Virus record (IMG/VR): IMGVR_UViG_3300028800_002449
Source of the DNA: a virus
Direction: 5' to 3' (one strand)
DNA length: 64,000 nt
Numbering within the stretch: the first letter of the stretch is position 1; each line of letters starts with the position of its first letter. Shown here piece after piece: positions 1 to 64,000 of this stretch. Below the pieces are notes generated by a model. That model worked only from the letters and a program-made list of their open reading frames with translations, was not told the origin of the DNA and searched no databases. Made by a program: the position numbers and the translations under genes.

Positions 1-9572: not shown

Positions 9573-10275
9573 CGGGTTCTTCCTCGTCGACCGCGACAAA
9601 AGGATTCGAGTCGAGATCGGACGCCCCGTCAAAGCCCTCGTCGGGCAACACATGCTTGCAGAGCTTACCGACAAGGCGCGTCTCGAAGATGAGATCTGGA
9701 CCGCCAGCCTCAAGCAAGACCCCATCATCAGGCTCATGTGGACCCGTAAGGAATGGCTCTCCGGGCTCGGCATCAGCGAAGCGCCTCCTCTGCAACAAAC
9801 AGTCGCTCCACCCTCTCCTCAGCTCAGGAACACCAAGGACTCCGTCCTCTGGGGCAAGATCTCCGCGGACGTCGATGCGATCGTCGCCGAGAAGGTTGGC
9901 GACCCGCTCCTCCTCGAAGAGATCTCGACATGGTTCAGGATCGAATTCGACGGGCTCGTCAGATCTCTTTCTCACAGGCTCGGTCGGATCTCGCAGGAGA
10001 AGGCCCACGCCGAGGTCAACAGGATCCAATACGTCGCAGCCTGCCGGATCCTCCACGTCGATCCTGTCGGCGTGGGAAAGCCCATCGACATCGCCATTGC
10101 AAAGGCCGCCAAGAAGAAGCTAATGCGCGCCTACCACCCTGACCTCAACGACGGCGACGTCACGATGCAGAGCCTCTGCGACTCGATCATGGATGCCTTC
10201 GACACCATCGAGTCCTACGCAGATCAGATGAAGAAGCTCGGGAAGAACGACAAAAACAACGTGGAGGTCACATGA
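9554..10275 (+). CDS. J-domain-like protein, paralog 3 (probable GTG start)
   Basis: EVNRIQYVAACRILHV ... AKKKLMRAYHPD ... IMDAFDTIESY; GTG start after an AAGAGAG Shine-Dalgarno-like sequence, overlapping the end of paralog 2. Confidence 0.5.
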
Positions 10276-10622
10276 TCGAACAATCAGAAGAGCCCTGGTT
10301 CTCTCCGGTCCTCCACGAGGGCCACGAAGTCGTCGGCACAGTCGTCGGCCACGGCTTCATCCACTTCTCCGAGGGGGCAGCACGTACCCGCTACTATCGA
10401 CTCAAATGCGAAGACGAATGCATCGCCCACACCTACTCGGACGTCGTCGCCGTCAGCGCGGGCGACATCATCAGGGTGCCCTATCCCCCTCACGAGCACA
10501 CGGTGCTCGCCGTCGGCACGCGCGTGAAGATCAGCGTGCAGAAGAAGGTCCGGAACAGACCTCTCATGGGCAGTACCGCGATGTACTGCGTGGCGAACTT
10601 CGCCGTCACGGGGAACGCCTGA
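10272..10622 (+). CDS. hypothetical protein (116 aa)
   Basis: ATGA start/stop overlap with the upstream gene. Confidence 0.45.
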   Translation: MIEQSEEPWFSPVLHEGHEVVGTVVGHGFIHFSEGAARTRYYRLKCEDECIAHTYSDVVAVSAGDIIRVPYPPHEHTVLAVGTRVKISVQKKVRNRPLMGSTAMYCVANFAVTGNA

Positions 10623-10627
10623 AATAG

Positions 10628-10701
10628 TACCGGCTAGGAGACTCGAACTCCTAACATGCTGGTTCTGAACCAACCGCCTCTTCCAATTGGGCTAAGCCGG
10701 C
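10628..10701 (-). tRNA. tRNA with anticodon CAG (reads CUG) but a class-I structure with a short variable loop; atypical
   Basis: Hand fold: acceptor GCCGGCT/AGCCGGT, T-arm AGGAG-TTCGAGT-CTCCT, anticodon loop TTCAGAA, 5-nt variable loop, 3-bp D-stem. Confidence 0.5.
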
Positions 10702-10706
10702 GTTTG

Positions 10707-10789
10707 TGCGAACGGGGGGACTCGAACCCCCACGGTCTTTCGACCACCAGCACCTCAAGCTGGCGCGGCTACCACTACGCCACGTTCGC
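10707..10789 (-). tRNA. tRNA-Leu(GAG), class II
   Basis: Anticodon arm CCAGC-TTGAGGT-GCTGG, long variable arm, T-arm GGGGG-TTCGAGT-CCCCC; close to E. coli tRNA-Leu. Confidence 0.75.
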
Positions 10790-10795
10790 AGAACT

Positions 10796-10942
10796 TCAAT
10801 CGATCGGATCTCCGCAGCTGCCACACCACATGTGGATGCCCTTCATCTTCGGCACCGACATCTTCCTGCAACTGGGGCAGAAGGCCTTCGCCTTCTTCGT
10901 TTCGTGCTTCAGCTTGATCGCGATCGTCTTCTTCTTCGGCAT
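10796..10942 (-). CDS. mini Zn-ribbon protein (48 aa, MPKKKTIAIKLKHETKKAKAFCPSCRK...CGSCGDPID)
   Basis: C-terminal part of track ORF 10796..11287; sits between tRNA-Leu and tRNA-Asp; CxxC...CxxC. Confidence 0.3.
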   Translation of the reverse strand: MPKKKTIAIKLKHETKKAKAFCPSCRKMSVPKMKGIHMWCGSCGDPID

Positions 10943-10959
10943 CAAGCTGAAGCTACAGC

Positions 10960-11033
10960 GGAACCAGGGGGATTTGAACCCCCGATCTCCTGCGTGACAG
11001 GCAGGCGAGAACTCCAGGCTTCTCCATGGCTCC
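10960..11033 (-). tRNA. tRNA-Asp(GTC)
   Basis: Anticodon loop CTGTCAC, anticodon stem CCTGC/GCAGG, T-arm GGGGG-TTCAAAT-CCCCC. Confidence 0.75.
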
Positions 11034-11037
11034 AAAA

Positions 11038-11586
11038 TCAGAAATGTGACCTCAAGAATCTTCTCAGATGCGTGCCCACGAGGACGGCATCTGCCTTGGG
11101 ATGAACGTCGAGGCGGCTCCTGATGTTGCTCGCCTGACAGAGCCATCCCGCGCCGTGGATCTTCCGCGCATCTTCGAAAGACTCCTTCTTCAGTCCTCCC
11201 GTCGACAAGTCGCGACTGTTCCACACTACCCTTTGACGACTCGGCATGAGGTTCATCTGTCGGAGGGAAGTCGGTTCGAGGATGCACTTCGGCATCAGCT
11301 CATAGTGTGGAACTCGTCCCACGACCAAGACGTAGTCGGCCCCGCAACCGAGAGCCGCTCGAACCTCTTCGTCGCTGTCGTGGATTCCCTTCGCGAGGAT
11401 GGGCTTGTTCGTCTGCTTCCTCGCCCTGTAGAGATGGTGGAAGGAACCACCCCACCGCGGGTCCGTATGGATCGACAGCCAGTCACCGGCTTCGCTCGCG
11501 AGGTGGAAGAGGGCTTCCCAGCTCTCCTTGCTCTCCCAGCCGAAGGGCGAGCACGTCTTCACCTCGGCGATAAGAATATGACTCAT
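11038..11586 (-). CDS. indole-3-glycerol-phosphate synthase (TrpC)-like (beta/alpha)8 barrel protein
   Basis: IAEVKTCSPFGW (the TrpC IAExK.aSPSkG motif), LSIHTDPRWGGSF, ILAKGIHDSDEEVRAALGCGADYVLVVGR; trimmed from track ORF 11038..11856, whose 5' part runs into tRNAs. Confidence 0.55.
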   Translation of the reverse strand: MSHILIAEVKTCSPFGWESKESWEALFHLASEAGDWLSIHTDPRWGGSFHHLYRARKQTNKPILAKGIHDSDEEVRAALGCGADYVLVVGRVPHYELMPKCILEPTSLRQMNLMPSRQRVVWNSRDLSTGGLKKESFEDARKIHGAGWLCQASNIRSRLDVHPKADAVLVGTHLRRFLRSHF

Positions 11587-11590
11587 CTCG

Positions 11591-11663
11591 TACGCACGGA
11601 GGGACTCGAACCCTCGATGTCCCGGATGTGAGCCGGGTGCCTTAGCCGCTAGACGACGTGCGC
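11591..11663 (-). tRNA. tRNA-Val(CAC)
   Basis: Anticodon arm CCCGG-CTCACAT-CCGGG; T-arm GAGGG-TTCGAGT-CCCTC. Confidence 0.7.
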
Positions 11664-11675
11664 ATAACAGTTTCG

Positions 11676-11747
11676 TGCGAGCGGCAGGGATCGAACCTGC
11701 GACCCCTTCGATGTCACCGAAGTGCTCTTCCGCTGAGCTACGCTCGC
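11676..11747 (-). tRNA. tRNA-Val(GAC)
   Basis: Anticodon arm CTTCG-GTGACAT-CGAAG; T-arm GCAGG-TTCGATC-CCTGC. Confidence 0.7.
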
Positions 11748-11795
11748 AATATCTGACCTCGACATCATAGTGGATGACGTCGTAATCACGAAGCT

Positions 11796-11871
11796 TGGTC
11801 AGACCGGCGGGACTCGAACCCGCGACCTCATCTTCCCCAAAGATGCGCGCTACCAACTGCGCTACGGCCTG
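11796..11871 (-). tRNA. tRNA-Pro(GGG), genomically encoded CCA
   Basis: Anticodon arm CATCT-TTGGGGA-AGATG; 3' end CGGTCTG-A-CCA. Confidence 0.75.
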
Positions 11872-11873
11872 AG

Positions 11874-11949
11874 TGGTACCAGCGGCGGGACTCGAACCCG
11901 CTACCTCACCGTTATGAGCGGTGCGCTCTTCCAGTTGAGCTACGCTGGC
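11874..11949 (-). tRNA. tRNA-Met (or Ile2) (CAT), encoded CCA
   Basis: Anticodon arm CACCG-CTCATAA-CGGTG; 3' end CGCTGGT-A-CCA. Confidence 0.7.
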
Positions 11950-11952
11950 GTG

Positions 11953-12210
11953 CTACTTCATCGCGAGGAGCATCTTGTAGGCCATCGCCATAGGCGCGCC
12001 GATCTTGCCTGTGTTTTCCAGGCGACCGATCAGAGCTTCAACGGCTTTCCAGGCCTCCGTCTCTGCCCCGTACTGCCTCGCTATTTCAATCATCGTCCTG
12101 ACCTCGTTGTTGTTCACGGTCACGAAGACCGACTTCGTCACCGTCACCTTCTCCTCCAAGATCTTAACCTTCTCGTCGAAGTAGATGTGCTGCCTGTCAG
12201 GGTGTCCCAT
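11953..12210 (-). CDS. small hypothetical protein (85 aa) inside the tRNA array
   Basis: ORF track; fits exactly between two tRNA genes. Confidence 0.4.
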   Translation of the reverse strand: MGHPDRQHIYFDEKVKILEEKVTVTKSVFVTVNNNEVRTMIEIARQYGAETEAWKAVEALIGRLENTGKIGAPMAMAYKMLLAMK

Positions 12211-12261
12211 TGAAGTTGCGTATCTTAGCCAAGATGACGTTCGACCGTCAAAGAGATGCTG

Positions 12262-12336
12262 TGCCCGCGGAGGGACTCGAACCCCCGACCTTTTCGTTCG
12301 TAGCGAAACGCTCTATCCAAGCTGAGCTACGCGGGC
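12262..12336 (-). tRNA. tRNA-Arg(ACG)
   Basis: Anticodon arm TTTCG-CTACGAA-CGAAA; T-arm GGGGG-TTCGAGT-CCCTC. Confidence 0.75.
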
Positions 12337-12342
12337 ATGAAA

Positions 12343-12378
12343 AACTTGACACTATTTTGTATTTTGCTTAAGATACTC
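12343..12378 (+). promoter_or_regulatory. sigma70-like promoter: -35 TTGACA, 17-nt spacer, -10 TAAGAT; carries the conserved TATTTTGTATTTTGCTTAAGATA element
   Basis: Read directly at 12343-12372; a GGAGA Shine-Dalgarno-like sequence follows, then ATG at 12405. Confidence 0.6.
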
Positions 12379-12404
12379 CTAGAACCCACCGAGGAGACAA
12401 CCAC

Positions 12405-12731
12405 ATGAAGCGCATCGTCAGGATCTGCATCGGAGTCGCCATCGCGCTGTTCGGCAGCGCCCTCGCCTCAGGAGCCATCAAAGCTGGTCCCGGCCTCATG
12501 CTCGGAGGCGTCATCTTCGGGGCCGGCTTCGGGGCCGTCGGAGCGCTCGCCTACCTCGGCGGCCGGCAGGACTACGCCGGCCGCATCGGCACCGTCTTCA
12601 TCCTCTTCGTCGGAGGCATCGCCGTCTTCACCCAGAGACAGACGGCTCTCGCCCTCGTCCCCTCCGCGACGGCAGGCCTTCTGGTAGGATTCGCGGTCTG
12701 CCTCACCTTCTTGAACATCTCGGAAGGATGA
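12405..12731 (+). CDS. small Gly/Ala-rich integral membrane protein (108 aa)
   Basis: Four hydrophobic G/A-rich segments; promoter and ribosome-binding site upstream. Confidence 0.6.
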   Translation: MKRIVRICIGVAIALFGSALASGAIKAGPGLMLGGVIFGAGFGAVGALAYLGGRQDYAGRIGTVFILFVGGIAVFTQRQTALALVPSATAGLLVGFAVCLTFLNISEG

Positions 12732-13267
12732 CCATGTTGACGCTCGTCCTCACGCCCCGCCTTCAGTTGTCGTTGTCCTGCAAGATCTGCCGGCAGAACC
12801 GCAACGAAGAGAAGGCTCGGCAAGCGACGATGGACGTCACCCTCTACGGACAAGAGCCGTTCGCCACTTGTCCCTGCTGCCATCAGAAGGTTGAAAGTTT
12901 CACAGATCCTCGGTACCAAGAGAGAGCACGCACCTACTTCGAAAAAGGAGAGACTCAGATGACCATCGCTTCCGCAGCCCCCATCGTGATGAAGGACGAC
13001 GTTTGGATGGACCTCGACCCGCGTGCCAAGGGACGCGAGATCCGCGTCCTCTCGGTCGACGACGACTTCGCTCGATGCAAGCGCGTCTCCGGCACTGGGC
13101 CCGTCACCAAGATCCGCCTCGATCGCTTCAAGCCGAGCCGCGGCGGCGACGGCAAGAAGGGCTTCAAGTTCGTGTCGCGCCCTCCGATCCAGCCCATCAT
13201 CCAGCCGGGCTCGTCCGTCGCGCAGATGCAAAGCATCCACGGTCCTCACGACCTTCAGGCTGACTGA
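12728..13267 (+). CDS. hypothetical protein with N-terminal Cys cluster (179 aa)
   Basis: ATGA overlap with the upstream gene; CKIC...CPCC motif. Confidence 0.5.
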   Translation: MTMLTLVLTPRLQLSLSCKICRQNRNEEKARQATMDVTLYGQEPFATCPCCHQKVESFTDPRYQERARTYFEKGETQMTIASAAPIVMKDDVWMDLDPRAKGREIRVLSVDDDFARCKRVSGTGPVTKIRLDRFKPSRGGDGKKGFKFVSRPPIQPIIQPGSSVAQMQSIHGPHDLQAD

Positions 13268-13276
13268 TCCTATCTG

Positions 13277-13349
13277 TGCGCTCGGAGGGACTCGAACCCC
13301 CGACCCTCGGCTTCGGAGGCCGACGCTCTATCCGCTGAGCTACGAGCGC
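13277..13349 (-). tRNA. tRNA-Arg(CCG)
   Basis: Anticodon arm TCGGC-CTCCGAA-GCCGA. Confidence 0.7.
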
Positions 13350-13355
13350 ATCTCG

Positions 13356-13428
13356 TGCGTCTGGAGGGACTCGAACCCCCGACCCTCAGTTTAGAAAACC
13401 GTCGCTCTATCCACTGAGCTACAGACGC
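13356..13428 (-). tRNA. tRNA-Arg(TCT)
   Basis: Anticodon loop TTTCTAA with a 4-bp stem; an alternative register would give CTA. Confidence 0.6.
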
Positions 13429-13443
13429 AGTACGATCTTCTGC

Positions 13444-14079
13444 ATGAAAAATCTCGCGTTCCCGATCATCGCCGTCGGATGCCTGCTCACAGCCGGCATC
13501 CTCACTCGATGTCCGGCGCCCGTCCCAGCCGTGCAACATCAGCTGACCTTCGCGAACGAGACGTCGTCACCCGCGACAGTCTACGTAGCCTTCGGCTCGA
13601 ACTCAGTCGTCCTGCCTACCAACTGGTCATCCTTCTGCACCGGCAGCGGCCTCAACTGCACCTTCCCGATCGCCGCCAACTCCACGCAGGTGGCACCACT
13701 TGGGGGTCAGTACCTGAACGCCACCATAGCCTTCAACGCGCCCGTGAACTGCGGCTCGACGAAGGCCGAGATGAACATCAACACGTCGAACAACACCGAC
13801 AACTACGACGTCAGCCTCGTCGACGGCTACAGCAACAACGTTAAGATCAACGTCGGCGGGACCATCCTTGGACCACCGAACGACAAGGGCGACAACCAGA
13901 AGGTCTTCGGCCTGTTCCCCTTCGGCTGCGACATCTGCGTCGCTCGCCAGAACCCTCAGTGCGGCATCCCTCGTGGGACTGGCGGCTGCAAGGGCGGAAC
14001 CCAGTACAAGCCGGACGTCCTGTGCCAGTACCAATCGCCCACGCAGGCCGTCCCCGTGAAGATCTCCCTCGTCCCGTAA
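13444..14079 (+). CDS. secreted Asn/Ser/Thr-rich protein with thaumatin-like similarity
   Basis: N-terminal signal peptide (MKNLAFPIIAVGCLLTAGIL); NYDVSLVDGYSNNVKIN resembles the thaumatin DISLVDGFN block; 16 Cys; at least 8 N-x-S/T sequons. Confidence 0.45.
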   Translation: MKNLAFPIIAVGCLLTAGILTRCPAPVPAVQHQLTFANETSSPATVYVAFGSNSVVLPTNWSSFCTGSGLNCTFPIAANSTQVAPLGGQYLNATIAFNAPVNCGSTKAEMNINTSNNTDNYDVSLVDGYSNNVKINVGGTILGPPNDKGDNQKVFGLFPFGCDICVARQNPQCGIPRGTGGCKGGTQYKPDVLCQYQSPTQAVPVKISLVP

Positions 14080-14087
14080 GCTCGAAC

Positions 14088-14120
14088 GGCGACCTCCTCC
14101 TTGGAATCGAGGAGGTCGCC
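14088..14120. terminator. bidirectional factor-independent terminator hairpin (12-bp stem GGCGACCTCCTC / GAGGAGGTCGCC) between convergent genes
   Basis: Perfect inverted repeat with a 9-nt loop between 13444..14079(+) and 14127..14579(-). Confidence 0.55.
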
Positions 14121-14126
14121 CTTCGG

Positions 14127-14579
14127 TCAGTACCGCCGCTTGTGATTGTGGTGAAGGATGCCCTCGTAGTCGACCCAGAACTTCGGGCCGCCGTCGAGGA
14201 ACCAGCCCCTCAGGTACCTCACGCTATCCGGCTTCTCGACACGGTTCACCAGGTGCTCGTAGACGATGTGTCTGCCGGGGAGGGTGTTCGTGTCGAAGCG
14301 CCTGACGATCTCAGAGACGACATCGTCCCAGTGACGGCCCGCGCGAGACGCCAGGAAGCGCTCGCAGGGTCTCGTCTTGTCGGCGTGGATGTCTTCGCGG
14401 TAGTGGGAGTACCTCTCGGGCTCCATCTCCTCGTCGAAGTCGATCGTGCCGACACGCACCGCTCGACAGTAGCGGTGATTCTTGATGCGGAACTCGCGCA
14501 GCGAGATCCTCCTGTCGTACTTGTCGTGGTTGCTCCGACCGCCCTCGATGACGGTCCGAGCCAGATTCTTGGTGGACAT
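14127..14579 (-). CDS. hypothetical protein (150 aa)
   Basis: ORF track. Confidence 0.5.
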   Translation of the reverse strand: MSTKNLARTVIEGGRSNHDKYDRRISLREFRIKNHRYCRAVRVGTIDFDEEMEPERYSHYREDIHADKTRPCERFLASRAGRHWDDVVSEIVRRFDTNTLPGRHIVYEHLVNRVEKPDSVRYLRGWFLDGGPKFWVDYEGILHHNHKRRY

Positions 14580-14638
14580 GTGAACCTCCTAATGAGCTGT
14601 TCGCATGACGCACCTCCTTTCGTGTTCGTTGTTCAGAG

Positions 14639-14713
14639 CGACCCTGGGGGGAGTTGAACCCCACATTTGCTGATTGAGAATCAGCTGTCCTAGCCAAGTT
14701 AGACGACAGGGTC
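14639..14713 (-). tRNA. tRNA-Glu(CTC)
   Basis: Anticodon arm GCTGA-TTCTCAA-TCAGC; discriminator G. Confidence 0.7.
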
Positions 14714-14719
14714 ATGTCG

Positions 14720-14792
14720 TGACGTCGACGGGAGTCGGACCCGCACATGGCAGATTGAAAATCTGCTGGCCTACCAATTAGCCTACGACGCC
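14720..14792 (-). tRNA. tRNA-Glu(TTC)
   Basis: Anticodon arm GCAGA-TTTTCAA-TCTGC; T-loop TCCGACT. Confidence 0.65.
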
Positions 14793-14803
14793 ATACTGAT
14801 TCT

Positions 14804-15250
14804 GTGGAGATGCCGGGAGTCGAACCCGGGTCCAATCAAGCTTGGGTTCAGAGCACTACGAGCGTGTTCAAGATTTCGGGGGCCAGCGTTCTCGACGGAC
14901 GCCGCTGCGGGTTTTCAGCCCACAGAGATTTCTGCCCTCCACCACTCATGATCCCGAGTTCAGTCCTTCCCACTCGGTCGGATAAAGTCCTCGGCGCAGT
15001 CGACATGAGAAAACGTTCGCGCCTCGGAACCCCATTGCTTAGCGTCAGTCCCACTAGGGGTGTGAGCTGGTACTGACGTCCTCTATGCTCTCGCGGGGAT
15101 TAGGCCGCGGCGGCGAGAGGAGCTGCGTATGCGTCGTTGAGGACGCCGTTGTCGTTCGCAGTTGTTTTTGGTCCGCTTTTTACAAGGCCTGCTGACCAAC
15201 CTTGGCTCGCGCTCTGATCTTGTTCTCGACTGTCGAAACCGTTTCATCCC
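14804..15250 (-). ncRNA. ssrA: tmRNA (ssrA), standard one-piece; predicted tag (A)ANDNGVLNDAYAAPLAAAA-stop
   Basis: 5' GGGGATGAAACGGTTTCGAC matches the tmRNA consensus GGGGcUGauUcuGGaUUCGAC. 3' tRNA-like end GGACCCGGGTTCGACTCCCGGCATCTCCA. The 5' GGGGATG pairs with the 3' CATCTCC. Resume codon GCG lies after an A-rich stretch and is followed by a 19-codon frame ending in TAA (plus 15099..15158). Confidence 0.85.
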
Positions 15251-15254
15251 CTTA

Positions 15255-15337
15255 GCTGTGAGGGTGGGACTCGAACCCACAGTTGTCTTTCGACGCGCGG
15301 TTAACAGCCGCGTGCTTTGCCATTCAGCGCACCTCAC
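15255..15337 (-). tRNA. atypical tRNA with anticodon GTT (Asn) and a long variable arm closed by a GAAA tetraloop, with a degenerate D-arm; lies 4 nt upstream of ssrA
   Basis: Acceptor TGTGAGG/CCTCACA, anticodon arm CGCGG-CTGTTAA-CCGCG, 15-nt variable arm (GTC-GAAA-GAC), T-arm GTGGG-TTCGAGT-CCCAC. Confidence 0.45.
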
Positions 15338-15347
15338 AAAAGAATCA

Positions 15348-15542
15348 TCAGAATTTCCACTTCACGTTCTCCACACACGAACAGGGTTTCACCGGAGTGC
15401 CGACTGCACCTCCGATGATGGTCTCGTCGGGCTCTCCCGTCGGCACGAGACGCATCCCCTGACACCTGCGACAGCGACCGACCCGCATCTTACGCCGCTG
15501 CGCGCCCCTCTTCTCGCCCTCTTTCGTTTTTTCTTCGCTCAC
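15348..15542 (-). CDS. small basic Cys-containing protein (64 aa)
   Basis: ORF track; sits between the tRNA-like gene and tRNA-Thr. Confidence 0.3.
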   Translation of the reverse strand: MSEEKTKEGEKRGAQRRKMRVGRCRRCQGMRLVPTGEPDETIIGGAVGTPVKPCSCVENVKWKF

Positions 15543-15579
15543 GCTTCACCCAAACCCATGTCTTGAGTCGTATACATAT

Positions 15580-15655
15580 TGGAGCCGGCGAAGAGACTCG
15601 GACTCTCAACCTGCTGATTACAAATCAGCTGCTCTACCAATTGAGCTACACCGGC
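15580..15655 (-). tRNA. tRNA-Thr(TGT), encoded CCA
   Basis: Anticodon arm GCTGA-TTTGTAA-TCAGC; T-loop TCCGAGT. Confidence 0.7.
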
Positions 15656-15808
15656 AAGACGATATCGGTCGGAGCGCCCCCTCCACCTCGGCAGCATCCT
15701 GAGCTGGGAGGCGAAAGGAAGCTGACTCATACGACGGCCTACCAGTGCCGTCGCCCCAACGGGAGGGGACGCTCACGACCTTCCTTGAAATCTAGTAAGA
15801 TTGTGGGC

Positions 15809-16528
15809 ATGGCCAAGGTCACACCCGAGCTTGCCAGCCGGATAGAGCGTCTCACCAAGAAGTACAGCGAGATGCTCTGCACCTCGTGTCCGACGCCCGA
15901 GTACCAGATCCAGGACAACATCACCTCGAACTGGCTCGGCCTCGCATCCTGGTGGATCACCAGACCGCAGCACACAGTCATCAAGTTCCAGAAGCGCATC
16001 ATCGACGATCCGACGACCTTCGAGCGCATCTCCGCTCACGAATGGATCCACCACGTCAACTACATGACGATCACGGCCAAGGACATCGCCTACCTCCGCG
16101 CCGGCCTCAAACAAGACGGCCACGGCGCCGAGTTCATGAAGTACGCGACCATCATCAACTCCCACATGGGAGCCGACTTCGTGACCCCCGTGTCCGACAA
16201 GTCCTACGTGAAGAGCGAGTCGGGGAAGACGATCAACCTCCTCATCGTGAAGGTACCAAGGAAGAACGCCCTCGCCTGGTCGTGGAACGTCAGGATGACT
16301 CCGAAGGTGAGGAACTGGATCGACAGACGGCTCGCGCTTGGAGACGCCAGGTTCTTGCAGGTCAAGGACGATCACTGGATCATCGGCGCCAAGCTCGACG
16401 GGTACGGCAAGCAGTCCATCGCGCGTGAAGGGGAGGAGACCGAAAAGCTTCTGAAGCTCTATGAGGCCGCCCCTGATCCCAAGGCCGCTGTGACACCGTT
16501 CGGTACCTTGCCGCCGGCCTCTGCCTGA
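15809..16528 (+). CDS. putative zinc metallopeptidase (HExxH), about 240 aa
   Basis: SAHEWIHH motif; ATG after a TAAGAT -10-like element; track ORF 15563..16528 trimmed to the first ATG past the tRNA. Confidence 0.5.
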   Translation: MAKVTPELASRIERLTKKYSEMLCTSCPTPEYQIQDNITSNWLGLASWWITRPQHTVIKFQKRIIDDPTTFERISAHEWIHHVNYMTITAKDIAYLRAGLKQDGHGAEFMKYATIINSHMGADFVTPVSDKSYVKSESGKTINLLIVKVPRKNALAWSWNVRMTPKVRNWIDRRLALGDARFLQVKDDHWIIGAKLDGYGKQSIAREGEETEKLLKLYEAAPDPKAAVTPFGTLPPASA

Positions 16529-16731
16529 GCCGAGGCCTCCATCGACTCCTTCGTGATCCGCTTGCAGTCGGGACACGTCGTCAGCTTCCTCGCCGGATGG
16601 ATCGAGAAGCCGTCGATCTTCCTCACCCCGCATGCGCCCAGCTCGTTCCCGAGGCTGTAGCTCCGCTTGTTGTGGGCCATCGAGGAGCGATGGACGAACC
16701 CGCCCTTGTGCTCCGTGCCGTCTCTCTTCAT
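16459..16731 (-). CDS. hypothetical small protein (antisense overlap with the upstream gene; doubtful)
   Basis: ORF track; CPDC motif; a 70-nt antisense overlap lowers confidence. Confidence 0.2.
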   Translation of the reverse strand: MKRDGTEHKGGFVHRSSMAHNKRSYSLGNELGACGVRKIDGFSIHPARKLTTCPDCKRITKESMEASAQAEAGGKVPNGVTAALGSGAAS

Positions 16732-16774
16732 CTCCGAAGTGTAGATGAATCTTAGGCAAAAGTCAAAATAGTAA

Positions 16775-16878
16775 TGGTAGCGGGGACCGGATTCGAACCG
16801 GTGAAACCGAGGTTATGAGCCTCGTGGGTTTCGAGCCTACCTTTTTAGGGGCAGACCCTCCAGACTTCCCTACCCCGC
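16775..16878 (-). tRNA. atypical CAT-anticodon tRNA-like gene with a roughly 30-nt insertion in the 5' half (pseudo-tRNA or intron-bearing), encoded CCA
   Basis: 3' half is canonical: anticodon arm CGAGG-CTCATAA-CCTCG, T-arm ACCGG-TTCGAAT-CCGGT, CCCCGCT-A-CCA. The 5' acceptor GCGGGG is separated from the anticodon arm by about 48 nt instead of 19. Confidence 0.4.
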
Positions 16879-16880
16879 AG

Positions 16881-16953
16881 AGCCCGCGAGAAGAATCGAA
16901 CTTCCTACCTACCGCTTACGAAACGGTTGCTCTTCCAAATGAGCTACGCGGGC
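16881..16953 (-). tRNA. tRNA-Thr(CGT)
   Basis: Anticodon arm ACCGT-TTCGTAA-GCGGT; T-arm GGAAG-TTCGATT-CTTCT. Confidence 0.7.
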
Positions 16954-17749
16954 TAACATGTTTACGAGACCTACATGCCTTCACCTCTAAGACGGTTTTC
17001 TTAACATGCTCTTCATGCCATAGGGGTTGAAGGTTCCTGAAGTGACAAGCTTTCAAAAGCTGAACACCATCAGAAAGATTAAACCCTGACAGCGGCTCTT
17101 TGTGATCGATTTGCCACTTACCAGGACCCCGGCCCCAGTTCTCCCAGCTCATTCCGATCTGCCATAAAGATTCAATGTACTTTCTAAGTTCGCTAGCACT
17201 GCATCCAAGATTTTTAATTGCTGAGCCGGCACGTCTCTTTCCTTGTAAGCGAACAATGTCAGCCAGTCGTGTGCGGAGCTGCCTACACATTCGATACTGC
17301 ACGTCAGAACGTGATTTATCCCTGACATAACGACTCAGTTTTTCCCTATTCAGATGAATGTATCGCTTGGAATAGCTAATGACGTGGTCGAGGTTGTTTT
17401 TCCTCCATGTCGCCATCCAAGTTTTTCTCTTCTTGCCGTTTTTAAGCCTGTAACTTCTGTCAAGCTCCTTGACATGCTCTGGATTTCTTTTCCTCCATGC
17501 CCTTACTTGTTCCCTGGATCGTTCCGGGTTTAGCCTACGGAATTTTGTACAGGCCTTTGCAGAGCACTCACGACAAGATGAATAGAGTCCGCTTGGTCTT
17601 CTACGATCGGGAGTGAACTTGGTGATGAGTCTTCGTTTCTTGCACGAAGCACATTTCTTTCTTTTAGTAGTTCGTAAGAAATTCAATGACTCAGGATTCA
17701 CCGGGGCGATCTTTCCTGCGTTCTTTGTTTTCCAGTCGCTTGGCAGCAT
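16916..17749 (-). CDS. HNH homing endonuclease
   Basis: C-terminal WQIDHKEPLS...GFNL...NLQPLWHEEH (HNH motif); the gene is markedly AT-richer than its flanks and its 3' end overlaps the 5' half of tRNA-Thr(CGT). Confidence 0.6.
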   Translation of the reverse strand: MLPSDWKTKNAGKIAPVNPESLNFLRTTKRKKCASCKKRRLITKFTPDRRRPSGLYSSCRECSAKACTKFRRLNPERSREQVRAWRKRNPEHVKELDRSYRLKNGKKRKTWMATWRKNNLDHVISYSKRYIHLNREKLSRYVRDKSRSDVQYRMCRQLRTRLADIVRLQGKRRAGSAIKNLGCSASELRKYIESLWQIGMSWENWGRGPGKWQIDHKEPLSGFNLSDGVQLLKACHFRNLQPLWHEEHVKKTVLEVKACRSRKHVSPRSSFGRATVS

Positions 17750-17750
17750 T
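16955..17750 (-). mobile_element. AT-rich HNH-endonuclease insertion within the tRNA array (freestanding homing-endonuclease-like cassette)
   Basis: Sharp GC drop relative to flanking tRNA DNA; HNH ORF; abuts tRNA genes on both sides. Confidence 0.4.
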
Positions 17751-18365
17751 GTGGGCTCTGTCGTAGCTCCACCCCTTGCGCATCAGTTCAGTTTCATGAC
17801 ATTCATGCAGCAGGACGTAGGGCCATTCGGCCTCAGGCACGTGCCAGTCGACCCACAGCTCACCCTTCGGCACGAAGCCATACCGGAACTCGTTGCCGCC
17901 CTGGATGAAAGCGCAGTCGATCGCCCGAACATGCAGGCCGTCGACCAGGTAGACCTTCAAGCCGTGCTTGCAGGTCATGTCGGCGTCCTTCTTCCAAGGC
18001 GCCTTCTTGCTCGACTTCATCCTCGCAAGACGCGCTTCTTTTTTCCGGTCCGCGTCCTCGACCTTCTTGGCCTTGTCGTAGGCGCCGACGAAGGTGCCAT
18101 TGCCCTTCCGGAGTGACTCGGCCTGTCGGCATTCGTTGTCGATCAGATGGTGGACCTCCTTCGGCAGCACCGCCCAGTCGATCCAGATCTCACCCTTCGG
18201 GATGTACGTCGCGTTCCAGCCCGAGCCCTGCACGAAGTCGCTGTCGATGTTGTTCCTCACGTAGGTCCCGTCCACGAGGTGGACCTTCAGACCATGCACG
18301 CATGACACCTGCGCGCCGCGCAGCGTCAGTGGCCGTTTCGCAAGGCCGCGCATGTGCTTGTTCAT
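17691..18365 (-). CDS. hypothetical protein built from two tandem copies of a roughly 95-aa domain
   Basis: Repeats CVHGLKVHLVDGTYVRN...PKGEIWIDW and CKHGLKVYLVDGLHVRA...PKGELWVDW; start re-called at MNKHMRG. Confidence 0.5.
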   Translation of the reverse strand: MNKHMRGLAKRPLTLRGAQVSCVHGLKVHLVDGTYVRNNIDSDFVQGSGWNATYIPKGEIWIDWAVLPKEVHHLIDNECRQAESLRKGNGTFVGAYDKAKKVEDADRKKEARLARMKSSKKAPWKKDADMTCKHGLKVYLVDGLHVRAIDCAFIQGGNEFRYGFVPKGELWVDWHVPEAEWPYVLLHECHETELMRKGWSYDRAHNAAKRLENKERRKDRPGES

Positions 18366-18384
18366 GCTTCGAGAGAATATCACT

Positions 18385-18460
18385 TGGAGCCGACGGCGTG
18401 AATCGAACACGCGACCTCTCCCTTACCAAGGGAGCACTCTTCCACCTGAGCTACGCCGGC
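18385..18460 (-). tRNA. tRNA-Thr(GGT), encoded CCA
   Basis: Anticodon arm CTCCC-TTGGTAA-GGGAG. Confidence 0.7.
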
Positions 18461-18469
18461 AAGAAATTG

Positions 18470-18540
18470 AGCACCGTGCGAGATTCGAACTCGCATCTCT
18501 GACTTGGAAGGCCAGGTCCTAACCACTCGGACAACGGTGC
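18470..18540 (-). tRNA. tRNA-Gly(TCC)
   Basis: Anticodon arm CTGGC-CTTCCAA-GTCAG; 71 nt. Confidence 0.65.
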
Positions 18541-18548
18541 AAAAACTG

Positions 18549-18622
18549 AGCGGATGACGAGACTCGAACTCGCGAACCTCCTCGATGGCAACGAGGCGCT
18601 CTACCAACTGAGCTACATCCGC
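18549..18622 (-). tRNA. tRNA-Gly(GCC)
   Basis: Anticodon arm CCTCG-TTGCCAT-CGAGG. Confidence 0.7.
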
Positions 18623-18965
18623 AAAAATAGGCGCCCAGTTTCGGAAGGGACGACCGGGCGGCGTCGCGACGAGGCCTAATCCTCGCCTTGCAGTGACTTC
18701 CTTGAGGTCGGCCGTACGAGGTTCGAAAAACCTTGTGACGCTTGGGTCCTCCAACGTGAAGTCGTCCTGGTCCTGTCAGAACGAAAGACACGTTTTCCAA
18801 GCTCGCCGTCAGGATCATGTGACGGACTGGGCCTTCCGCGGCGCCGCGTGAGCTTTCGAAGGACAGGTTCTGCTTTCCCACTCGGGGACAGCCCCGTCCA
18901 GGAAGGTAGATGACACCTTCCACCCACGCAGGATTCAAGGAGACATCACTCCTCGCCCGCAGCAT

Positions 18966-19039
18966 TGGAGACGACGGCGAGAATCGGACTCGCGATGGGG
19001 GTTTTGCAGACCCCTGCCTTGCCGCTTGGCTACGTCGTC
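18966..19039 (-). tRNA. tRNA-Cys(GCA), encoded CCA
   Basis: Anticodon arm GGGGT-CTGCAAA-ACCCC; acceptor GACGACG. Confidence 0.7.
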
Positions 19040-19048
19040 ATGAACCAG

Positions 19049-19137
19049 AGGAAGCGGAGAGAATCGAACTCTCGGAGCCCGTGAAGGCCCGTCCGGATAG
19101 CAACCGGGTGCAGCGAACCAACATCTACCTCGCTTCC
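19049..19137 (-). tRNA. tRNA-Ser(GCT), class II
   Basis: 89 nt; anticodon loop TTGCTAT; long variable arm; acceptor GGAAGCG. Confidence 0.65.
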
Positions 19138-19139
19138 AG

Positions 19140-19226
19140 AAGAGAGAGTGAGATTCGAACTCACGGACGTTTTCCAACGCCTCCAGTTTTCAAGACTGGC
19201 GCCTTAAGCCGCTCGGCCATCTCTCC
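19140..19226 (-). tRNA. tRNA-Ser(TGA), class II
   Basis: Near-identical to E. coli tRNA-Ser: GGAGAGATGGCCGAGCGG...CCAG-TCTTGAAA-ACTGG... Confidence 0.8.
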
Positions 19227-19418
19227 AAAATTAGACTCGGCCGGAGGCCCCGTCCCTCCGTGCTTCATCGGGCCGCGATCGGACGACATCACTGTTCATC
19301 TACACTGCCAGCTGGCCGAGAAGCAGAAATAACTCTCGGCCTGCGGATCCTCCCCTACTCCCCAGCGTATCGATGAGAGCGACACGCCACCATTCCGCAG
19401 GCCGAGAAAACAGACGAG

Positions 19419-19491
19419 TGGAGCTGACCGGACTCGAACCGGCCACCTCTCCCTTGCGAAGGGAGCGCTCTTCCAGATGAGCTACAGCCCC
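19419..19491 (-). tRNA. tRNA-Ala(CGC) with the G3:U70 identity pair
   Basis: Acceptor GGGGCTG/CAGCTCC (G3-U70); anticodon arm CTCCC-TTCGCAA-GGGAG. Confidence 0.75.
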
Positions 19492-19706
19492 GAGAGCTTG
19501 ACGAACGAATGGTGCCGGAGCGCCCTCACGAGCGTCGAGTTCATCGACTTCGTCTTCTTCGTGTGAGGAGGGAGCTTCAACGGCATCACGTCTTCGAAGA
19601 GCGCCGCGCAGTAGATGCATCGCTTGACCCCTGGCTCCCAGGGATCGTCATCGAACGCGTGAACGCATGGTGCGAACAGGACGCCTTTTCTCATCATGTT
19701 TGGCAT
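19482..19706 (-). CDS. small Cys-containing protein (74 aa) driven by the conserved promoter element
   Basis: ORF track; upstream (reverse complement of 19742-19775) lies CTATCTTGTATTTTG...AAGAT, close to the 12343 promoter. Confidence 0.4.
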   Translation of the reverse strand: MPNMMRKGVLFAPCVHAFDDDPWEPGVKRCIYCAALFEDVMPLKLPPHTKKTKSMNSTLVRALRHHSFVKLSGL

Positions 19707-19741
19707 TGGGTAGCCTGAACTTAAAGTCGATCTCTCTTATG

Positions 19742-19775
19742 GCAAGTAAGATAATTTGGATCTTTTTCAAAATAC
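19742..19775 (-). promoter_or_regulatory. conserved promoter-like element (reverse complement reads TATCTTGTATTTTGAAAAAGATC)
   Basis: Shares the TATyTTGTATTTTG block with the 12343 promoter. Confidence 0.35.
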
Positions 19776-19828
19776 AAGATAGCCACGATCCCTACAGGTA
19801 ACACGGGAAAAACCCCCTGTTTTTAGTG

Positions 19829-19902
19829 TGGCGGGCACCCCAGGATTCGAACCCGGTCGGGCGGATTTGGAATCCACCTGGTCGCCGATGACGCTGGTGC
19901 CC
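19829..19902 (-). tRNA. tRNA-Trp(CCA), compact (71 nt), encoded CCA
   Basis: Anticodon arm GTGGA-TTCCAAA-TCCGC; short D-arm. Confidence 0.6.
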
Positions 19903-19929
19903 TCGTATCGAGTAAGCCGAAACACCTCG

Positions 19930-20002
19930 TGGAGTCGACCGGACTCGAACCGGCCACCTTCCGCATGCCATGCGGACGCTCTTCCAGATGAGCTACGACC
20001 CC
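19930..20002 (-). tRNA. tRNA-Ala(GGC) with G3:U70
   Basis: Acceptor GGGGTCG/CGACTCC; anticodon arm TCCGC-ATGGCAT-GCGGA. Confidence 0.7.
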
Positions 20003-20060
20003 GTCCTGCTGAAACACCTTCTCAGGTCGAGAGGGTTTTCCCTCACGCTGAAAAACCCGG

Positions 20061-20133
20061 TCGGGGCGAGAGGGATCGAACCTCCTGCCTCATGCTCCCA
20101 AAGCACGCGCTCTACCAAATGAGCTACGCCCCG
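20061..20133 (-). tRNA. tRNA-Pro(TGG)
   Basis: Anticodon arm CGTGC-TTTGGGA-GCATG. Confidence 0.7.
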
Positions 20134-20140
20134 AAGAAAT

Positions 20141-20218
20141 TGGGGTGGACGACGAGACTTGAACTCGCTTGACACTGGTTCACAGCCAGTGGGCTCGACC
20201 GCTTCGCCCTCGTCCACC
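20141..20218 (-). tRNA. tRNA-His(GTG) with an encoded G-1 and CCA
   Basis: Anticodon arm ACTGG-CTGTGAA-CCAGT; extra 5' G opposite discriminator C73. Confidence 0.75.
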
Positions 20219-20233
20219 AGAAGATTCATAAGC

Positions 20234-20282
20234 CCCTTCGGCCTTCAGCGCACCTCGTGGGGGAGCTTCAGGCCGAAGAGGT
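20234..20282. repeat. 8-bp-stem hairpin CTTCGGCC...GGCCGAAG in a tRNA spacer
   Basis: Inverted repeat read directly; no U-tract follows. Confidence 0.3.
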
Positions 20283-20283
20283 T

Positions 20284-20356
20284 AGTAGGACCGGGCAGAT
20301 TCGAACTGCCGACCTTTCGCTTATCAAGCGAACGCTCTGCCAACTGAGCTACGGTC
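20284..20356 (-). tRNA. tRNA-Ile(GAT)
   Basis: Anticodon arm TTCGC-TTGATAA-GCGAA. Confidence 0.75.
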
Positions 20357-20364
20357 CCGTGCTG

Positions 20365-20514
20365 CTACTTCAAGCTGATGAGGAAAGCGGCCAAGCCGGC
20401 TATGAAAGCCCCCTTGCCGAGTTCAGCCAGCTTCCCGCTGCTGACGCCATAAACGACCGCGCCGACGACGGCCACAATTCCTGATATTCCGAGTGTGATG
20501 TGCATGAAGTCCAT
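20365..20514 (-). CDS. 49-aa single-pass membrane peptide (MDFMHITLGISGIVAVVGAVV...)
   Basis: C-terminal segment of track ORF 20365..20757, which upstream runs through tRNA genes. Confidence 0.3.
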   Translation of the reverse strand: MDFMHITLGISGIVAVVGAVVYGVSSGKLAELGKGAFIAGLAAFLISLK

Positions 20515-20531
20515 CCTATCATCTCGTGGAA

Positions 20532-20604
20532 TAGAGGGAGTGGGACACGATCCCACGACGTGCCGCTTATAAAGTGGCTGCTCTTCCGGCTGAGCTATCC
20601 CTCC
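20532..20604 (-). tRNA. tRNA-Ile-like with anticodon TAT and a non-canonical T-loop (ATCGTGT)
   Basis: Anticodon loop TTTATAA, A:C mismatch in the anticodon stem, T-loop lacks A58. Confidence 0.45.
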
Positions 20605-20609
20605 ACTTG

Positions 20610-20681
20610 TCGGGGTGAGAGGAATCGAACCTCCGACCTTCTGTTCCCGAAACAGACGCGCTACCCCTGCGCTACACCCCG
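20610..20681 (-). tRNA. tRNA-Pro(CGG)
   Basis: Anticodon arm TCTGT-TTCGGGA-ACAGA. Confidence 0.7.
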
Positions 20682-20767
20682 TTGGTCGGAGAGCTGATTG
20701 GTTTATTCTCCAGCGCCGTAGTTTTCCGTCTACGGACTTATGACTCAGAAGAGCCACTATTCTCCGA

Positions 20768-20844
20768 TGGTGCCCGGGGAGGGAATCGAACCCTCTACCT
20801 TTCCCTCTTCAGGGGAACGCTCTACCAAGTGAGCTACACCGGGC
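20768..20844 (-). tRNA. tRNA-Phe(GAA), encoded CCA
   Basis: Anticodon arm TTCCC-CTGAAGA-GGGAA; T-arm GAGGG-TTCGATT-CCCTC. Confidence 0.7.
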
Positions 20845-20849
20845 GTAAT

Positions 20850-20895
20850 CGCGGTGGTGGCTTCCACCGCGCCCATGATTTTCTATTTGATTTTC
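20850..20895 (+). terminator. GC hairpin (CGCGGTGG...CCACCGCG) followed by a T-rich tract; putative terminator
   Basis: 8-bp GC stem followed by CCCATGATTTTCTATTTGATTTT. Confidence 0.3.
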
Positions 20896-20924
20896 ACAGA
20901 ACCAGCCACCTGCCGATGGCGGAG

Positions 20925-20997
20925 TACCGAGGGAAGGGCTCGAACCTTCAATCTGCTGGGCCAGAACCAGCCGTCCTGCCAATTAGACCACCTCGGT
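20925..20997 (-). tRNA. tRNA-Gln(CTG)
   Basis: Anticodon arm GCTGG-TTCTGGC-CCAGC. Confidence 0.7.
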
Positions 20998-21006
20998 ATG
21001 TACTGT

Positions 21007-21077
21007 CCTCAGGGAACGATTCGAACGTTCATAGGCGGGTCCAAAGTCCGCCGTCCTGCCGTTAGACGACCTGAGGA
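21007..21077 (-). tRNA. tRNA-Gln(TTG)
   Basis: Anticodon loop CTTTGGA; paralog of the adjacent Gln(CTG). Confidence 0.6.
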
Positions 21078-21148
21078 TGTCGATGTGGATGCATCGACCC
21101 TCGTTGTCGCTCACGTCGCATGTTGATCTCCTCGTTCATTTTCATCCG

Positions 21149-21223
21149 TGGGCTGAGAGGGACTCGAACCCTCGACCGTTCGCTTAAGAGGCGACTGCTC
21201 TAATCCAACTGAGCTACCAGCCC
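21149..21223 (-). tRNA. tRNA-Lys(CTT)
   Basis: Anticodon loop CTCTTAA; T-arm GAGGG-TTCGAGT-CCCTC. Confidence 0.65.
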
Positions 21224-21365
21224 GTTCCGCTGCTTCCTCTGCTTCCTCGCGTCGATACTCCTCCGTGTACTCGTCGTAGATCTTCCTGTTGCTCGGGTCA
21301 GCCAAGAACTCTTCGATGTAGCTCGTCGCTCGGGATTTCCTCAGCTTCGTCAGCTCATCCATATC

Positions 21366-21479
21366 TCAATGCTTCTTGTCGCAGTCCTTGTCGTCGCTCG
21401 TCCACGTGCATGTCGCCGTCGTGCAGATCCTGCGCACGTAGACGACGATCGTTTCTCCATTGCAGCAGGGACATTTCAT
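21366..21479 (-). CDS. 37-aa Zn-ribbon mini-protein (MKCPCCNGETIVVYVRRICTTATC...)
   Basis: Hand-called ORF between tRNA-Lys genes; CPCC...C..C. Confidence 0.25.
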   Translation of the reverse strand: MKCPCCNGETIVVYVRRICTTATCTWTSDDKDCDKKH

Positions 21480-21484
21480 CTCGG

Positions 21485-21557
21485 TGCCCTCGGTCGGATT
21501 CGAACCGACGATTCAGCGCTTAAAAGGCGCGGGTGATGGCCGCTTCACTACGAGGGC
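21485..21557 (-). tRNA. tRNA-Lys(TTT)
   Basis: Anticodon loop CTTTTAA; D-stem GTGA/TCAC. Confidence 0.65.
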
Positions 21558-21629
21558 GAACGGATTCGCTCGCCCTGCGTTTGCTTTCTGCCAACCTCTG
21601 CTTCGTCATACTCATGTCGTTTCTTTTCG

Positions 21630-21714
21630 TGGGAGCTGAAGGACTCGAACCTTCGAAGGTCGCGATGACCGCCTGGTTTACAGCCAAGTTCTTTTGCCGC
21701 TTAGAAAAGCTCCC
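21630..21714 (-). tRNA. tRNA-Tyr(GTA), class II
   Basis: 85 nt; anticodon arm CTTGG-CTGTAAA-CCAGG; long variable arm. Confidence 0.7.
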
Positions 21715-21751
21715 ATGTTGATGTCGATGTCTCTGTCGGCTCCCCTGGAAC

Positions 21752-21789
21752 GAAAAAAGCCGCCTCGGATTTTATCCCGGGCGGCTTCG
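21752..21789 (-). terminator. factor-independent terminator (minus sense GAAGCCGCC...GGCGGCTTTTTTCG) upstream of the tRNA array
   Basis: 8-bp GC stem followed by a T6 run when read on the minus strand. Confidence 0.55.
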
Positions 21790-21818
21790 ACAGATCCTGG
21801 AGAGTCCCCAGTTTCTGT

Positions 21819-22010
21819 CTAGCCGCCTCCTCCTTCGTTCTGGATCTCGGGGCGGAGGATGTGCCCTGAGATCCACTGGCTGTCCATGGCCGCGGTCGGA
21901 CCGAAGGCATAGACGCGCTTCGTGCTGAGGACGCACGACAGGACCACATGCGAGGACGATGTTCTCGTCACGCCTTGATGGGCCTGCGCTATGTGCTTTT
22001 TGGAAAACAT
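21819..22010 (-). CDS. small hypothetical protein (63 aa)
   Basis: ORF track; divergent from the plus-strand operon. Confidence 0.35.
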   Translation of the reverse strand: MFSKKHIAQAHQGVTRTSSSHVVLSCVLSTKRVYAFGPTAAMDSQWISGHILRPEIQNEGGGG

Positions 22011-22173
22011 GACTGCGATGCTCCAACAGACTGAACTATCAGTCGCCTACCGGTCAAGAGAAAAAATAAAACTTTCTCTCGGACGAACAGGGTGCGACCA
22101 CTGACAGGCAATACGCTGCACTACATGCGGTCACATCTTCGGTCTCGGTCGTTGCCACTTCGACAAAATAAAA

Positions 22174-22203
22174 GTTGACAGCTAGTCCGAATGACAAGAT
22201 AGT
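22174..22203 (+). promoter_or_regulatory. sigma70-like promoter: -35 TTGACA, 17-nt spacer, -10 GATAGT
   Basis: Read directly; direct repeat CACTTCGACAAAA at 22158 and 22219. Confidence 0.5.
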
Positions 22204-22214
22204 CACTTGGACAA

Positions 22215-22643
22215 ATGGTCACTTCGACAAAAATGGTGGACAAGAACGGCGTCGTCAAGCGCTGGTCCTACAAGCAGCTCAACGGCACCAGCCTTCAGCC
22301 GTTCCTCGCTGGCGGCTTCGCCCGACACGTCCACGTCCTCCTGTTTCGTGGAGACATGAAGGAGGTCGCCAGGCTCACCTCCGACATGACCCCGCTCGAT
22401 AGAACAGCGGTCAAAGTGGCGATCCAAGAAGATTACGCCCTCTACGAGTTCTATACGGTCTCCTTCGCTCCGGGACGAGAATTCGTCACTCTGGAAGACT
22501 GTGCAACAGCATGGGAAGCAGCCGGTGCGCCCGGCGACGTGGTCGTCATGAAAAACGTCTATGACCACAAGGAGAACGAGTACCGAGGTGTCGACTCCCT
22601 CAACCTCGACGGCTCCGTCTATGGCGTTGTCCCTACCCTCTGA
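22215..22643 (+). CDS. hypothetical protein (142 aa)
   Basis: ORF track; first gene after the promoter. Confidence 0.5.
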   Translation: MVTSTKMVDKNGVVKRWSYKQLNGTSLQPFLAGGFARHVHVLLFRGDMKEVARLTSDMTPLDRTAVKVAIQEDYALYEFYTVSFAPGREFVTLEDCATAWEAAGAPGDVVVMKNVYDHKENEYRGVDSLNLDGSVYGVVPTL

Positions 22644-22657
22644 CGCTTTAGGAACCC

Positions 22658-23386
22658 ATGCCCCACTACAAGTACCCAAGGCCGGCAGTCACCGTCGACG
22701 TCGTCGTGTTCGGAGTGCAGCTGACAGGCGAAGAGCGAGGACTCCGCGTTTTGCTCATCCGACGGAAGAACCCGCCCTTCAAGGGCAAGCTCGCCATCCC
22801 CGGCGGGTTCCTCAACCTTGCCGAGTCGCTCGACGCCGCAGCCTTCAGAGAACTTCTGGAGGAGACTGGCATCAAGCCAGCGTACATCGAGCAGTTGTAC
22901 ACCTTCGGAGCACCCAAGCGCGACCCTCGCGAGCGCGTCGTCACCGTCTCGTACCTCACGCTCGTGAAGAGCGAGGAGCACGTGCTCAAGGCAGGCTCCG
23001 ACGCGAAGGAAGCCAAGTGGCTTCGCATCGTCCCCTCAGGTAACAGCTACTTCTTCCCGGGCGCCGAAGTCGCCCCGCAGGGCCTCGCCTTCGACCATGC
23101 CGAGATCCTAGCCAAGGGCGTCGAGCGCCTGCGAAACAAGATCACGTACACAGGCGTCGCGTTCGACCTGCTCCCCGCGGAGTTCACGATGCCACAGCTT
23201 CAGGGCCTCTACGAGATAGTCCTCGGCCGCCAGATCGACAAGGGCAACTTCCGCCGGAAGATGCGCTCGACCGGCGTCCTCAAGGCCCTCGGCAAGAAGA
23301 GCAAGGGCTCGCGAGGGCTCGACCTCTACGCCTTCGACCGCAGCAGGTACGAGAGCACCAAGAACCGCGTCGACTTCAACGTCTAG
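22658..23386 (+). CDS. NUDIX hydrolase (ADP-ribose pyrophosphatase family) with a C-terminal NrtR-like winged-helix region
   Basis: Nudix box GGFLNLAESLDAAAFRELLEETGI (Gx5Ex7REuxEExGu). Confidence 0.7.
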   Translation: MPHYKYPRPAVTVDVVVFGVQLTGEERGLRVLLIRRKNPPFKGKLAIPGGFLNLAESLDAAAFRELLEETGIKPAYIEQLYTFGAPKRDPRERVVTVSYLTLVKSEEHVLKAGSDAKEAKWLRIVPSGNSYFFPGAEVAPQGLAFDHAEILAKGVERLRNKITYTGVAFDLLPAEFTMPQLQGLYEIVLGRQIDKGNFRRKMRSTGVLKALGKKSKGSRGLDLYAFDRSRYESTKNRVDFNV

Positions 23387-23395
23387 GAGGCCCCC

Positions 23396-24124
23396 ATGGC
23401 GATGGCACACAAAGCTCCTACGGCTCACTACAAGCGGACCAACTACATCTCGTTGCACGCCGTCGAGCAGCTGCGACAGCGGATCGGAAAGAAACACGAT
23501 CTTTTCAGCCGAGACAACAGCGACCTGTCCAACGCCATCGACGAGGCCGTATGCATCGGACTCAAGAAGCCCAACGTCGAGAAGTTCGAGTACGAGGGGA
23601 AGCCCAACCTCGGCGTCGACATCTCCGACTTCTTCGGCTTCCCTCTCAAAGCCGTCGTCGCGAAGAACGAGAAGGAAAACTCGCCGTATCGAGCAGCCGT
23701 CGTCACAATCCTCACCGCCAACATGTCCATGAAGAACGACAAGAGCGGTGCATCCTTCGCGGACGCGATCAGCCCCGAGGTCAAAGCCGCTCTCCGCGCA
23801 GCCATCGAGCAAAAGGACGTGCCTGCCCCCGAGCCCCGTGAAGCTGTCGGTGCTGCTGCACCGCCGAAAGCCATCCCGGCTCGCGCGATCGTCGAATCCA
23901 AGCCTTCGAAGATCTCAACACGCGACGTCTCGCCCGATCGCCGCCTCATCACCTACGTCAAGCCCGGCTCGACAGATCTCGTCATCGAAGAGTTCGCTGC
24001 CCCGGGCGACCTGCGCAACCGCATCTTCGATCTCCATCAGAAGGGAACGCCCCTCGCTGAGATCTCCGTCTGGAAGCCTTCCAAGGCCTCCATCGCCATC
24101 GCGCTCGATTTCGAAGAAGGCTGA
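23396..24124 (+). CDS. hypothetical protein (242 aa) between the NUDIX and NadV genes
   Basis: ORF track; co-oriented and tightly spaced. Confidence 0.5.
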   Translation: MAMAHKAPTAHYKRTNYISLHAVEQLRQRIGKKHDLFSRDNSDLSNAIDEAVCIGLKKPNVEKFEYEGKPNLGVDISDFFGFPLKAVVAKNEKENSPYRAAVVTILTANMSMKNDKSGASFADAISPEVKAALRAAIEQKDVPAPEPREAVGAAAPPKAIPARAIVESKPSKISTRDVSPDRRLITYVKPGSTDLVIEEFAAPGDLRNRIFDLHQKGTPLAEISVWKPSKASIAIALDFEEG

Positions 24125-24149
24125 TCGCTCTAGGAAAGGAAGATCCTCC

Positions 24150-25586
24150 ATGAACAACAACTACGATCCCATGGCGAACCTCATCGCCGACTCCGACAGC
24201 TACAAGTTCGGCCACTGGCTCATGCTGCCCGACGGCACCACGCAGACGCACGCGCACATGCTCTCCCGCGGCGGGCGCTACGGCCGCACCACTCAGTGGG
24301 GCATGCGCCCCATCACCATCCGCATGGCCCAGTGGGCGGAACTCACCACGAAGGAGCGCATGCTCCACGTCGAGGAGTGCGCCGACTTCGCCCCCGACCA
24401 CGGGCTGCCCTTCAACATCGACGACTGGACGTACATCGCCACCGACCTCGGCGGTCGCATCCCCATGCGCATCCGCGCCGCCAAGGAGGGCGCCTCCATC
24501 CCCGTCCGCAACGTGCTTTCCACCTACGACTCGACGGACAAGCGCGTGCCGTGGATCACCGGCTGGTTCGAGACGCAGTTCGTCCGCGCCTGGGCCGGCA
24601 CCACCGTCGCCACCAAGTCGTTCAACGGCGTCAAGGTCTTCTGGGACTTCCTCAAGGAGACCTCCGACGACCCGGCGGGCGAGATCGACTTCAAGCTGCA
24701 CGACTTCGGCTCGCGCGGCGTCACCTGCCCGCAGCAGGCCGCCTTCAACGGCGCCGCCCACCTCGTCAACAGCAAGGGCAGCGACACCGTCATCGCCATG
24801 CTCTACGCCAAGAACGTCTACGGCACCAAGGAGAAGGTCGCCGGCTACAGCATCCCCGCGCTGGAGCACTCGTCGGTCATCCCCTTCAAGGACCAAGAGG
24901 AGTCCTTCATCCGCTTCATCGAGAAGTTCAAGGACCCGAAGTTCAAGTACCTCTCGGCGATCTCCGACACGATCGACATCTACGACTGCGTCGAGAACAT
25001 CTGGTGCGGCACGATGCTCGACCTCGTGAAGGCCAGCGGCAAGACGATCGTCATCCGCCCCGACTCGGGCAAGGCCCCCGTCATCATGCCCGACCTCCTG
25101 CACATCATGGACAGGAAGATCGGCTGCACCACCAACGGGAAGGGCTTCAAGGTCCTGCCGCCCTACTACCGCTTCATCTGGGGCGACGGCAACAAGACGG
25201 AGGACGACATCAGGGACATGCTCATGTCGATCAAGCAGCACGGCTTCTCGGCGTCGAACATGGTCTCGGGCATGGGCGGCGGCTTGCTCCAGCTCGTCGA
25301 TCGCGACATGCAGATGTTCAAGTTCATGGTCTCCGCCATGAACATCAACGGCTCCTGGAGGGAGGTCAAGAAGACGCCGAAGACCGACGTCCACAAGGTC
25401 TCCCGAGCCGGACGGCTCGACCTCATCAAGCGCGAGGGCCAGTACGAGACCGTCAACCTGACGGCAGACCAGGCGTTCCACCCGCTCACCGAGCTTCACA
25501 CCATCTTCGAGGACGGCAAGATCGGCAAGACCTGGGACCTGGACGAGAGCCGCGCCGAGTCCCGTCGCGCCCTCCTCGAAACGTAG
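24150..25586 (+). CDS. nadV: nicotinamide phosphoribosyltransferase (NadV/NAMPT family)
   Basis: About 478 aa; NAMPT-type N-terminus DSYKFGHW and family-typical length; ribosome-binding site AGGAAAGGAAG; start re-called inside track ORF 23748..25586. Confidence 0.8.
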   Translation: MNNNYDPMANLIADSDSYKFGHWLMLPDGTTQTHAHMLSRGGRYGRTTQWGMRPITIRMAQWAELTTKERMLHVEECADFAPDHGLPFNIDDWTYIATDLGGRIPMRIRAAKEGASIPVRNVLSTYDSTDKRVPWITGWFETQFVRAWAGTTVATKSFNGVKVFWDFLKETSDDPAGEIDFKLHDFGSRGVTCPQQAAFNGAAHLVNSKGSDTVIAMLYAKNVYGTKEKVAGYSIPALEHSSVIPFKDQEESFIRFIEKFKDPKFKYLSAISDTIDIYDCVENIWCGTMLDLVKASGKTIVIRPDSGKAPVIMPDLLHIMDRKIGCTTNGKGFKVLPPYYRFIWGDGNKTEDDIRDMLMSIKQHGFSASNMVSGMGGGLLQLVDRDMQMFKFMVSAMNINGSWREVKKTPKTDVHKVSRAGRLDLIKREGQYETVNLTADQAFHPLTELHTIFEDGKIGKTWDLDESRAESRRALLET

Positions 25587-25589
25587 GCG

Positions 25590-25934
25590 ATGGAAGAAGG
25601 TGAGAATAGTTCGAAAGCCTCCGTCGCATCCGCGGCGGCGGCTTCCGATCCCAACGACCTCAAGGGCTGCATCACGTTCTTGGTGCTCCCCGTGGTCATG
25701 CTCGTCGACGGCGTCTGCCTGTCCTCGCTGTGGGGATGGTTCCTGACGCCGCTCGGGCTGCCCAAGATCGGCGTCGCACACGGCGTGGGGCTCATGCTCC
25801 TGCGGAAGTTCTTCACCGTCGGCAGCACGAGACAGGGAAGCCTCAAGAAGGACTACGTCCTCTCGATGCTCCAAGTCAAAATCCTCGCCATGCTCCTTGG
25901 CTACGTCATGTACAGGATCATGATCCGACCATGA
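25590..25934 (+). CDS. small membrane protein
   Basis: Two hydrophobic helices. Confidence 0.45.
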   Translation: MEEGENSSKASVASAAAASDPNDLKGCITFLVLPVVMLVDGVCLSSLWGWFLTPLGLPKIGVAHGVGLMLLRKFFTVGSTRQGSLKKDYVLSMLQVKILAMLLGYVMYRIMIRP

Positions 25935-26362
25935 TCAAGCGTCTCGACGTCGCGCATCGGATGCTGCCGGCAGCTCTCAGCATCCTCACTCTCTTGGCGA
26001 CAGCTCTGCTCTTCATCTGCGACGTGAAACCTTCCCTCTTTCCGCCCCGCTCACATGACGTGTTGGCCGCCACACCCCTCGCGCTCATCGCCGTCGCGTA
26101 CCTCGTCTATCAAGCCATCCGAGTCGTAGGGCTTCTAGAGCTTGTGAAAGCGATCCTCCTCGCCGTCGCCTTCCTCCTGTGGGCTGCGAACCAGCTGTGG
26201 TCGGAACTGCCAGGAGCGCAGCTCTTGAACGATCTGGCCATCGCGCTGTTCGTGCTCGACATGTTCCTCGTCATCATCGGATGGCCATCGTCCTCGCCCG
26301 ACGAGGCCTTCGGTGAGACTTATGCCGAACCGCGCTCGCGATCTGGAGGAAAAGACACATGA
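25931..26362 (+). CDS. integral membrane protein (about 143 aa)
   Basis: ATGA overlap with the upstream gene; four hydrophobic segments. Confidence 0.5.
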   Translation: MIKRLDVAHRMLPAALSILTLLATALLFICDVKPSLFPPRSHDVLAATPLALIAVAYLVYQAIRVVGLLELVKAILLAVAFLLWAANQLWSELPGAQLLNDLAIALFVLDMFLVIIGWPSSSPDEAFGETYAEPRSRSGGKDT

Positions 26363-26784
26363 AGAACGAGATGAGCAACTTCAACCTGCACGTCACCGCC
26401 AACACGACCCATCAGTTCAAGCTCGCGATGGAGATCGCGTTCTTCATCGAGCAAGAGCTGTTCGTCTCGAAGAAGCACTACGAGGTCGCTCGATCCTGGA
26501 AGGTCGAAGACGGATGCCTCGTCCTGTCGAAGTTAGGCGAGGGAGACTCGCTCGCTGAAAATAGGCTCACCCTCTTGCCGATGCCCCTCGACCATGATCA
26601 AGTCATCAACTTCGCATGCGGCTGGCTCCTTTCGGACGAGGCCAAGGCTCTCAAAGGCCCCGATCCAGCCATCGACGATGAAACGAAGGGAGCCTTCCTC
26701 GTCATGGCAACCAACGCCATAGTCAACAGGCGACACGAAATCGTCAGGATCATGCCGATCTGGACATCGCCCGTGACAGCATGA
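26359..26784 (+). CDS. hypothetical protein (141 aa)
   Basis: ATGA overlap with the upstream gene. Confidence 0.5.
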   Translation: MKNEMSNFNLHVTANTTHQFKLAMEIAFFIEQELFVSKKHYEVARSWKVEDGCLVLSKLGEGDSLAENRLTLLPMPLDHDQVINFACGWLLSDEAKALKGPDPAIDDETKGAFLVMATNAIVNRRHEIVRIMPIWTSPVTA

Positions 26785-27032
26785 GCACTGTCGAGATCCA
26801 GCCTCAAGACGTCCAGGACGGCGTCGTGATCGCCTCAGAAGGTCATCCGGAATGTCCAGAGCCCTGCGGCTGCGACGAATCGAACGCGATGCGCGATCTC
26901 CTCGAATGCATCATCCAGTACGACTCCGACGTCAACCCCTGCGACCCTGAACACTGTCAAGGAAAGTGCGCCTTCTGCCAGGCGCGCGTCCTGCTCGAAC
27001 GTCTCGAAGAGAAAAGGAAGCTGCGAAGATGA
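26781..27032 (+). CDS. small Cys-rich protein (83 aa)
   Basis: CPEPCGC ... CDPEHCQGKCAFC. Confidence 0.45.
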   Translation: MSTVEIQPQDVQDGVVIASEGHPECPEPCGCDESNAMRDLLECIIQYDSDVNPCDPEHCQGKCAFCQARVLLERLEEKRKLRR

Positions 27033-27553
27033 GCGAGAAGACGCTCCTGGAGGCTCGCAAGGAGACGTTCGAGGCTGCACTCTTCGGCAAGGGGAAGAAG
27101 TGTCCGTGCTGCGACCGTTTCGTGAAGGTCTACAAGCGCAAGTTCAACAGCGCGATGGGAAGAGCGCTCATCATTCTCTACCGCCACTACAACAGCCCGA
27201 TGGGGATGAAGCTGGGACCCGAGGAGTGGGTTCATTTCCCGACGCTGCTCATGGGAAAGGGTGCTCAGAGGTCGGACGAGGGCAAGCTCGCGATCTGGGG
27301 GCTCGTCGAAAAGCTCTCAGGCCTCCGTGATGACGGCTCGAAACGGAACGGCTTCTACAGGATCACAGATCTCGGACGGAAGTTCGCTCGAAGCGAGATC
27401 GACCTTCCTGCACACGCCTTCCTCTACTACGGCGGCCAAGTGCTCGGGTTCTCCGACGGCGACAAGTACCCGAAGGCGCTCGTGAGGATCGGCGACGTCT
27501 TCGGGAAGTCGTTCAACTATCGCGAGATGATGGAGGCTCCCTATGGCGAGTAA
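27029..27553 (+). CDS. hypothetical protein with a CPCC zinc-ribbon motif (about 174 aa)
   Basis: Start MSEKTLLEAR overlaps the upstream stop. Confidence 0.5.
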   Translation: MSEKTLLEARKETFEAALFGKGKKCPCCDRFVKVYKRKFNSAMGRALIILYRHYNSPMGMKLGPEEWVHFPTLLMGKGAQRSDEGKLAIWGLVEKLSGLRDDGSKRNGFYRITDLGRKFARSEIDLPAHAFLYYGGQVLGFSDGDKYPKALVRIGDVFGKSFNYREMMEAPYGE

Positions 27554-27830
27554 CAGCACGAAGCATTTGGTCATCGTCCTTTCCATCATCAGCGTATTCG
27601 GCGTCATCATAGCGTCGGCAGCCTTCTACGCTACCGACAGAAACAAGGTCGTCGCCGTCGGAGAAAAGCATCCCGACGGATGCACTGACTCCATCGTTCT
27701 CATCGTCGTCGACACCTCAAACGAACACTACTCGTGTCTAGATCCTCTTCAAAAAATAGAGGTCTACCCAGCAGGCATGAACAAATATTCAAGCCCCATG
27801 GCACTCGTCAAGTGTGTCTGCCCTAAGTAG
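27543..27830 (+). CDS. small membrane-anchored protein
   Basis: N-terminal transmembrane segment IVLSIISVFGVIIASAAFY. Confidence 0.4.
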   Translation: MASNSTKHLVIVLSIISVFGVIIASAAFYATDRNKVVAVGEKHPDGCTDSIVLIVVDTSNEHYSCLDPLQKIEVYPAGMNKYSSPMALVKCVCPK

Positions 27831-27852
27831 TTTTTATCTTGCTTAAGATAAA
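27826..27852 (+). promoter_or_regulatory. conserved promoter element TTTTTATCTTGCTTAAGATAAAC
   Basis: Matches TTGCTTAAGATA from the 12343 promoter; inverted repeat TTATCTT/AAGATAA. Confidence 0.4.
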
Positions 27853-27874
27853 CCTGAGAAGTTAGGATACATCC

Positions 27875-28060
27875 ATGGCCTTCACCTGCGCCGAGTGCCA
27901 CGACAAGACGAAGTGCAAGTACCACGTCCCTCCGACCTACCCGATGGGTGAGCACCCGTCGTGGCCGGGCGTGAAGGTCTACCTGCCTGCCATCTTCACG
28001 AACATCTCCGTCGGTCGATGCGAGGACTGCAAGAAGTCGAGGCCGTGTGTTGACTGCTAA
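27875..28060 (+). CDS. small Cys-rich protein (61 aa)
   Basis: CAECHDKTKC ... CEDCKKSRPCVDC. Confidence 0.4.
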   Translation: MAFTCAECHDKTKCKYHVPPTYPMGEHPSWPGVKVYLPAIFTNISVGRCEDCKKSRPCVDC

Positions 28061-28253
28061 GACAAGAAACCAGATCTACTCCATGCTCATCGGAGCTACG
28101 GTCTCCGGCTTTACGTCATACGAAGGTGGCAGTTTCTTAGTCGCTGTCATCGTCGGAGGCGGCGCAGGCTTCCTCGTGGGTCTGGTGTGGTTCAAAGATG
28201 AGCCCATCAAGAATAAAGGCCGTCGTGCCTCGCAAAGAGAAGACGGAGCTTGA
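28047..28253 (+). CDS. small membrane protein (68 aa)
   Basis: Gly-zipper transmembrane segment VIVGGGAGFLVGLVW. Confidence 0.35.
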   Translation: MLTAKTRNQIYSMLIGATVSGFTSYEGGSFLVAVIVGGGAGFLVGLVWFKDEPIKNKGRRASQREDGA

Positions 28254-28457
28254 GCAGGTTGAGCAGCTCGAAGCGTTGATGGACGAACAGGTCCCGAGCG
28301 CTCTTCAACGTGCTGCGTCCGACTCCAGGAAGACGTCAGCCACATGGGTCGGCTCGGGCGACTTCCTCGTGCTCCTCGTCTGCGACGCCACGTCGGCCAT
28401 CAAGCCCACCCAGAAGCGCTACACCTGCCGGATCCTCGACCTCAAGGAGAAGTGAAA

Positions 28458-29675
28458 GTGGCAACTAGATCTGAAAGTGGCAACTCAACTCTTCAAGAGA
28501 TCCTCCTCACCGGCAAGACCGACCTATACGTCGTCGCCACCGGAGCGGGGACGAACCTGCTCACGAGCCTCTGGGCCACCCCCGGTGCCAGCGCCTACCT
28601 CAAGGGATTCCACTTCCCCTACGACACGGCCGAGACCGACTCGTTCCTCGGCTTTCAACCGGCGGCCTACTGCACCGAGAAGACTGCGATCTTGATGGCC
28701 ACCGAGGCCTACGTCAGGGCTCGTCGCCTCCACTACCTCCGCGGGGAAGATCGCAACGCCGCCACCGTCGGGCGGAAAGCCATCGGGCTCGCCGTGACGG
28801 CCTCCGTCGCTTCCATGACGGAGCATCGTGGAGAGCACCGTGCCTTCATCGCCACCGTCAGCAACCACACGCCTCCGACCTTCACCTCAAAGAAGATCGG
28901 TCTTCAGAAGGGCGTCGGTCTCTTCACGCGCATGAGTGACGACGCAATCGTCTCACATGCAGCCATGGAAGAGTTGTCCCAGACCCTGCGCGACGAGGCC
29001 TACTCGGTGCCCAACTACACTGAAGATCAGGTCATAGAGATGCTTTTCGAGCATCCATATCCTCTCGGGCACGAAGGCTACAGCCTCCGGAACGACAAAG
29101 TCGTCTTCATCCCTGGCAACTTCAATCCTCTGCATCAATGTCACCAGTCGATGGGACAGACGTTGAGGTCGCTCTACGGCTACAAGCCCGTCTACACGAT
29201 CTGCGTGGACCCCCCGCACAAGCCCGCCCTCGCCCTCGTCGACATGCTCGACAGGGTCGCGATGTTTCGCGCGCTCGCGCCACATGCCGCTCTCCTCTTC
29301 ACCAGGAAGGATCCTCTCTTCATCGACAAAATGAAGGCCCGCCCCAGCTCGACGTGGGCCGTCGGCGGCGACACGCTCGATCGCCTCCTCGATCCGAAGT
29401 GGGGCCCGTCTACGGACGAGGTCTGCGACGTCATCAAGGAGACCGATTCGACCATCTACTTGTTCCCTTCGAAGCACGGTGAAGCTTCCATCGATGCGCA
29501 CTCCATCTTCAGGAAATACACGTCCGACAAGCTTGCCCAACTCATGCACAAGAAGATCCTTGGCGTCGACGTGGATCTTCCTGAGATCCGCTCCTCCGCC
29601 ATCAGGGCAGCCGCGATGAACCCGCCACCCTTCGACATCCACGAGCTGGACGCCGGCTCCGAACCCCGGAGATGA
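28458..29675 (+). CDS. fusion protein: CinA-C/PncC-like (NMN amidohydrolase fold) N-domain plus NMN/NaMN adenylyltransferase-like C-domain
   Basis: N-terminal ATGAGTNLLTSLWATPGASAYLKGFHFPYDTAE resembles the PncC AESCTGGLLA..LT..PGSSAYFLGGVVAYSNEAK block. C-terminal FIPGNFNPLHQCH carries the HxGH nucleotidyltransferase motif. GTG start after GAAGTGAAA. Confidence 0.6.
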   Translation: MATRSESGNSTLQEILLTGKTDLYVVATGAGTNLLTSLWATPGASAYLKGFHFPYDTAETDSFLGFQPAAYCTEKTAILMATEAYVRARRLHYLRGEDRNAATVGRKAIGLAVTASVASMTEHRGEHRAFIATVSNHTPPTFTSKKIGLQKGVGLFTRMSDDAIVSHAAMEELSQTLRDEAYSVPNYTEDQVIEMLFEHPYPLGHEGYSLRNDKVVFIPGNFNPLHQCHQSMGQTLRSLYGYKPVYTICVDPPHKPALALVDMLDRVAMFRALAPHAALLFTRKDPLFIDKMKARPSSTWAVGGDTLDRLLDPKWGPSTDEVCDVIKETDSTIYLFPSKHGEASIDAHSIFRKYTSDKLAQLMHKKILGVDVDLPEIRSSAIRAAAMNPPPFDIHELDAGSEPRR

Positions 29676-31957
29676 CGACCACCCCCGATCGCGCTCAGAT
29701 CATCGTCGCCGAGCGCGACCAGAAGACGAGACAGAACACGTCGGACTCGCCGGTCCGCGGTCGGTGGTACCTCGTCAAGAACGGCGACAAGGACGACGAC
29801 CTCGACGTCGACAAGATCGAGAAGGATGTCGACGACTTCTCATACCGCACGTCGGTCACCGAGGAAGACGTAGTTGCAGCTGAGAAAGCCGGCGGTTGGA
29901 TCGGATGCGTCACCCACGTCGGCAGCAACTACGTGGAGGTCAAGGGTCCCTCAGATAGCACCGGGATGTTCGTCACGCGCATCCACTACGAGAACTTCTG
30001 GCGCCGATGCTCTCCCATAGACGACTCCGACCTCATCATCGACGGGAAGATCTCCCGCTACCAAGACCAGACACGCAAGCTCATGGCCGAGGTCAAGGCC
30101 CTCACGGCCAAACTCGGCGTAGCCCCTCGGCAGGAGATCGCAGACGGGTCAGAATCGGAGGTCAAGGCGATCTCGATCCGAAGCTCCGAGCCCGTCGAGG
30201 AGTACAAGAAGGCCCTCATCAAGGCCGAGGAGAAGACACTCCCCGACCTCTTCGAGAAGATCGAGGAGTCGAACGCGATGATGAGCACGTGGATGAAGGC
30301 CAAGATCATCCCGCTCGAAGCCGAATCGGAAGCGCTCAAGGACACCGTCGGGCTCGTCAAAGATCGCATCTTCAGCGTCGAGCTTTACGCAGGCCTCGTC
30401 GAGAAGGTCGTGCGCGTGCGCGACGGCAAGCCGGCCGAAAACGACGCGCAGGTTCACCTCATGCAGCGCCGCGCCTACATGGACGAGGAGTGCCTCGTCG
30501 GCTACGAGACGGGCGGCATGGACTACCAGAACATCGAAGACTTCGACAAGTGGCTCTGCAAGCCGGCCAACTTCCAGCGTCTGCTTCCCTACCCCAAAAC
30601 CTTCATCGCCTTCCAAGTCCGCCGTGAGAAGAAAGAGCGCGAGGCCTCCTCGTGGGGCGAGTACGTCCAGGTCATGGCTCAGGAGAAGGCTGACGAGTCG
30701 ACATACCTCTACGTCCGGAACGGTGAGCAGCTCTATCGCATCAAGACGAAGATCGAGTTCGAGGAGCAGCTCTTCCCCGACACCAACAACAAGATCTTCT
30801 CCAGCAGCAAGCTGTGGGCGAACATCTTCATGAACACCGTCAAGGACATCATCAGCGACGAGGAATTCCAGGGGAAGCTCGAAGACTACCTGGAAGACCA
30901 GAAGCGTCTGAAGAAGATCCCCAAGAAAGATCGGTGGCATTCAAGTCAACACGACGACCCTCGCGAGCGCTACCACCCGCTCACGCAGGACAACGTCTAC
31001 TACGACGACATCATGGCCGTGCTCAACGCCGAGAAGAAGAAGCACAACCGCCTCGTGCTCGTCATGCAGGGCCTCCTCGACCGATCGCCTGTCCTCCATC
31101 CACACCCACCCTGGCAGCTGTGGACGCACGAGGGGTTCAACGCAGCCTTCAAGCTCGTCTACGACGGCACGAGGGCTCTGTCGGCCGGAGACAAGCCCGA
31201 CTTCGAAGCGTATCGCGCGAAGCTCAACGCTCATCTCACGACAGGATCCGTGACCGTCGGTCAGGAGATCTCGTGGCTCCGTCGCGAGGCCGAGCGAGTC
31301 AACCGCGAGAGAGAAAACAGCCCTCACCGTCACCCGTCCGACCGCGAGTACAATCTCTATCGACCATCACACGATCCTGGTCCCGGCAAGCTCGCCATCG
31401 TCGACAGGTACTCGGAGAGCAAGCGAGCTTGCACCTACCGATGGGTGCGCAAGAACCGTCACTACCCCTACGAAAAGGACGTGAACACGTCTCTCACGAC
31501 CGGCGAAGAGAACCTCCTGAACGTCGACGCATACAAGCCCGGCGACTTTCACGTCTTCTTCGACGACCCCCGTACTCGACTCGAATACCTGAGGTGGGCT
31601 CCGATCCTCCTTGAGGCCGAGGAGTGTCATGCGGGCAACCGCAAGATCAAGCCTTGCAAGAGGCTGCCACCCGTCCAGCGTCATCCCAAGCCCGTCGACC
31701 CTCAGATCGATCCGCGACCCGCCGATCTCGACTTCAAGGAGAAGCCGCCGAAGCCCCCCATCGAGGACAAGTACCTCGGCAAGCGCGCCACCATCAACTT
31801 CGACTTCGAGACGAGGGCGAACGACAAGTTCAAGAAGGGCGAACTCGTCATCATCACCAGCTACCACAGGCGAAAAGTCGACGTCACTTCCGCCAAGGAC
31901 AAGGACAAGCGCTGCCATCACCTCGAACTCAACTGGATCACCCTCACCGGAGAATGA
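29672..31957 (+). CDS. large hypothetical protein (761 aa), translationally coupled to the PncC-NMNAT fusion
   Basis: ATGA overlap at 29672; no recognisable catalytic motif; coiled-coil and Lys/Pro-rich C-terminal region. Confidence 0.55.
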   Translation: MTTTPDRAQIIVAERDQKTRQNTSDSPVRGRWYLVKNGDKDDDLDVDKIEKDVDDFSYRTSVTEEDVVAAEKAGGWIGCVTHVGSNYVEVKGPSDSTGMFVTRIHYENFWRRCSPIDDSDLIIDGKISRYQDQTRKLMAEVKALTAKLGVAPRQEIADGSESEVKAISIRSSEPVEEYKKALIKAEEKTLPDLFEKIEESNAMMSTWMKAKIIPLEAESEALKDTVGLVKDRIFSVELYAGLVEKVVRVRDGKPAENDAQVHLMQRRAYMDEECLVGYETGGMDYQNIEDFDKWLCKPANFQRLLPYPKTFIAFQVRREKKEREASSWGEYVQVMAQEKADESTYLYVRNGEQLYRIKTKIEFEEQLFPDTNNKIFSSSKLWANIFMNTVKDIISDEEFQGKLEDYLEDQKRLKKIPKKDRWHSSQHDDPRERYHPLTQDNVYYDDIMAVLNAEKKKHNRLVLVMQGLLDRSPVLHPHPPWQLWTHEGFNAAFKLVYDGTRALSAGDKPDFEAYRAKLNAHLTTGSVTVGQEISWLRREAERVNRERENSPHRHPSDREYNLYRPSHDPGPGKLAIVDRYSESKRACTYRWVRKNRHYPYEKDVNTSLTTGEENLLNVDAYKPGDFHVFFDDPRTRLEYLRWAPILLEAEECHAGNRKIKPCKRLPPVQRHPKPVDPQIDPRPADLDFKEKPPKPPIEDKYLGKRATINFDFETRANDKFKKGELVIITSYHRRKVDVTSAKDKDKRCHHLELNWITLTGE

Positions 31958-32226
31958 ACATGGGCACCATCGCGAGTCAGCGGTTCGAAGGCGTCGTCTC
32001 GGAGGTCCTCGACGGACAGGTCATGAAGGACGGAGAGACCATCGGCATCCTGTGGCCCGACCAATTCAAGGAGAACCACAAGGTCATGATCGTCTCCGAG
32101 ATCGTGCCCAACGGGACGCGCGAGAGAGCCTACGTCAAGATCAACATCCACGGCATCTACGTGCCCGTCTTGATCATGCACCTCATCTCTCTCGGCGCCG
32201 AAGTCTCACGCAAATCAGTCTGGTAG
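31954..32226 (+). CDS. hypothetical protein (90 aa)
   Basis: ATGA overlap with the upstream gene; start re-called within track ORF 31624..32226. Confidence 0.4.
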   Translation: MNMGTIASQRFEGVVSEVLDGQVMKDGETIGILWPDQFKENHKVMIVSEIVPNGTRERAYVKINIHGIYVPVLIMHLISLGAEVSRKSVW

Positions 32227-32236
32227 GAGGAACGAC

Positions 32237-32632
32237 ATGTCGATCATCGAGAAATACAAGCTCCGTGAAGGTCAGATGCGCGTCAACGAGCACGTCCACA
32301 ACGGCCGATGGTACGGACGCGACGGCGTCGGGATCGGCTGGGGCGACCTAACCAAAGAGGACCTCTTCCGCATCGCCGACACCATCTCCGACGACGACGT
32401 CTTCTACGTCGTCGGCGAGACCGACTCCTACTTCAACTCTTCATCGACCAACGGCCTCACGCTTCAACAAGTCAAGGATCTCGCACGATTCACCATCACC
32501 GCCAAGAAGGTGACCGTCCACCAGAAGTGGCTCTCGCGACTCGAAATGAAACAGAAGTCCTTCTCCACCCTCGAAGAGTATGAGCGAGAGCTTCAGCCTC
32601 AGATCCGTCCGCGCGACGTCGTCGAGATCTGA
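32237..32632 (+). CDS. hypothetical protein (131 aa)
   Basis: ORF track. Confidence 0.5.
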   Translation: MSIIEKYKLREGQMRVNEHVHNGRWYGRDGVGIGWGDLTKEDLFRIADTISDDDVFYVVGETDSYFNSSSTNGLTLQQVKDLARFTITAKKVTVHQKWLSRLEMKQKSFSTLEEYERELQPQIRPRDVVEI

Positions 32633-32745
32633 CCAGTTTTATCTTGTCCAAAAGACAAAAGCATTCTACCGTCTGAGCACATGATCCGTCTCGTCGCCAT
32701 CAACTGGCTCATGTGGACCTACCTTGAGCAGAAGCGGCCTTGGAA

Positions 32746-33522
32746 ATGAACATCACCCGCGTATCCATCAGCGGTGCCGACGACGCCATCGATCCGATCG
32801 ACCTCCTGCGGCTCTCGGTCGAGTTCCCCTTCGTCGAGTGGGGGATCCTCTACTCAGAGAAGCGTCAAGGGACGCCTCGATACCCGTCGGCAGAGTGGCG
32901 CGAGAACCTCATCGGCCTGCTGCTCAACACGGTCAAGGGGAAGAACCTTCACCTGGCGCTCCACCTCTGCGGCAAGGCCTCTCGCGACGTCTTCGAGGGC
33001 AGGGACAGCAAGTGGTTCGCGAGGAAGGACTTCCACGCACCCTACGAGCGCGTCCAGCTGAACGGCTTTTCACCCTACAAGGACAAGCTGAAGTACCTGC
33101 CACTCAACAGCGACCCGTACGACAAGGATCAGCTCGCCAACCTCTTCAAATTCTGCCCGTGCGAGTTCATCGTCCAGTGTGCCGACGAGGAAGAACTCAA
33201 GATCGTCGACGACTTCGCCGTCAAGAACAACCTCCAGTTCCTGAACGCGCTCTACGATCCTTCCGGCGGCAGGGGCCTCAGGAACGTCGAATGGCCGCAC
33301 CTGCCGACCAGGCAGGTCAACGTCGGCTATGCGGGCGGCATCGGTCCCGACAACGTCTCCCAGATCGTCTCCGACATCATGGGCAAGCCGAAGACGGACA
33401 AGATGGAGGCCACCTGGATCGACATGGAGAGCCGCATCCGGTCCAACGAAGACAAATTCGACCTCGCGCTCGTCAGAGAAGTCCTCGTCGCCTGCATGAA
33501 GCTCGTCGGAGGTGAGAAGTGA
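32746..33522 (+). CDS. phosphoribosylanthranilate isomerase (TrpF)-like (beta/alpha)8 barrel protein
   Basis: ITRVSISGADDAI...FVEWGIL, VQLNG, NVGYAGGIGPDNVSQIV align with the TrpF blocks ICGIT..DA..A...GAD..GF, VQLHG and ILAGGLNPENV. Confidence 0.55.
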   Translation: MNITRVSISGADDAIDPIDLLRLSVEFPFVEWGILYSEKRQGTPRYPSAEWRENLIGLLLNTVKGKNLHLALHLCGKASRDVFEGRDSKWFARKDFHAPYERVQLNGFSPYKDKLKYLPLNSDPYDKDQLANLFKFCPCEFIVQCADEEELKIVDDFAVKNNLQFLNALYDPSGGRGLRNVEWPHLPTRQVNVGYAGGIGPDNVSQIVSDIMGKPKTDKMEATWIDMESRIRSNEDKFDLALVREVLVACMKLVGGEK

Positions 33523-34070
33523 AGGACCGCATCTGCATGTACCCCGGCACGTTCGGTCCGATCACGCTCGGCCACGAGTGGATCATCGCGGAGTCTCTCA
33601 AGATCTTCGACTACGTCCACGTCCTCATCGCCGAGAACAAGGCCAAGAAGCCGATCTTCAGCATGAACGAACGCCTCTCCATGATCGAGAGCGTCACCAA
33701 CAAGTACGGCGGCAAGGTCGAGGTCGTGAAGAGCCACGACGTCTACACTGTGCAAGCAGCCAAGATCCTGAAGGCCACACACATCGTCCGAGGTATCCGC
33801 AGCGGCATCGACTTCGACTACGAGCGCAGCGTCGATCTGCTCAACAGGGACATCCACAACGCCCTTCGTGAAGACGAGTCAGCCAGCCATGGCGTGTCCA
33901 CCATCTACATGACTCCTCCACGACACCTGGCCGAGGTCAGCTCTTCCATGGCCATGAGCCTCGTAGGGTTCAAAGGGTGGGAGACCGTCATCAAGAACTA
34001 CGTCTCTCAGCCTGTTTTCGAAGCCATCAAGAAGGCCTATGATGGCGGCCACCTCGCCAACCGACCATGA
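33519..34070 (+). CDS. CoaD-like (phosphopantetheine adenylyltransferase family) nucleotidyltransferase
   Basis: MYPGTFGPITLGH (PPAT signature YPGSFDPIT.GH) and VRGIRSGIDFDYERSVDLLNR (PPAT IRGLR...DFEYE...MN). Confidence 0.6.
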   Translation: MKDRICMYPGTFGPITLGHEWIIAESLKIFDYVHVLIAENKAKKPIFSMNERLSMIESVTNKYGGKVEVVKSHDVYTVQAAKILKATHIVRGIRSGIDFDYERSVDLLNRDIHNALREDESASHGVSTIYMTPPRHLAEVSSSMAMSLVGFKGWETVIKNYVSQPVFEAIKKAYDGGHLANRP

Positions 34071-34705
34071 ACAACCAAGCGACCATCGAGACCCTCAGGA
34101 GGTCCTGGAACAAGATCTCCTGGAACCGACCCGATCACGGATGTCTCATCGGCTTCGACGCAATCCTCGGCCGATATCAACGGCCAGGTCGGCACTATCA
34201 CGACCTTCGACACCTCGTGGAGTGTCTCGAACATTCTGAGATCGACAAGGCACGGAACCCGACGGCAGTGCGCCTAGCGCTATTCTTCCACGACTACATC
34301 TACGACACCGAAGTCCATCACGGCAACGAGGAGGCCAGCGCCGACTTCGTCTCGCTCTACGTCGCGACCTGGCTCCAGGATCCTTCCGACGCCTACACCG
34401 CCTGCCATCACATCCTCGCGACAGAGAAGCACAAGGTCGGAACCGTGCCCGAGACCATCCAGGACAGCAAGCTCGTCATCGACTGCGACTTGTCGATCCT
34501 CGGACGCCCCATGGATCGCTACGCGCAGTACGAGAGCGACATCCAGCTCGAATACAGCCACGTCCCGAGCCAGATCTTCAAAGAGGCCAGACGCACCATC
34601 ATGCTCGGCTTCCTCAACCGCAAGGACATCTACTTCAACGAGAGCTTCCGCGAGCGCTACGACAAACAGGCTCGCAAGAACATCTCCGTCTACTGGTCGC
34701 GATGA
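34067..34705 (+). CDS. HD-domain phosphohydrolase
   Basis: GRHYHDLRH ... LALFFHDYIYD (H..HD...D metal-binding pattern). Confidence 0.5.
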   Translation: MNNQATIETLRRSWNKISWNRPDHGCLIGFDAILGRYQRPGRHYHDLRHLVECLEHSEIDKARNPTAVRLALFFHDYIYDTEVHHGNEEASADFVSLYVATWLQDPSDAYTACHHILATEKHKVGTVPETIQDSKLVIDCDLSILGRPMDRYAQYESDIQLEYSHVPSQIFKEARRTIMLGFLNRKDIYFNESFRERYDKQARKNISVYWSR

Positions 34706-34995
34706 TGCCTGGCAACAACGAGGCATTCCACAGCTACATGGGTAAAGAAGAAACCTCCAAGCGACCCGGCGACCTCTGGATCACTTCTGGCGGCAACACC
34801 CGCAAGTTCAAGAAGCTGCTGGAGAAGCACGGCTTCATCCCCAAGCCGGAGTCACATTCGATCATCGACTACCAGTGGTCCATCACCGGCAGGTCGCTGA
34901 AAATGACTTTCGCCTCGGGCGACCAGATCTTCCTCCGTGTCACTCGCGTCACAAGCGTCGCGAAGAAGGTCATCAAGAAGGCTGCCAAGAGATGA
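34702..34995 (+). CDS. hypothetical protein (97 aa)
   Basis: ATGA overlap with the upstream gene. Confidence 0.45.
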   Translation: MMPGNNEAFHSYMGKEETSKRPGDLWITSGGNTRKFKKLLEKHGFIPKPESHSIIDYQWSITGRSLKMTFASGDQIFLRVTRVTSVAKKVIKKAAKR

Positions 34996-35258
34996 TCCAG
35001 GAGAACAGCTCCCCCGAGGCCGGCGAAGAACAAAAGTACGAGGTCGGCAGCCTCCTCAAGTTCGTCGCGTACAACCCGGAAGAGATACCTGATTGGGACG
35101 ATGAAGAACTGAAGCTGCCTGCCGACTATCAGCTCAAAGCCGGCGACCTTCTTCGCGTCGCTCCAAAGAACGGCTGCGGACTCGGCATCGACGTGATCAG
35201 CGAGAACGACGGCCATCCCGACATGGTCTGGCCGGAAGAGGTCGAACTCGTCACCTGA
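34992..35258 (+). CDS. hypothetical acidic protein (88 aa)
   Basis: Start re-called at the ATGA overlap. Confidence 0.4.
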   Translation: MIQENSSPEAGEEQKYEVGSLLKFVAYNPEEIPDWDDEELKLPADYQLKAGDLLRVAPKNGCGLGIDVISENDGHPDMVWPEEVELVT

Positions 35259-35529
35259 TCCGGGCGAGCTGGTTCATCGTGTTCCCGAGCCGCGAGACCT
35301 CCTCGCTGTAGAGCTTGTAGAAGCGCCGCTGGTCAGCTGCAAGGACCTCCTCCACGCGAGGCTTCCTCTTGCGCTTCTTCTTGACAACGTCCTTGGCTGC
35401 ATCCCTCGAAGCCACGACCTTGCCCAACTCTTTCACGACGGCCTTGGGGGGCTCGCTCGACGGCGCTGGGGGCGCGCTCGGCACTGACACGCCCTTCGAT
35501 TTAAGCACCGGCTTGGGCACGTCAATCAC
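35251..35529 (-). CDS. small basic protein (92 aa)
   Basis: ORF track; convergent with the plus-strand operon. Confidence 0.4.
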   Translation of the reverse strand: MIDVPKPVLKSKGVSVPSAPPAPSSEPPKAVVKELGKVVASRDAAKDVVKKKRKRKPRVEEVLAADQRRFYKLYSEEVSRLGNTMNQLARIR

Positions 35530-36319
35530 TCACGTTCATGTTGCGACGCGGCATGTACATCTTCAGGGCCGGCACCGAGCATAGCTCGGGAAGATGTCCC
35601 TCGGCGAACACAGCCGCCGTCAGGGAGCCTCCGAAGCAGCAGCCGGTGTCGATGCCCATAGTCGTCACGAAATCGACCGGCTTCAGGATAAGCGGCTTCA
35701 TCTCGTCGTGTACGATGTGACCGTACACGACGGATTCGGGCCCCTTCCACGTCTCGACCCAGTAGACGGCGTTCGGCGGCGTCTCCATCGGGTCGCCCGT
35801 CGAGGCGTACTCGCCCGTATCCTTGTCGGTCGTCCTGCACCTGACGAGCATCCGCGGGTCGATCTCATCGATCGGCTTGTCGGTTGGGATCCCAGCGTGC
35901 GTGACGAGCCAGGGAACCCCATCGTGCTCGAACCGCAGGTAGTACGGCAGCGCGGCCAAGAAGCTCCGATCTTCATCCGAGAGCTGATCGTGCTCAGCTT
36001 TCCTCGCGTCGGTGAACCTCATCGGGTTCTTGTACCCGAGCTGACTCTTCTTCTTCGCCTCGTGTCGAGCCCACCTCACGTGCTTCTCGTCGTGGTTGCC
36101 CATGACCGCCTCATAGCCGTTCTTCCGCACGTGCTCGACGACGCCGGCCGAATACGGGCCGCGGTCGACCAGATCGCCTGCGCAGATCAGACGATCTGAA
36201 GGCTTGGGCTGGAGCTTCTCCAGGAGCTGCTTGAACTCTTCCAAGCACCCGTGGATATCTCCCACGACGATGGTTCGCATGAAGCTCGCGATCGTCACAT
36301 CATCTTGGATGAAAGTCAA
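35522..36319 (-). CDS. PPP-family metallophosphatase (lambda phosphatase/ApaH-like Ser/Thr phosphatase)
   Basis: VVGDIHG ... GDLVDRG ... GNHD motifs. Confidence 0.7.
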   Translation of the reverse strand: MTFIQDDVTIASFMRTIVVGDIHGCLEEFKQLLEKLQPKPSDRLICAGDLVDRGPYSAGVVEHVRKNGYEAVMGNHDEKHVRWARHEAKKKSQLGYKNPMRFTDARKAEHDQLSDEDRSFLAALPYYLRFEHDGVPWLVTHAGIPTDKPIDEIDPRMLVRCRTTDKDTGEYASTGDPMETPPNAVYWVETWKGPESVVYGHIVHDEMKPLILKPVDFVTTMGIDTGCCFGGSLTAAVFAEGHLPELCSVPALKMYMPRRNMNVSD

Positions 36320-36322
36320 AAC

Positions 36323-36448
36323 TCAGGCGAGGAAGGACTCGTGGCAGCTCAAGCACATGAACGAGCCCGGATGATCAGACAGCTCCTCCGCGCTCCGGTA
36401 CTTCCCGCCGCCACACTTCGGACACTCCAAGCCACTCGGCTTCTCCAC
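36323..36448 (-). CDS. 41-aa zinc-finger mini-protein (VEKPSGLECPKCGGGKYRSAEELSDHPGSFMCLSCHESFLA)
   Basis: Hand-called; GAGGAGG ribosome-binding site 7 nt before a GTG start. Confidence 0.25.
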   Translation of the reverse strand: MEKPSGLECPKCGGGKYRSAEELSDHPGSFMCLSCHESFLA

Positions 36449-36482
36449 AGTCGAAACCTCCTCGGTCGTCGACTGTTCGAGG

Positions 36483-36869
36483 TCAGTCAAGATCAAGGTC
36501 GGTCCCGGGGGGACGACACGATAGATCGTCCATCTGCTTCTCCGCCAACGCCATCACGCGACCCACGTCGACGGGCCTGTTGGCCAACTGCCATCCCGTG
36601 AGAGTCGAGGGCTCACAATCTGGGTAGCATCTAACCGGTCGTCCTTCCTTGTTCATGGCCAACAGACCGAAGCCATGGTTGCACCAGATGCAGAAATCGA
36701 GCGGCCTGTCGGGAACAGCGAGGTTGTCCTTCTGCTTCGCCAGCATCAGGTCGATCCCCTCCCGGATGATCTCGGCTACAGGCCTCCCCGTCACTCCCGA
36801 GATCTTGTCCAGCAGATCGACCTGTTCCTCTTCAAGATAGACCGTGGTCGAGATCTTCCTCCTTCCCAA
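36483..36869 (-). CDS. ribbon-helix-helix (CopG/Arc-like) DNA-binding protein with a Cys-containing C-domain
   Basis: N-terminal KISTTVYLEEEQVDLLDKISGVTGRPVAEIIREGIDLMLAK. Confidence 0.45.
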   Translation of the reverse strand: MGRRKISTTVYLEEEQVDLLDKISGVTGRPVAEIIREGIDLMLAKQKDNLAVPDRPLDFCIWCNHGFGLLAMNKEGRPVRCYPDCEPSTLTGWQLANRPVDVGRVMALAEKQMDDLSCRPPGTDLDLD

Positions 36870-37290
36870 AATGTCCTCCTTCCTCGATCTTCGAAACCGC
36901 CTTCGACTCGATCTTCTTGACGTGGACCTCCTGCCTGAACGGCTTCCAGCGGATCCAGACGTCGAAGAACGCGCCGCTCATCGCCATCTCGTCGATGAAG
37001 TAGCGCAGGCATGAGAGGTCGTCCGTCTCCGCCAAGCTCACGATCATCCCGACGCTCGCGTCCCTCACCTTCCCGCTGGTCCTCTTCGAGAGGATCTTGC
37101 ACGCGTCCTTCAGCTGAACCCGATAGTAAGGGCGCTGGTCATCTGGGACGTGCAGCCCCAGCAGACGACCATGCGTCACGTTGCCCGACGACGCGTCGAC
37201 CCACGTCATCTTCGGATCTGAACGCGTCCCTTCTGCCGCGACCTCCTTCTTCAGATCGCGAACACGCTTCTTGAGAGACTTGCCCGCCAT
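36832..37290 (-). CDS. hypothetical protein (152 aa)
   Basis: ORF track. Confidence 0.45.
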   Translation of the reverse strand: MAGKSLKKRVRDLKKEVAAEGTRSDPKMTWVDASSGNVTHGRLLGLHVPDDQRPYYRVQLKDACKILSKRTSGKVRDASVGMIVSLAETDDLSCLRYFIDEMAMSGAFFDVWIRWKPFRQEVHVKKIESKAVSKIEEGGHFGKEEDLDHGLS

Positions 37291-37568
37291 CAGGGCTTGG
37301 CCGCCGGCTCGTAAAGCGCGACGAAGGTCTCGTTCGTCATGACCTTGTGCTCCGGCAGCCCGTTCTTCTCAGTCGTCACGAGCCAGTCGCCCGCGTTGAT
37401 CTCCACCAGCCCACGCATGGTCCTCACGAGACCATAGCGACGACCCGTCTTCTTGTGCAGCTCGCACCTGCGACCGTCCTGTGCAAGCGCCGAGCAGTAG
37501 CACGGCTGCGCAATCACTCCCGACGGCCACGTCTTGGCCGACGGAGAGAATTGTTCGGCTTCGACCAT
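37290..37568 (-). CDS. hypothetical protein (92 aa, MVEAEQF...)
   Basis: C-terminal part of track ORF 37290..37901, whose upstream portion is out of frame with the better-supported PhaR-like gene. Confidence 0.4.
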   Translation of the reverse strand: MVEAEQFSPSAKTWPSGVIAQPCYCSALAQDGRRCELHKKTGRRYGLVRTMRGLVEINAGDWLVTTEKNGLPEHKVMTNETFVALYEPAAKP

Positions 37569-37588
37569 GCTCGGTCGCAGACGGAACT

Positions 37589-37885
37589 TCACTCGTCCAC
37601 CGCCTCTGGGAAGATCCACTTCGAGTACATGCCCTGGTTGAGCTTCTTCAAGATGACCCTCAGGTGTGGAAGCACCATCAGGCCAGGCTCCTTGTCGATC
37701 CGCTTCGCCATCGCCTGGACCAACACGGACACGGTCACGTCCTTGCCGTTCTTCACGTCGATCACGCTGACCTCTCCACCGGACATCGCATGATCGAGGA
37801 CATCCGCGAGCGGCATGTAGATGCTCGTGTCGAGGTTGTATAGCTTGCGATTGCGGTACTTCTTGATCCGCAGAACTTCTTTCAT
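37589..37885 (-). CDS. PhaR-like (PHA synthesis repressor N-domain family) DNA-binding protein
   Basis: IKKYRNRKLYNLDTSIYMPLADV matches the PhaR DNA-binding domain signature IKKYpNRrLYdt.ts.YitL.dv. Confidence 0.5.
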   Translation of the reverse strand: MKEVLRIKKYRNRKLYNLDTSIYMPLADVLDHAMSGGEVSVIDVKNGKDVTVSVLVQAMAKRIDKEPGLMVLPHLRVILKKLNQGMYSKWIFPEAVDE

Positions 37886-37930
37886 GGGGGCTGCCTCTCA
37901 AGAAAATAAGAATGCGGGCCTGACTGAGTC

Positions 37931-38524
37931 CTATGGTGTCTCTGGCTTCTGCTCCCCCACGACCGGCGTCTTGATCTCGATCGACTCAGGAGGCGCCTGA
38001 ACCTCGGCCCCCAGGATAGCCTCCAGGTCGAAGTCCTCCTCGTCGCCCTCTTCAGCACCTGACACGTCACCGCCTGACGACAGAGCGTCTTCACCTTCCA
38101 TCGTCTCGACACCCGTGCTCGACTTCATGATGATCGCCACGTGCGCCGCCAGCGCGCCGACGTTGATGCCCACGTTCGTCGCGAAGCCCAGGATGTCGAA
38201 GACGATGTCGATGAGGTCAGTCGCGAGACCCTGCGGCAGGCCCTTGCCCGGCTCAGCCTCTTGGCCGGTCGCAGGATCGATCCAGGTGATGTGCGTCGGA
38301 TCGCGCTCTTCCTTGTACGTCTCGTAGGCGCTCGCCACCTTCGAGTGAAGCTCGGCGAAGAAGATCCTGTAGTCGATCGGGCGACCGTCATCCTCGGGCC
38401 AGTAGCCCATCTCCGACTGACGTGCATGGACGACGTTCGAGATCATGTTCAGACCTCTCCTTATCGTCTCTCGCGTCTCGGCGGTGACCTTGTCCTGCGC
38501 GACCTCTGTCTCTTTCTCAGGCAT
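37931..38524 (-). CDS. hypothetical protein (197 aa), acidic C-terminus
   Basis: ORF track. Confidence 0.5.
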   Translation of the reverse strand: MPEKETEVAQDKVTAETRETIRRGLNMISNVVHARQSEMGYWPEDDGRPIDYRIFFAELHSKVASAYETYKEERDPTHITWIDPATGQEAEPGKGLPQGLATDLIDIVFDILGFATNVGINVGALAAHVAIIMKSSTGVETMEGEDALSSGGDVSGAEEGDEEDFDLEAILGAEVQAPPESIEIKTPVVGEQKPETP

Positions 38525-38759
38525 TCTTCGACTCCGTTCCGTCTTTTTTCTGAGGTTGCTCCAGCCCTTCGGGCATGGGGATCGGCTGCGTGTATCGCTT
38601 CTTGACCAGATGGTGACGCTCCAGGATCTTGTCGAGCGCCCTGCTCGTGATGCCGAGAACCTTCGCGGTCATATCGCGATCACCCTCGTACCTCGTGAGG
38701 GTGGTCATGACGACCGTGCGCTCGAAGTCGCGCTTCAGATCTCGGAGCGTCTTGCTCAT
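38517..38759 (-). CDS. Fis-family HTH DNA-binding protein
   Basis: TLTRYEGDRDMTAKVLGITSRALDKILERHHL. Confidence 0.45.
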   Translation of the reverse strand: MSKTLRDLKRDFERTVVMTTLTRYEGDRDMTAKVLGITSRALDKILERHHLVKKRYTQPIPMPEGLEQPQKKDGTESKNA

Positions 38760-38763
38760 CGAA

Positions 38764-39561
38764 CTATCGAGTCTGAATCCCCATGATGCTGCCGAGCCCG
38801 ACGTCAACTGTCCCGTCGTCCATCTCGTCGCCCTCACCGAACAAGTCACTCTGGCGGAGGTACGCCTCGTGACGCGGGAACTGCAACATCAGGTGCAGCG
38901 TCAACATCTCCTCCGCCGCCGGAACGAAGCCGTCATGGTGGATGCAGAAGCTCCTACGTTCGACGAGATCGTAGAGCTGACGCCCTTCGTACTTCGACAG
39001 CTTCGACGGCGCGTTCCTCGAAGTCACCATGTACTTGTGGCCAGTCGCGGCACCCGTCGAGACGAACTGCTGATGGTCCTCGAAGTCGTCCATCTGGTCG
39101 TCCGTGAGGAACTCGAAGAGCACCTTGCGCGCCTTCAGATCGGCCTGGCCGAGCCTCGGCAAGGGACACCCACGCGTCGGCTTCGTCACCGTCACGCCCG
39201 TAGCCTTCTTCTTGTCCTCGGGCTTGACGTCCTTCAGATCTGCCGAGAAGACCTCCTCCAGCTTGCCGTTCGCGAACTTCACGGCGCTGACGAACTTGCG
39301 CCCTGGACGCAGCGCCTTCGCGAGGACCTTCTCGACGTCTCCGAGCTTGGCCGAGAGGACAAGCTCTCCAGCGTCCGCGGAGAACTCAGGCTCCGTCTGA
39401 AGGACCCAACGCTTCTTCACCGCCGTGTCGTGAAGATCCCCGAGGGCCTTCTTCTCCGACGGGCTGAGATGCTCCCACGACAGGGACGTCTTCAGATCCT
39501 TGTCCGTCGAGCTGTCCGTCAGCTTGATGTCCCCGTAGAAGCTTGGCAGGTACCACTCCAT
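38764..39561 (-). CDS. hypothetical protein (265 aa)
   Basis: GGAGGA ribosome-binding site before the ATG. Confidence 0.55.
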   Translation of the reverse strand: MEWYLPSFYGDIKLTDSSTDKDLKTSLSWEHLSPSEKKALGDLHDTAVKKRWVLQTEPEFSADAGELVLSAKLGDVEKVLAKALRPGRKFVSAVKFANGKLEEVFSADLKDVKPEDKKKATGVTVTKPTRGCPLPRLGQADLKARKVLFEFLTDDQMDDFEDHQQFVSTGAATGHKYMVTSRNAPSKLSKYEGRQLYDLVERRSFCIHHDGFVPAAEEMLTLHLMLQFPRHEAYLRQSDLFGEGDEMDDGTVDVGLGSIMGIQTR

Positions 39562-40138
39562 CGTCGTCCTCCTTCGAGATCTTGGCCAAGACCGTGCTGA
39601 TCCTGCCGTCCAACTTCTTCAACATCTCATCTTTGTCAGCGAGCGTCGAAGTCGCGATCTTCTCACGGCTGCCCATGAGGTAGTCCAGCTCGATCGTGAG
39701 ATCCTTTCGAGCATCCAACTTCCCTCGACCGGAGATCAACTCCATCGCGGGACCGATCGCGTCGACCAGCTGCCTCATCACGTCGTCCTGCCCTACACGC
39801 CCACCTTGAAGGACTGCACCATAGACGTTGCCCCCGACACCCTCCACATCATCACCGTCGTCATAGGTGTAGTTGTCTCCGAGACCACCGTTGACGATCA
39901 GGCCCATGCCCGGCACCTGCGCGGGAGGATGGTCAGCCACCCTGTCGCCCGTCATCGAGATCAACGTCTCGGCCTGCCCAGCTATCTGCTTGATCGTGCG
40001 GAAGCGACTGCGTCCTCCGACTTCAAGCGCCGACTTGATCAAGTCCTCGAAGCACTTGATCGTCTGATCGACCACGGCCTTGTCGAGGTTCTTGGCACGC
40101 TCCGGTCTCGACTTCATATACATCAGGTCCTCCTCCAT
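39386..40138 (-). CDS. hypothetical protein (250 aa; its 3' end overlaps the downstream gene by about 175 nt)
   Basis: ORF track; the unusually long overlap lowers confidence. Confidence 0.35.
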   Translation of the reverse strand: MEEDLMYMKSRPERAKNLDKAVVDQTIKCFEDLIKSALEVGGRSRFRTIKQIAGQAETLISMTGDRVADHPPAQVPGMGLIVNGGLGDNYTYDDGDDVEGVGGNVYGAVLQGGRVGQDDVMRQLVDAIGPAMELISGRGKLDARKDLTIELDYLMGSREKIATSTLADKDEMLKKLDGRISTVLAKISKEDDDGVVPAKLLRGHQADGQLDGQGSEDVPVVGASQPVGEEGPRGSSRHGGEEALGPSDGA

Positions 40139-40422
40139 GCCGGAGACTCGAAGAACTTCCGTGCCTGCTTTCGCAGACTCAATTCAACAGTCTCTTTCGG
40201 ATCATGTGCTTTGCCGATAGACCAAAAGGTGGGCCAGCCCGTCTCCTCCCAAAGCACGTAGTCGGCGACAGCATCGTTGATCTCGAAGCCTTGAAGTCGC
40301 GCCTCATCCTTCACGATTTCAATCGGCGACGGAAGCTCGATCACGCTCCCATCCTCGACGTCCTTCACCTGCAAGGACGACGACATCAATTGACGCCCCG
40401 TTTTCCAAAAGTCTTCTCCCAC
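40123..40422 (-). CDS. hypothetical protein (99 aa)
   Basis: ORF track. Confidence 0.4.
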   Translation of the reverse strand: MGEDFWKTGRQLMSSSLQVKDVEDGSVIELPSPIEIVKDEARLQGFEINDAVADYVLWEETGWPTFWSIGKAHDPKETVELSLRKQARKFFESPAWRRT

Positions 40423-40709
40423 CCGCTCCGAAACCCCTCCGTCGAGACTTGGATCGGACCGCGCGTGGTCCTCTTGCCCGACGTCGCCGTCACGTTGTAC
40501 TCCAGGTCGTCCTCGTTCGGACCCTTCCTGAAGTCGCCGATCTTCGCGCCGAACGGAATAGGCAGGCCGGGTTCCGCCGGGACAGCGATGCTCACGCTGT
40601 CATCGTCAGGATCGTCGACGTCTTTGAAGACGATCGCCGGACCGCTGCCGATCGGGTTCACCGTCTGCCCGACGATCTTCGCCCGCGTCCATGACTTCTT
40701 CTTCGCCAC
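40386..40709 (-). CDS. hypothetical protein (107 aa)
   Basis: ORF track. Confidence 0.4.
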   Translation of the reverse strand: MAKKKSWTRAKIVGQTVNPIGSGPAIVFKDVDDPDDDSVSIAVPAEPGLPIPFGAKIGDFRKGPNEDDLEYNVTATSGKRTTRGPIQVSTEGFRSGWEKTFGKRGVN

Positions 40710-40712
40710 GAC

Positions 40713-41003
40713 TCAAGCCACGGCCTGACGATCGTGGTTGAGGGACCCGACAGCCTTCGGCTGATCGAGTATCCAGACGATCGCCCTGCGACCCATGCGC
40801 GTCACTCTTTCTCGACCGGAGTCACGCAGGTAGGACTTCTTGAACAGCTCGCGCACGCGTGGGCTGACAGTCTTGTGTCCGATGCCCAAGCCCGCCTCAA
40901 TCTCGTCGCTCGTCGCTCCCTTGAGGCCCTGGTCCGCCACGTAGCGCAAGACCTTCCGCTGGAGCGCATCGACGTTCGAGATCGCCTCGATCTTGAGCTT
41001 CAT
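40713..41003 (-). CDS. winged-helix transcriptional regulator
   Basis: LQRKVLRYVADQGLKGATSDEIEAGLGIGHKTVSPRVRELFKKSYL. Confidence 0.45.
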   Translation of the reverse strand: MKLKIEAISNVDALQRKVLRYVADQGLKGATSDEIEAGLGIGHKTVSPRVRELFKKSYLRDSGRERVTRMGRRAIVWILDQPKAVGSLNHDRQAVA

Positions 41004-41764
41004 GCTGCTCCCGAGACGTCGATCACGACGTCTTCGATCATCTTTTGACAGATGATCTGAGACCTCACCTGCCTGACGTCATCCCTCACGCCCTTCAAAC
41101 CTTCGATATAGATCCTAGCGTCGTCGATGGACTTGAAGCCACCCTCCTGGATCGTATGCGTCTCGCCGTCGAAGAGCTTTTGCTGAACCACAGTCCTGTA
41201 CGTCGTCGTCAACAACCCCGGGTCCATCGGTTGAAGAACATGCATGACGTCCTGACGCCAATCCCAGACGTTCATCTTGCCAGTCATCCCCGGCCACCAG
41301 TGCGTGAGCATCAGGTCGCGCATGAACGGCTCTTCGTCGAAGGTCAGACGGCCGTTCAAGATGCACGTGTCGGCCACGCCGAAGACGTTCTTCAGGTACC
41401 AGTCGGAGCCGACGGCAGCCGAGGAGAGAAGGACGATGTTCGCTCCGCGCTGCGCCTCCAGGGCACACTTCAAGATCCAACGCAGGATCTTCTTGAAGGG
41501 CGGGTTCAACCAGAGGATGCCGCCGTACTTCTTCGTCAAGGCCGCCCAGTCCTGCTCGAACGAGTCGTGTGCGACAGCGTTGCAGATCTTGCTCGCGCAC
41601 TTCCCCTTGAGAGGCTTCGCGAAGTAGCGTTTGTGCTTCGTGTTCCTCGCCTCCGCGGCGAGGTCGAAGACGACCTTGCCGAAGCGCGTGCTCATCGGCT
41701 TCATGAAGTCCCACGGCGTGCCGTAGTTCTGCTTGCTGCCGGCACCTGATGAGATCCGCGCCAC
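41000..41764 (-). CDS. DNA N6-adenine methyltransferase (phage Dam family)
   Basis: LWLNPPF catalytic motif (NPPF variant of the DPPY motif); N-terminal YGTPWDF. Confidence 0.6.
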   Translation of the reverse strand: MARISSGAGSKQNYGTPWDFMKPMSTRFGKVVFDLAAEARNTKHKRYFAKPLKGKCASKICNAVAHDSFEQDWAALTKKYGGILWLNPPFKKILRWILKCALEAQRGANIVLLSSAAVGSDWYLKNVFGVADTCILNGRLTFDEEPFMRDLMLTHWWPGMTGKMNVWDWRQDVMHVLQPMDPGLLTTTYRTVVQQKLFDGETHTIQEGGFKSIDDARIYIEGLKGVRDDVRQVRSQIICQKMIEDVVIDVSGAA

Positions 41765-41766
41765 GC

Positions 41767-42219
41767 CTACTCCTGCCTCAGGCTTCCGACGATCGCCGGA
41801 CCCAGCGCTGCAACGATCTCAGCAGCCTTCTCGACGTACTCACACGAGATCGTCAGACCTTCAGCGGTCTGCGGCGTCATCTGCACGTAGAACGTCATGA
41901 TGGCGTTCACGAGCTGCTGACAGGCAGCATCCGGAATCCCCTTTTCAGCAGCCCACTTGGCCAGGCCCAACATCATCGCCATCGAGTCCTTGAGCACGAT
42001 GAAGCAAGCCTTCGCCACGTACTCCTTGCCGATCTCGGACGAGGGGCACTTCGTGTAGAACGTGGAGATCTCGTTGACGATCGTGGTCCGGTCCTCAGAC
42101 TTCAGACCCTTGCCGTGACCCCACGTGTCCAGCTCTATCAGTCGTGTCGCGGCAGGATGCGAGAGAACCCGACGCACGATCTCGATGGCCTCCTCAGGCG
42201 TAGGTTCAATCGGCATCAC
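41767..42219 (-). CDS. hypothetical protein (150 aa)
   Basis: ORF track. Confidence 0.5.
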   Translation of the reverse strand: MMPIEPTPEEAIEIVRRVLSHPAATRLIELDTWGHGKGLKSEDRTTIVNEISTFYTKCPSSEIGKEYVAKACFIVLKDSMAMMLGLAKWAAEKGIPDAACQQLVNAIMTFYVQMTPQTAEGLTISCEYVEKAAEIVAALGPAIVGSLRQE

Positions 42220-42967
42220 TCACCTCCGGCAGATCAATGAAGATCTCCTTCGCGTACTCGCTCACGTCGTCCGGATAGCCCATCGGATTGCATACGACGC
42301 GCGTCTGACCCACCTCGTAGTCGAACTTGCTGTGAGTGTGACCATGCAGCCAGAGCGCGGGCTTGCAGCTTTCGATGATGTCGTCGCACGGGAAGACGAA
42401 GAAACGGTTCAAGGGAGACGACCTGTACTTCGGTCCCACGCTCTTCTGCGAAGGCAGATGATGGGTCAAGACGACGTCACCCTCCCTCACGTTCTTGAGG
42501 AGGAAATCATGCGTCCGTCGATTTTCCTCGTAGACCCACGGCTTGAACTTCTTGATATGGCTGAAGTCACCCAGGTACCTCTCGTACTCGACGTTCGTCG
42601 GGTCGTCGGCGAACCAAAGAGTGCCTCCGAGGAACCTCCGCCCCTTGTAGACCTGGACGTGCTCAACGTCGGGCTGGATCATCTTCACGTTCGCAGGGAA
42701 GGAAGCCTCCATCTTGAGCAGATCTACCAGCGCTAGATCGACGTTGCTCCCGTAGAACTCGTGGTTCCCTGGCAAGTAGAGGACCAACTCAGCCTTCTTC
42801 GAAAAGGCCTTCCAGATCTCTCCCCTCTCCTCCGCACTGAACATCTTCAACGTGAGGATGTCACCGACGAGCGCCAACACGTCGCAGTCCGGCACCTTCA
42901 CCACTGGCCGCATGTGCCATGGATGCCAGAACTCAAGGTGCATGTCTGACGCCGGGTGGATCTTCAT
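42206..42967 (-). CDS. calcineurin-like metallophosphoesterase
   Basis: ASDMHLE ... GDIL ... PGNHEF ... LTHHLP ... HGHTH. Confidence 0.6.
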   Translation of the reverse strand: MKIHPASDMHLEFWHPWHMRPVVKVPDCDVLALVGDILTLKMFSAEERGEIWKAFSKKAELVLYLPGNHEFYGSNVDLALVDLLKMEASFPANVKMIQPDVEHVQVYKGRRFLGGTLWFADDPTNVEYERYLGDFSHIKKFKPWVYEENRRTHDFLLKNVREGDVVLTHHLPSQKSVGPKYRSSPLNRFFVFPCDDIIESCKPALWLHGHTHSKFDYEVGQTRVVCNPMGYPDDVSEYAKEIFIDLPEVSDAD

Positions 42968-42974
42968 CGACCCC

Positions 42975-43178
42975 TCACTTGCGTCTGCGCTTGATGACAG
43001 CGTCGGGCACGTAGATCTGGGTGTCCCCTGACTTGAAGACGTAGCCATCCCAGGGCGCGGGCTTGGTCACCCATCCCCCCATGACGTTCACGGAGATCTT
43101 ATCTCCCGCGAGAACGCGCTCGCATTTGCGTGCGATGTTCTTCCACTCAGCTGTCGTGACATCGTCGATGGTCGGCAC
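42975..43178 (-). CDS. hypothetical protein (67 aa)
   Basis: ORF track. Confidence 0.4.
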   Translation of the reverse strand: MPTIDDVTTAEWKNIARKCERVLAGDKISVNVMGGWVTKPAPWDGYVFKSGDTQIYVPDAVIKRRRK

Positions 43179-43208
43179 TTTATCTTTTCTCTCTCGTAAG
43201 AGTCAAAA

Positions 43209-43628
43209 TTATCGAACGTCTTTTTTAGATTTTCTTTCACGCTTCGGTCTACTGCTGCTACCACCGACGGTGATCGCTCTGCTCGCCGCTCGCCCGACCC
43301 GTTTGTTGATCGGATAGAGCGCCTTCGTGTCGACCCCGACGATGTTAACGGCTGACGGTTCGATCACCGGCTTCGCTGTGATCGCATCACCTTCGAGCAT
43401 CCGACCCAACAACCCACCCACGAACGCTCCCAGGGGGCTGCCACCCGTCACCTTCGCGCCGACGAACTTGCCGACGTCCTGCCAGTTGATCGGATCTGGA
43501 GCCTTCGATGCGACCGGCTGCTGACCCTTCGGGTAATAGTCGACGACCTTCAACCTGCCGCCGCAGCGACAGTGCACCCGCGGCGCCGGCACGATGGCCT
43601 GGCATCGCTCGCAGATGCGAACCCGCAC
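43209..43628 (-). CDS. Zn-ribbon plus Gly-zipper protein (139 aa)
   Basis: CERCQ...CRCGG, then GGSPLGAFVGGLLG. Confidence 0.45.
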   Translation of the reverse strand: MRVRICERCQAIVPAPRVHCRCGGRLKVVDYYPKGQQPVASKAPDPINWQDVGKFVGAKVTGGSPLGAFVGGLLGRMLEGDAITAKPVIEPSAVNIVGVDTKALYPINKRVGRAASRAITVGGSSSRPKRERKSKKDVR

Positions 43629-43642
43629 GTGACCCGTATCCC

Positions 43643-43891
43643 TTAGACGGTCGCCTGACCCTTGGACACGTTCTGTGAAGACGCCTCAGCCCACTGCCCC
43701 GGCTTGCCCTTCGCGTTCTTCACGAGGAACTCGAAGATGTCAGCCATCTTCCTATCCATGGAGGCGAGGAGCGTGGGGATCTCAGCTTCCGGGATCTCCA
43801 AGGCGTCCATCTTCTCATCCGGCTTGTACTCGAAGAGCTTCTTGCCAGGAACGTAGCGCATCAGGCTCAGGACGACTTGCGGCTGGGGCAT
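43643..43891 (-). CDS. hypothetical protein (82 aa)
   Basis: ORF track. Confidence 0.45.
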   Translation of the reverse strand: MPQPQVVLSLMRYVPGKKLFEYKPDEKMDALEIPEAEIPTLLASMDRKMADIFEFLVKNAKGKPGQWAEASSQNVSKGQATV

Positions 43892-43932
43892 GGGGTTACC
43901 TCCAAGCGAACGACATTACTACAAAACGAAGT

Positions 43933-43972
43933 AGGGGCGCCGAACATCTCTGCTCGACGCCCCCTTTCTTTA
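43933..43972 (-). terminator. factor-independent terminator (minus sense GGGGGCG...CGCCCC followed by a U-rich tract) after 44015..44533
   Basis: GC stem followed by TACTTCGTTTTG in minus sense; also T-rich in plus sense. Confidence 0.45.
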
Positions 43973-44014
43973 GTCGCCGCGGGCGACTACGTGATGACCG
44001 CTAGGTCCTGAAGC

Positions 44015-44533
44015 CTAGAACGGGTTCGCGTCGCTGCCCTCGGAGTCGGTCTCCGGCGGCAGGGCGATGACGGCGCGGCTCGGGCCGCGGAGCGACTTCG
44101 AGAGGACCTCGATGTTCCACATCGTGCGCCCGCCCGAGATCTTGATCTTGTTCTTGAACTTGATCCAGACCTGGTACTCGGCGCCCGCGTTGATCTCGGG
44201 GACGACGACGTCCTTGAGAGACGCGATCTGCTTGTTCTCGCCCAGGTTGACGATGTCGCCGACGGCGGCCTCCACGACCTCGGCGTCGTCGCCCTTGCCC
44301 TTGGTGACCGCGCAGGCCTCCAAAAGCTCGATCTGGTAGTAGTGGTTGCTGCTGCCCGGCAGGGCCTGACCCTGCATGCCGTAGCGGTTGATGAGCTTGC
44401 CGAAGACGACGTTGCCTTCCTGGCCCTTGACCCAGGGGGCATCCGTCACCGAGTTGACCCGGCGGAAGCCCGAGGGGGCGTTCTTCTCCGAAGCGGACTC
44501 GTCACCACCAGCGCTGCGCGTTGCTCGTGCCAT
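44015..44533 (-). CDS. hypothetical protein (172 aa)
   Basis: ORF track; last gene of the minus-strand block. Confidence 0.5.
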   Translation of the reverse strand: MARATRSAGGDESASEKNAPSGFRRVNSVTDAPWVKGQEGNVVFGKLINRYGMQGQALPGSSNHYYQIELLEACAVTKGKGDDAEVVEAAVGDIVNLGENKQIASLKDVVVPEINAGAEYQVWIKFKNKIKISGGRTMWNIEVLSKSLRGPSRAVIALPPETDSEGSDANPF

Positions 44534-44805
44534 GTTGCGTCACTCCTTGGAACCTGACGCATCCCCTCTAGGAAAGGAACCACTCCTTCCCCCGTGAGCC
44601 CGGTACTGGCCTCTTTCATCGGGAACCTTGGACGTCTTGGGCGCCGTCCAGAGCTTGTTGGGAACCGTCAGTCTCGAAGCGGAACCCTACGAAAGGGGTC
44701 AAAATGTCGTCAAAGATCTTTTTTTCTTTCTTTTTTCGACGTGCCAAATCACAAGACTTCCAATGAGTTGGGAGGTGATTTCTATTTTATTTTAGAAGTG
44801 TCATT

Positions 44806-44850
44806 TATTCTCTTGCCTAAGATACGTCTATCGTGGTTAAGATAGTCATC
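44806..44850 (+). promoter_or_regulatory. two copies of the conserved promoter element (TCTCTTGCCTAAGATACG; GTGGTTAAGATAGTC) in an AT-rich divergent region
   Basis: Motif match to TTGCTTAAGATA; lies between minus-strand and plus-strand gene blocks. Confidence 0.45.
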
Positions 44851-44877
44851 GGATCGGACGAGGGAGAGACCACTGAA

Positions 44878-45132
44878 ATGACGAAAATCGTGCTCAATCT
44901 GAAGAAGGACGTCAGCGTCGAGCAGGCCGAGATCCTCAAGCTCGTCATCAAGAGCGCCCTCGCCGACTATTTCGATTCTCACGTCCCCGTCGAGAGGAAC
45001 GTCTCGTCGGACCTCAAGCACCACGATCCAGAGACGTGGCACCTTCTCATGGAGGCCGCCCAGAAACACGTCGACGCCTGCCTGATGCTGCACAGGATCA
45101 AGGCCGCCGAGATCGAGGTCGTCACGTCATGA
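44878..45132 (+). CDS. hypothetical protein (84 aa)
   Basis: First ATG after the promoter; GGAGAGA ribosome-binding site. Confidence 0.5.
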   Translation: MTKIVLNLKKDVSVEQAEILKLVIKSALADYFDSHVPVERNVSSDLKHHDPETWHLLMEAAQKHVDACLMLHRIKAAEIEVVTS

Positions 45133-45455
45133 TCAACCTGGACAAGCTCATCGAGAAGGCCCGACTCACCATGCGCGAAGCCGAGGTCGACGCCTACCGC
45201 GCCATCATCAAGCGACGCGAAGGCAACACCTGGCTCGCAGACATGCTGGAGATGGACGCGAAATACGCCGCCGAAGAGACGGCAGTCCTTCTCGGCAAGA
45301 TCCTCCTCATCGCGCTCCGCACGGTCGAGATCGCAGAGTTCGAACGTTCGACGGGCGTGCAGTTCGACGCCATCGCCATGGACGTCCCACACAAGAAGCA
45401 CGTCGCGACCTGGATCAACCGCCATGGCGACGTCACATTCAGCCCGGAGAACTAG
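45129..45455 (+). CDS. hypothetical protein (108 aa)
   Basis: ATGA overlap with the upstream gene. Confidence 0.5.
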   Translation: MINLDKLIEKARLTMREAEVDAYRAIIKRREGNTWLADMLEMDAKYAAEETAVLLGKILLIALRTVEIAEFERSTGVQFDAIAMDVPHKKHVATWINRHGDVTFSPEN

Positions 45456-45456
45456 G

Positions 45457-45870
45457 ATGGCCACGAACAAGAAGCGCTTCGTCGAGATCGACTCGAAGCT
45501 CCTGGAGGACTTCCTCTCCGGCTGCGGCTTTCGTCGCATCGTCCAAGGCAGCGAGATCGTCTACGTCCTGTCCAACAAGTTCCACGACAGCGTGCGCGTG
45601 AAGGTCTACACCTCCATCCGCGTCGGCGAGAACCATGCCCGTCCCTGCGGCGCCGACGCCATCCGCGTCGTGACCGCCTACGAGGGTCAGCGCCCCGTCG
45701 CACGCGTCGGGAACAAGTCCTCCACCAACTTCGGCATCTTCAAGGCCAAGAAGATCCTGCGCACGGGGTCGCAGGAAGCCGTCACCGAGCGCCTGCACTC
45801 TCGCATGCGCGAAGCTTACTCTTTCGGGAACGAGTGGCTGCGCAACCACTGGCGGGAGGTCAACGGCTGA
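45457..45870 (+). CDS. hypothetical protein (137 aa)
   Basis: Ribosome-binding site CTAGGATG; trimmed from track ORF 45424..45870. Confidence 0.5.
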   Translation: MATNKKRFVEIDSKLLEDFLSGCGFRRIVQGSEIVYVLSNKFHDSVRVKVYTSIRVGENHARPCGADAIRVVTAYEGQRPVARVGNKSSTNFGIFKAKKILRTGSQEAVTERLHSRMREAYSFGNEWLRNHWREVNG

Positions 45871-45871
45871 C

Positions 45872-46090
45872 ATGGAAAAAACGTTCACACTGACCGTCGA
45901 CCTCGCCTTCGACATCGTCTGCGCAGAGAACGTCTGCAACGACGAGGGCATCGGTCCCTACACTGACGGCTGGAGCAAGCTCGTCACCGACTCTTGTGAC
46001 CTCGTTCTCAGCCTGTCCGATGAAGACATGATGAGTCGCGGCAGGAGCCGCTTCGAAATCGAGCGCATCAAGCGCGAAGTCGTCAAGTAA
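45872..46090 (+). CDS. small protein, paralog A (MEKTFTLTVDLAFDIVCAE...)
   Basis: Tandem paralog of the next gene. Confidence 0.45.
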   Translation: MEKTFTLTVDLAFDIVCAENVCNDEGIGPYTDGWSKLVTDSCDLVLSLSDEDMMSRGRSRFEIERIKREVVK

Positions 46091-46092
46091 CC

Positions 46093-46335
46093 ATGAAGAC
46101 CTTCACCCTCACGGTCGGACTAGCACTCGACGTCATCAGCGCCGAGATGGACTCGGAGCATCTCGGCTCCAGGAATACCTCTGAAGGTTGGCGAGAGCTT
46201 CTGATGTCTTCCTGCCATCTCGTCTCCATCCTCAACTCTCACCCCAACACTCTTGCCGCCACATTCGCTCGTAAGCACATCAAGGCTAATGGGCCACATC
46301 ACGCCAAACAAGCCTCAGGAGACGCCTCGCCATGA
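46093..46335 (+). CDS. small protein, paralog B (MKTFTLTVGLALDVISAE...)
   Basis: N-terminal 20 aa near-identical to paralog A. Confidence 0.4.
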   Translation: MKTFTLTVGLALDVISAEMDSEHLGSRNTSEGWRELLMSSCHLVSILNSHPNTLAATFARKHIKANGPHHAKQASGDASP

Positions 46336-46757
46336 AGCGCTGGATCATCAGGAAAGACATGCTCGCCTGCGAAAACTATTCCTGCGACAGCTACGGTGAG
46401 CACAACGCCTGCAAGCTCCTCAAGGTCGAAGAAGACGGCTGCTTCGAGAAGGTCTGCCGTGCCTGCAAGAAGAAGACGCGCCGAGAAGGTCATGCCCGAG
46501 CGTACGAGTTCAAGGACAGGCGCGCCTGCAAGAACACCAAGTGCAAGCACGTGCGCGACGTGACCGTCTCCATCTTCGGTCAGGTCCACGGGAACGACAA
46601 AGGCGAGCGCTGGGAGCCCCGTTGCGACGCCTGTCGGCTCGAACAGTCGGCTGCCCGCCACTACGAGCAAGCCAAGATCTTCTTCAGGCGCGCCGAGGCC
46701 ATCAGAGCCAAGCGCACGAAGATCGTCGACACCGAGTCGCCGCGAGCGAGCACCTGA
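46332..46757 (+). CDS. Cys-rich protein (141 aa)
   Basis: Multiple CxxC and CK..C pairs. Confidence 0.45.
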   Translation: MKRWIIRKDMLACENYSCDSYGEHNACKLLKVEEDGCFEKVCRACKKKTRREGHARAYEFKDRRACKNTKCKHVRDVTVSIFGQVHGNDKGERWEPRCDACRLEQSAARHYEQAKIFFRRAEAIRAKRTKIVDTESPRAST

Positions 46758-46759
46758 CC

Positions 46760-47173
46760 ATGGCCTTCAACATCGACAACATCAGGATCATCAAGAACAT
46801 CGGCACCGGTCCTAACGGCCGCGCGACCATGGACGTCATCGACCTCGTCCGCCTCAAGCAAGACGTCGAAGAAACCGCTCCTGAGATCTGCTTCCTCAAC
46901 AGCCTCACTCCGAGAGACTCCGTCGACCCGAAGGTCGAGATCAAGGGCCTCCAATGGTCCGGCGAATGCTCCTCTCGCACCTTCGACTTCTTCGAAGGAC
47001 AAGTCGTCCCCGCCATCGACGGCGAGATCGTCGCTCTCGCCACCTGGGAAGGCGGCGAGAAGACGGAGATCTGGCACGTCCACTACGGACATCTGGAGCG
47101 GATCGACCTCATGAACATCCTCAAGAACCCTCAGATCCTGAACGCATGCCTCAACTACGACGGGAAGGTCTAG
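46760..47173 (+). CDS. hypothetical protein (137 aa)
   Basis: Start re-called (MAFNIDNIRI). Confidence 0.5.
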   Translation: MAFNIDNIRIIKNIGTGPNGRATMDVIDLVRLKQDVEETAPEICFLNSLTPRDSVDPKVEIKGLQWSGECSSRTFDFFEGQVVPAIDGEIVALATWEGGEKTEIWHVHYGHLERIDLMNILKNPQILNACLNYDGKV

Positions 47174-47176
47174 AAA

Positions 47177-47503
47177 ATGAGCACCGAAGACAGCACCACC
47201 ATCAACCTGACCGAGTCGCAAGCTGACTGGGCCGAGTGGGCGGCGCTTCGCGTGACCATCCACTACCTCGCGCTCAAGAGCAACGAGGAGATCGACTCGC
47301 TCCCGCCGCTGCCGGACGTCGAGGGGCTCATCATGCACCTCACCCTCGACGAGGCCGTGCTCACCACGCTCCTCGACTTCTTGGAGCACCAGGCTGCCGA
47401 GAGGGCGAAGGAGGGCGGCCTGCCCGAGTCCGCCGCGAACTCGGCGCTGTCGCTCGCGAAGAAGATCCGCGTCGTCACCGGGTATCAGGGGATGGTCGCC
47501 TAA
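47177..47503 (+). CDS. hypothetical protein (108 aa)
   Basis: ORF track. Confidence 0.5.
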   Translation: MSTEDSTTINLTESQADWAEWAALRVTIHYLALKSNEEIDSLPPLPDVEGLIMHLTLDEAVLTTLLDFLEHQAAERAKEGGLPESAANSALSLAKKIRVVTGYQGMVA

Positions 47504-47524
47504 GACCTCCAAAGGAGATCGAAG

Positions 47525-48316
47525 ATGGACAAGCTCGAAGAGATCACGATGCTCGCTCTCGGCGCTGACGGCGTCGAGGTCTACAACCGCGTCAAGCAGC
47601 GCCACCTCGCCGCCGACGCTGACGCACACGACGTCACGCTTCCCACGCCGGGCAGCAACGACCCCGTCTGGACCAAGATGGGAGTCATCTACGGAGATCC
47701 TGTCAAGGACGACGAGAAGTTCTTCCGCCACGCGACAATCCCCGCCGGCTGGAAGATCGTCCCTACCGACCACTACATGTACTCGAACCTCGTCGACGAC
47801 AAGGGTCGCCCGAGGGCTCAGATCGGCTTCAAAGCGGCCTTCTACGATCGATGGACCTCGATCTCGACGATCCGTCGCTTCAGGGTCGAACGGCTCTACC
47901 ACGAGCGCAAGCCGGCCCCTCCCCCGAAGGAGATCAAGAAGGGCAAGCGCCACGTGAAGTACACGCCCGCCCAGATGAAGAAGCAACGCGAGCGCATGGA
48001 AGACGACATGTACCGCACCCCCTACGGATGCGGCTACGGCCTCATGACCGACGGCTACTGGGAGGACGTCATCGAGTACGAGCACTTCCCAGCTCCACCC
48101 TGCGCGGACGACACCAGCGTCACCTACCGAGTGCTCGACTGCGGCAAGGAGGTCTTCCGCTCACAGACGCTTCCTCTCGCCGATCGCGCCGTAGACACGG
48201 GCGCTCACTACCAAGATCTCGAACGCCGCGAAGCCACTTGCAGCACCGAGTGCATCGAGTGGCTCATCAAGCAAGGATTCACCAGCTGGGAGGACCCCAG
48301 CGCCCACTGGGACTGA
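47525..48316 (+). CDS. hypothetical protein (263 aa)
   Basis: Ribosome-binding site AAAGGAGA. Confidence 0.55.
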   Translation: MDKLEEITMLALGADGVEVYNRVKQRHLAADADAHDVTLPTPGSNDPVWTKMGVIYGDPVKDDEKFFRHATIPAGWKIVPTDHYMYSNLVDDKGRPRAQIGFKAAFYDRWTSISTIRRFRVERLYHERKPAPPPKEIKKGKRHVKYTPAQMKKQRERMEDDMYRTPYGCGYGLMTDGYWEDVIEYEHFPAPPCADDTSVTYRVLDCGKEVFRSQTLPLADRAVDTGAHYQDLERREATCSTECIEWLIKQGFTSWEDPSAHWD

Positions 48317-48367
48317 GATCATCCAGTCCTCGAACCCCAGACCTCACCCACGCTCAAAGGAGATCAC

Positions 48368-48724
48368 ATGGCAACCACCCTTAACCTCAACCTCAAGTAC
48401 ATCGTCTCCGCCAGCTTCCAGTGCAGCGAGAAGACCAACTACGAACGGCTCTGCGAGAAGAAGCAGGTCACGCTCGGCGACAGCGACGTCGTCGTCTTCG
48501 TCTCGTCCAGCGCCAACCAGATCATCTTCCTCAACCGGCCCCGCAAGGGCAGTCAGAAGGGGCTGGTGTACGACTCGCGGCGCCTGCGACTCACCAAGGG
48601 CGGCTGGGACCCCCTCTTCATCAAGGAGTACGCCAAGCAGGTCGGCATCAACCTCGTCGGCCTGGACAAGCTCCAGAAGCTCTTCGATCGCAAGCTGCGC
48701 AAGACCGGTCAGGTCGTCGCGTAA
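48368..48724 (+). CDS. hypothetical protein (118 aa)
   Basis: Ribosome-binding site AAAGGAGA. Confidence 0.5.
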   Translation: MATTLNLNLKYIVSASFQCSEKTNYERLCEKKQVTLGDSDVVVFVSSSANQIIFLNRPRKGSQKGLVYDSRRLRLTKGGWDPLFIKEYAKQVGINLVGLDKLQKLFDRKLRKTGQVVA

Positions 48725-48755
48725 GAAGGATCGTCGAGAAAGAGAGCCGGCAGCG

Positions 48756-49391
48756 ATGAAGCTCACCAACACATCCGTCTACCCGACCCCGGCTCTAGAA
48801 GTCCTCCTGCACTTCGTGCTCCGGACGGAGAAGCACGAGGCCCGGTACCTCAAGATCATCAAGGTCACGAACTGTAAGACGGCCGCCTACAGGGGGAGGT
48901 GCAACGGCCAGAGGATCCTCCTGCGCATCGGGGCTCCCGACAAGTTCTCGGTCCCCATCCACAACCAGTACCGGAAGCGCTCTCCCCCCTACGACGTCAA
49001 CGGCTGGAAGGAGGGGTTCGTCGCGCTCTTCGCACACGAGGCAGAGCACGCACGCCACTTCGCCCACCGGATGGGAGTCGACGAGATCGGCTGCGAGCAC
49101 GCAGCAGTACGCGCCCTCAAGGCACTCCGCGAGCAGCGTGAGTTCATCGACGCGCGAATCAAAATGGCCGTCGAGAACGACAGACGCGCCCAGCAAGAGC
49201 GTGAAGTGAGGCTCGTCCAAGCCAAGTCTCCCGAGGCCAAGCTCGCCAAGCTCAACGCCAAGATCGCCACTTGGAAGAAGAAGCTCAAGACGGCAGAAAC
49301 CTACTTGAAGAAGTACCAGAAGCAGCTGCGACGGCTCGAAAAGAAGAAGGAACCCGTCGCCCAGTTCATGCAGGCTGCGAAGACCCCATGA
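48756..49391 (+). CDS. putative HExxH metallopeptidase-like protein with a Lys-rich coiled-coil C-terminus
   Basis: FAHEAEHARHFAH. Confidence 0.45.
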   Translation: MKLTNTSVYPTPALEVLLHFVLRTEKHEARYLKIIKVTNCKTAAYRGRCNGQRILLRIGAPDKFSVPIHNQYRKRSPPYDVNGWKEGFVALFAHEAEHARHFAHRMGVDEIGCEHAAVRALKALREQREFIDARIKMAVENDRRAQQEREVRLVQAKSPEAKLAKLNAKIATWKKKLKTAETYLKKYQKQLRRLEKKKEPVAQFMQAAKTP

Positions 49392-49654
49392 TGTTCAAAG
49401 ACGGACCCTTCAACCATACGACCCCAACCTGTCTCGGCGCTGGCCTTGCGCGCAAGCCCAACGATCAAGCTTCCATCTTCTTCATCTACAGATACAAGAA
49501 CGACTTCTTCGCCGGCACGGCCGAACGTCATAACCAATGGTTGAGGGTTTTCGTGTCCTTCGAGCTTCACCAGGTCGAATTCTTCCCGTGGGCCGCGCCC
49601 ATCCTCCTCGACATCATCGACTACGCCCTAGGACGTCTGCCTAAAGAAGGTTGA
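49388..49654 (+). CDS. hypothetical protein (88 aa)
   Basis: ATGA overlap with the upstream gene. Confidence 0.4.
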   Translation: MMFKDGPFNHTTPTCLGAGLARKPNDQASIFFIYRYKNDFFAGTAERHNQWLRVFVSFELHQVEFFPWAAPILLDIIDYALGRLPKEG

Positions 49655-49681
49655 CGAAGCGTCGAGGATACTTTCATCGCC

Positions 49682-49909
49682 ATGCTTGACGCCTCCGCTT
49701 CCGTAGAAGAAGAGTCTCCCTGCAACTCCGATCCGCGCCACGAGGAGCCGAAGATCAGCTTCGACACCTTCAAGGCCAGCACCCGATTCCTCTACGTCGA
49801 TCGAGATCCCAAGCATGGTCAGGTCGTCTACGCGCTCTGCAACCGCTGCTGCTCCACGATCGGCTTCGAGATGCCAGAACCGCTCCCTTCCTCGTCGCTG
49901 ATCTGGTGA
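49682..49909 (+). CDS. hypothetical protein (75 aa)
   Basis: ORF track. Confidence 0.4.
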   Translation: MLDASASVEEESPCNSDPRHEEPKISFDTFKASTRFLYVDRDPKHGQVVYALCNRCCSTIGFEMPEPLPSSSLIW

Positions 49910-49954
49910 TCTGAAATCCAAGCTCTGCGCGGTCGGTCGACGAATCTCTTTGCT

Positions 49955-49990
49955 TAAGAGAGACCGGGTCTCTTATCTTCTGGCGAAGAT
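49955..49990 (+). promoter_or_regulatory. conserved promoter element CTTTGCTTAAGAGAGA plus inverted repeat TCTTATCTTC/GAAGATAAAG, ahead of the replication module
   Basis: Motif match; ATG at 49999. Confidence 0.4.
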
Positions 49991-49998
49991 AAAGACCC

Positions 49999-52269
49999 AT
50001 GAGGATCACCTACAGAGACGGCATCTACATCGCCATCTCGAAATACGAGGAGCGCGCCGCCCTCTTGCAGGCCGGCTTCTCGTTCCACCCCGGCTCGCTC
50101 GAATGCAAGGCCGGGCCCAGCGCGTGCCCTGCCTGCAAGACCGGCCTGGGCAAGGGCTGGTGGACGCGCAGAGCCGAGGCCGCCGTCCGCCTGTCGAGGT
50201 TCGTCGACGAGAAGGCCAAGAACAAGCTCTCGCAACACGTCGAGGCCGTCCAGCTGTCGTGGGCCACCGACGCCAGCATCGAGATCCCCCATCCCGAGGG
50301 TCGCGAATTTCGCCCCTATCAGAAGGCCGGCATCGCCTTCATGATCCGCAGGGAAGCCTCCATCCTTGGTGATGAACCAGGGCTCGGCAAGACGGCTCAG
50401 GTCATCGGAGTCATCAACCTAGACCTCTCCATCAAGAACGTCTTCGTCGTCTGTCCTGCCAACCTCCGCATCAACTGGCAGCGCGAAGCCAACATGTGGC
50501 TCGCCAAGGACGAACGGAGCTGGCGCTTCCACATCGTCGATGAAGATCTCCCGATCCCCGACCACGCCAACTTCGTGATCTCGAACTACAACCGGATCAC
50601 GATCATCCGCAAGCCCTGCCACGTCTGCGGCGGCGAAGCACGGAAAGAGTTCGTCTGCCCGACCTGCAACGGAACAGGAAACGGCGAACGACACCCGATC
50701 CTGTGCGCGACTTGCAGCGGCAAGAAGCACGTCTACTGCGCAGAATGCAAAGGTCGCGGAAAGCTCCCCGGCAGCAACATCAAGATCGTCGACTCCGTCA
50801 TGGCTCGCCAGTGGGACCTCCTCGCCGTCGATGAAGCCCACGCCATCAAGAACGAAGACGCTGCACGCACTCAGGCCATCCTCGGGAACGCATTCAGAAA
50901 GAAGCCCGGGATCGCCCACAGATCATCTCGACGCATCTTCATGACGGGCACGCCCATGCCCAACCGTCCCGTCGAGATGTGGCCCATCCTCGCCAACTGC
51001 AACCCGAAGGAGTTCGGAAACAGGCGCTTCTTCGTCAAGAGGTACTGCGCCGCCCACGAGGAGTTCGTCAGCGCCAAGAAGAAGGTCCTCAAGGTCGACG
51101 GAGCCTCCAACCTCGAAGAGCTTCAGGAACGACTTCGAAGCACGGTCATGGTCAGACGCCTCAAGAGGGACGTGCTCAAGGAGCTGCCCCCGAAAGTACG
51201 TCAGGTCGTCCCGCTCGTGCCCACGGCCGCCGCCAAGAAGCTCATCGCCGAGGAGATCGAGATCTGGGAGACCAAGTTCGGCGGCGACTTGAACGTCGCT
51301 CAAGAGCAGCTCGCCATCGCCGAAGAGACGCAGGACAAGACCGAGTATCAGAACGTCGTCGAGAAGCTCAAGTACATCCAGAAGGTCGCCTTCATGGAAA
51401 TGGCGCAGGTCAGGCACAACGTCGCCGTCGCCAAGATCCCGTCCGTCATCGAACACCTCAAGGAGAAGTTCGACGGCGGCGTCGACAAGATCATCTGCTT
51501 CGCCCACCACAAGGACGTCATCAACGCCATCGCCGACAAGTTCGGCGACAAGGCCGTCAGCCTCTTCGGTGACACCAAGAAGGAAGATCGACAGAGCGCG
51601 ATCGATCGCTTCCAGACAGACAAGAAGGTGAAACTATTCATCGGCGGCATCATGGCCGCCGGCACAGGCCTCACGCTCACGGCAGCCTCACACGTCGTCT
51701 TCGCCGAGCTTGACTGGACGCCTTCCAACGTCACCCAGGCCGAGGATCGCGCCCACCGACTCGGACAAGCCAACAGCGTCCTCGTCGAACACCTCGTCCT
51801 CGACGGGTCGCTAGACGCACGCATGGCGCAGATGCTCGTCGAGAAACAGGAGATCGCCGACAAGGCGCTCGACAACCCCACCGAGATCGGCACCGTCAAG
51901 CTCCTGTTCGAGTCGCGTCCAGACGTGCCAGTCGAGCCCGTACCGCTCTGGAAGAAGATGCTCCTCAAGACGGCGATGGTCACCCTCGCGCAACGCAGAG
52001 ACCCTGCCGTCGAGGGCAGCCATGGATTTTCTTCCTTCGACGCCACCATCGGTCAGAAGCTCGCCACCTGGCGCGGCGACTTCTCGGACAAGCAAGCAGC
52101 CCTCGCGCTCACCTTCAGCAAGAAGTACCGCAAGCAGCTCTCAGAAGAACTCCAGAAACAGATCGGAGTCTACGAGCCGCCGAAAGCAGCCGATCTCAGG
52201 AAAGCCAACTTCGGCAAGAAGCCCGAAGAGTCCGTGCTCGACATGATGACGCGGAGAAAAGCATCGTGA
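49999..52269 (+). CDS. Snf2-family DNA-dependent ATPase/helicase with an N-terminal zinc-finger region
   Basis: GDEPGLGKTAQ (Walker A), LAVDEAHAIKN (DEAH box), helicase C-terminal motifs AGTGLTLTAASHVVFAELDW...QAEDRAHRLGQ. Confidence 0.8.
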   Translation: MRITYRDGIYIAISKYEERAALLQAGFSFHPGSLECKAGPSACPACKTGLGKGWWTRRAEAAVRLSRFVDEKAKNKLSQHVEAVQLSWATDASIEIPHPEGREFRPYQKAGIAFMIRREASILGDEPGLGKTAQVIGVINLDLSIKNVFVVCPANLRINWQREANMWLAKDERSWRFHIVDEDLPIPDHANFVISNYNRITIIRKPCHVCGGEARKEFVCPTCNGTGNGERHPILCATCSGKKHVYCAECKGRGKLPGSNIKIVDSVMARQWDLLAVDEAHAIKNEDAARTQAILGNAFRKKPGIAHRSSRRIFMTGTPMPNRPVEMWPILANCNPKEFGNRRFFVKRYCAAHEEFVSAKKKVLKVDGASNLEELQERLRSTVMVRRLKRDVLKELPPKVRQVVPLVPTAAAKKLIAEEIEIWETKFGGDLNVAQEQLAIAEETQDKTEYQNVVEKLKYIQKVAFMEMAQVRHNVAVAKIPSVIEHLKEKFDGGVDKIICFAHHKDVINAIADKFGDKAVSLFGDTKKEDRQSAIDRFQTDKKVKLFIGGIMAAGTGLTLTAASHVVFAELDWTPSNVTQAEDRAHRLGQANSVLVEHLVLDGSLDARMAQMLVEKQEIADKALDNPTEIGTVKLLFESRPDVPVEPVPLWKKMLLKTAMVTLAQRRDPAVEGSHGFSSFDATIGQKLATWRGDFSDKQAALALTFSKKYRKQLSEELQKQIGVYEPPKAADLRKANFGKKPEESVLDMMTRRKAS

Positions 52270-52291
52270 CCCCCAACGCGAAAGAGATCGA

Positions 52292-53266
52292 ATGAGCTAC
52301 CTCGTCATGGACATCGAGACCGTGCCCGACAGGACCATGTGGGCGCCAGCCGCGGAGCCGGTTGAGGTCCCCAAGATCCGCCTCAAGGACGGAAAGCCGC
52401 CCACGAAAGGTGAGGTCGAATTCCTCAAGATCGTCATGGATCGCGCCAAGACGCAGGCAACCGTCCATCCCGCAGACATCGACAAGGCCATCGACATCGC
52501 ATCCCGCGGCGACGTCGAGAAGGACGGCGAGGACGGACCCTCCATCAAGCTCCTCAAGCAAATCGCAGAGGACAACCTTCCCGAGAAGAAGGACCAGATC
52601 GCGCCACCCCAGGCGCAGCGTCCCATCGTCATCGGGTGCCTCTGGCTCGGCGACGACCTGGCCGTCAAGCACCTGGGCGCCATCACAGCGCTCAAGCACG
52701 GCTACGACAAGGAGACGAAGACCTTCGACGAGCGAAGCCTGCTCGTGGCGTGGTCAGAGTTCATCGCCAAGGAACGCCTCACCATCGTCGACTGGAACGG
52801 TCGCACCTTCGACATGCCGGTCCTGGCGCTTCGATCCTTCAGGCATGCAGTACCCCTGCGCTGGTACTACGCCGACAAGGACTACAGGTACCGCTACTCA
52901 GACGACAAGCACCTCGACCTCATGGATGCCCTCACCGACTACGGCGCCGTCAGGAACCTCGGATTCAAGCTCGACGTCTTCGCCAAGGCGGTCGGTCTCC
53001 CCGGCAAGTACGGAGTCGACGGCTCCATGGTCGAAGGCATGTTTCTCGAAGGCAAGATACAAGATATCGAGACCTACTGCCTGACCGACGTCATCCAGAC
53101 GGGCTTCCTCTTCCTCCGTCACCTGCTGCTCAAAGGCAGGATCCCCATCGCCGAGTACAAGAAAGCGGCCGAGAACCTGCTCGTACACATACAGAGCGAC
53201 CGCAGGTTCAACGAATTCTGCAAGCTCATCGAAACCGACGCCCTCCTCCTCTCCAACATCGGATAA
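52292..53266 (+). CDS. DnaQ-like 3'-5' exonuclease (PolB-exonuclease-related family)
   Basis: Exo I LVMDIETVP, Exo III YCLTDVIQT. Confidence 0.6.
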   Translation: MSYLVMDIETVPDRTMWAPAAEPVEVPKIRLKDGKPPTKGEVEFLKIVMDRAKTQATVHPADIDKAIDIASRGDVEKDGEDGPSIKLLKQIAEDNLPEKKDQIAPPQAQRPIVIGCLWLGDDLAVKHLGAITALKHGYDKETKTFDERSLLVAWSEFIAKERLTIVDWNGRTFDMPVLALRSFRHAVPLRWYYADKDYRYRYSDDKHLDLMDALTDYGAVRNLGFKLDVFAKAVGLPGKYGVDGSMVEGMFLEGKIQDIETYCLTDVIQTGFLFLRHLLLKGRIPIAEYKKAAENLLVHIQSDRRFNEFCKLIETDALLLSNIG

Positions 53267-53272
53267 AACAAC

Positions 53273-53584
53273 ATGGGAAACCCACACGTCATCATCCGCC
53301 GCGACGACGAGATCCACTTCCACGAGCCGCAGAAGGTCCGCCGCGACCAGTTCAACGGGCTCGGGCCGGCGCCCGAGACGAAGACGGGCGTCATCGCCTG
53401 CTACAAGTGCAGCGTCACCGACGGCAAGTCCTACGACGAGAAGATCGCCTTCACCATGCACGAGTACGCCGGACGCAAGACCGTCTCGTCGAACAAGGAC
53501 GTGCCGCTCTACCACGAGATGCACTACAAGTGCTGCAAGTGCGGCGCCGACAGGGTCTGGGGCACGGAGATCATCGGGAACTAG
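53273..53584 (+). CDS. small zinc-finger protein (103 aa)
   Basis: CYKC ... CCKC. Confidence 0.45.
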   Translation: MGNPHVIIRRDDEIHFHEPQKVRRDQFNGLGPAPETKTGVIACYKCSVTDGKSYDEKIAFTMHEYAGRKTVSSNKDVPLYHEMHYKCCKCGADRVWGTEIIGN

Positions 53585-53639
53585 AAGATCTTCTCCACAC
53601 CAGACCTCGGCGACAAAGGCTTAGAAGAGAGAAAGAAAA

Positions 53640-54545
53640 ATGAAGAGACCACGAAGCGAAGTCCCCGCGCAAATCATCGAGATCGACGACATCGGCGTCG
53701 AGGAGTCAGGCGGCGTCAAGAAGGAGATCTCCAAGGAGGAGATCTCCGAGCTTGCCAAGGACATGACGGAAAAGAAGGGGCTCCTCTACCCCATCATCGT
53801 CTGCGTCGACCCCGACGCGAACTCTCGCGAGCCCACGTACAAGATCAAGAACGGATGGGGTCGCAAGCGCCTCGAAGCTGCTCACCAGCTCGGCTGGAAG
53901 TCCATCGCAGCCGTCGTCATCCCACCCGTGGCTGGCGTGCTCGAACCCGACATCCTCGTGCAGAAGCTCGCCACGCTCATCGAGCAGATACAGACGGACG
54001 CCGTCTCCGACTACGACATCGGCAAGATCGTCAGCGACATCGAGAAGAAGCACGGTTTCAAACGCTCTGAGGTCGCGCGCGTCGTCGGGCTCTCTCTCGG
54101 CTACATGTACAACCTCGTCAGGTGGTACAGAAACGTCCCGCCGGAGATCAAGGACGCGTGGAAGGAGGATCACGCGTACATGAACCAGTCGGTCCTCGAT
54201 GCCATGAGCCACATGAAGCCGAACGAGGCCATCCTCCACTGGAAGAAGGTCGTCGCCATGCGCTCCTCTCCCACGCCATACTCGCCCACCGGCAAGAAGG
54301 CCAACGGCGATGCCAACGGCGTCAACCGCAAGCCGCACAAGGCCACCGAGACGCAGATGATCAACGTCTTGAAGGCCTTCGCAGAGTCTCCCCTTCGCGA
54401 CCCCGTCCGCAAGCTGTGCTCCGACGCGGTCAAGTTCTGCCTCGGAACCCTCAAGGACATCCCCGGGATCACGGACTACCGCAAGCTCGACCCGTACCTC
54501 CTCGACAAGGGCCGCGTCGACAAGCAGCAGCAGAAGACAGTCTGA
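53640..54545 (+). CDS. ParB-like nuclease-domain protein with an HTH
   Basis: YKIKNGWGRKRLEAAHQLG (ParB GxxRxxA box); HTH SEVARVVGLSLGYMYNLVRW. Confidence 0.6.
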   Translation: MKRPRSEVPAQIIEIDDIGVEESGGVKKEISKEEISELAKDMTEKKGLLYPIIVCVDPDANSREPTYKIKNGWGRKRLEAAHQLGWKSIAAVVIPPVAGVLEPDILVQKLATLIEQIQTDAVSDYDIGKIVSDIEKKHGFKRSEVARVVGLSLGYMYNLVRWYRNVPPEIKDAWKEDHAYMNQSVLDAMSHMKPNEAILHWKKVVAMRSSPTPYSPTGKKANGDANGVNRKPHKATETQMINVLKAFAESPLRDPVRKLCSDAVKFCLGTLKDIPGITDYRKLDPYLLDKGRVDKQQQKTV

Positions 54546-54559
54546 AAGGAAAAACCCCA

Positions 54560-55216
54560 ATGACGCTCGACCTCAAAGACATCAGCAGGCTGGAGAAGAT
54601 CGCGCACGACGTCCATCAGAACGCCGTCGACAAAGGATGGTGGCCCCTCACCTCCGACGGCAAGGCCGACTGGGGCGCGAGGAACGTCGGCGAGATCCTC
54701 ATCCTCGCCACGTCGGAGCTTGCCGAAGCACTCGAAGTCTGGCGCGACGGCAAGAACGTCATGGAGTCGTGGTCGGGAGAGAAGGGAAAGCCCGAAGGCT
54801 TCCCCATCGAGATGGCCGACTTCGTCATCCGCGTCATCGAGACGATGGTGGCCTGCAAGTCGCCTTTCGCGGCTGCCTTCAAGCTCACGATCGCGCACGG
54901 CGCCGCACAGGAAGGACTCAACGAGGTCCTCAAGATCATCGAAAAGAAAAAACCAAACATCGGAAACGAGCTGATGAAAATCAGCAGCAGCGTCGCGGCG
55001 GCATACGACTACAGCACGCTCGACGGGGTCGCCGCCGACTACATTGCCGTCGGCAACGACAACAGGGTCGAAGGCTTCCCCATCTGTCTCGCACAGGCCG
55101 TGCTCAATGCCTTCAAGCAGGCCGATCGCCTCGGCTTCGACATGTGGAAGGCCATCGAAGAGAAGCACGCCTACAACAAGACCCGCCCGATTCGACACGG
55201 CGGGAAGCTCGCCTAG
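54560..55216 (+). CDS. mazG: MazG-like nucleoside triphosphate pyrophosphohydrolase
   Basis: ILILATSELAEALEVWRDG ... EMADFVIRVIE ... FDMWKAIEEKHAYNKTRP. Confidence 0.65.
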   Translation: MTLDLKDISRLEKIAHDVHQNAVDKGWWPLTSDGKADWGARNVGEILILATSELAEALEVWRDGKNVMESWSGEKGKPEGFPIEMADFVIRVIETMVACKSPFAAAFKLTIAHGAAQEGLNEVLKIIEKKKPNIGNELMKISSSVAAAYDYSTLDGVAADYIAVGNDNRVEGFPICLAQAVLNAFKQADRLGFDMWKAIEEKHAYNKTRPIRHGGKLA

Positions 55217-55263
55217 GCTCGACCCAAAAAGACTGAACGAAGAAAGACGGAAGGATAGAGAAG

Positions 55264-55947
55264 ATGCCCATCACCGTGGAAAGAAAGCAGCTGCTCATCG
55301 AGATCCTCAAGGACCTCAGCAGCGTCGAACTCGTCAGGATCGCCGGGGCCGTCTACGACAGCTTCGTCGCCGCCGACCTGCCCTGGGAGAAGATGTTCAC
55401 CATCTCCAACCACATGTTCGCCAAGGTCCCCTGGAGCCGCCTGCCTCCGACGCTCGGCAACACACAGGTCCTTCTCATCAGGGCCGTCGACGAGAAGCTG
55501 CTCAAGGTCATGCCGGAGCTGCTCGACGTCTACATCGACGAGCCCGCCGCCGAGGTCGCCCAGCCCGCATCTTCCCCCACTCCGATGGAGACCATCGCCG
55601 TCAACGACGTCGCCGTCGGCACGCAGTCGACAATCTCGTTCTCAACCACGCCGCCGATCACGCCCACGACGAGGAGCCAGATCGACGAGCTGGACGAGGA
55701 GGCCTCCATGCACGGCATGGACACCGAGTCAGCCCCCGAAGGTGGTCAAGCTGCCGAAGCCGAGGTCAGGACGGACTCTGCTGACGAGGAGTCTTCCGGC
55801 GTCGAAGAGGACGAGCCCGTCGTCACGGACGAAGAGGAAGAGGACGAGGTTTCAGTCTCGGCGTCTGAAGCCAACGGCCACAACGGCGACGCCGTCGTCC
55901 ATCACGACGACAAGCCATCTGTCGACTCCACCACCACCACGCCATGA
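55264..55947 (+). CDS. hypothetical protein with a highly acidic Thr/Pro-rich C-terminus
   Basis: ORF track. Confidence 0.5.
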   Translation: MPITVERKQLLIEILKDLSSVELVRIAGAVYDSFVAADLPWEKMFTISNHMFAKVPWSRLPPTLGNTQVLLIRAVDEKLLKVMPELLDVYIDEPAAEVAQPASSPTPMETIAVNDVAVGTQSTISFSTTPPITPTTRSQIDELDEEASMHGMDTESAPEGGQAAEAEVRTDSADEESSGVEEDEPVVTDEEEEDEVSVSASEANGHNGDAVVHHDDKPSVDSTTTTP

Positions 55948-56240
55948 GCGAAAACATCGTGCTCGAAGTGGGCGGCGCAGACGCGGTCCGCCAGCCGACC
56001 GCCAACGACATCGCTCGACGCGGGCCGCGTCGGATGGTCAAGTTGGTGCCTCTCCCCGGCAACTACGCCGCGCCGGCCATCTGGAGCGGGCCAGTCGTCG
56101 AGGACGAAATCGACGGCAAGATCGTGCCCGTCAGGCACTGCATCGTCCTCATGAGCAAGGAACCGAAGCCAGAGACGATGCGCATCACTGTCCCGCTCGA
56201 CTACTACGACAAGATGGTCGACGTGCCCGTGGAGTGGTAG
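55944..56240 (+). CDS. hypothetical protein (98 aa)
   Basis: ATGA overlap with the upstream gene. Confidence 0.45.
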   Translation: MSENIVLEVGGADAVRQPTANDIARRGPRRMVKLVPLPGNYAAPAIWSGPVVEDEIDGKIVPVRHCIVLMSKEPKPETMRITVPLDYYDKMVDVPVEW

Positions 56241-56834
56241 ATGCCCATCTCGCCTCCCAGGGCCGCCTCGCTCTTCTCCATCCTCGCCAAGCACGGCGCA
56301 TCCCTCGTCGCGAAGAGAATATGCGAGGAGGTAGCGCCCAAGCTCTCGTACAGAATCATTCGGAAGAGCGACGGCAGCCCATACCTCCAACGGTCTTACT
56401 TCGATTCTCACTTCAGGTCGCAGCCTGACGTCGGGGTGTTCCTTCACAAGTTCCTCGGCGACGACGATGTTGGCGTCGTACACAACCATCCCTGGATCTG
56501 GTGTGTCTCCATCATCCTCGCAGGATCCTACTCGGAGACTCGTTACAGGTGGAGCACGCAGACTCTACGCCTGTCTTCGCCGCCGATGTCGTCTCCTCCT
56601 GAAATCGACAGCGTGAGGCTCTACGCAAAAGAGACGAGAGTGCTCTCACCCTTCGACATCAACGTCATCAACCACGACGACATGCATCGCGTCTCGCTCA
56701 TTGACAAAGAGTGTTGGACGCTCTTCATCCATGGGCCACGCGTCTCTACCTGGGGATTCGCCGACATGGAAACCGGAAAGTTCACAAGCATCGCAGAGAA
56801 AATACAAGCAGAAGAAAGGCCCACCCAGAAATGA
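56241..56834 (+). CDS. hypothetical protein (197 aa)
   Basis: ORF track. Confidence 0.5.
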   Translation: MPISPPRAASLFSILAKHGASLVAKRICEEVAPKLSYRIIRKSDGSPYLQRSYFDSHFRSQPDVGVFLHKFLGDDDVGVVHNHPWIWCVSIILAGSYSETRYRWSTQTLRLSSPPMSSPPEIDSVRLYAKETRVLSPFDINVINHDDMHRVSLIDKECWTLFIHGPRVSTWGFADMETGKFTSIAEKIQAEERPTQK

Positions 56835-57115
56835 CCGACCTCGACCGACTCGAAGAAGAAGCAACTGACGCCATCGATCCCGTCCACATGCAGCGATGCA
56901 TCGCCAAGATCTGGATCGCCATCGGCAGACGCCTCGACTACATCATCGTCAACGGCGTCACCACCCGACAGTTCCGACCGGAACCGACCGACGTCAAGAC
57001 TGACGGAGCAGACCCATTCGCTCCGCCCGCGGCCGAGGGCCCGAGCTTCACCCACGTCGATGCAGCCCCGACGAGTGAGGGCGAGCCCGAGCACCTGGAG
57101 TTCACGAAGTCGTGA
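56831..57115 (+). CDS. hypothetical protein (94 aa)
   Basis: ATGA overlap with the upstream gene; start re-called. Confidence 0.4.
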   Translation: MTDLDRLEEEATDAIDPVHMQRCIAKIWIAIGRRLDYIIVNGVTTRQFRPEPTDVKTDGADPFAPPAAEGPSFTHVDAAPTSEGEPEHLEFTKS

Positions 57116-57723
57116 ACGACGTGTACGTCGACGGCATCCTCGTCCCCAAGCAAGACGGGCAGTGCGCTCACCCGTCCTGCGAGGATGTCGTCGACTTCCA
57201 CAAGTGGGACAAGCCGCCCGCAGGCTGGGCGACGCTCACCCTCAACAGGTACGTGAAGACGGGAGGATACTCGGGGAAGACCTTCTTGCTCTGTCCCAAG
57301 CACACCATCAACTTCCTCGACCGACAGCCGACGCTAACGCAGAAGGCCAAGAAATGGGTCAAGACCATCGTCGAGTCACCCTTCGCTGGGAACGTCGAGA
57401 AGAACCTCGCCTTCCTCAGGGCCATCATGCGGAGCTGCCTCCTCAACGGAGAAGCGCCCTACGCCAGTCATGGTCTCTACACGCAGCCTGGGGTGCTCGA
57501 CGACACCAAGCCGGAGGAACGACGCCTCGGAATGGAGGCCGGCTTCGCTTGGTCTGAAGTCGCTCAGAAGATCAACGTGTACTCGAACTACGGCCTCTCC
57601 GACGGGATGCTCAAGGGCATCGAGCGCCACAAGAGCAACGGCAAGATCGTCGAGGTGAAGCTTCTCGAAGGGTGGGAAGTCACGGAGACGAGGGGGATCG
57701 AGCACGACGACGAAAGGAAGTAG
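57112..57723 (+). CDS. hypothetical protein (203 aa)
   Basis: ORF track. Confidence 0.5.
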   Translation: MNDVYVDGILVPKQDGQCAHPSCEDVVDFHKWDKPPAGWATLTLNRYVKTGGYSGKTFLLCPKHTINFLDRQPTLTQKAKKWVKTIVESPFAGNVEKNLAFLRAIMRSCLLNGEAPYASHGLYTQPGVLDDTKPEERRLGMEAGFAWSEVAQKINVYSNYGLSDGMLKGIERHKSNGKIVEVKLLEGWEVTETRGIEHDDERK

Positions 57724-57930
57724 ATGCTGCTCAAATGCACTGATTTGAAAGGTGACTATCTGGGCATTCAGAGCCATGACCAAATCATCAGCCTCACAAA
57801 GATCGACTTAAACTCAACGACAAGGATCTCCCTCAAGTTTTGGGCGCGCGATCACATGTCGACTTGGGAGTTCGATCAGAACGAAATCGATGCTCTGGCT
57901 ATCTTTTTTGAAAGACACAAGACAAAGTGA
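57724..57930 (+). CDS. small protein in an AT-rich islet (68 aa)
   Basis: Local GC drop; ORF track. Confidence 0.35.
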   Translation: MLLKCTDLKGDYLGIQSHDQIISLTKIDLNSTTRISLKFWARDHMSTWEFDQNEIDALAIFFERHKTK

Positions 57931-59648
57931 AAACCTTCAAGCTCTCGCCAGAGATCACGCTTCCCGCGAGCGCGCCGACGTCGACCTTCGCCTTCCTCGG
58001 GACCAGGCGCTACGGAAAGACCTACTCGGCCGGCGTCATGGTCGAGGAGTTCCTCGACGCAGGTGTCCAGTGCGTCATCATCGACCCTGTCGGCAGCTGG
58101 TGGGCCCTTCGCCTCGCAGCCGACGGGAAGAAGAAGGGGATCTCCATCCCCGTCTTCGGCGGTGAGCACGGCGACATCCCCCTAGAACACACGGCCGGCC
58201 GCCTCGTCGCCAAGCTCGTCGTCGAGAAGAGGATCTCCGTCGTCCTCGACCTCTCCGACCTCACCGACTCGCAGCAACGCCGCTTCGTCACCGACTTCGC
58301 CAAGGAGCTTTTCCAGCTCAAGAAGCGCAACAAGTCGCCCCTGCACCTCGTCTTCGAGGAGTGCCACGAGTTCTTCCCGCAGGTCTTCGACGCCTCCCAC
58401 ATGGAGATGGTCGGCGCCACGAAGCGCCTGTGGAAGATCGGCGGGAACCTCGGGCTCGGAGGGACCCTCATCTCTCAGAGGGCAGCCGAAGTGAACAAGG
58501 GCGCGCTCAACCTCTCCGACACGATCGTGACGACGAGGCTCAAGGCGCCCGAGGACGTCAAGAGGATCAGGGACTGGGCCAACTCCAACGGCGTCAGCGA
58601 CGAGGCAATCGCCAAGCTCCCGACGCTACCCAAGCAGCAGGTCATCGTCTGGAACGAGGAAGGCACGGCCGTCGAGACGAAGTTCCGCAAGAAGCGCACC
58701 TTCGACAGCAGCCGCACGCCCGAGGAGGGAGATCTCAAGCCGGTCTCGGTCCTCCCGAAGATCGACCTCGACGAGATCAAGAAGGATATGGCCGCAACCG
58801 TCGAGCTGGACGACGTCAAGAAGAAGTCGTCGAAGGCCGAGGTCGACCAGCTCCTCAGGATCAACGTCGCGCTGCAAGCCGAACTCAAAGACCTCAAGAA
58901 CAGGCGCGCGGCAACCGCCGAGCCCCAAGTCGTCTACAAGACCCCCGAGCACGTCGAAGCCGCACTTAGAAAAGTCGCCACGTCGCTCACGATGCTCAGA
59001 AATCTAGACCTTGAGCACTCGAAAACCATCGACAGCTTGTACAAGACGACTCTTGTCGATCTCTCAAAGATTCTCCTCGATCGAAAGAAATCCAAAGTCG
59101 TCGAGAACCGACAAGCCCCCGTCGCCCCCCAAAAACCCTTCAAAGACCACATCCAAAACCCAAAGGTAAACACAAACTCTCCCGATCAGAAGCTTCCTCC
59201 CGGCGCTCAACGCATGCTCGCCGCCCTCAAGAACTCCCTCTCGCCGAGCCTCCACCAGAGGAACGTCGCGATGCTCTCCGGCATGAAGCTCACGGGGACC
59301 TTCTCGACCTACAAGTCCATCCTCAAGAAGAGCGGCTACGTCGAGACCAACGGCGGCATGATGACGATCACCGACGAGGGTCGCGCCTATGAGATCGACG
59401 TCTCGGCACCCTCGACGCCGGAAGAGATCCTCGCCTACTGGAAGCCACAGCTTCCCGACAAGTGCTCCGCCATGCTCGACTTCATCATCCAGAACGGACG
59501 CGCAACTCAGTCCCAGCTGGCCGAAGCAGCCGGCATGTCGGACAGCGGGACCTTCTCCACCTACAAGTCGAAGATAGTCTCCGCCGGGCTCATCGTGAAG
59601 GTCGGTCAAGGAGAGTACGAGCCCGCGCCCATCTTGAAGCAGTCGTGA
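57927..59648 (+). CDS. P-loop NTPase with C-terminal duplicated winged-helix domains
   Basis: Walker A FLGTRRYGKTYSAG; hydrophobic strand VQCVIIDPVG; C-terminal repeats ...GTFSTYKSILKKSGYVE... and ...GTFSTYKSKIVSAGLIV... Confidence 0.55.
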   Translation: MKTFKLSPEITLPASAPTSTFAFLGTRRYGKTYSAGVMVEEFLDAGVQCVIIDPVGSWWALRLAADGKKKGISIPVFGGEHGDIPLEHTAGRLVAKLVVEKRISVVLDLSDLTDSQQRRFVTDFAKELFQLKKRNKSPLHLVFEECHEFFPQVFDASHMEMVGATKRLWKIGGNLGLGGTLISQRAAEVNKGALNLSDTIVTTRLKAPEDVKRIRDWANSNGVSDEAIAKLPTLPKQQVIVWNEEGTAVETKFRKKRTFDSSRTPEEGDLKPVSVLPKIDLDEIKKDMAATVELDDVKKKSSKAEVDQLLRINVALQAELKDLKNRRAATAEPQVVYKTPEHVEAALRKVATSLTMLRNLDLEHSKTIDSLYKTTLVDLSKILLDRKKSKVVENRQAPVAPQKPFKDHIQNPKVNTNSPDQKLPPGAQRMLAALKNSLSPSLHQRNVAMLSGMKLTGTFSTYKSILKKSGYVETNGGMMTITDEGRAYEIDVSAPSTPEEILAYWKPQLPDKCSAMLDFIIQNGRATQSQLAEAAGMSDSGTFSTYKSKIVSAGLIVKVGQGEYEPAPILKQS

Positions 59649-59950
59649 AGGACCTCGATCCGAAAGACGTCGAAGAAACTCGACCTCTATCCGAACCGCA
59701 ACATCCAGGGGTCATCAAAACCGTGATGACCTTCCAAGAGATGGTCGACGCCCACTCCATCTGGGACCAGACCATCGGCTGTGACAACTGCAACATGGCC
59801 TGGTGGGCAGAAAACGCCACGCCAGATCCCACCATGTTCCATCGTGACGGATGCCCTGCAAAAGGCCGACGTGATGTCGCCCTGGAAGTCATGAACGTAT
59901 TCGTCATCGAGGAAGAACTCGGACGTCGGATCGGCTACCCCGAATCTTAA
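59645..59950 (+). CDS. hypothetical Cys-containing protein (about 100 aa, GTG start)
   Basis: Start re-called at the stop overlap. Confidence 0.35.
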   Translation: MKDLDPKDVEETRPLSEPQHPGVIKTVMTFQEMVDAHSIWDQTIGCDNCNMAWWAENATPDPTMFHRDGCPAKGRRDVALEVMNVFVIEEELGRRIGYPES

Positions 59951-59962
59951 ATCTCTGACAAG

Positions 59963-60187
59963 ATGACCCCAGTGATGACGAAGAACAGCAAGCACATCGA
60001 AGGCACGAAGATCTACCTCTTCCGGCTCGTATCGGAGATCTCGGAAGGTCGTTCCATCTTCGACCTCGCAACCGAGCATGACGTCGACCCGAACGTCTTC
60101 AAGAAGGCCCTCGAAGGGCTCTCCGAGGAGCTTCGCGGTGCTGTTCCTGCTTCTGAAGTCACCCTCGACGAGTCCGCTTCGGCCTAG
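59963..60187 (+). CDS. hypothetical protein (74 aa)
   Basis: ORF track. Confidence 0.4.
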   Translation: MTPVMTKNSKHIEGTKIYLFRLVSEISEGRSIFDLATEHDVDPNVFKKALEGLSEELRGAVPASEVTLDESASA

Positions 60188-60195
60188 GACTCTCG

Positions 60196-60573
60196 ATGTC
60201 TAAGCACCAGCTCGACGTTCTCTGGAACGTGTTCGGCTGGGTCGCCGCGATGCTCAACGTCGTCGGCAACCTTACGCTCGTCACCAAGAGCAAGATCGGA
60301 TGGGTCATCCGAATCATCGTCAACCTGTTGTGGATGCCCTACGGCATCTACACGTCTGCGTGGGCCCTCTGCGCCAACCACATGATGTTCGTCGGCATCA
60401 ACGCCTACGGGTGGTTGAAATGGACCCGCGACGAGAGACGCGAGGCGAGCATCGTCACGCCCGGCGAGACGCCGAAGACCAGCGCCCATGAGAAGTCTCG
60501 ACGGCTCGCCTACGTAGACGGGTTCAAAGCCGGACGCATCGCCGAGCGGAAGACTGAAAGAAAAAGGCGATGA
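60196..60573 (+). CDS. small 3-4 transmembrane membrane protein, possibly a PnuC-like (nicotinamide riboside transporter) half-unit
   Basis: W/N-rich transmembrane pattern VFGWVAAMLNVVGNLTLVTKSKIGWVIRIIVNLLW; weak resemblance only. Confidence 0.35.
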   Translation: MSKHQLDVLWNVFGWVAAMLNVVGNLTLVTKSKIGWVIRIIVNLLWMPYGIYTSAWALCANHMMFVGINAYGWLKWTRDERREASIVTPGETPKTSAHEKSRRLAYVDGFKAGRIAERKTERKRR

Positions 60574-62726
60574 AGACCGAGCAGGGTCGCGTCACCACCA
60601 TCAAGTGGACCGACAACGAGGGGAACATGATCGCCATCATGGAGCCCAACATCACCTTCAAGGGTTACCTACCAGGCGTCTCGGTCGGTCATGAGATCAA
60701 GATCATCGGGAAGGAAGTCACACACCCGAAGTTCGGCAAGCAGATCGAAGTCGAACAATACGACTTCCTCAGCCCCACTGAAGAGCAGATGGCCATCAAG
60801 GAGACGCTCGACTTCCTCCATGGCGAGCTGGGACTAAAGAAACGCGGCCAGAACATCTTCAAGCTCTACGGCACAGCTGCTAAGGAGATCATCAAGGCCA
60901 ACCCGTACCAGGTCGCCAGCGACGTCTCTCGCATCGGCTTCAAGATCGCCGACGAGATCGCGGAGAAGCTCGGCATCGTCGACGACCATCCACAGCGCAT
61001 CGAGGAGTGCGTCCTGCACTGCTTGCGTCAGGCCGCAGAAGTCGACGGACATGTGTTCGTCTCACGTGGCGGCCTCGTCCAACGGGTCATCAACTTCACA
61101 GCCTCCGAAGAGCACACGATCGATCTCGCAATCACGAAGCTCTGCGAGCCCTGGCTCGATCCGTGGAAGCAGGAGAAGCCGGGCAAGATCGTCATCGAAG
61201 AAGGCGACGGCGGCATGCAACGCTGCTACCTGCGCGACATGCATGAGGCCGAGAACGGCATCGTCACCGCAATCCAAGACCTGAAGCACACCGAGCCGTA
61301 CCATCGCTTCGAAGATCCTGACGCCGAGATATCGTGGTTCGAACACCTCGACCCTCAAGACGATCCGCTCAGCTTCGCCTCGGGCGGCATCAAGCTCTCA
61401 GACGAGCAGCGACAAGCGGTCAGGATGTCCCTCACCGAGAAGGTGCTCATCATCACCGGAGGCCCCGGCGTCGGCAAGACGACCATCATCAAGGCAATCT
61501 GCAAGATCGCGCGGCACACGAACAGGATCGCAGTTCTCTGTGCTCCTACGGGGCGAGCCGCCAAGCGCATGACCGAGTCGACCGGATATCCCGCAGCGAC
61601 CATCCACCGGACGCTCGAATACGATCCTCACATCAGTAAGTTCAAGATCGACGGCGACGACTCTTTCATCGAAAGCGACATCGTCATATGCGACGAAACA
61701 TCGATGGTCGACGTTCCGATCGCCTATGCCCTCACAAGGGCCGTCTCTCATGGAGCACGACTCGTCTTCGTCGGCGACGTCGATCAGCTGCCGCCCGTCG
61801 GCCCCGGGTGCTTCTTTCGCGACCTCATCGGGTCGGGCGTCGTCCCCGTCATGAGGCTGACGAAGATCTACCGTCAGAAGGAAGGCAGCCTCATCATCGA
61901 CGCGTCGAGGAGCATCCTCGCCAAGGAGATCCCGGCCTTCGCTCAGAAACCCGACGGCATGAGCGACCTCTTCTGCTTTCAGTACGGACGCGAAGATCGT
62001 GCAGCAGACCGCATCGTCGAGCTGGTCATGACCAAGATTCCTGAGATGTTCGGCATCGAGGGCAAAGACATCCAGATCATCGCGCCCATGCACAAAGGGC
62101 CGCTCGGCACCGACAACCTCAACCTGCTCATCCAGCGCGCTCTCCACGGTCGCAACCCCGACAAGGACGAGCCCCCCTTCTTCCTCGAAGACAGGGTCAT
62201 GCAGAACAAGAACAACTACGACGTCGGCGGGATGGGCCAGTCCGTCATGAACGGCGACATCGGTCGCGTCACTGGCGTCCGTCGCGGCAAGAAGGGACCG
62301 AACCTCGTCATCGAATATCCGGCACCCGGCGGCGTCATGAGCTGCCAGTACACGCCCCAAGAGCTTTCGGACCTCAGCTTGGGGTACGCCATCACAATCC
62401 ACAAGGCCCAGGGCTCACAGCAGAAGGCCATCATCCTGATCGCGTCGAACGGGATGGCTCCTCCCCGGTTCTACAACCGCAACATGCTCTACACCGCTCT
62501 CACGCGCGGTGAGAAGCTCGTCATCGCGATGACGCCGACGGGTCTCGCGGAGTTCCAGAAGATCATCGACACCGACGAACAGAGACGGAACACGCTCCTC
62601 GCTCAGAAGCTCGTCGCATGCGAGGGCCAACCTGTCGTCATGATGCCAGCGCCTCCCAAGAAGACTTCATACGATCCTGAGATCGACTTCGATCCGAATA
62701 CTCTCGACGATTCCTACGAGTTCTGA
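60570..62726 (+). CDS. RecD-like SF1 DNA helicase
   Basis: LIITGGPGVGKTT (Walker A), ICDETSMVD (Walker B), ITIHKAQGSQ (motif VI). Confidence 0.8.
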   Translation: MKTEQGRVTTIKWTDNEGNMIAIMEPNITFKGYLPGVSVGHEIKIIGKEVTHPKFGKQIEVEQYDFLSPTEEQMAIKETLDFLHGELGLKKRGQNIFKLYGTAAKEIIKANPYQVASDVSRIGFKIADEIAEKLGIVDDHPQRIEECVLHCLRQAAEVDGHVFVSRGGLVQRVINFTASEEHTIDLAITKLCEPWLDPWKQEKPGKIVIEEGDGGMQRCYLRDMHEAENGIVTAIQDLKHTEPYHRFEDPDAEISWFEHLDPQDDPLSFASGGIKLSDEQRQAVRMSLTEKVLIITGGPGVGKTTIIKAICKIARHTNRIAVLCAPTGRAAKRMTESTGYPAATIHRTLEYDPHISKFKIDGDDSFIESDIVICDETSMVDVPIAYALTRAVSHGARLVFVGDVDQLPPVGPGCFFRDLIGSGVVPVMRLTKIYRQKEGSLIIDASRSILAKEIPAFAQKPDGMSDLFCFQYGREDRAADRIVELVMTKIPEMFGIEGKDIQIIAPMHKGPLGTDNLNLLIQRALHGRNPDKDEPPFFLEDRVMQNKNNYDVGGMGQSVMNGDIGRVTGVRRGKKGPNLVIEYPAPGGVMSCQYTPQELSDLSLGYAITIHKAQGSQQKAIILIASNGMAPPRFYNRNMLYTALTRGEKLVIAMTPTGLAEFQKIIDTDEQRRNTLLAQKLVACEGQPVVMMPAPPKKTSYDPEIDFDPNTLDDSYEF

Positions 62727-62741
62727 ACCTGAGGAGAAGAC

Positions 62742-62966
62742 ATGACCGACACCATGCAGTTTTCGGCAGATTCAAACTTCGAAGCCATTGGCGCTAGCGC
62801 CTTCACCTTTCAAGCAAAGGGGAAGGTCATCGTCACTATCGACTACGACGGTAAAGTCACACTTGGAGAAAATCTCACGCTCGATGAAGCCTCGAAAGCC
62901 TTCTACGAAATCATCATCGAACTCTTCAAGCAGAACCCGCCCTCGACGAAGATTTCTCAGACATGA
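62742..62966 (+). CDS. hypothetical protein (74 aa)
   Basis: ORF track. Confidence 0.4.
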   Translation: MTDTMQFSADSNFEAIGASAFTFQAKGKVIVTIDYDGKVTLGENLTLDEASKAFYEIIIELFKQNPPSTKISQT

Positions 62967-63319
62967 GCATCGACCTCGGCAAGCGACTGATGGACTGCAC
63001 CCTCGGCGAGTACATCGCCGCCGAGCGCACGATCGGCATCCTCTCGGGGTGGGCCATCGCGCTCTTCACGGTGCTGTTGGCCGGTATCGGGCGGTACTTC
63101 TACAAGAAGTGGAAGAAGACCCAACCAGAAGAAAGCTTGTACAAGGCCAACCTCGATCACGCTCGCCGCATGAACAGCGGAGAGCGCGTTTGCAAGCGCT
63201 ACTCGCCTCAAGGAGAGTATCTCTGCACGCTTCTCTTCAGACATCCAGGAGTACACGCTGCACATGATCACACCGGCGATGTCGTTCTTACTTGGGACCG
63301 GTCACCAGAAGAGCCATAG
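62963..63319 (+). CDS. membrane protein (118 aa)
   Basis: Transmembrane segment ILSGWAIALFTVLLAGIGRYFY. Confidence 0.45.
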   Translation: MSIDLGKRLMDCTLGEYIAAERTIGILSGWAIALFTVLLAGIGRYFYKKWKKTQPEESLYKANLDHARRMNSGERVCKRYSPQGEYLCTLLFRHPGVHAAHDHTGDVVLTWDRSPEEP

Positions 63320-63328
63320 TTCTCCTCC

Positions 63329-64000
63329 ATGGCTGAGGTCAACCCCGACGGCCTGATCAAGCAGATCAAGCAGCGCCGCGACTTCCTCGAACCCCTCACC
63401 AGCGAGGTCAAGAGGAAACCCTTCGTCGTCTTCGACATCGAGTCGAAGAGGAACGACACGCAGGAACCGGGCTTCACCCGACCCTTCATGGTCGGCTTCT
63501 ACGACGGCAAGAAATTCACGTCGTTCTACAACGACGACAACGTTCAGAGCCTCCCCTGGTACGAACGGGCCTACGCTCGCGGCGGATGCATCGACAAGCT
63601 GATGCGCCATCTCCTGGGACAACAGGAGGACAACCGATACAACTTCCAGTATCGCGACCACGACGTCTACGCACACAACCTCGGCGCGTTCGACGGTCTC
63701 TTCCTCCCCGCCTGGCTGGAGAAGAACAACAAGTGGACCTCCTACAAGGTCATGCCTGTCCAGAGCCGCATCCAGACGATCGAGACCTGGCGATACACGC
63801 CTTCCCGCCCTCGACGGAACAAGGAGGAACGCAAGAAGGCTGATCAACGCGACAGGAAGATGGGCGTGCTCCGCTTCCTCGACTCCTTCAGGGTCATGCC
63901 CATCTCGCTCGACAAGGTCATCAAGATGTTCAAGCTCCGCGAAGGCGGACAGGGAAAGCTTGAGATCGACATGAACATCCCCGAGTGGGATCGAGAGAAG
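63329..64000 (+). CDS. DNA polymerase, N-terminal 3'-5' exonuclease domain (partial; continues beyond the window)
   Basis: VVFDIESK (Exo I), YAHNLGAFDGLFL (Exo II); no stop before the window end. Confidence 0.55.
   Translation, partial: MAEVNPDGLIKQIKQRRDFLEPLTSEVKRKPFVVFDIESKRNDTQEPGFTRPFMVGFYDGKKFTSFYNDDNVQSLPWYERAYARGGCIDKLMRHLLGQQEDNRYNFQYRDHDVYAHNLGAFDGLFLPAWLEKNNKWTSYKVMPVQSRIQTIETWRYTPSRPRRNKEERKKADQRDRKMGVLRFLDSFRVMPISLDKVIKMFKLREGGQGKLEIDMNIPEWDREK

Follow-up and report, generated by a model that had tools for sequence, protein, structure and literature searches.

A phage array of 36 tRNA genes and a tmRNA gene

The minus strand of positions 10627-21714 carries 36 tRNA genes and one tmRNA gene, with small ORFs interspersed among them (Table 1). 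The window that we analysed, the whole stretch of 64,000 nucleotides, belongs to a 260,842-bp metagenomic contig with phage-type gene content, for which no nucleotide match was found among 50,697 GenBank phage records; syntenic arrays are carried by its closest relative, L003, and by L004. ARAGORN in default mode called 35 tRNA genes in this span, all on the minus strand, and 33 of them scored above the Rfam gathering score (the two others are marked in Table 1). The 36th gene is (c), and a scan for T-arm-like motifs revealed no further tRNAs in the array. The first-pass annotation had counted about 36 minus-strand tRNA genes covering nearly all amino acids; this count was confirmed and the set in fact reaches all 20. 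The G3:U70 pair that it reported for both tRNA-Ala genes and the G-1 of tRNA-His are visible in the sequences. Its list missed the class II tRNA-Leu(GAG) and the tmRNA, which is full-length (Rfam, 125.9 bits). The tmRNA and a sigma-70-like promoter show that the context is bacterial. When the codon usage of 34 ORFs of the window was compared with the tRNA set, 96.3% of 10,690 codons were covered.

Four genes, here named (a) to (d), had been singled out as structurally non-canonical and as possible pseudo-tRNAs, intron-bearing genes or tRNAs with altered identity. All four lie where they had been placed, (c) being one base longer, and their structures are indeed atypical.

Table 1. Genes and structural features of the array, with the programs that support each tRNA or tmRNA gene.
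Feature	Position	Strand	Details	Support
(a) tRNA-Leu(CAG), class I	10627..10701	-	anticodon 10667-10665	ARAGORN, Rfam
tRNA-Leu(GAG), ordinary class II	10706..10789	-		ARAGORN, Rfam
tRNA-Asp(GTC)	10958..11033	-		ARAGORN, Rfam
tRNA-Val(CAC)	11590..11663	-		ARAGORN, Rfam
tRNA-Val(GAC)	11675..11747	-		ARAGORN, Rfam
tRNA-Pro(GGG)	11796..11871	-		ARAGORN, Rfam
tRNA-Met(CAT), elongator-like	11874..11949	-	nearer E. coli elongator than initiator	ARAGORN, Rfam
tRNA-Arg(ACG)	12261..12336	-		ARAGORN, Rfam
tRNA-Arg(CCG)	13276..13349	-		ARAGORN, Rfam
tRNA-Arg(TCT)	13355..13428	-		ARAGORN, Rfam
tRNA-Glu(CTC)	14638..14713	-		ARAGORN, Rfam
tRNA-Glu(TTC)	14719..14792	-		ARAGORN, Rfam
tmRNA, one piece	14802..15251	-	tag ORF 15159-15100, ANDNGVLNDAYAAPLAAAA then stop	Rfam
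(b) tRNA-Asn(GTT)	15255..15338	-	anticodon 15305-15303; U1-A72, G73	ARAGORN, Rfam
(b) long variable region	15281..15295	-	C-GTC-GAAA-GAC-AACT	
tRNA-Thr(TGT)	15580..15655	-		ARAGORN, Rfam
(c) initiator-type tRNA(CAT)	16775..16879	-	anticodon 16817-16815; second helix in D arm	
(c) extra helix	16833..16858	-	in D loop after G18G19 (16861-16860)	
tRNA-Thr(CGT)	16880..16953	-		ARAGORN, Rfam
tRNA-Thr(GGT)	18385..18460	-		ARAGORN, Rfam
tRNA-Gly(TCC)	18469..18540	-		ARAGORN, Rfam
tRNA-Gly(GCC)	18548..18622	-		ARAGORN, Rfam
tRNA-Cys(GCA)	18966..19039	-		ARAGORN, Rfam
tRNA-Ser(GCT)	19048..19137	-	30.3 bits to Rfam tRNA-Sec model	ARAGORN only
tRNA-Ser(TGA)	19139..19226	-		ARAGORN, Rfam
tRNA-Ala(CGC)	19418..19491	-	G3:U70	ARAGORN, Rfam
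tRNA-Trp(CCA)	19829..19902	-	small 3-bp D arm	ARAGORN; Rfam 25.4 bits, below threshold
tRNA-Ala(GGC)	19929..20002	-	G3:U70	ARAGORN, Rfam
tRNA-Pro(TGG)	20059..20133	-		ARAGORN, Rfam
tRNA-His(GTG)	20141..20217	-	G-1	ARAGORN, Rfam
tRNA-Ile(GAT)	20285..20358	-		ARAGORN, Rfam
(d) tRNA-Ile(TAT)	20532..20604	-	anticodon 20571-20569; T loop 20551-20545	ARAGORN, Rfam
tRNA-Pro(CGG)	20609..20681	-		ARAGORN, Rfam
tRNA-Phe(GAA)	20768..20844	-		ARAGORN, Rfam
tRNA-Gln(CTG)	20924..20997	-		ARAGORN, Rfam
tRNA-Gln(TTG)	21005..21076	-		ARAGORN, Rfam
tRNA-Lys(CTT)	21148..21223	-		ARAGORN, Rfam
tRNA-Lys(TTT)	21483..21557	-		ARAGORN, Rfam
tRNA-Tyr(GTA), class II	21629..21714	-		ARAGORN, Rfam

Atypical tRNAs for Leu, Asn and Ile

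Gene (a) combines the anticodon CAG with a class I structure, as had been annotated: its variable loop has 5 nt. It has a G1.U72 pair and the D arm GCC-CAATTGGAAGA-GGC, and it retains U8-A14, A15-U48 and A73. At least 120 viral contigs match the D-arm motif of its family, TAGCCCAAY(N)GGNANAGGC; all 112 parsed members carry a Leu anticodon and A73 (U48 in 109 of the 112). tRNAs of this type also occur in cultured phages, including phages of Enterobacteria and Vibrio, where they are annotated as tRNA-Leu. On these sequence features we assign (a) to the tRNAs-Leu with a short variable loop, within a widespread phage family; its identity elements and its membership in a Leu family speak against the suggested change of identity. 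The type I tRNA-Leu of Streptomyces coelicolor is leucylated, but E. coli LeuRS failed to charge it (PMC6614811), and so the charging of (a) would rest on the enzyme of its host.

Gene (b) has the anticodon GUU, U1-A72, G73 and a variable region of 15 nt, in which GTC-GAAA-GAC forms a hairpin. The long variable arm and its GAAA loop were thus correctly recognised, but the D arm, described as degenerate, is of class II type, with a 3-bp stem and one additional connector nucleotide. Variable arms of this kind, capped by GAAA or GAAU, were found in seven phage contigs (four from clade members and three further viral ones), where the stems show compensatory changes and G73 is present in all. The long-armed gene of L003 and the normal one of L004 have acceptor, anticodon and T arms in common. 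These comparisons identify (b) as a predicted tRNA-Asn that has gained a variable arm and a core of class II type. Both the long arm and G73 are cited for recognition by SerRS (PMC7609411), and nematode V-arm tRNAs with non-Leu/Ser anticodons provide a precedent (PMC3333845) for a changed identity, by which (b) would be charged by SerRS and AAC/AAU partly decoded as Ser. We consider this quite unlikely, and less likely than Asn. GUU, G73 and U1-A72 are exactly the determinants for Asn and the amidotransferase (PMC9976931), and arms of the (b) type have only 3-5 bp, versus about 6 bp in the tRNA-Ser of the same phage. Furthermore, the array contains no tRNA-Asn besides (b), and 92% of 329 Asn codons are AAC, so mis-insertion would hit the whole proteome.

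In gene (d), the anticodon TAT and the lack of A58 in the T loop were confirmed; the loop reads ATCGTGT (A54, U58), and the anticodon stem contains an A30xC40 mismatch. At least 18 other phage tRNAs have an A54/U58 T loop, as does tRNA-Ser(GCU) of L009 and L023, but the odd loop of (d) is common only to L003. AUA is rare, with 13 codons in the 34 ORFs. The stem mismatch, the restriction of the loop to L003 and the rarity of AUA would be compatible with weak selection on (d). Gene (d) would be a tRNA-Ile(UAU) in which the 54/58 T-loop pair is swapped, and would read AUA without lysidine.

An initiator-type tRNA with an additional helix in the D loop

Gene (c) was not called by default ARAGORN and gave only a partial match in Rfam (26.4 bits). 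The intron mode of ARAGORN reported it as 'tRNA-Gly(gcc) with intron', an artefact in which the extra hairpin was taken as the anticodon arm. The first-pass annotation had rightly described a CAT anticodon and an insertion in the 5′ half; the insertion lies in the D loop and is about 26 nt long, and not about 30 nt. U1 and U72 are unpaired and are accompanied by G2-C71, C3-G70, G4-C69, A73 and R11:Y24, in accord with published initiator and formylation determinants (PMC9976931, PMC6393288). CCA is encoded in the window and in three phages overall. With the hairpin removed, 60 of 81 positions are identical to E. coli tRNA-fMet and 52 of 81 to the elongator, while the other CAT tRNA (11874..11949) shows the opposite pattern. 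We therefore classify (c), by its sequence elements, as an initiator-type tRNA with the formylation determinants retained, which speaks against an altered identity here too.

Nine distinct homologues of (c) were found, each directly after tRNA-Thr(CGU) and separated from its discriminator by a single C (9/9). The extra helix in the window consists of a G-C closing pair followed by 8 bp and an 8-nt loop; in the homologues a hairpin of 7-12 bp is kept while the sequences differ, and each insert forms a hairpin from end to end (z -2.2 to -4.6). In an alignment that had been fitted to the model, 88.9% of the cells of the extra helix are paired, with both-side (compensatory) changes in seven of the eight pairs, and the whole structure is 96.7% paired, versus 80.3% in shuffles (0/500 as high) and 32-54% in slid registers. 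RNAalifold independently returned the identical five helices. Our literature search found no description of a tRNA of this shape, with a helix nested in the D arm.

A more distant relative, L018, has at the syntenic place a normal 74-nt initiator-like tRNA with U1/U72, the best hairpin-less match to the (c) model (60.2 bits). This orthologue, the confinement of the insertion to one precise site and the freedom of its sequence to vary as long as the hairpin stays would suit an intervening sequence, excised by a nuclease and a ligase to leave a normal-sized initiator. We find such excision unlikely, as the insert fits no known intron type: it is far below group I/II size and is a continuous helix without a bulge-helix-bulge. 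Its stems are short for RNase III, without it the D loop would still have about 13 nt, and the window showed neither an RNA ligase nor a splicing endonuclease. Equally doubtful is a role of (c) as a tRNA-like decoy or a regulatory RNA that would, for instance, sponge up a host nuclease or toxin directed against tRNA-fMet or bind a phage protein. Its odd shape, rejected by predictors, would agree with this, as would the proposal that phage tRNAs offset defences directed at tRNAs, among them VapC, which acts on tRNA-fMet (PMC10264068). However, (c) conserves all elements of charging and formylation (the CAU loop, the acceptor determinants, the CCA and the tertiary-pair nucleotides), a full set that is more than a decoy would need, and no second gene of the initiator type occurs in the array.

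That the atypical genes are decaying, non-functional pseudo-tRNAs is very improbable. In its favour, predictors score some of the genes poorly: (c) was uncalled, and (d) has its stem mismatch and odd T loop. The compensatory substitutions in (a), (b) and (c) across diverged phages and the strict binding of the (a) family to Leu anticodons contradict this reading for (a)-(c); for (d) alone it stays weakly open, although its T loop recurs in phage tRNAs.

We propose that (c) is a phage initiator tRNA, which would be transcribed together with tRNA-Thr(CGU), which it follows after 1 nt, and freed by RNase P. MetRS would charge it via the CAU anticodon, and the determinants present at 1:72, 2-4, 73 and 11:24 suggest that the formyltransferase would accept it. 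In the proposed structure the D loop has turned into an internal loop in which A14, G15, G18, G19 and A21 are retained, and the second helix would project from the region of positions 20-21, its place conserved and its sequence not. Adjoining G18G19, it could disturb the elbow between D and T loops. Initiator tRNAs enter the P site directly and bypass EF-Tu and the A site, and perhaps for this reason only (c) tolerates such an appendage. The helix most likely acts sterically; more speculatively, it may label the phage initiator or protect it from enzymes that act on that of the host. Taken as a whole, the locus is probably a jumbo-phage tRNA array with a near-complete decoding set that matches the phage's own codon usage, in which the four atypical genes would be functional variants with standard identities.

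Comparison with known systems

Like mycobacteriophages of cluster C1 and 'huge phages', this phage carries dozens of tRNAs and a tmRNA in one block. Arrays of big phages are currently viewed as matching codon usage or as making up for host tRNAs that defence nucleases have destroyed (PMC10264068, PMC7162821). The present array differs in belonging to another, uncultured lineage and in varying in tRNA architecture, beyond the bases of the anticodon loop. Gene (a) resembles the type I tRNA-Leu(CAA) of S. coelicolor in its short variable loop, its coexistence with a class II tRNA-Leu and its U8-A14 (PMC6614811), but it is encoded by a phage, its anticodon is CAG, and the D-arm motif of its family is fixed. 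This family occurs in phages of Enterobacteria and Vibrio, hosts in which LeuRS is believed to require a class II tRNA. Gene (b) is like class II tRNAs (Leu, Ser, Tyr) and like the V-arm tRNAs of nematodes in that its variable arm forms a stem-loop, position 9 is G and the D stem has 3 bp; in contrast, it has the anticodon, the discriminator and the 1:72 pair of a tRNA-Asn, and its arm is short (3-5 bp).

Archaeal tRNAs with non-canonical D-arm introns also have a D region interrupted by extra sequence, but those introns have bulge-helix-bulge boundaries, whereas the insert of (c) is a perfect hairpin in a bacterial context, and what is conserved is its existence and not splice signals. With bacterial tRNA-fMet (E. 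coli metZWV/metY), (c) has in common the CAU anticodon, the unpaired 1:72, the three acceptor pairs that follow, A73 and the purine11:pyrimidine24 pair, as well as G-C pairs adjoining the anticodon loop and, in E. coli, identical acceptor positions 2-7. It differs from E. coli tRNA-fMet in a U/U and not the canonical C/A mismatch at 1:72, in A29-U41 replacing the first of the three anticodon-stem G-C pairs (two of three are kept in the window), and in the 7-12-bp helix of its D loop, which brings its length to 105 nt versus 77.

The tRNA array and its phage setting

ARAGORN in its default mode reported 35 tRNA genes, 33 of them supported by Rfam at the gathering score. Trp(CCA) (25.4 bits) and Ser(GCU) (30.3 bits) were sub-threshold in Rfam, and relatives also keep both genes. 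The 36th gene is an initiator-type tRNA with anticodon CAT, and a motif scan of the array for more T-arm-like elements gave nothing further. The first-pass annotation, which had put the array at about 36 genes covering nearly all amino acids, was thus right on the number, and all 20 amino acids are served. It left out a one-piece, full-length tmRNA with tRNA-like ends and an internal tag frame, ANDNGVLNDAYAAPLAAAA*, that has a hydrophobic, Ala-rich tail. This tmRNA lies within the array, 4 nt downstream of tRNA-Asn, and was not called by ARAGORN; it is kept in the closest relative of the window phage, L003, and in the related contig L004, and L021 has one too. Using simple wobble rules, the phage tRNA set can read 96.3% of the 10,690 codons in 34 window ORFs, where CTC accounts for 57% and CTG for 22% of the Leu codons, AAC for 92% of the Asn codons and ATA for 2% of the Ile codons. 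At the place of a 191-nt gap in the window, L003 and L004 have tRNA-Ser(GGA) and tRNA-Ser(CGA); as the window is without these two genes, TCC and TCT (32% of Ser codons) fall outside the phage set. By itself, such an array is an ordinary feature of large phages.

The window has a G+C content of about 60%, and no close relative was found among 50,697 GenBank phage records. It encodes a terminase-large-subunit-like fragment, Dam, a ParB-like protein, SNF2 and RecD2 helicases, a PolB-type exonuclease and an NAD-salvage group, and a 260,842-bp metagenomic contig carries an identical copy of one of its proteins; the window therefore belongs to a jumbo phage. Homologues of a 150-aa protein encoded in the array (80% identical in L003, 65% in L004) pointed to syntenic arrays in these two contigs, each with 37 ARAGORN tRNAs and a tmRNA; the more distant L018 and L019 were reached in the same way. 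A protein search of viral contigs with a 229-aa array ORF gave no match. We refer to the window phage and the related contigs as the clade.

Several other genes in and around the array were recorded (table). The tail of an endonuclease-like ORF overlaps tRNA-Thr(CGU); neither L003 nor L004 has this ORF at the corresponding place, which suggests a mobile endonuclease that has inserted into the array, as is the case for SegB in T4. A sigma-70-like promoter motif, directly after the initiator-type gene and ahead of a small ORF, is kept in L003 and L004. The IGPS-like and PRA isomerase-like ORFs resemble tryptophan-pathway TIM-barrel enzymes, unexpected for a phage. The L004 homologue of the NAMPT-like protein matches NAMPT_N/NAPRTase. 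Three adjacent paralogous ORFs share a C-terminal motif with 'HPD' (…YHPD…YQQVI.A..TIE.Y) that recalls J-domains, and the one paralogue tested had no Pfam match. A Ro60/TROVE-vWA protein is encoded a few kb from the tRNA array of L019, and the 631-aa VWA protein of the window gave no TROVE match.

Features of the window and of compared contigs
Feature	Contig	Coordinates	Strand	Remarks
VWA protein	window	3405-5300		631 aa
Paralogous ORFs with 'HPD' motif	window	7512-8417, 9087-9572, 9475-10275	+	adjacent
tRNA array	window	10627-21714	-
tRNA-Leu(CAG), class I	window	10627-10701	-
IGPS-like ORF	window	11038-11589	-	inside array; E 7e-8
Elongator tRNA-Met	window	11874-11949	-	C11:G24
tmRNA	window	14802-15251	-	RF00023, 125.9 bits, model positions 1-374
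tRNA-Asn(GTT), long arm	window	15255-15338	-
Sigma-70-like promoter	window	16738-16766	-	TTGACT-17-TACACT
Initiator-type tRNA(CAT)	window	16775-16879	-	extra D-loop helix
Endonuclease VII/HNH-like ORF	window	16916-17749	-	277 aa; phrog_1035; lower-GC stretch, 54% GC
Gap in array	window	19227-19417		191 nt
tRNA-Ile(TAT)	window	20532-20604	-
NAD-salvage group	window	22658-29675	+	NrtR-type Nudix regulator, NAMPT-like, cytidylyltransferase-like (NMNAT-type) proteins
PRA isomerase-like ORF	window	32740-33522	+	E 7e-5
tRNA-Ile(UAU), C33	L009	4162-4235
tRNA-Ile(UAU), C33	L018	13174-13247
tRNA-Ile(UAU), C33	L023	10584-10658
tRNA-Ile(UAU), C33	L025	1936-2009
tRNA-Ile(AAT)	L009	2909-2985
tRNA-Ile(AAT)	L023	12733-12807
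Class I tRNA with Ser anticodon (CGA)	L025	1550-1623		74 nt; A73
Ro60/TROVE-vWA protein	L019	17043-18620

An initiator-type tRNA with an extra helix in the D loop

Neither predictor gave the 36th gene a standard structure, in keeping with its first description as atypical: ARAGORN did not call it by default, and its Rfam match was partial (26.4 bits). L003 and L004 carry a CAT-anticodon homologue just after tRNA-Thr(CGU), with an insertion at the same place and of another sequence. Pattern scans of viral and metagenome contigs brought the set to nine distinct sequences (window, L003, L004, L009 and L021 to L025), and in each of them only a C lies between the discriminator of Thr(CGU) and the first base of the gene. 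Matches in L007, L008, L010-L017, L020 and L027 were discarded as spurious coding sequence, and an exact pattern of the 3′ half matched only unrelated, normal phage initiator tRNAs (L001, L002). A scan of 185,579 species, each represented by one genome, gave no homologue, all seven pattern matches being spurious coding sequence.

At the sequence level, the gene matches the published formylation and initiator determinants, which are an unpaired 1:72, A73, G2-C71, C3-G70, G4-C69 and R11:Y24 (PMC9976931); of the three consecutive G-C pairs of an initiator anticodon stem (PMC6393288), the window gene has two. U1 and U72 are unpaired in all nine homologues and in the hairpin-less L018 orthologue, whereas bacterial initiators usually have C/A at 1:72. 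The discriminator and the three acceptor-stem pairs are invariant, and all nine have G11:C24, a purine11:pyrimidine24 pair, unlike the elongator tRNA-Met of the array. The anticodon arm is normal, with CAU in a 7-nt loop (CTCATAA in eight of nine, TTCATAC in L004); pairs 29-31:39-41 are all G-C in L003, L024, L025 and L018, and are A29-U41 plus two G-C pairs in the window, L004, L021, L022 and L023. With its helix removed, the gene is identical to E. coli tRNA-fMet at 60 of 81 positions and to elongator tRNA-Met at 52 of 81, and the other CAT gene of the array shows the reverse pattern, being nearer to the elongator. The D stem is GGG/CCC with a compensatory GGA/UCC variant, the D loop keeps A14, G15, G18, G19 and A21, the 5-nt variable loop ends in C48, and the T arm is of the usual form. 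Three of the nine encode CCA; a templated CCA was rejected as an initiator hallmark, since 9 of the 36 array genes encode it.

The gene departs from the standard four-arm cloverleaf of about 77 nt by an extra helix between G19 and A21, closed by an invariant G-C pair. All nine inserts fold end to end into a hairpin of 7-12 bp (z of -2.2 to -4.6 against shuffles) with differing loops, four of them GNRA tetraloops. In a model-based alignment seven of the eight pairs of the extra helix change on both sides, with 88.9% of cells paired, and the whole structure is 96.7% paired compared with 80.3% in shuffles, none of the 500 shuffles reaching 96.7%. Slid registers of the alignment were 32-54% paired, and RNAalifold independently gave the same five helices. 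An intron, one of the explanations offered by the first-pass annotation, is not supported by these data: the insert is a plain 24-nt hairpin in the D loop, bacterial tRNA introns would be located at the anticodon loop, and there was no group I core, bulge-helix-bulge or Rfam intron match. The intron mode of ARAGORN did return 'tRNA-Gly(gcc) with intron', an artefact in which the extra hairpin is taken for the anticodon arm; this reading is excluded by the comparison, in which the CAU arm is constant and the loops of the hairpin differ in both size and sequence.

At the syntenic position the distant relative L018 has an ordinary 74-nt tRNA (U1/U72, anticodon stem GGG/CCC), which is also the top hairpin-less match to the model of the gene (60.2 bits), and the helix was therefore gained inside this clade. 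It is also specific to the clade, as a model search of 122 unrelated viral tRNA-rich loci (1.03 Mb) turned up no further initiator with a hairpin. Our literature search, including a review of non-canonical tRNAs, found no precedent for a helix, a hairpin or any other insertion within the D loop of a tRNA, though its coverage was incomplete and it does not prove novelty. Comparison strongly supports the gene as a new structural variant of initiator tRNA, and it is from comparison that we predict its function. The tRNA would be co-transcribed with Thr(CGU), matured by RNase P, methionylated, formylated and used in the P site; an initiator bypasses EF-Tu and the A site, which may be why it tolerates an elbow-side helix. 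Two rival readings, an intervening sequence that is cut out of the transcript and a decoy RNA, are considered unlikely. More speculatively, the helix and the other architectural variants may help to evade tRNA-targeting nucleases, an idea prompted by a previous study (PMC10264068). A bolder proposal, which we consider rather improbable, is that the phage initiator is 'orthogonal', namely charged, formylated and used by the ribosome yet unseen by enzymes that destroy the initiator of the host or sequester it, with large phages systematically re-engineering tRNA architecture. Those enzymes could be VapC-type host defence nucleases or a phage-encoded shut-off factor. If true, the initiator, the short-loop Leu, the long-arm Asn and the A54/U58 loops would together be alterations of architecture beyond the anticodon-loop bases, and would keep large phages translating under tRNA-targeting immunity.

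Few features in biology are as conserved as the size of the tRNA cloverleaf and its number of arms, and to our knowledge the variable arm is the sole natural extra tRNA arm accepted so far. A covariation-supported D-loop helix in the initiator of at least nine diverged giant phages would be a new natural tRNA architecture, and one on which orthogonal or tagged initiator tRNAs could perhaps be built. Phage tRNA censuses also undercount initiators, because standard finders miss or mislabel this gene.

Recurrent variants among the tRNA-Asn, tRNA-Ile and tRNA-Leu genes

The other three atypical genes are recurrent phage tRNA variants, little described so far. The first-pass annotation had suggested that all four could be pseudo-tRNAs; compensatory changes in the Leu, Asn and initiator-type genes argue against this, and for the tRNA-Ile the evidence against it is weak.

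The tRNA-Asn has the GUU anticodon and G73 that are determinants of Asn identity, and the U1-A72 pair of the amidotransferase route (PMC9976931), and G73 is kept by all 11 Asn genes of the clade. Its long variable arm with a GAAA tetraloop, seen at first pass, is indeed there: compared with a normal tRNA-Asn, its variable region is 15 nt long and contains the hairpin GTC-GAAA-GAC, it has G9 and one additional connector base, and its D stem is 3 bp. With at least 10 nt, this region qualifies as a class II stem-loop, but the bacterial class II isotypes are Leu, Ser and Tyr, and the anticodon is that of Asn. L003, L023 and L025 share the design with different arm stems, changes in these three and in L156 and L157 are compensatory, and in seven other clade members the tRNA-Asn is normal, at 73-77 nt. 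The acceptor, anticodon and T arms are common to the long-arm gene of L003 and the normal one of L004, and long-arm Asn(GUU) genes occur also in three unrelated viral contigs. The long arm and G73 would suit SerRS, but the shortness of the arm makes charging by this enzyme unlikely, as does the lack of a second Asn tRNA in the array for the 329 Asn codons.

The tRNA-Ile(TAT) is the least secure case of the four. Its T loop is without A58, as had been noticed, and reads AUCGUGU (A54, U58); there is also an A30xC40 mismatch. Within the clade L003 alone has this T loop, the other relatives being canonical. At least 18 further phage tRNAs, belonging to several isotypes, have loops of the A54/U58 type (AUCGUNN), and so does Ser(GCU) of L009 and L023. 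Since the type recurs, the loop looks like a tolerated variant with a swapped 54-58 pair rather than damage.

Further unusual tRNAs were observed in the compared contigs. U33 is near-universal in tRNAs, and four tRNA-Ile(UAU) genes have C33 (loop UCUAUAA; table). The tRNA-Ile(UAU) of L004 has an 8-nt anticodon loop, and those of six unrelated viral contigs (L138, L150, L156, L049, L098 and L117) have a long variable arm, 89-96 nt in total, with a conserved CCAGATTAG motif in the arm loop. Supernumerary variable arms were seen in unrelated viral contigs also for Pro, Arg, Glu, Gln, Lys, Cys and Met. Two tRNA-Ile genes have an AAT anticodon; A34 in tRNA-Ile is unusual for bacteria-type systems. 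SerRS should not recognise the class I tRNA of L025 that has the Ser anticodon CGA, as it has no long arm.

The tRNA-Leu combines a CAG anticodon with a 5-nt variable loop (ATGTT), and is thus the type I tRNA-Leu that the first-pass annotation had described as class I. The L003 copy is identical, and that of L009, which carries a UAG version as well, has diverged with compensatory changes in three stems and an unchanged D arm. Ordinary class II Leu(CAG) genes are found in L004, at the syntenic position, and in L018. The D-arm motif TAGCCCAAY(N)GGNANAGGC, in which A14 and A15 are fixed, was found in at least 120 viral contigs. Among the 112 carriers that were parsed as cloverleaf, all have a Leu anticodon (TAA 48, TAG 35, CAA 16, AAG 5, GAG 5, CAG 3) and A73, 109 have U48 opposite A15, and the variable loop is 5 nt in 105. 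Half of them have a G1.U72 wobble closing the acceptor stem, likewise observed in Leu(CAG), Met, Ile(GAU), Ile(UAU) and Val(CAC) of the window. The window gene has the features A73, U8-A14 and A15-U48 of the E. coli Leu identity set (listed in PMC6614811). Cultured phages, among them phages of Cronobacter, Enterobacter, Vibrio and Streptomyces, carry the same gene, annotated as tRNA-Leu. By its shared motif, anticodon (CAG) and identity features, the window gene belongs to a large family of class I tRNA-Leu genes in phages. Nearest-neighbour identity among aligned tRNAs was 0.60-0.68 to many isotypes and pointed to no single origin. This class I tRNA-Leu and the class II-like tRNA-Asn, both little studied, pose questions of synthetase recognition and of a tRNA arms race, and the phage class I tRNA-Leu occurs even in phages of hosts with a LeuRS believed to require class II. 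The type I tRNA-Leu(CAA) of Streptomyces coelicolor, which is charged by its own LeuRS and not by that of E. coli (PMC6614811), is the sole literature parallel that we found for it.

Follow-up and report, generated by a model that had tools for sequence, protein, structure and literature searches.

Does the tRNA-rich stretch of a large, uncultured phage-like genome carry a working transfer-messenger RNA (tmRNA, ssrA) gene of the phage's own, and what is the unusual tRNA that abuts it? We addressed these questions in a 64,000-nt stretch of DNA (the window), whose source is a metagenomic, phage-like contig of 260,244 bp, ENA ERZ27245399 k141_2938905, in which the window takes up positions 187243-251242. 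A preliminary description of this sequence had proposed a phage-encoded one-piece ssrA with a long tag beside an odd tRNA.

A complete one-piece tmRNA gene

The locus is organized as follows.

10627..21714, all minus strand: tRNA array whose 35 genes together serve all 20 amino acids, with the tmRNA inside (ARAGORN, Rfam)
15256..15338, minus strand: tRNA-Asn(GUU), 83 nt to G73 (G73 at 15256; ARAGORN Asn(gtt), 84 nt; RF00005, 53 bits)
15252..15255, minus strand: 4-nt spacer CUAA between tRNA-Asn G73 and tmRNA G1
14805..15251, minus strand: tmRNA (ssrA), 447 nt (G1 at 15251; discriminator A73-equivalent at 14805)
14719..14792, minus strand: tRNA-Glu(UUC), starting 12 nt downstream of the tmRNA
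14638..14713, minus strand: tRNA-Glu(CUC)

An Rfam match over the full model and the presence of all TLD features support a complete one-piece ssrA. RF00023 matches window positions 15251..14802 on the minus strand at 125.9 bits (E 8.6e-49; gathering threshold 47 bits), covering model positions 1-374 of 374, so the covariance-model check proposed in the preliminary description comes out in its favour. That description had the locus and its features right and was off by one nucleotide in placing the gene at 14804..15250; the same shift affects the adjacent tRNA gene, which is real and which it had put at 15255..15337. The 3′ CCA is not encoded, and the genomic sequence runs on as ACAG.

ARAGORN, the other tool named for confirmation, did not call the tmRNA at default settings. 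The call was restored once at least 20 nt had been deleted (at most 427 nt left), and because the shortened RNA gives a normal one-piece call, the miss is a pure length cutoff. At a relaxed threshold or on the shortened RNA, ARAGORN returned the same tag, ANDNGVLNDAYAAPLAAAA. We rejected a 'permuted' model obtained with -ps80, which borrows the T-arm of the tRNA-Asn; the shortened RNA is called as one-piece.

The window tmRNA exceeds its relatives in length by 50-130 nt. Insertions lie in the tag and in PK3, and in the PK3 region the Rfam alignment has 81 nt where the model has 38; tmRNAs of the window clade measure 437-449 nt. Endonuclease coding sequences adjoin the match in the Myxococcus phage Mx1 and had prompted the idea of an intron. 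A group I intron or homing-endonuclease insertion was rejected as the source of the extra length: the Mx1 tmRNA is contiguous, and the Rfam matches in the window consist of the tmRNA and tRNAs only.

Secondary structure and covariation

The elements of the RNA, all on the minus strand, map as follows.

15245..15251, minus strand: acceptor stem 5′ strand GGGGAUG, pairing with 14806-14812 and including G3 of G3·U70
15170..15204, minus strand: PK1; S1 CAAGG/CCUUG (tmRNA 48-52/65-69), S2 GGUC/GACC (55-58/79-82)
15100..15159, minus strand: tag frame; resume codon GCG at 15159-15157, 19 codons (ANDNGVLNDAYAAPLAAAA), stop UAA at 15102-15100
15092..15109, minus strand: helix 5 hairpin CGCGG-CCUAAUCC-CCGCG, whose loop holds the stop codon
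15029..15078, minus strand: PK2; S1 CGUCAG/CUGACG (174-179/204-209), S2 ACCCC/GGGGU (191-195/219-223)
14945..15023, minus strand: PK3; S1 GGCGCG/UGCGCC (229-234/254-259), S2 CUCAUG/CAUGAG (243-248/302-307)
14954..14977 (tmRNA 275-298), minus strand: extra hairpin CCGAGU/ACUCGG in the PK3 3′ loop
14905..14925 (tmRNA 327-347), minus strand: PK4 stem-1 hairpin CUGUGGG-CUGAAAA-CCCGCAG
14806..14829, minus strand: T-arm CCGGG-UUCGACU-CCCGG (14813-14829) and acceptor 3′ strand CAUCUCC (14806-14812)

The two ends pair as had been noted earlier (GGGGATG with CATCTCC), forming a 7-bp acceptor stem that includes G3·U70, the alanine identity pair, next to discriminator A73. All 9 related tmRNAs have G·U at pair 3, and covariation occurs at stem pairs 4-6. 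In the T-arm, 100% of cells are paired, and three T-stem pairs are changed on both sides across the nine sequences. The sequence box claimed previously, GGUUUCGAC, is present at tmRNA positions 12-20.

We evaluated the fold on a hand-built pseudoknotted model. A nested-only RNAalifold consensus was discarded after it forced implausible long-range pairs, for example between a PK1 strand and the PK4 region. Over nine tmRNAs, pairing reaches 96.7% across H1, H2c, PK1 and the T-arm, which hold 10 double-change pairs, against 0-4 when the pairing partners are slid. PK1 S1 changes in a compensatory manner: Mx1 and others have CGAGG/CCUCG, and the related phage L009 has CCCGG/CCGGG. It does not vary among the three close sequences, those of the window and of two related phage contigs, L021 and L023.

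The PK2-PK4 region can be aligned in these three sequences only, on which the PK3 and PK4 covariation rests. Among them, 95.6% of 249 cells pair, compared with 28-41% with partners slid, and eight pairs are changed on both sides, all in PK3 S1 and PK4 S1, compared with 0-1 in the slid controls. Four of the six PK3 S1 pairs are changed on both sides in L021 or L023, and four of the seven PK4 S1 pairs are changed on both sides with 100% of cells paired (three sequences; the second PK4 stem is unplaced). PK3 S2 is fully paired in the three sequences, but its pairs are invariant or changed on one side only; every PK2 cell is paired, with no variation. The helix 5 hairpin is likewise invariant in the three, which fits the structure and adds no covariation.

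A 19-codon tag frame that stays open in relatives

The resume codon GCG, the 19-codon tag and its TAA stop, all proposed in the preliminary description, were found as ANDNGVLNDAYAAPLAAAA-UAA. In tmRNA coordinates, the A at -4 lies at 89, GCG at 93-95 and UAA at 150-152, in the loop closed by CGCGG/CCGCG. The A at -4 from the resume codon is present in all nine relatives; a frame-setting role is described for A86, the A upstream of the resume codon (PMC2481249). The tag starts with AND-, like that of E. coli, and at 19 aa is about twice the usual length, as had been pointed out: the mode is 10 aa in a database of 97,179 tmRNA sequences (PMC11915505). Three AAC codons occur in the tag.

The frame is intact in both independent relatives, answering the earlier suggestion that an interrupted copy would count against the gene. 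The L021 frame is open with one change, AAC to AGC (N8S), and the L023 tag, ANDNGVSAAPLAAAA, differs by a 12-nt (four-codon) in-frame indel while retaining the AAPLAAAA-UAA end. Because the tag frames stay open and the PK3 and PK4 stems carry compensatory changes, the tmRNA gene is, judged by these sequence comparisons, maintained by selection; it is not a relic, nor is it a host ssrA.

The C-terminus of the tag is PLAAAA, with Leu at -5, not -3, and with the two terminal Ala present; the E. coli-type end (ALAA or LAA-COOH) is absent. Natural variants have tags of 15, 19 and 23 aa, all with an AAA or AAAA end, and other tag ends include ...QMMAAA in Mx1, ...IRAAA in L001 and ...LRAAA in L013 and L018. 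In E. coli, the terminal two alanines are the strongest ClpX determinants. A lineage-specific degron is possible, by analogy, because an AAAA end is found on the tag of a bacterial ssrA too, that of an Anaeromyxobacteraceae MAG.

The gene belongs to the phage

The tmRNA gene is phage-encoded, as the preliminary description had held, and sits inside a phage genome, not at a prophage-chromosome junction. This is supported by the 35-tRNA array, the flanking phage genes, the 260-kb contig and the synteny in two related phage contigs. Phage-type genes extend for tens of kb on both sides: a terminase large subunit, helicases, exonuclease V, a DNA polymerase exonuclease subunit and NAMPT. No bacterial housekeeping genes were found in the window. 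The order tRNA-Asn, tmRNA, tRNA-Glu, tRNA-Glu is common to the window, L021 and L023, the latter two being related phage contigs that were independently assembled from other samples and whose tmRNAs score 126 and 114.8 bits against RF00023. In relatives, the spacer between tRNA-Asn and tmRNA is about 34 nt and includes a covarying hairpin, which is deleted in the window phage. Co-transcription of the tRNA-Asn and the tmRNA is plausible, since the two are only 4 nt apart; a promoter and terminator scan gave counts near chance, with no hits in the minus-strand interval 15655-14638.

The related sequences are IMG/VR viral contigs and the uncultured Virus Rctr197k, the sole match of the window's VWA protein among GenBank phages. 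Homologues of the VWA protein number more than 1,300 overall. tmRNAs within tRNA arrays also occur in the related large phages L001, L009, L013 and Mx1. Four further contigs (L025-L028; 65-67% VWA identity) have dense tRNA arrays and no tmRNA in the 20 kb fetched, so the tmRNA is not universal in the phage group. Against GenBank phages, megablast with the locus gave no match and distant blastn gave only short TLD and PK1 matches. Scans across IMG/VR with the PK1 core and with the invariant PK2 segment each returned 0 matches, and a scan with an 18-mer from the PK3/PK4 junction returned two chance matches, neither with a tmRNA. By tblastx of the array region against the relatives, RNA genes alone matched, and the small array ORFs gave no relatives. 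A candidate tRNA-repair module was dropped when its PHROG 'RNA ligase' label proved to cover only the phosphoesterase domain of a NinI-like phosphatase.

Comparison with known tmRNAs

The RNA shares with E. coli-type tmRNA (10Sa RNA) a TLD with G3·U70 and A73, the T-arm, a long helix 2, a PK1 about 10 nt before the resume codon, the A at -4, the AND- tag start, the stop codon in the helix 5 loop and three downstream pseudoknot regions. It differs in its setting in a phage tRNA array, its length (447 versus ~360 nt), the extra PK3 hairpin, the CCA that is not encoded, and a tag of 19 aa, versus the modal 10, that ends in AAAA rather than LAA.

Phages of several kinds carry tmRNAs. Cluster C mycobacteriophages such as Bxz1 do, and the Streptomyces phage Tomas has a tmRNA with the annotated tag DNSNVAFALAA. 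Mycobacteriophage entries are found in the tmRNA database (PMC11915505), and huge-phage tmRNAs are known from the survey of Al-Shayeb et al. 2020, which called tmRNAs with ARAGORN (PMC7162821). In common with these, the window tmRNA is complete, sits in a large tRNA-rich phage and has a presumed role in sustaining translation during infection; it differs in belonging to another, uncultured lineage, in the greater length of both RNA and tag, and in falling in a length class that ARAGORN misses.

The only GenBank-phage DNA match outside the T-arm and 3′ end is the tmRNA of Mx1 (OR576727.2, about 46646-47023; 80% over the 5′ 80 nt), which lies within a tRNA array and is unannotated in the record. 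The two share a near-identical PK1 core, with the compensatory S1 change, and an AAA tag end, whereas overall identity is ~57% and the Mx1 RNA is 376 nt long, resumes at GUC and encodes the 14-aa tag VNTNVFGSQMMAAA. In queries against GenBank phages, neither the 761-aa ORF of the window nor its VWA protein matched the Mx1 record. Among 185,579 species genomes, the sole exact match to the 26-nt PK1 core is the ssrA of an Anaeromyxobacteraceae MAG (DASPZP010000343.1), whose tag ends in AAAA like that of the window (...ANEPMINMSAAAA, ...MSAAAA). That gene is, by contrast, chromosomal, among hydrolase, CMD and RibD_C genes, and is 363 nt long with a 13-aa tag and ~58% identity.

The abutting tRNA-Asn has a long variable arm

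The adjacent tRNA was rightly called odd. It has U1:A72, a 7-nt anticodon loop CUGUUAA, a 3-bp D stem and the standard 7/5 acceptor/T arrangement, together with a 16-nt variable region that forms the hairpin GUC-GAAA-GAC at 15294-15285 in place of the 4-5-nt loop of class I. In the phage group, eight other tRNA-Asn genes have lengths of 73-76 nt. The L021 homologue is ~91 nt with the arm UCCC-GAAA-GGGA, and the L023 homologue is a normal 74 nt; compensatory change preserves the arm hairpin in the window and in L021, a 95% relative, whose arm sequences differ.

Despite its long arm, the tRNA departs from class II (Leu/Ser/Tyr) in its GUU anticodon and G73. The usual Leu and Tyr identity needs A73, so G73 excludes it. 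U1:A72, G73 and the CUGUUAA loop are shared with the normal Asn tRNAs of L001 and L010, and the long-arm tRNA(GUU) is the sole Asn tRNA among the 35 of the array. Its 3-bp arm stem resembles that of the same phage's tRNA-Leu(GAG), whereas the phage's tRNA-Ser has 6-7-bp arms and U73. A class-I-shaped tRNA with the Leu anticodon CAG is also present in both the window and L021 genomes. On these sequence features, the tRNA(GUU) is most likely a working tRNA-Asn, whose variable arm, of the Leu(GAG) type, appears to have been gained in the ancestor that the window phage shares with its 95% relative. Nematode nev-tRNAs (PMC3333845) and allo-tRNAs (PMC5389517) similarly combine a long arm with a class-I-type anticodon; the tRNA(GUU) differs from them in its standard 7/5 acceptor/T arrangement, its Asn rather than Leu or Ser hallmarks and its 3-4-bp arm stem.

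Proposed function and alternatives

Very probably, the locus encodes a functional phage one-piece tmRNA that takes part in ordinary trans-translation, next to a working tRNA-Asn. Gene anatomy and conservation come from the present analysis, and the mechanistic steps follow established tmRNA biology. The RNA would be transcribed as part of the minus-strand tRNA array, jointly with the tRNA-Asn, cut by RNase P at G1, trimmed at its 3′ end and given a CCA, which would be added post-transcriptionally because it is not encoded. Host AlaRS would charge it with alanine through G3·U70 and A73. With SmpB and EF-Tu it would enter ribosomes stalled on broken or stop-less mRNAs; the SmpB would most likely be the host's, since none (PF01668) is encoded among the 66 ORFs of at least 90 aa in the 64-kb window. 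Translation would restart at GCG, four nt past the conserved A, add ANDNGVLNDAYAAPLAAAA and end at UAA. The ribosome would be recycled, and the tagged peptide would probably go to host ClpXP-type proteases through its Ala-rich C-terminus. Tag-directed degradation is the weakest link of this pathway, because the tag ends in AAAA and not in the LAA recognised by E. coli ClpX. The phage would benefit from a ribosome supply sustained over the long infection of a jumbo phage, in which a full tRNA set is delivered as well.

The degradation step invites a different view of the tag, which we regard as unlikely although it leaves ribosome rescue real: the long AAAA-ended tag would not primarily be a degradation signal but would be poorly or differently recognised by host proteases and adaptors, so that the phage gains ribosome recycling without loading ClpXP, or redirects the tagged products. 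The PLAAAA end in place of ALAA, the AAA ends in the phage-type relatives Mx1, L001, L013 and L018, and the range from 15 to 19 aa within the clade, which suggests a loosely constrained tag middle, speak for it. However, the Anaeromyxobacteraceae ssrA ends in AAAA too, so this may simply be the local host degron; two terminal alanines are present; and retention of the AAPLAAAA end across the in-frame indel indicates that the C-terminus matters. Far less probable is a decaying or non-functional host-captured copy carried as a passive passenger in the tRNA array. The 50-130 nt of excess length in tag and PK3, the missing CCA and the lack of an ARAGORN call might suggest decay, but the ARAGORN miss is only a length cutoff and most array tRNAs also lack an encoded CCA. 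The tag frame survives a substitution and a 12-nt in-frame indel, PK3 and PK4 show compensatory changes, and G3·U70, A73, the T-loop and A(-4) are intact, a conservation pattern that already disfavours decay. Least probable of all, to the point of being nearly negligible, is a host chromosomal ssrA beside an integrated prophage, or a chimeric assembly. ssrA is often an integration site, and IMG/VR matches to the same 5′ 20-mer (L002-L007) do look like single bacterial ssrA genes without a tRNA array; here, array tRNAs lie 4 nt and 12 nt away with phage genes for tens of kb on either side, the same local order recurs in two independent contigs from other samples, and bacterial housekeeping genes are absent from the window.

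For the tRNA, we consider it rather improbable that it is not Asn in practice, whether because charging by SerRS or another synthetase partly recodes AAY or because the RNA does not decode at all and acts, for example, as a nuclease decoy or processing element. SerRS reads a long variable arm and G73 and ignores the anticodon (PMC7609411), nematode class-II tRNAs with non-Leu/Ser anticodons are charged with Leu (PMC3333845), compensatory changes preserve the arm in the window and L021, and both genomes also hold the class-I-shaped tRNA with anticodon CAG. On the other side, U1:A72, G73 and a CUGUUAA loop containing GUU are Asn hallmarks that match normal relatives, and no other tRNA of the set, which is otherwise complete, decodes Asn. 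The arm is 3 bp as in the phage's tRNA-Leu(GAG) rather than its own tRNA-Ser (6-7 bp, U73), and G73 rules out the usual Leu or Tyr identity. It is similarly a long shot that selection maintains the long-arm tRNA(GUU) and the class-I-shaped tRNA(CAG) as re-shaped decoders, for escape from a nuclease or defence system or for non-cognate (Ser) charging. If escape were the explanation, the phage would evade a nuclease or defence system of the host directed at ordinary tRNA-Asn; if Ser-type charging were, AAY codons would be partly recoded during infection. The tmRNA, with the three AAC codons of its tag, would lie 4 nt downstream of the tRNA(GUU) on one transcript.

Implications

Phage tmRNAs are already established (PMC7162821, PMC11915505), and the window tmRNA is a further example with two unusual details. 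The long-arm tRNA-Asn is the more unusual item: it offers a rare natural experiment in tRNA class switching and is amenable to work with purified synthetases. The natural tag series (15, 19 and 23 aa) could likewise be used to test which parts of an ssrA tag matter. Long phage tmRNAs may be under-counted, because the 437-449-nt clade exceeds the limit of ARAGORN, the tool of the huge-phage survey (PMC7162821), and a cultured phage, Mx1, also holds an unannotated tmRNA. A Myxococcota host would fit the affinities of the tmRNA. The locus provides a well-conserved case in which large phages with near-complete tRNA sets would also bring ribosome rescue.

A complete one-piece tmRNA in a phage tRNA array

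The Rfam tmRNA model RF00023 matches the window with 125.9 bits (gathering threshold 47, E 8.6e-49), in an alignment that spans all 374 model positions. The RNA begins with GGGGAUGAAACGGUUUCGAC and ends with GGACCCGGGUUCGACUCCCGGCAUCUCCA, its two ends pairing in a 7-bp acceptor stem that includes G3·U70 and is directly followed by the discriminator A at 14805; the gene does not encode the CCA.

15338..15256, minus strand: tRNA-Asn(GUU), 83 nt to G73
15251..14802, minus strand: RF00023 match, tmRNA
15159-15157, minus strand: resume codon GCG, opening the tag frame
15102-15100, minus strand: UAA stop of the 19-aa tag ANDNGVLNDAYAAPLAAAA

The preliminary description of a complete ssrA, made by eye, was thus accurate apart from small corrections. 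Its statement that the tag is about twice as long as usual is reasonable, because tags of 10 aa are the commonest among the 97,179 sequences of the current tmRNA database (PMC11915505), and the abutting tRNA that it reported lies 4 nt (CUAA) upstream of the tmRNA G1. The RNA has the testable defining features of a standard tmRNA and of the phage-encoded class.

To assess the fold, canonical tmRNA elements were placed by hand and their pairs counted, with slid 3′ partners as the control. Only three sequences, from the window and its relatives L021 and L023, could be aligned through PK2–PK4, with PK4 assigned by its stem-1 hairpin alone. Among these, 95.6% of 249 cells pair standardly, compared with 28–41% when slid, and 8 pairs carry changes on both sides, compared with 0–1; the 8 are confined to stem 1 of PK3 (4 pairs) and the PK4 hairpin (4 pairs), in PK2 and helix 5 every cell pairs and none varies. 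Across nine tmRNAs, the acceptor stem, helix 2c, PK1 and T-arm have 96.7% of cells paired and 10 pairs with double-sided changes, compared with 0–4 when slid. PK1 stem 1 alternates between CAAGG/CCUUG, CGAGG/CCUCG and CCCGG/CCGGG, G3·U70 is invariant, and all nine have an A 4 nt upstream of the resume codon, the equivalent of E. coli A86, which sets the reading frame (PMC2481249).

The window (positions 187243-251242 of a 260,244-bp ENA metagenome contig) contains phage-type genes: a terminase large-subunit homologue, SNF2 and RecD-type helicases, exonuclease V, a DNA polymerase exonuclease subunit, a Dam methylase and an NAD-salvage set. A conserved VWA-domain protein of 631 aa is encoded at 3405-5300; its homologues number more than 1,300, and many lie on contigs of 100–620 kb, with IMG/VR viral contigs and one uncultured ‘Virus Rctr197k’ among the carriers. 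No near-identical DNA to the locus was found among GenBank phages. All 35 tRNA genes (10627-21714) are on the minus strand and together cover all 20 amino acids. Besides tRNA-Ile(GAU) there is a tRNA-Ile(UAU) (20531-20605, minus strand), whose anticodon is an uncommon bacterial route for reading AUA. The NAD-salvage genes, at 22215-25586 and 35–50 kb, encode NAMPT (23748-25586), a NUDIX/NrtR-like protein (22658-23386), two cytidylyltransferase-like (NMNAT-type) proteins and an NMN transporter; the set resembles the NAD-regeneration modules that phages use against NAD-depleting defences.

Conservation of the locus and its tag

The order tRNA-Asn, tmRNA, tRNA-Glu(UUC), tRNA-Glu(CUC) is common to the window, L021 and L023, the latter two being contigs from other samples.

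Tags, tmRNAs and tRNA-Asn genes of the window and its two closest relatives
Window: tag ANDNGVLNDAYAAPLAAAA, 19 aa, reference; tRNA-Asn arm GUC-GAAA-GAC, acceptor UGUGAGG, G73
L021: VWA protein 95% and tmRNA 94% identical to the window’s; RF00023 126 bits; tag ANDNGVLSDAYAAPLAAAA, 19 aa, one AAC to AGC change; tRNA-Asn 91 nt (ARAGORN call), arm UCCC-GAAA-GGGA, acceptor ACCAGUG, G73
L023: VWA protein 73% and tmRNA 82% identical; RF00023 114.8 bits; tag ANDNGVSAAPLAAAA, 15 aa, exact 12-nt indel; tRNA-Asn 74 nt, normal short variable loop, acceptor ACCAGGG, G73

Both relatives keep the tag frame open through to AAPLAAAA and its UAA stop, as a translated frame would, and so answer the refuting condition of an interrupted frame that the preliminary description had set. 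Their tRNA-Asn/tmRNA spacer is about 34 nt long (L021 about 115-147, L023 about 454-487), reduced to only 4 nt in the window, and holds a hairpin with a compensatory change (GAGAGC...GCUCUU versus GAGAUC...GAUCUC) that may be a processing element.

Farther afield, four distant large-phage contigs carry a tmRNA inside a tRNA array, with tags ANDNHFVEEIRAAA (L001), ANYNGFAQAA (L009), ANDNVELPAWMISAMSGELRAAA (L013, tmRNA at 1619-2015) and ANSDVELPAWMIGAVAPGLRAAA (L018, tmRNA at 680-1049). The last two, metagenomic and beside tRNA genes, have 23-aa tags, longer than the window’s, that end in AAA. The cultured Myxococcus phage Mx1 also has a complete tmRNA in a tRNA array (2996-3373 of its locus L012; OR576727.2, about 46646-47023), scoring 117.7 bits with RF00023, with resume codon GUC and ARAGORN tag VNTNVFGSQMMAAA; its GenBank record has no annotation for it, and a 41-aa CDS labelled ‘Hef-like endonuclease’ overlaps it. 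No tmRNA was found in the 20-kb loci fetched from four contigs with 65–67% VWA identity (L025–L028), in which tRNA genes are very dense (21–41 per 21.8 kb) and flank the VWA gene on both sides. Small genes matching Pfam Acb5 (PF26761) lie inside three of these arrays (L025 8082-8303, L026 7696-7920, L028 8658-8933).

RNA length and the ARAGORN miss

ARAGORN at default settings reports no tmRNA in the window. At a relaxed threshold it returns a ‘permuted’ model that is wrong, borrowing the T-arm of the neighbouring tRNA, yet gives the same tag. The silence is due to length alone, because in a deletion series there was no call at 447 or 437 nt, and RNAs of 427 nt or less were called as standard tmRNAs carrying that tag. 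The tmRNAs of L021 and L023 (449 and 437 nt) are also missed; the 12 others collected here measure 317–399 nt, and ARAGORN called 9 of them. Nine additional tag codons account for part of the extra length; the rest comes from a hairpin (CCGAGU/ACUCGG) inserted in PK3 and from an enlarged PK3–PK4 region, 81 nt where the RF00023 model has 38.

Proposed expression, charging and rescue

Established tmRNA biology, applied to this anatomy and its conservation, suggests the following steps. Because tRNAs lie only 4 nt upstream and 12 nt downstream, the tmRNA would have to arise from a polycistronic transcript of the array, from which tRNA-processing enzymes free it; RNase P is known to process the 5′ end of tmRNA (PMC3985003). 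A consensus promoter/terminator scan of the minus strand at 15655-14638 found neither and was uninformative overall. G3·U70 and A73 predict charging by AlaRS. SmpB was not found among the 66 ORFs of at least 90 aa in the window (64 kb of the 260,244-bp contig), so the partner is likely the host protein, although some huge phages encode SmpB (PMC7162821). The least certain step is degradation of the tagged product, given a tag with AAAA instead of LAA at its end.

A tRNA-Asn with a long variable arm

The neighbouring tRNA(GUU) is a credible tRNA (RF00005, 53 bits) and the only Asn decoder among the window’s 35. Its CUGUUAA loop, U1:A72 and G73 are like those of normal tRNA-Asn genes of relatives; its abnormalities are a variable region of 16 nt that contains the hairpin GUC-GAAA-GAC and a shifted 3-bp D stem. 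As the L023 gene has a short loop and those of the window and L021 have GAAA hairpins, the arm was apparently gained in the window/L021 lineage, with the capped hairpin kept while its stem sequence changed. Both arms match variable arms of the clade’s tRNA-Leu(GAG), GGUC-GAAA-GACC (window, L021) and UCCC-GAAA-GGGA (L023), which suggests grafting by recombination, but suggests it only, because the motifs are short.

This tRNA would most likely be charged by AsnRS. Serine charging has a low probability: SerRS reads a long arm and G73 (PMC7609411), but the phage’s own tRNA-Ser genes have 6–7-bp arms and U73. These genes (GCU and UGA; 19048-19226, minus strand) both carry U73; bacterial tRNA-Ser is usually described with G73 (PMC7609411).

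Class/anticodon mismatches are rare among the 342 ARAGORN calls from all loci. The reverse oddity occurs in the same two genomes as the long-arm tRNA-Asn: a tRNA of only 75 nt that combines a CAG (Leu) anticodon and A73 with the short variable loop of class I (window 10627-10701, minus strand; L021 5303-5377). L023 has a normal 87-nt tRNA-Leu(CAG) in that place; the short form is not an arm-deleted copy of tRNA-Leu(CAG), as its sequence differs. A related phage contig, L008, has a further long tRNA with a class-I anticodon, an 82-nt tRNA-Arg(CCU) whose variable region is enlarged (15907-15988).

Affinities and standing

Among 185,579 species genomes, the exact 26-nt PK1 core of the window tmRNA was found in just one, a MAG of the Anaeromyxobacteraceae; its tmRNA has ordinary chromosomal genes around it and a tag that likewise ends in AAAA. 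The best phage match of the window tmRNA is that of Mx1. Together these point weakly to a donor or host among the Myxococcota and to a lineage-specific degron, as a lead rather than a host assignment.

The window tmRNA belongs to an established class. Cluster C mycobacteriophages carry tmRNA, and Streptomyces phage Tomas has an annotated one of the same class; tmRNA and SmpB are on record in huge phages (PMC7162821), and the tmRNA database holds phage entries (PMC11915505). The distinguishing marks of the window tmRNA are its length, a long tag ending in AAAA, an additional hairpin in PK3 and the failure of ARAGORN to see it. The more unusual feature is the long-arm tRNA-Asn beside it.

What the first reader, a model, noticed from the sequence alone, without database searches (positions are those of the whole stretch)
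22658..35258. Extended NAD+ salvage/reconstitution island with unassigned partners
One co-directional block carries NadV/NAMPT, a NUDIX (ADPR pyrophosphatase-type) enzyme, an NMNAT-domain fusion, a CoaD-like adenylyltransferase, an HD phosphohydrolase, a TrpF-like ribose-phosphate barrel, and several unknown proteins. A PPP phosphatase, a MazG and a possible PnuC-like membrane protein lie elsewhere in the window. NadV plus an NMNAT/Nudix enzyme is the described phage NAD+ reconstitution route that counters NAD+-depleting immunity (Thoeris, DSR, TIR/SEFIR systems). Here the enzymes are split and rearranged (Nudix separate, NMNAT fused to a PncC-like domain) and surrounded by extra nucleotide-sugar enzymes, so the island may encode a variant or expanded pathway.
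Basis: partly seen in the sequence, partly recalled or inferred. Interest (0 to 1): 0.85.

Follow-up and report, generated by a model that had tools for sequence, protein, structure and literature searches.

The report
Regulated phage NAD+ salvage cassette
A large uncultured phage carries a three-gene kit for rebuilding the cofactor NAD+ (an ADP-ribose-sensor-type regulator, NadV, and an unusual two-domain adenylyltransferase). It looks like a regulated variant of a known anti-immunity pathway, and most other genes of the proposed 'island' are neighbours rather than shown pathway members.

Summary
The window is part of a 260-kb phage-like metagenomic contig. The co-directional block is real. 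It runs 22215-35258, from a sigma70-like promoter to a terminator-like hairpin.

Confirmed calls:
- NadV
- a Nudix protein
- a CinA/PncC-like + NadD-like fusion
- a CoaD that passes the NCBIfam cut-off
- an HD-type hydrolase (PHROG match only)
- a weakly TrpF-like TIM barrel
- two metallophosphoesterases
- a half-size PnuC-like protein

No MazG was found.

Three corrections:
1. The Nudix protein has the NrtR architecture (Nudix + NrtR winged helix). Its Nudix box is intact. Four TTGTC-N5-GACAA sites (the NrtR core, GT-N7-AC) overlap the promoter and are conserved in relatives.
2. Only three genes form a recurrent unit: NrtR-like/Nudix, NadV and the fusion. NadV lies within 6 kb of the fusion in 37 of 66 viral loci.
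3. The other partners are not shown to belong. CoaD and HD form a pair of their own, fused in another huge phage. CoaD does recur near the cassette (7 of 66 loci). The TrpF-like barrel and the 761-aa protein belong to large phage families found elsewhere without NAD genes.

Best reading: a NARP2-type NAD+ reconstitution cassette with a different adenylyltransferase and probably ADPR-responsive autoregulation. This is a new variant of a known kind.

The parts
22175..22203 (+). sigma70-like promoter TTGACA-17-GATAGT at the head of the block
   Evidence: 10 of 12 consensus match. Conserved in relatives L020 and L009.
22152..22230 (.). array of four 15-bp operator-like sites T(T/A/G)G(T/C)C-N5-GACAA, at 22152, 22183, 22200 and 22216, overlapping the promoter
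   Evidence: The exact pattern gives 6 hits against 0.54 expected, and 0 of 100 shuffles reach 6. The same array is present in L009 and L020, with half-sites kept and spacers varying. The core matches the NrtR consensus GT-N7-AC (PMC2330246).
22215..22643 (+). 142-aa ORF of unknown function, first gene after the promoter; absent in relative L009
   Evidence: No Pfam, PHROG or NCBIfam hit. In L009 the NrtR-like gene follows the promoter directly.
22658..23386 (+). NrtR-type protein: Nudix domain with an intact Nudix box (GFLNLAESLDAAAFRELLEETGI) plus a C-terminal NrtR winged helix. Predicted ADPR-responsive repressor and probable ADPR pyrophosphatase.
   Evidence: PF00293, PF21906 and PF19368. 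NF050029 1.3e-48, below its cut-off. Sequence read.
23396..24124 (+). 242-aa protein of unknown function between the NrtR-like gene and NadV; found only in this lineage
   Evidence: No family hit. No phage tblastn hit. Present in L009 and L020 only.
24150..25586 (+). NadV / nicotinamide phosphoribosyltransferase (Nampt)
   Evidence: Family hits. Best phage relatives are 37-40% identical and include KVP40-like vibriophages.
25590..28455 (+). about ten small genes (membrane, Cys-rich, phrog_2693) inserted between NadV and the fusion; not conserved outside the lineage
   Evidence: In other lineages NadV directly abuts the fusion.
28452..29675 (+). two-domain protein: CinA/PncC-like N-domain (about 1-205) plus NadD-type adenylyltransferase (about 215-390; GNFNPLHQCH, PPHK, SSAIR). 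Predicted NMN/NaMN adenylyltransferase of the cassette.
29672..31957 (+). 761-aa protein from a highly conserved orphan family of large phages; no evidence of a link to NAD
   Evidence: More than 1139 homologue clusters at 40-50% identity, none with a Pfam domain. No sequence match in the PDB. Model pLDDT 77; only SH3-like and coiled-coil fold matches. Its homologue in Mesorhizobium phage has no NAD genes nearby.
32644..32658 (.). perfect palindrome TTGTCCAAAAGACAA in the 113-bp gap upstream of the TrpF-like gene; possible fifth operator
   Evidence: A one-mismatch counterpart lies at the same place in L020. Absent in L009.
32746..33522 (+). divergent (beta/alpha)8 barrel with a TrpF-like phosphate-binding half; more than 400 phage or metagenome homologues; function unknown
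33519..34070 (+). CoaD / phosphopantetheine adenylyltransferase homologue
   Evidence: TIGR01510 130 bits against a cut-off of 103. PPAT structures at 4e-19.
34067..34705 (+). HD-type phosphohydrolase, functionally paired with CoaD
   Evidence: phrog_19425. CoaD-like and HD-like parts are fused in one 386-aa ORF in huge phage LR756500.1.
35355..35373 (+). terminator-like hairpin about 100 bp after the last + strand gene (34992-35258)
60196..60573 (+). 125-aa half-size PnuC-like membrane protein; a possible nicotinamide-riboside/NMN uptake component, 25 kb from the cassette
   Evidence: PF04973 32.2 bits against a cut-off of 27.3, covering profile positions 2-72 of 175.

Best explanation
The block 22215-35258 is one co-directional stretch of early-type genes in a phage of about 260 kb. 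Embedded in it is a three-gene NAD+ reconstitution cassette that works like NARP2.

Proposed mechanism:
1. NadV converts nicotinamide and PRPP to NMN.
2. The NadD-type domain of the 407-aa fusion adenylylates the mononucleotide. It either converts NMN to NAD+ directly, or acts on NaMN after the CinA-like domain has processed NMN.
3. The Nudix-winged-helix protein plays the part that the Nudix half of NadM plays in KVP40, hydrolysing ADPR to AMP and ribose-5-phosphate. Being an NrtR-family protein, it also binds the four TTGTC-N5-GACAA sites over the block's promoter.
4. It releases those sites when ADPR accumulates, that is, when a host NADase defence has fired. Expression of the costly pathway would then be tuned to NAD+ breakdown.

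Shown here: domain identities, motif integrity, the operator array and its conservation, and recurrence of the trio in viral contigs.

Inferred: all enzyme activities, the ADPR response, and the anti-defence role.

The remaining genes (761-aa orphan, TrpF-like barrel, CoaD + HD pair, small ORFs) are treated as neighbours. CoaD is a possible accessory.
For: Phage context:
- The 260,244-bp contig carries 35 tRNAs, a tmRNA, an SNF2-type helicase, a RecD-like helicase, a family-B DNA polymerase (PF03175) and a ParB-like protein.

Domain calls:
-.
- The Nudix box is fully intact. In the NrtR family an intact box goes with ADPR pyrophosphatase activity (PMC2330246).
- The fusion's NadD-type catalytic motifs are invariant across 34 family members: GxFNPxHxGH, HK, SSxxR.
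- The fusion profile matches NadD structures at 3e-10.

Recurrence:
- NrtR-like, NadV and fusion are adjacent on a 245-kb contig. Nudix..NadV followed by the fusion occurs on a 174-kb contig.
- Across 66 IMG/VR loci, NadV lies within 6 kb in 37.
- A full-length NrtR-type protein is present in 10 loci, and a Nudix-only hit in 7 more.
- NadV also abuts the fusion on a Vicinamibacteria MAG contig.

Operators:
- Promoter.
- The site pattern gives 6 exact hits against 0.54 expected.
- In L009 and L020 the half-sites are conserved while the spacers vary.
- The core equals the published NrtR core GT-N7-AC.
- In L009 the array lies directly upstream of the NrtR-like gene.

NadV clade:
- NadV groups with KVP40-like Nampt.
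- No Adps/PRPP-synthetase-like gene is in the window.
Against: - No activity was measured.
- The NrtR match is below NCBIfam's curated cut-off (165 bits against 400).
- The sites are 15 bp long and only partly palindromic, not the canonical 21-bp palindromes.
- Whether this protein or another regulator binds the sites is untested.
- The CinA-like domain lacks the catalytic Lys of PncC. Position 62 is never Lys in 34 sequences, so its role is unknown.
- The NadD-like domain could prefer NaMN, which would make the route depend on host NadE.
- 29 of 66 fusion loci have no NadV within 6 kb.
- The rest of the 260-kb genome was not inspected for NadM, NadR or Adps.
Confidence: 0.62

Rival explanations
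1. Whole-island pathway. CoaD-like, HD, the TrpF-like barrel and perhaps the 761-aa protein would be extra enzymes of an expanded NAD+/ADPR recycling route. They might process ADPR derivatives or ribose phosphates before NadV, by analogy with NARP1-AP and its added phosphatase.
For: - All these genes lie in one co-directional block behind one promoter.
- True CoaD homologues lie within 6 kb of the fusion in 7 of 66 viral loci. Five of those loci also have an NrtR-type gene, far more than CoaD's rarity in phage records would predict (64 of 50,697).
- An operator-like palindrome sits upstream of the TrpF-like/CoaD/HD genes.
- Accessory enzymes in NARP operons have a precedent (bioRxiv 10.64898/2026.01.28.702374).
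Against: - No HD or 761-aa homologue occurs in any of the 66 loci. The TrpF-like gene occurs in only one.
- TrpF-like homologues sit alone among unrelated genes in other phages.
- The 761-aa family is present in Mesorhizobium phage without NAD genes nearby.
- CoaD passes the equivalog cut-off for ordinary PPAT.
- The 32644 palindrome is absent in L009.
Confidence: 0.13
2. Housekeeping auxiliary metabolism rather than counter-defence. The cassette would simply raise NAD+ (and CoaD would raise CoA) for a large phage with high cofactor demand, as first proposed for KVP40. The NrtR-like protein would provide ordinary homeostatic control.
For: - NadV is common in medium-sized and jumbo phages irrespective of known defences (PMC9503650).
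- NARP2 raises NAD+ even without a defence system (bioRxiv 10.1101/2024.02.11.579819).
- Bacterial nrtR-prs-nadV operons are homeostatic.
- The CoaD co-localisation fits a 'cofactor supply' theme.
Against: - It is not exclusive of the anti-defence role. KVP40's NadV + Nmnat pair does overcome NAD+-depleting systems.
- ADPR is the product of NADase effectors, so an ADPR-released repressor fits induction by immunity.
Confidence: 0.2
3. The Nudix-wHTH protein is only an enzyme (ADPR/NAD pyrophosphatase). The repeated TTGTC-N5-GACAA motif belongs to a different phage or host regulator, or is a promoter element.
For: - The Nudix box is intact.
- The sites are shorter and less symmetric than classical NrtR operators.
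- The NF050029 score is below its cut-off.
- Palindromes upstream of NrtR-like genes in other lineages are heterogeneous.
Against: - The NrtR winged helix is a confident Pfam hit at 72.6 bits against a cut-off of 27.
- The array sits immediately upstream of the NrtR-like gene in L009.
- Half-sites are conserved while spacers drift.
- The GT-N7-AC core matches.
- NrtR proteins with intact boxes are known to be catalytically active members of the regulator family.
Confidence: 0.15
4. The fusion runs the deamidated route: the CinA-like domain converts NMN to NaMN, and the NadD domain converts NaMN to NaAD. NAD+ formation would then depend on host NadE.
For: - The N-domain is homologous to PncC.
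- The position aligned to the nucleophile Ser31 is Thr or Ser in 30 of 33 sequences.
- The phosphate-binding Gly/Ser/Tyr are kept.
- Bacterial NadD enzymes generally prefer NaMN (established knowledge of the family).
- JGI names some members PncC/NadD.
Against: - The general-base Lys63 of PncC is replaced in every one of the 34 aligned sequences: Thr in 24, otherwise Leu, Gln, Phe or Ser. K63A abolishes activity in AtCinA (PMC5384747).
- No NadE is in the window.
- The deamidated route costs an extra ATP and glutamine, and depends on the host.
Confidence: 0.3

Closest known systems
NARP2 (Vibrio phage KVP40 Nampt/NadV + Nmnat; Osterman et al., bioRxiv 10.1101/2024.02.11.579819)
   Same: - A NadV of the same clade as KVP40-like phages.
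- A HIGH-type nucleotidyltransferase partner.
- A Nudix activity.
- No Adps.
- PRPP-dependent logic.
   Different: - The adenylyltransferase is NadD-type and fused to a CinA-like domain, not NadM.
- The Nudix is a separate protein carrying a DNA-binding winged helix.
- There is a candidate operator array.
- In this lineage the genes are spread over 7 kb by inserts.
Bacterial NrtR regulons, e.g. nrtR-prs-nadV of Shewanella/Acinetobacter and nadM-nadV of Synechocystis (Rodionov et al. 2008, PMC2330246)
   Same: - Nudix + winged-helix regulator next to nadV.
- Tandem operators with a GT-N7-AC core over the promoter.
- ADPR as the expected anti-repressor.
   Different: - It is encoded by a phage.
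- There is no prs gene.
- The sites are 15 bp with an asymmetric flank.
- The Nudix box is intact, which holds for only a minority of NrtRs.
- The score is below the NCBIfam equivalog cut-off.
PncC/CinA NMN deamidase followed by NadD (pyridine nucleotide cycle)
   Same: - Homologous domains, in the order of the pathway.
- The mononucleotide phosphate-binding residues are kept.
   Different: - The two are fused in one polypeptide.
- The catalytic Lys is absent.
- There are family-specific invariant residues: HRG(E/D)HR, K153 and R160.
- The fusion is not among the three main CinA architectures analysed in PMC3855486, which set aside occasional fusions to other domains.
NARP1-AP and NARP3 (extended or alternative phage NAD+ pathways)
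   Same: - Precedent that phage NAD+ operons acquire accessory enzymes or transporters.
- This window also holds a PnuC-like gene.
   Different: - There is no Adps, Namat, Macro phosphatase or NadR here.
- The PnuC-like protein is half-size and lies 25 kb away.

Membership tests
NARP2 | Nampt/NadV homologue of the KVP40 clade (not Namat) | tested here: met
   phrog_448 8e-110. NF006629 404.8 bits against a cut-off of 405. Best phage hits include KVP40-like vibriophages. No tree against Namat was built.
NARP2 | Nmnat partner encoded by the same phage | tested here: inconclusive
   A NadD-type adenylyltransferase domain with intact motifs is present and recurrently adjacent to NadV. It is not the NadM/NadR type used to define NARP2, and its NMN versus NaMN preference is unknown.
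NARP2 | No associated Adps (ADPR-PP synthetase) | tested here: met
   There is no Pribosyl-synthetase Pfam family among the genes called at 5.8-64 kb, nor in the ORFs at 1-5.3 kb. The rest of the contig was not examined.
NARP2 | Restores NAD+ and overcomes NAD+-depleting defence | not testable with these tools
   Needs expression with Thoeris, DSR or SIR2-HerA and NAD+ measurement.
NrtR regulators | N-terminal Nudix fold + C-terminal NrtR winged helix | tested here: met
   PF00293 66 bits and PF21906 72.6 bits, both above their cut-offs.
NrtR regulators | Palindromic operators with a GT-N7-AC core at promoters of NAD genes | tested here: inconclusive
   Four sites overlap the promoter, are enriched and are conserved. 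They are 15 bp long and imperfectly symmetric, and binding is untested.
NrtR regulators | DNA binding relieved by ADP-ribose | not testable with these tools
   Needs EMSA with and without ADPR.
NrtR regulators | NCBIfam equivalog score | tested here: not met
   NF050029 165.6 bits against a cut-off of 400. It is a family member by architecture, not an equivalog.
PncC/CinA NMN deamidase | CinA (PF02464) domain homology | tested here: met
   The family profile matches 2a9s at 8e-4. PF02464 is recorded for two members. The window protein itself scores no Pfam hit.
PncC/CinA NMN deamidase | Ser/Lys catalytic dyad (S31/K63 of AtCinA) | tested here: not met
   The Ser position is T/S in 30 of 33 sequences. 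The Lys position is T/L/Q/F/S and never K.
NadD (NaMN/NMN adenylyltransferase) | GxFxPxHxGH, PxHK and ISSTxxR motifs | tested here: met
   These are invariant or nearly so in 34 sequences. The window protein has HQCH in place of HxGH. Its NCBIfam NadD scores are far below the cut-offs.
CoaD (PPAT) | TIGR01510 equivalog score and PPAT motifs | tested here: met
   130.2 bits against a cut-off of 103.3. The alignment to H. pylori PPAT includes the TFGPxTxGH, KKPxF and RGxRxxxDFxYE motifs.
TrpF (PRA isomerase) | Full-length PRAI profile match and catalytic Cys on beta-1 | tested here: not met
   Only the C-terminal phosphate-binding half matches (profile positions 91-190; 23.1 bits against 22.7). 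Beta-1 reads SISGADD, with no Cys. The fold search gives only generic TIM barrels, TM 0.43-0.54.

The most novel reading that the evidence does not exclude
The cassette would be a distinct, inducible NAD+ reconstitution system.
- A phage-encoded NrtR would act as a sensor of host NADase immunity. ADPR would release it from the promoter, switching on NadV and a new class of CinA-like/NadD-like enzyme.
- The N-domain of that enzyme would catalyse or channel a step not seen in NARP1-3.
- CoaD/HD would be recurrent accessories.
- If so, thousands of uncharacterised two-domain proteins in viral metagenomes would mark this system. The N-domain HMM finds 3072 clusters at 50% identity.
Probability: 0.22. 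Interest if true: 0.8.

Novelty: new variant of a known kind. Interest (0 to 1): 0.55.

Why it matters
- NARP2 is reported as rare and metabolically costly because it drains PRPP constitutively. A version under an ADPR-responsive repressor would show how phages limit that cost. It would also be an example of a virus sensing the product of host immunity.
- The CinA-like/NadD-like fusion is a large uncharacterised family. It is almost absent from cultured phages (1 of 50,697 records) and from reference genomes (6 MAG or single-cell contigs among 185,579 species; a scan that used only two peptide patterns). It is common on large viral contigs.
- Assigning the fusion a function would improve counts of NAD+ counter-defence in environmental viromes, which current NadM/NadR-based searches miss.
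Most of the 'island' should not be annotated as NAD metabolism.

Tried and rejected
DNA and sequence searches that gave nothing:
- Megablast of 22-36 kb against phage genomes found no match.
- Single-sequence PDB searches gave nothing useful for the fusion, the 761-aa protein, the HD protein and the TrpF-like protein.
- A profile of the 761-aa family against the PDB gave nothing.
- The 242-aa ORF (23396-24124) has no family and no phage homologue.
- No Walker A motif occurs in any island protein, so there is no candidate NR kinase.
- Rfam found no riboswitch in the island.
- MazG was not found.

Fold searches:
- The TrpF-like model (pLDDT 87) matched only generic TIM barrels.

Candidates I rejected:
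- The protein after CoaD in Brevundimonas phage Gurke is not an HD homologue.
- Neighbours of CoaD in five IMG/VR loci share nothing with the island.
- The site at 39873-39887 matches the operator pattern, but I judged it to lie in coding-like sequence, so I did not count it as an operator.
- Palindromes upstream of NrtR-like genes in other lineages are heterogeneous. Only L054 and L069 show a GT-N7-AC core, which is weak support.

Technical:
- The first genome contigs attempt with alignment A1 failed for lack of a conserved stretch. The repeat with the closer set A5 used only two peptide patterns, so distant members would be missed.

Full report
**Context.** The window has about 60% G+C. It lies on a 260,244-bp metagenomic contig, ENA ERZ27245399 k141_2938905. 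It carries:
- 35 tRNA genes and a tmRNA on the minus strand at 10.6-21.7 kb;
- an SNF2-type helicase, a DNA-polymerase exonuclease-like protein, a ParB-like protein, a RecD-like helicase and a family-B DNA polymerase at 50-64 kb.

It has no close DNA relative among 50,697 phage records. One protein of the block has 40-42% identical homologues in Erythrobacter phage vB_EliS-L02 and Mesorhizobium phage Cp1R7A-A1. This is a large uncultured phage, possibly of an alphaproteobacterial host. The host assignment is inferred only from those relatives.

**Anatomy of the block.** Third-position G+C and start-site inspection give a gap-poor run of about 22 plus-strand genes from 22215 to 35258. These calls match those recorded for the contig.
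- The run begins 12 bp after the -10 hexamer of a sigma70-like promoter, TTGACA-17-GATAGT, at 22175-22203.
- It ends about 100 bp before a terminator-like hairpin at 35355-35373, where a minus-strand block begins.
- The only sizeable internal gap is 32633-32745.

**What the genes are.**
- 22658-23386 has a Nudix domain plus the NrtR winged-helix domain. It matches NCBIfam's 'ADPR responsive transcriptional repressor' at 1e-48, below that model's cut-off.
- Its Nudix box, GFLNLAESLDAAAFRELLEETGI, fits GX5EX7REUXEEXGU completely.
- 24150-25586 is NadV. Its best phage relatives include the KVP40-like vibriophages, whose Nampt defines NARP2.
- 28452-29675 (407 aa) has a C-terminal NadD-type adenylyltransferase domain. 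A profile of 34 family members hits B. subtilis NadD at 3e-10, and the HIGH-type, PPHK and SSxxR motifs are invariant.
- Its N-terminal domain is homologous to CinA/PncC: 2a9s at 8e-4, and PF02464 in two members.
- 33519-34070 is a CoaD that passes the equivalog cut-off.
- 34067-34705 matches only a PHROG 'phosphohydrolase' family and shows HD-type motifs.
- 32746-33522 is a confidently modelled TIM barrel (pLDDT 87). Only its C-terminal phosphate-binding half resembles TrpF, and it has no close structural relative.
- 29672-31957 (761 aa) has no family, sequence or fold match beyond an SH3-like module and a helical hairpin.
- The other ORFs are small, and several are membrane or Cys-rich proteins.

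**Which genes belong together.** I used distant relatives as the test.
- The fusion family has 84 word-indexed relatives.
- An HMM of its N-domain alone finds 3072 clusters at 50% identity. The best 150 are nearly all 350-420-aa proteins, consistent with the two-domain architecture.
- On a 245-kb contig the order is NrtR-type gene, NadV, fusion, all adjacent. On a 174-kb contig it is Nudix..NadV followed by the fusion.
- In 66 IMG/VR loci, NadV lies within 6 kb of the fusion in 37. It is often directly upstream.
- A full-length NrtR-type protein is present in 10 of those loci, and a Nudix-only hit in 7 more.
- The same NadV-then-fusion pair is on a Vicinamibacteria MAG contig.
- None of the 66 loci has a homologue of the 761-aa protein or the HD protein. 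Only one has the TrpF-like gene.
- The TrpF-like family has more than 400 members. In huge phages and a Microcystis phage it sits among unrelated genes.
- The 761-aa family has more than 1139 clusters at 40-50% identity. It occurs in Mesorhizobium phage with no NAD gene nearby.

The recurrent unit is therefore Nudix(-wHTH) + NadV + fusion. In this lineage (window, L009, L020) about ten small genes have been inserted between NadV and the fusion.

**CoaD and HD.**
- In huge phage LR756500.1 the CoaD-like and HD-like parts lie in one 386-aa ORF. This fusion is evidence that the two work together.
- True PPAT-like CoaD genes also lie within 6 kb of the fusion in 7 of 66 loci, five of which also have an NrtR-type gene.
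- CoaD is found in only 64 of 50,697 phage records.
- That co-localisation is more than I would expect by chance, but it is not corrected for relatedness. No HD accompanies CoaD in those loci.
- I leave it as an unexplained association. It could reflect a cofactor-supply theme or a real accessory role.

**Regulation.**
- Four 15-bp sites, T(T/A/G)G(T/C)C-N5-GACAA, lie at 22152, 22183, 22200 and 22216. One is just upstream of the -35 hexamer, one is in the spacer, and two cover the -10 and start region.
- The exact pattern occurs 6 times in the window against 0.54 expected. None of 100 shuffles reaches 6.
- The array is present at the same place in relatives L020 and L009. Half-sites are conserved and spacers differ. 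In L009 it directly precedes the NrtR-type gene.
- Its core, GT-N7-AC, is the conserved core reported for NrtR operators. NrtR binding is released by ADPR, and NrtRs with intact Nudix boxes hydrolyse ADPR (PMC2330246).
- A fifth, perfectly palindromic site (TTGTCCAAAAGACAA, 32644-32658) lies in the gap upstream of the TrpF-like/CoaD/HD genes. It has a one-mismatch counterpart in L020 but none in L009.
- Binding is inferred, not shown.

**The CinA-like domain.**
- Aligned to A. tumefaciens CinA, the family keeps the phosphate-binding Gly/Ser and Tyr.
- It has Thr or Ser at the nucleophile position in 30 of 33 sequences.
- The general-base Lys63, whose K63A mutant is inactive (PMC5384747), is never Lys in this family.
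- The family has its own invariant residues: HRG(E/D)HR, K153 and R160.
- So it probably binds a mononucleotide. Whether it deamidates NMN, channels it or does something else is open.

**Comparison with what is known.**
- NARP2 is defined as Nampt + Nmnat, the latter the KVP40 NadM-Nudix fusion.
- NARP3 is PnuC + NadR.
- NARP1-AP adds a Macro phosphatase.
- A survey of viral NAD+ systems lists only NadV with NadM or NadR, and mentions NrtR-type regulators only in bacterial systems (PMC9503650).
- Searches of the held literature found no description of a phage NrtR-NadV cassette or a CinA-NadD fusion.
- The fusion is in 1 of 50,697 phage records. In a scan of 185,579 species genomes that used only two peptide patterns, it was on 6 MAG or single-cell contigs.
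- Full-length NrtR-type proteins are in 11 phage records, including Bacillus phage G.

**Verdict.**
The MazG call fails, and the Nudix protein is a regulator-type protein.
- The core is best filed as a new variant of NARP2-type NAD+ reconstitution, with probable ADPR-responsive autoregulation. Confidence is about 0.6, because every activity is inferred.

Noticed in passing
window 14802-15251 (-): A phage-encoded tmRNA (Rfam RF00023, 125.9 bits) sits inside the 35-tRNA array. ARAGORN did not report it.
   Followed up: no
window 60196-60573 (+): A 125-aa protein matches only the first half of the PnuC/NMN-transporter profile (positions 2-72 of 175; 32.2 bits against a cut-off of 27.3). It could be a half-size 'semi-PnuC' that works as a dimer. 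It sits just upstream of a RecD-like helicase, and no NadR or NR kinase is in the window.
   Followed up: partly
window 11038-11586 (-): A 182-aa ORF between tRNA genes matches the middle of the indole-3-glycerol-phosphate synthase (TrpC) profile (32.2 bits against a cut-off of 27). This is a second diverged ribulose-phosphate-binding barrel fragment in the same phage as the TrpF-like gene.
   Followed up: no
window 29672-31957 (+): The 761-aa protein belongs to a very conserved orphan family: more than 1139 clusters, 40-50% identical, with about 90 invariant columns. The family occurs on viral contigs of 100-600 kb and has no Pfam, PDB or fold assignment.
   Followed up: partly
L018 9992-11152 (uncultured huge phage LR756500.1): A single 386-aa ORF fuses a CoaD-like domain to the HD-like domain. 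In the window these are adjacent separate genes.
   Followed up: partly
window 22043-22080: The element GTCGCC..CCGGTCAAGAGAAAAAATAAA(A/T)CTTTCTC is almost invariant in the window, L020 and L009. It lies between the tRNA array and the island promoter and can form an AGAGAAA/TTTCTCT hairpin. It could be a signal for the divergent tRNA operon.
   Followed up: no
window 35522-36280 (-) and 42206-43066 (-): Two calcineurin-like metallophosphoesterases lie in the minus-strand block that converges on the island. Neighbouring genes include RHH, HTH_8, PHB_acc_N and Dam-like genes. No link to the NAD genes was found.
   Followed up: no
window 39619-40138 (-): Gene callers left a 500-bp gap here, yet the sequence reads like coding DNA continuous with 38764-39618. 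This could be a frameshifted or unannotated gene. It contains one operator-pattern match, at 39873.
   Followed up: no
L069 1243-1755 (-) and L044 2631-3776 (-): Near the NrtR-NadV-fusion cassette in other viral contigs lie two further genes. By eye, one is a nucleoside 2-deoxyribosyltransferase-like protein and the other a ThyX-like protein. This suggests the cassette often sits in nucleotide-metabolism neighbourhoods.
   Followed up: no
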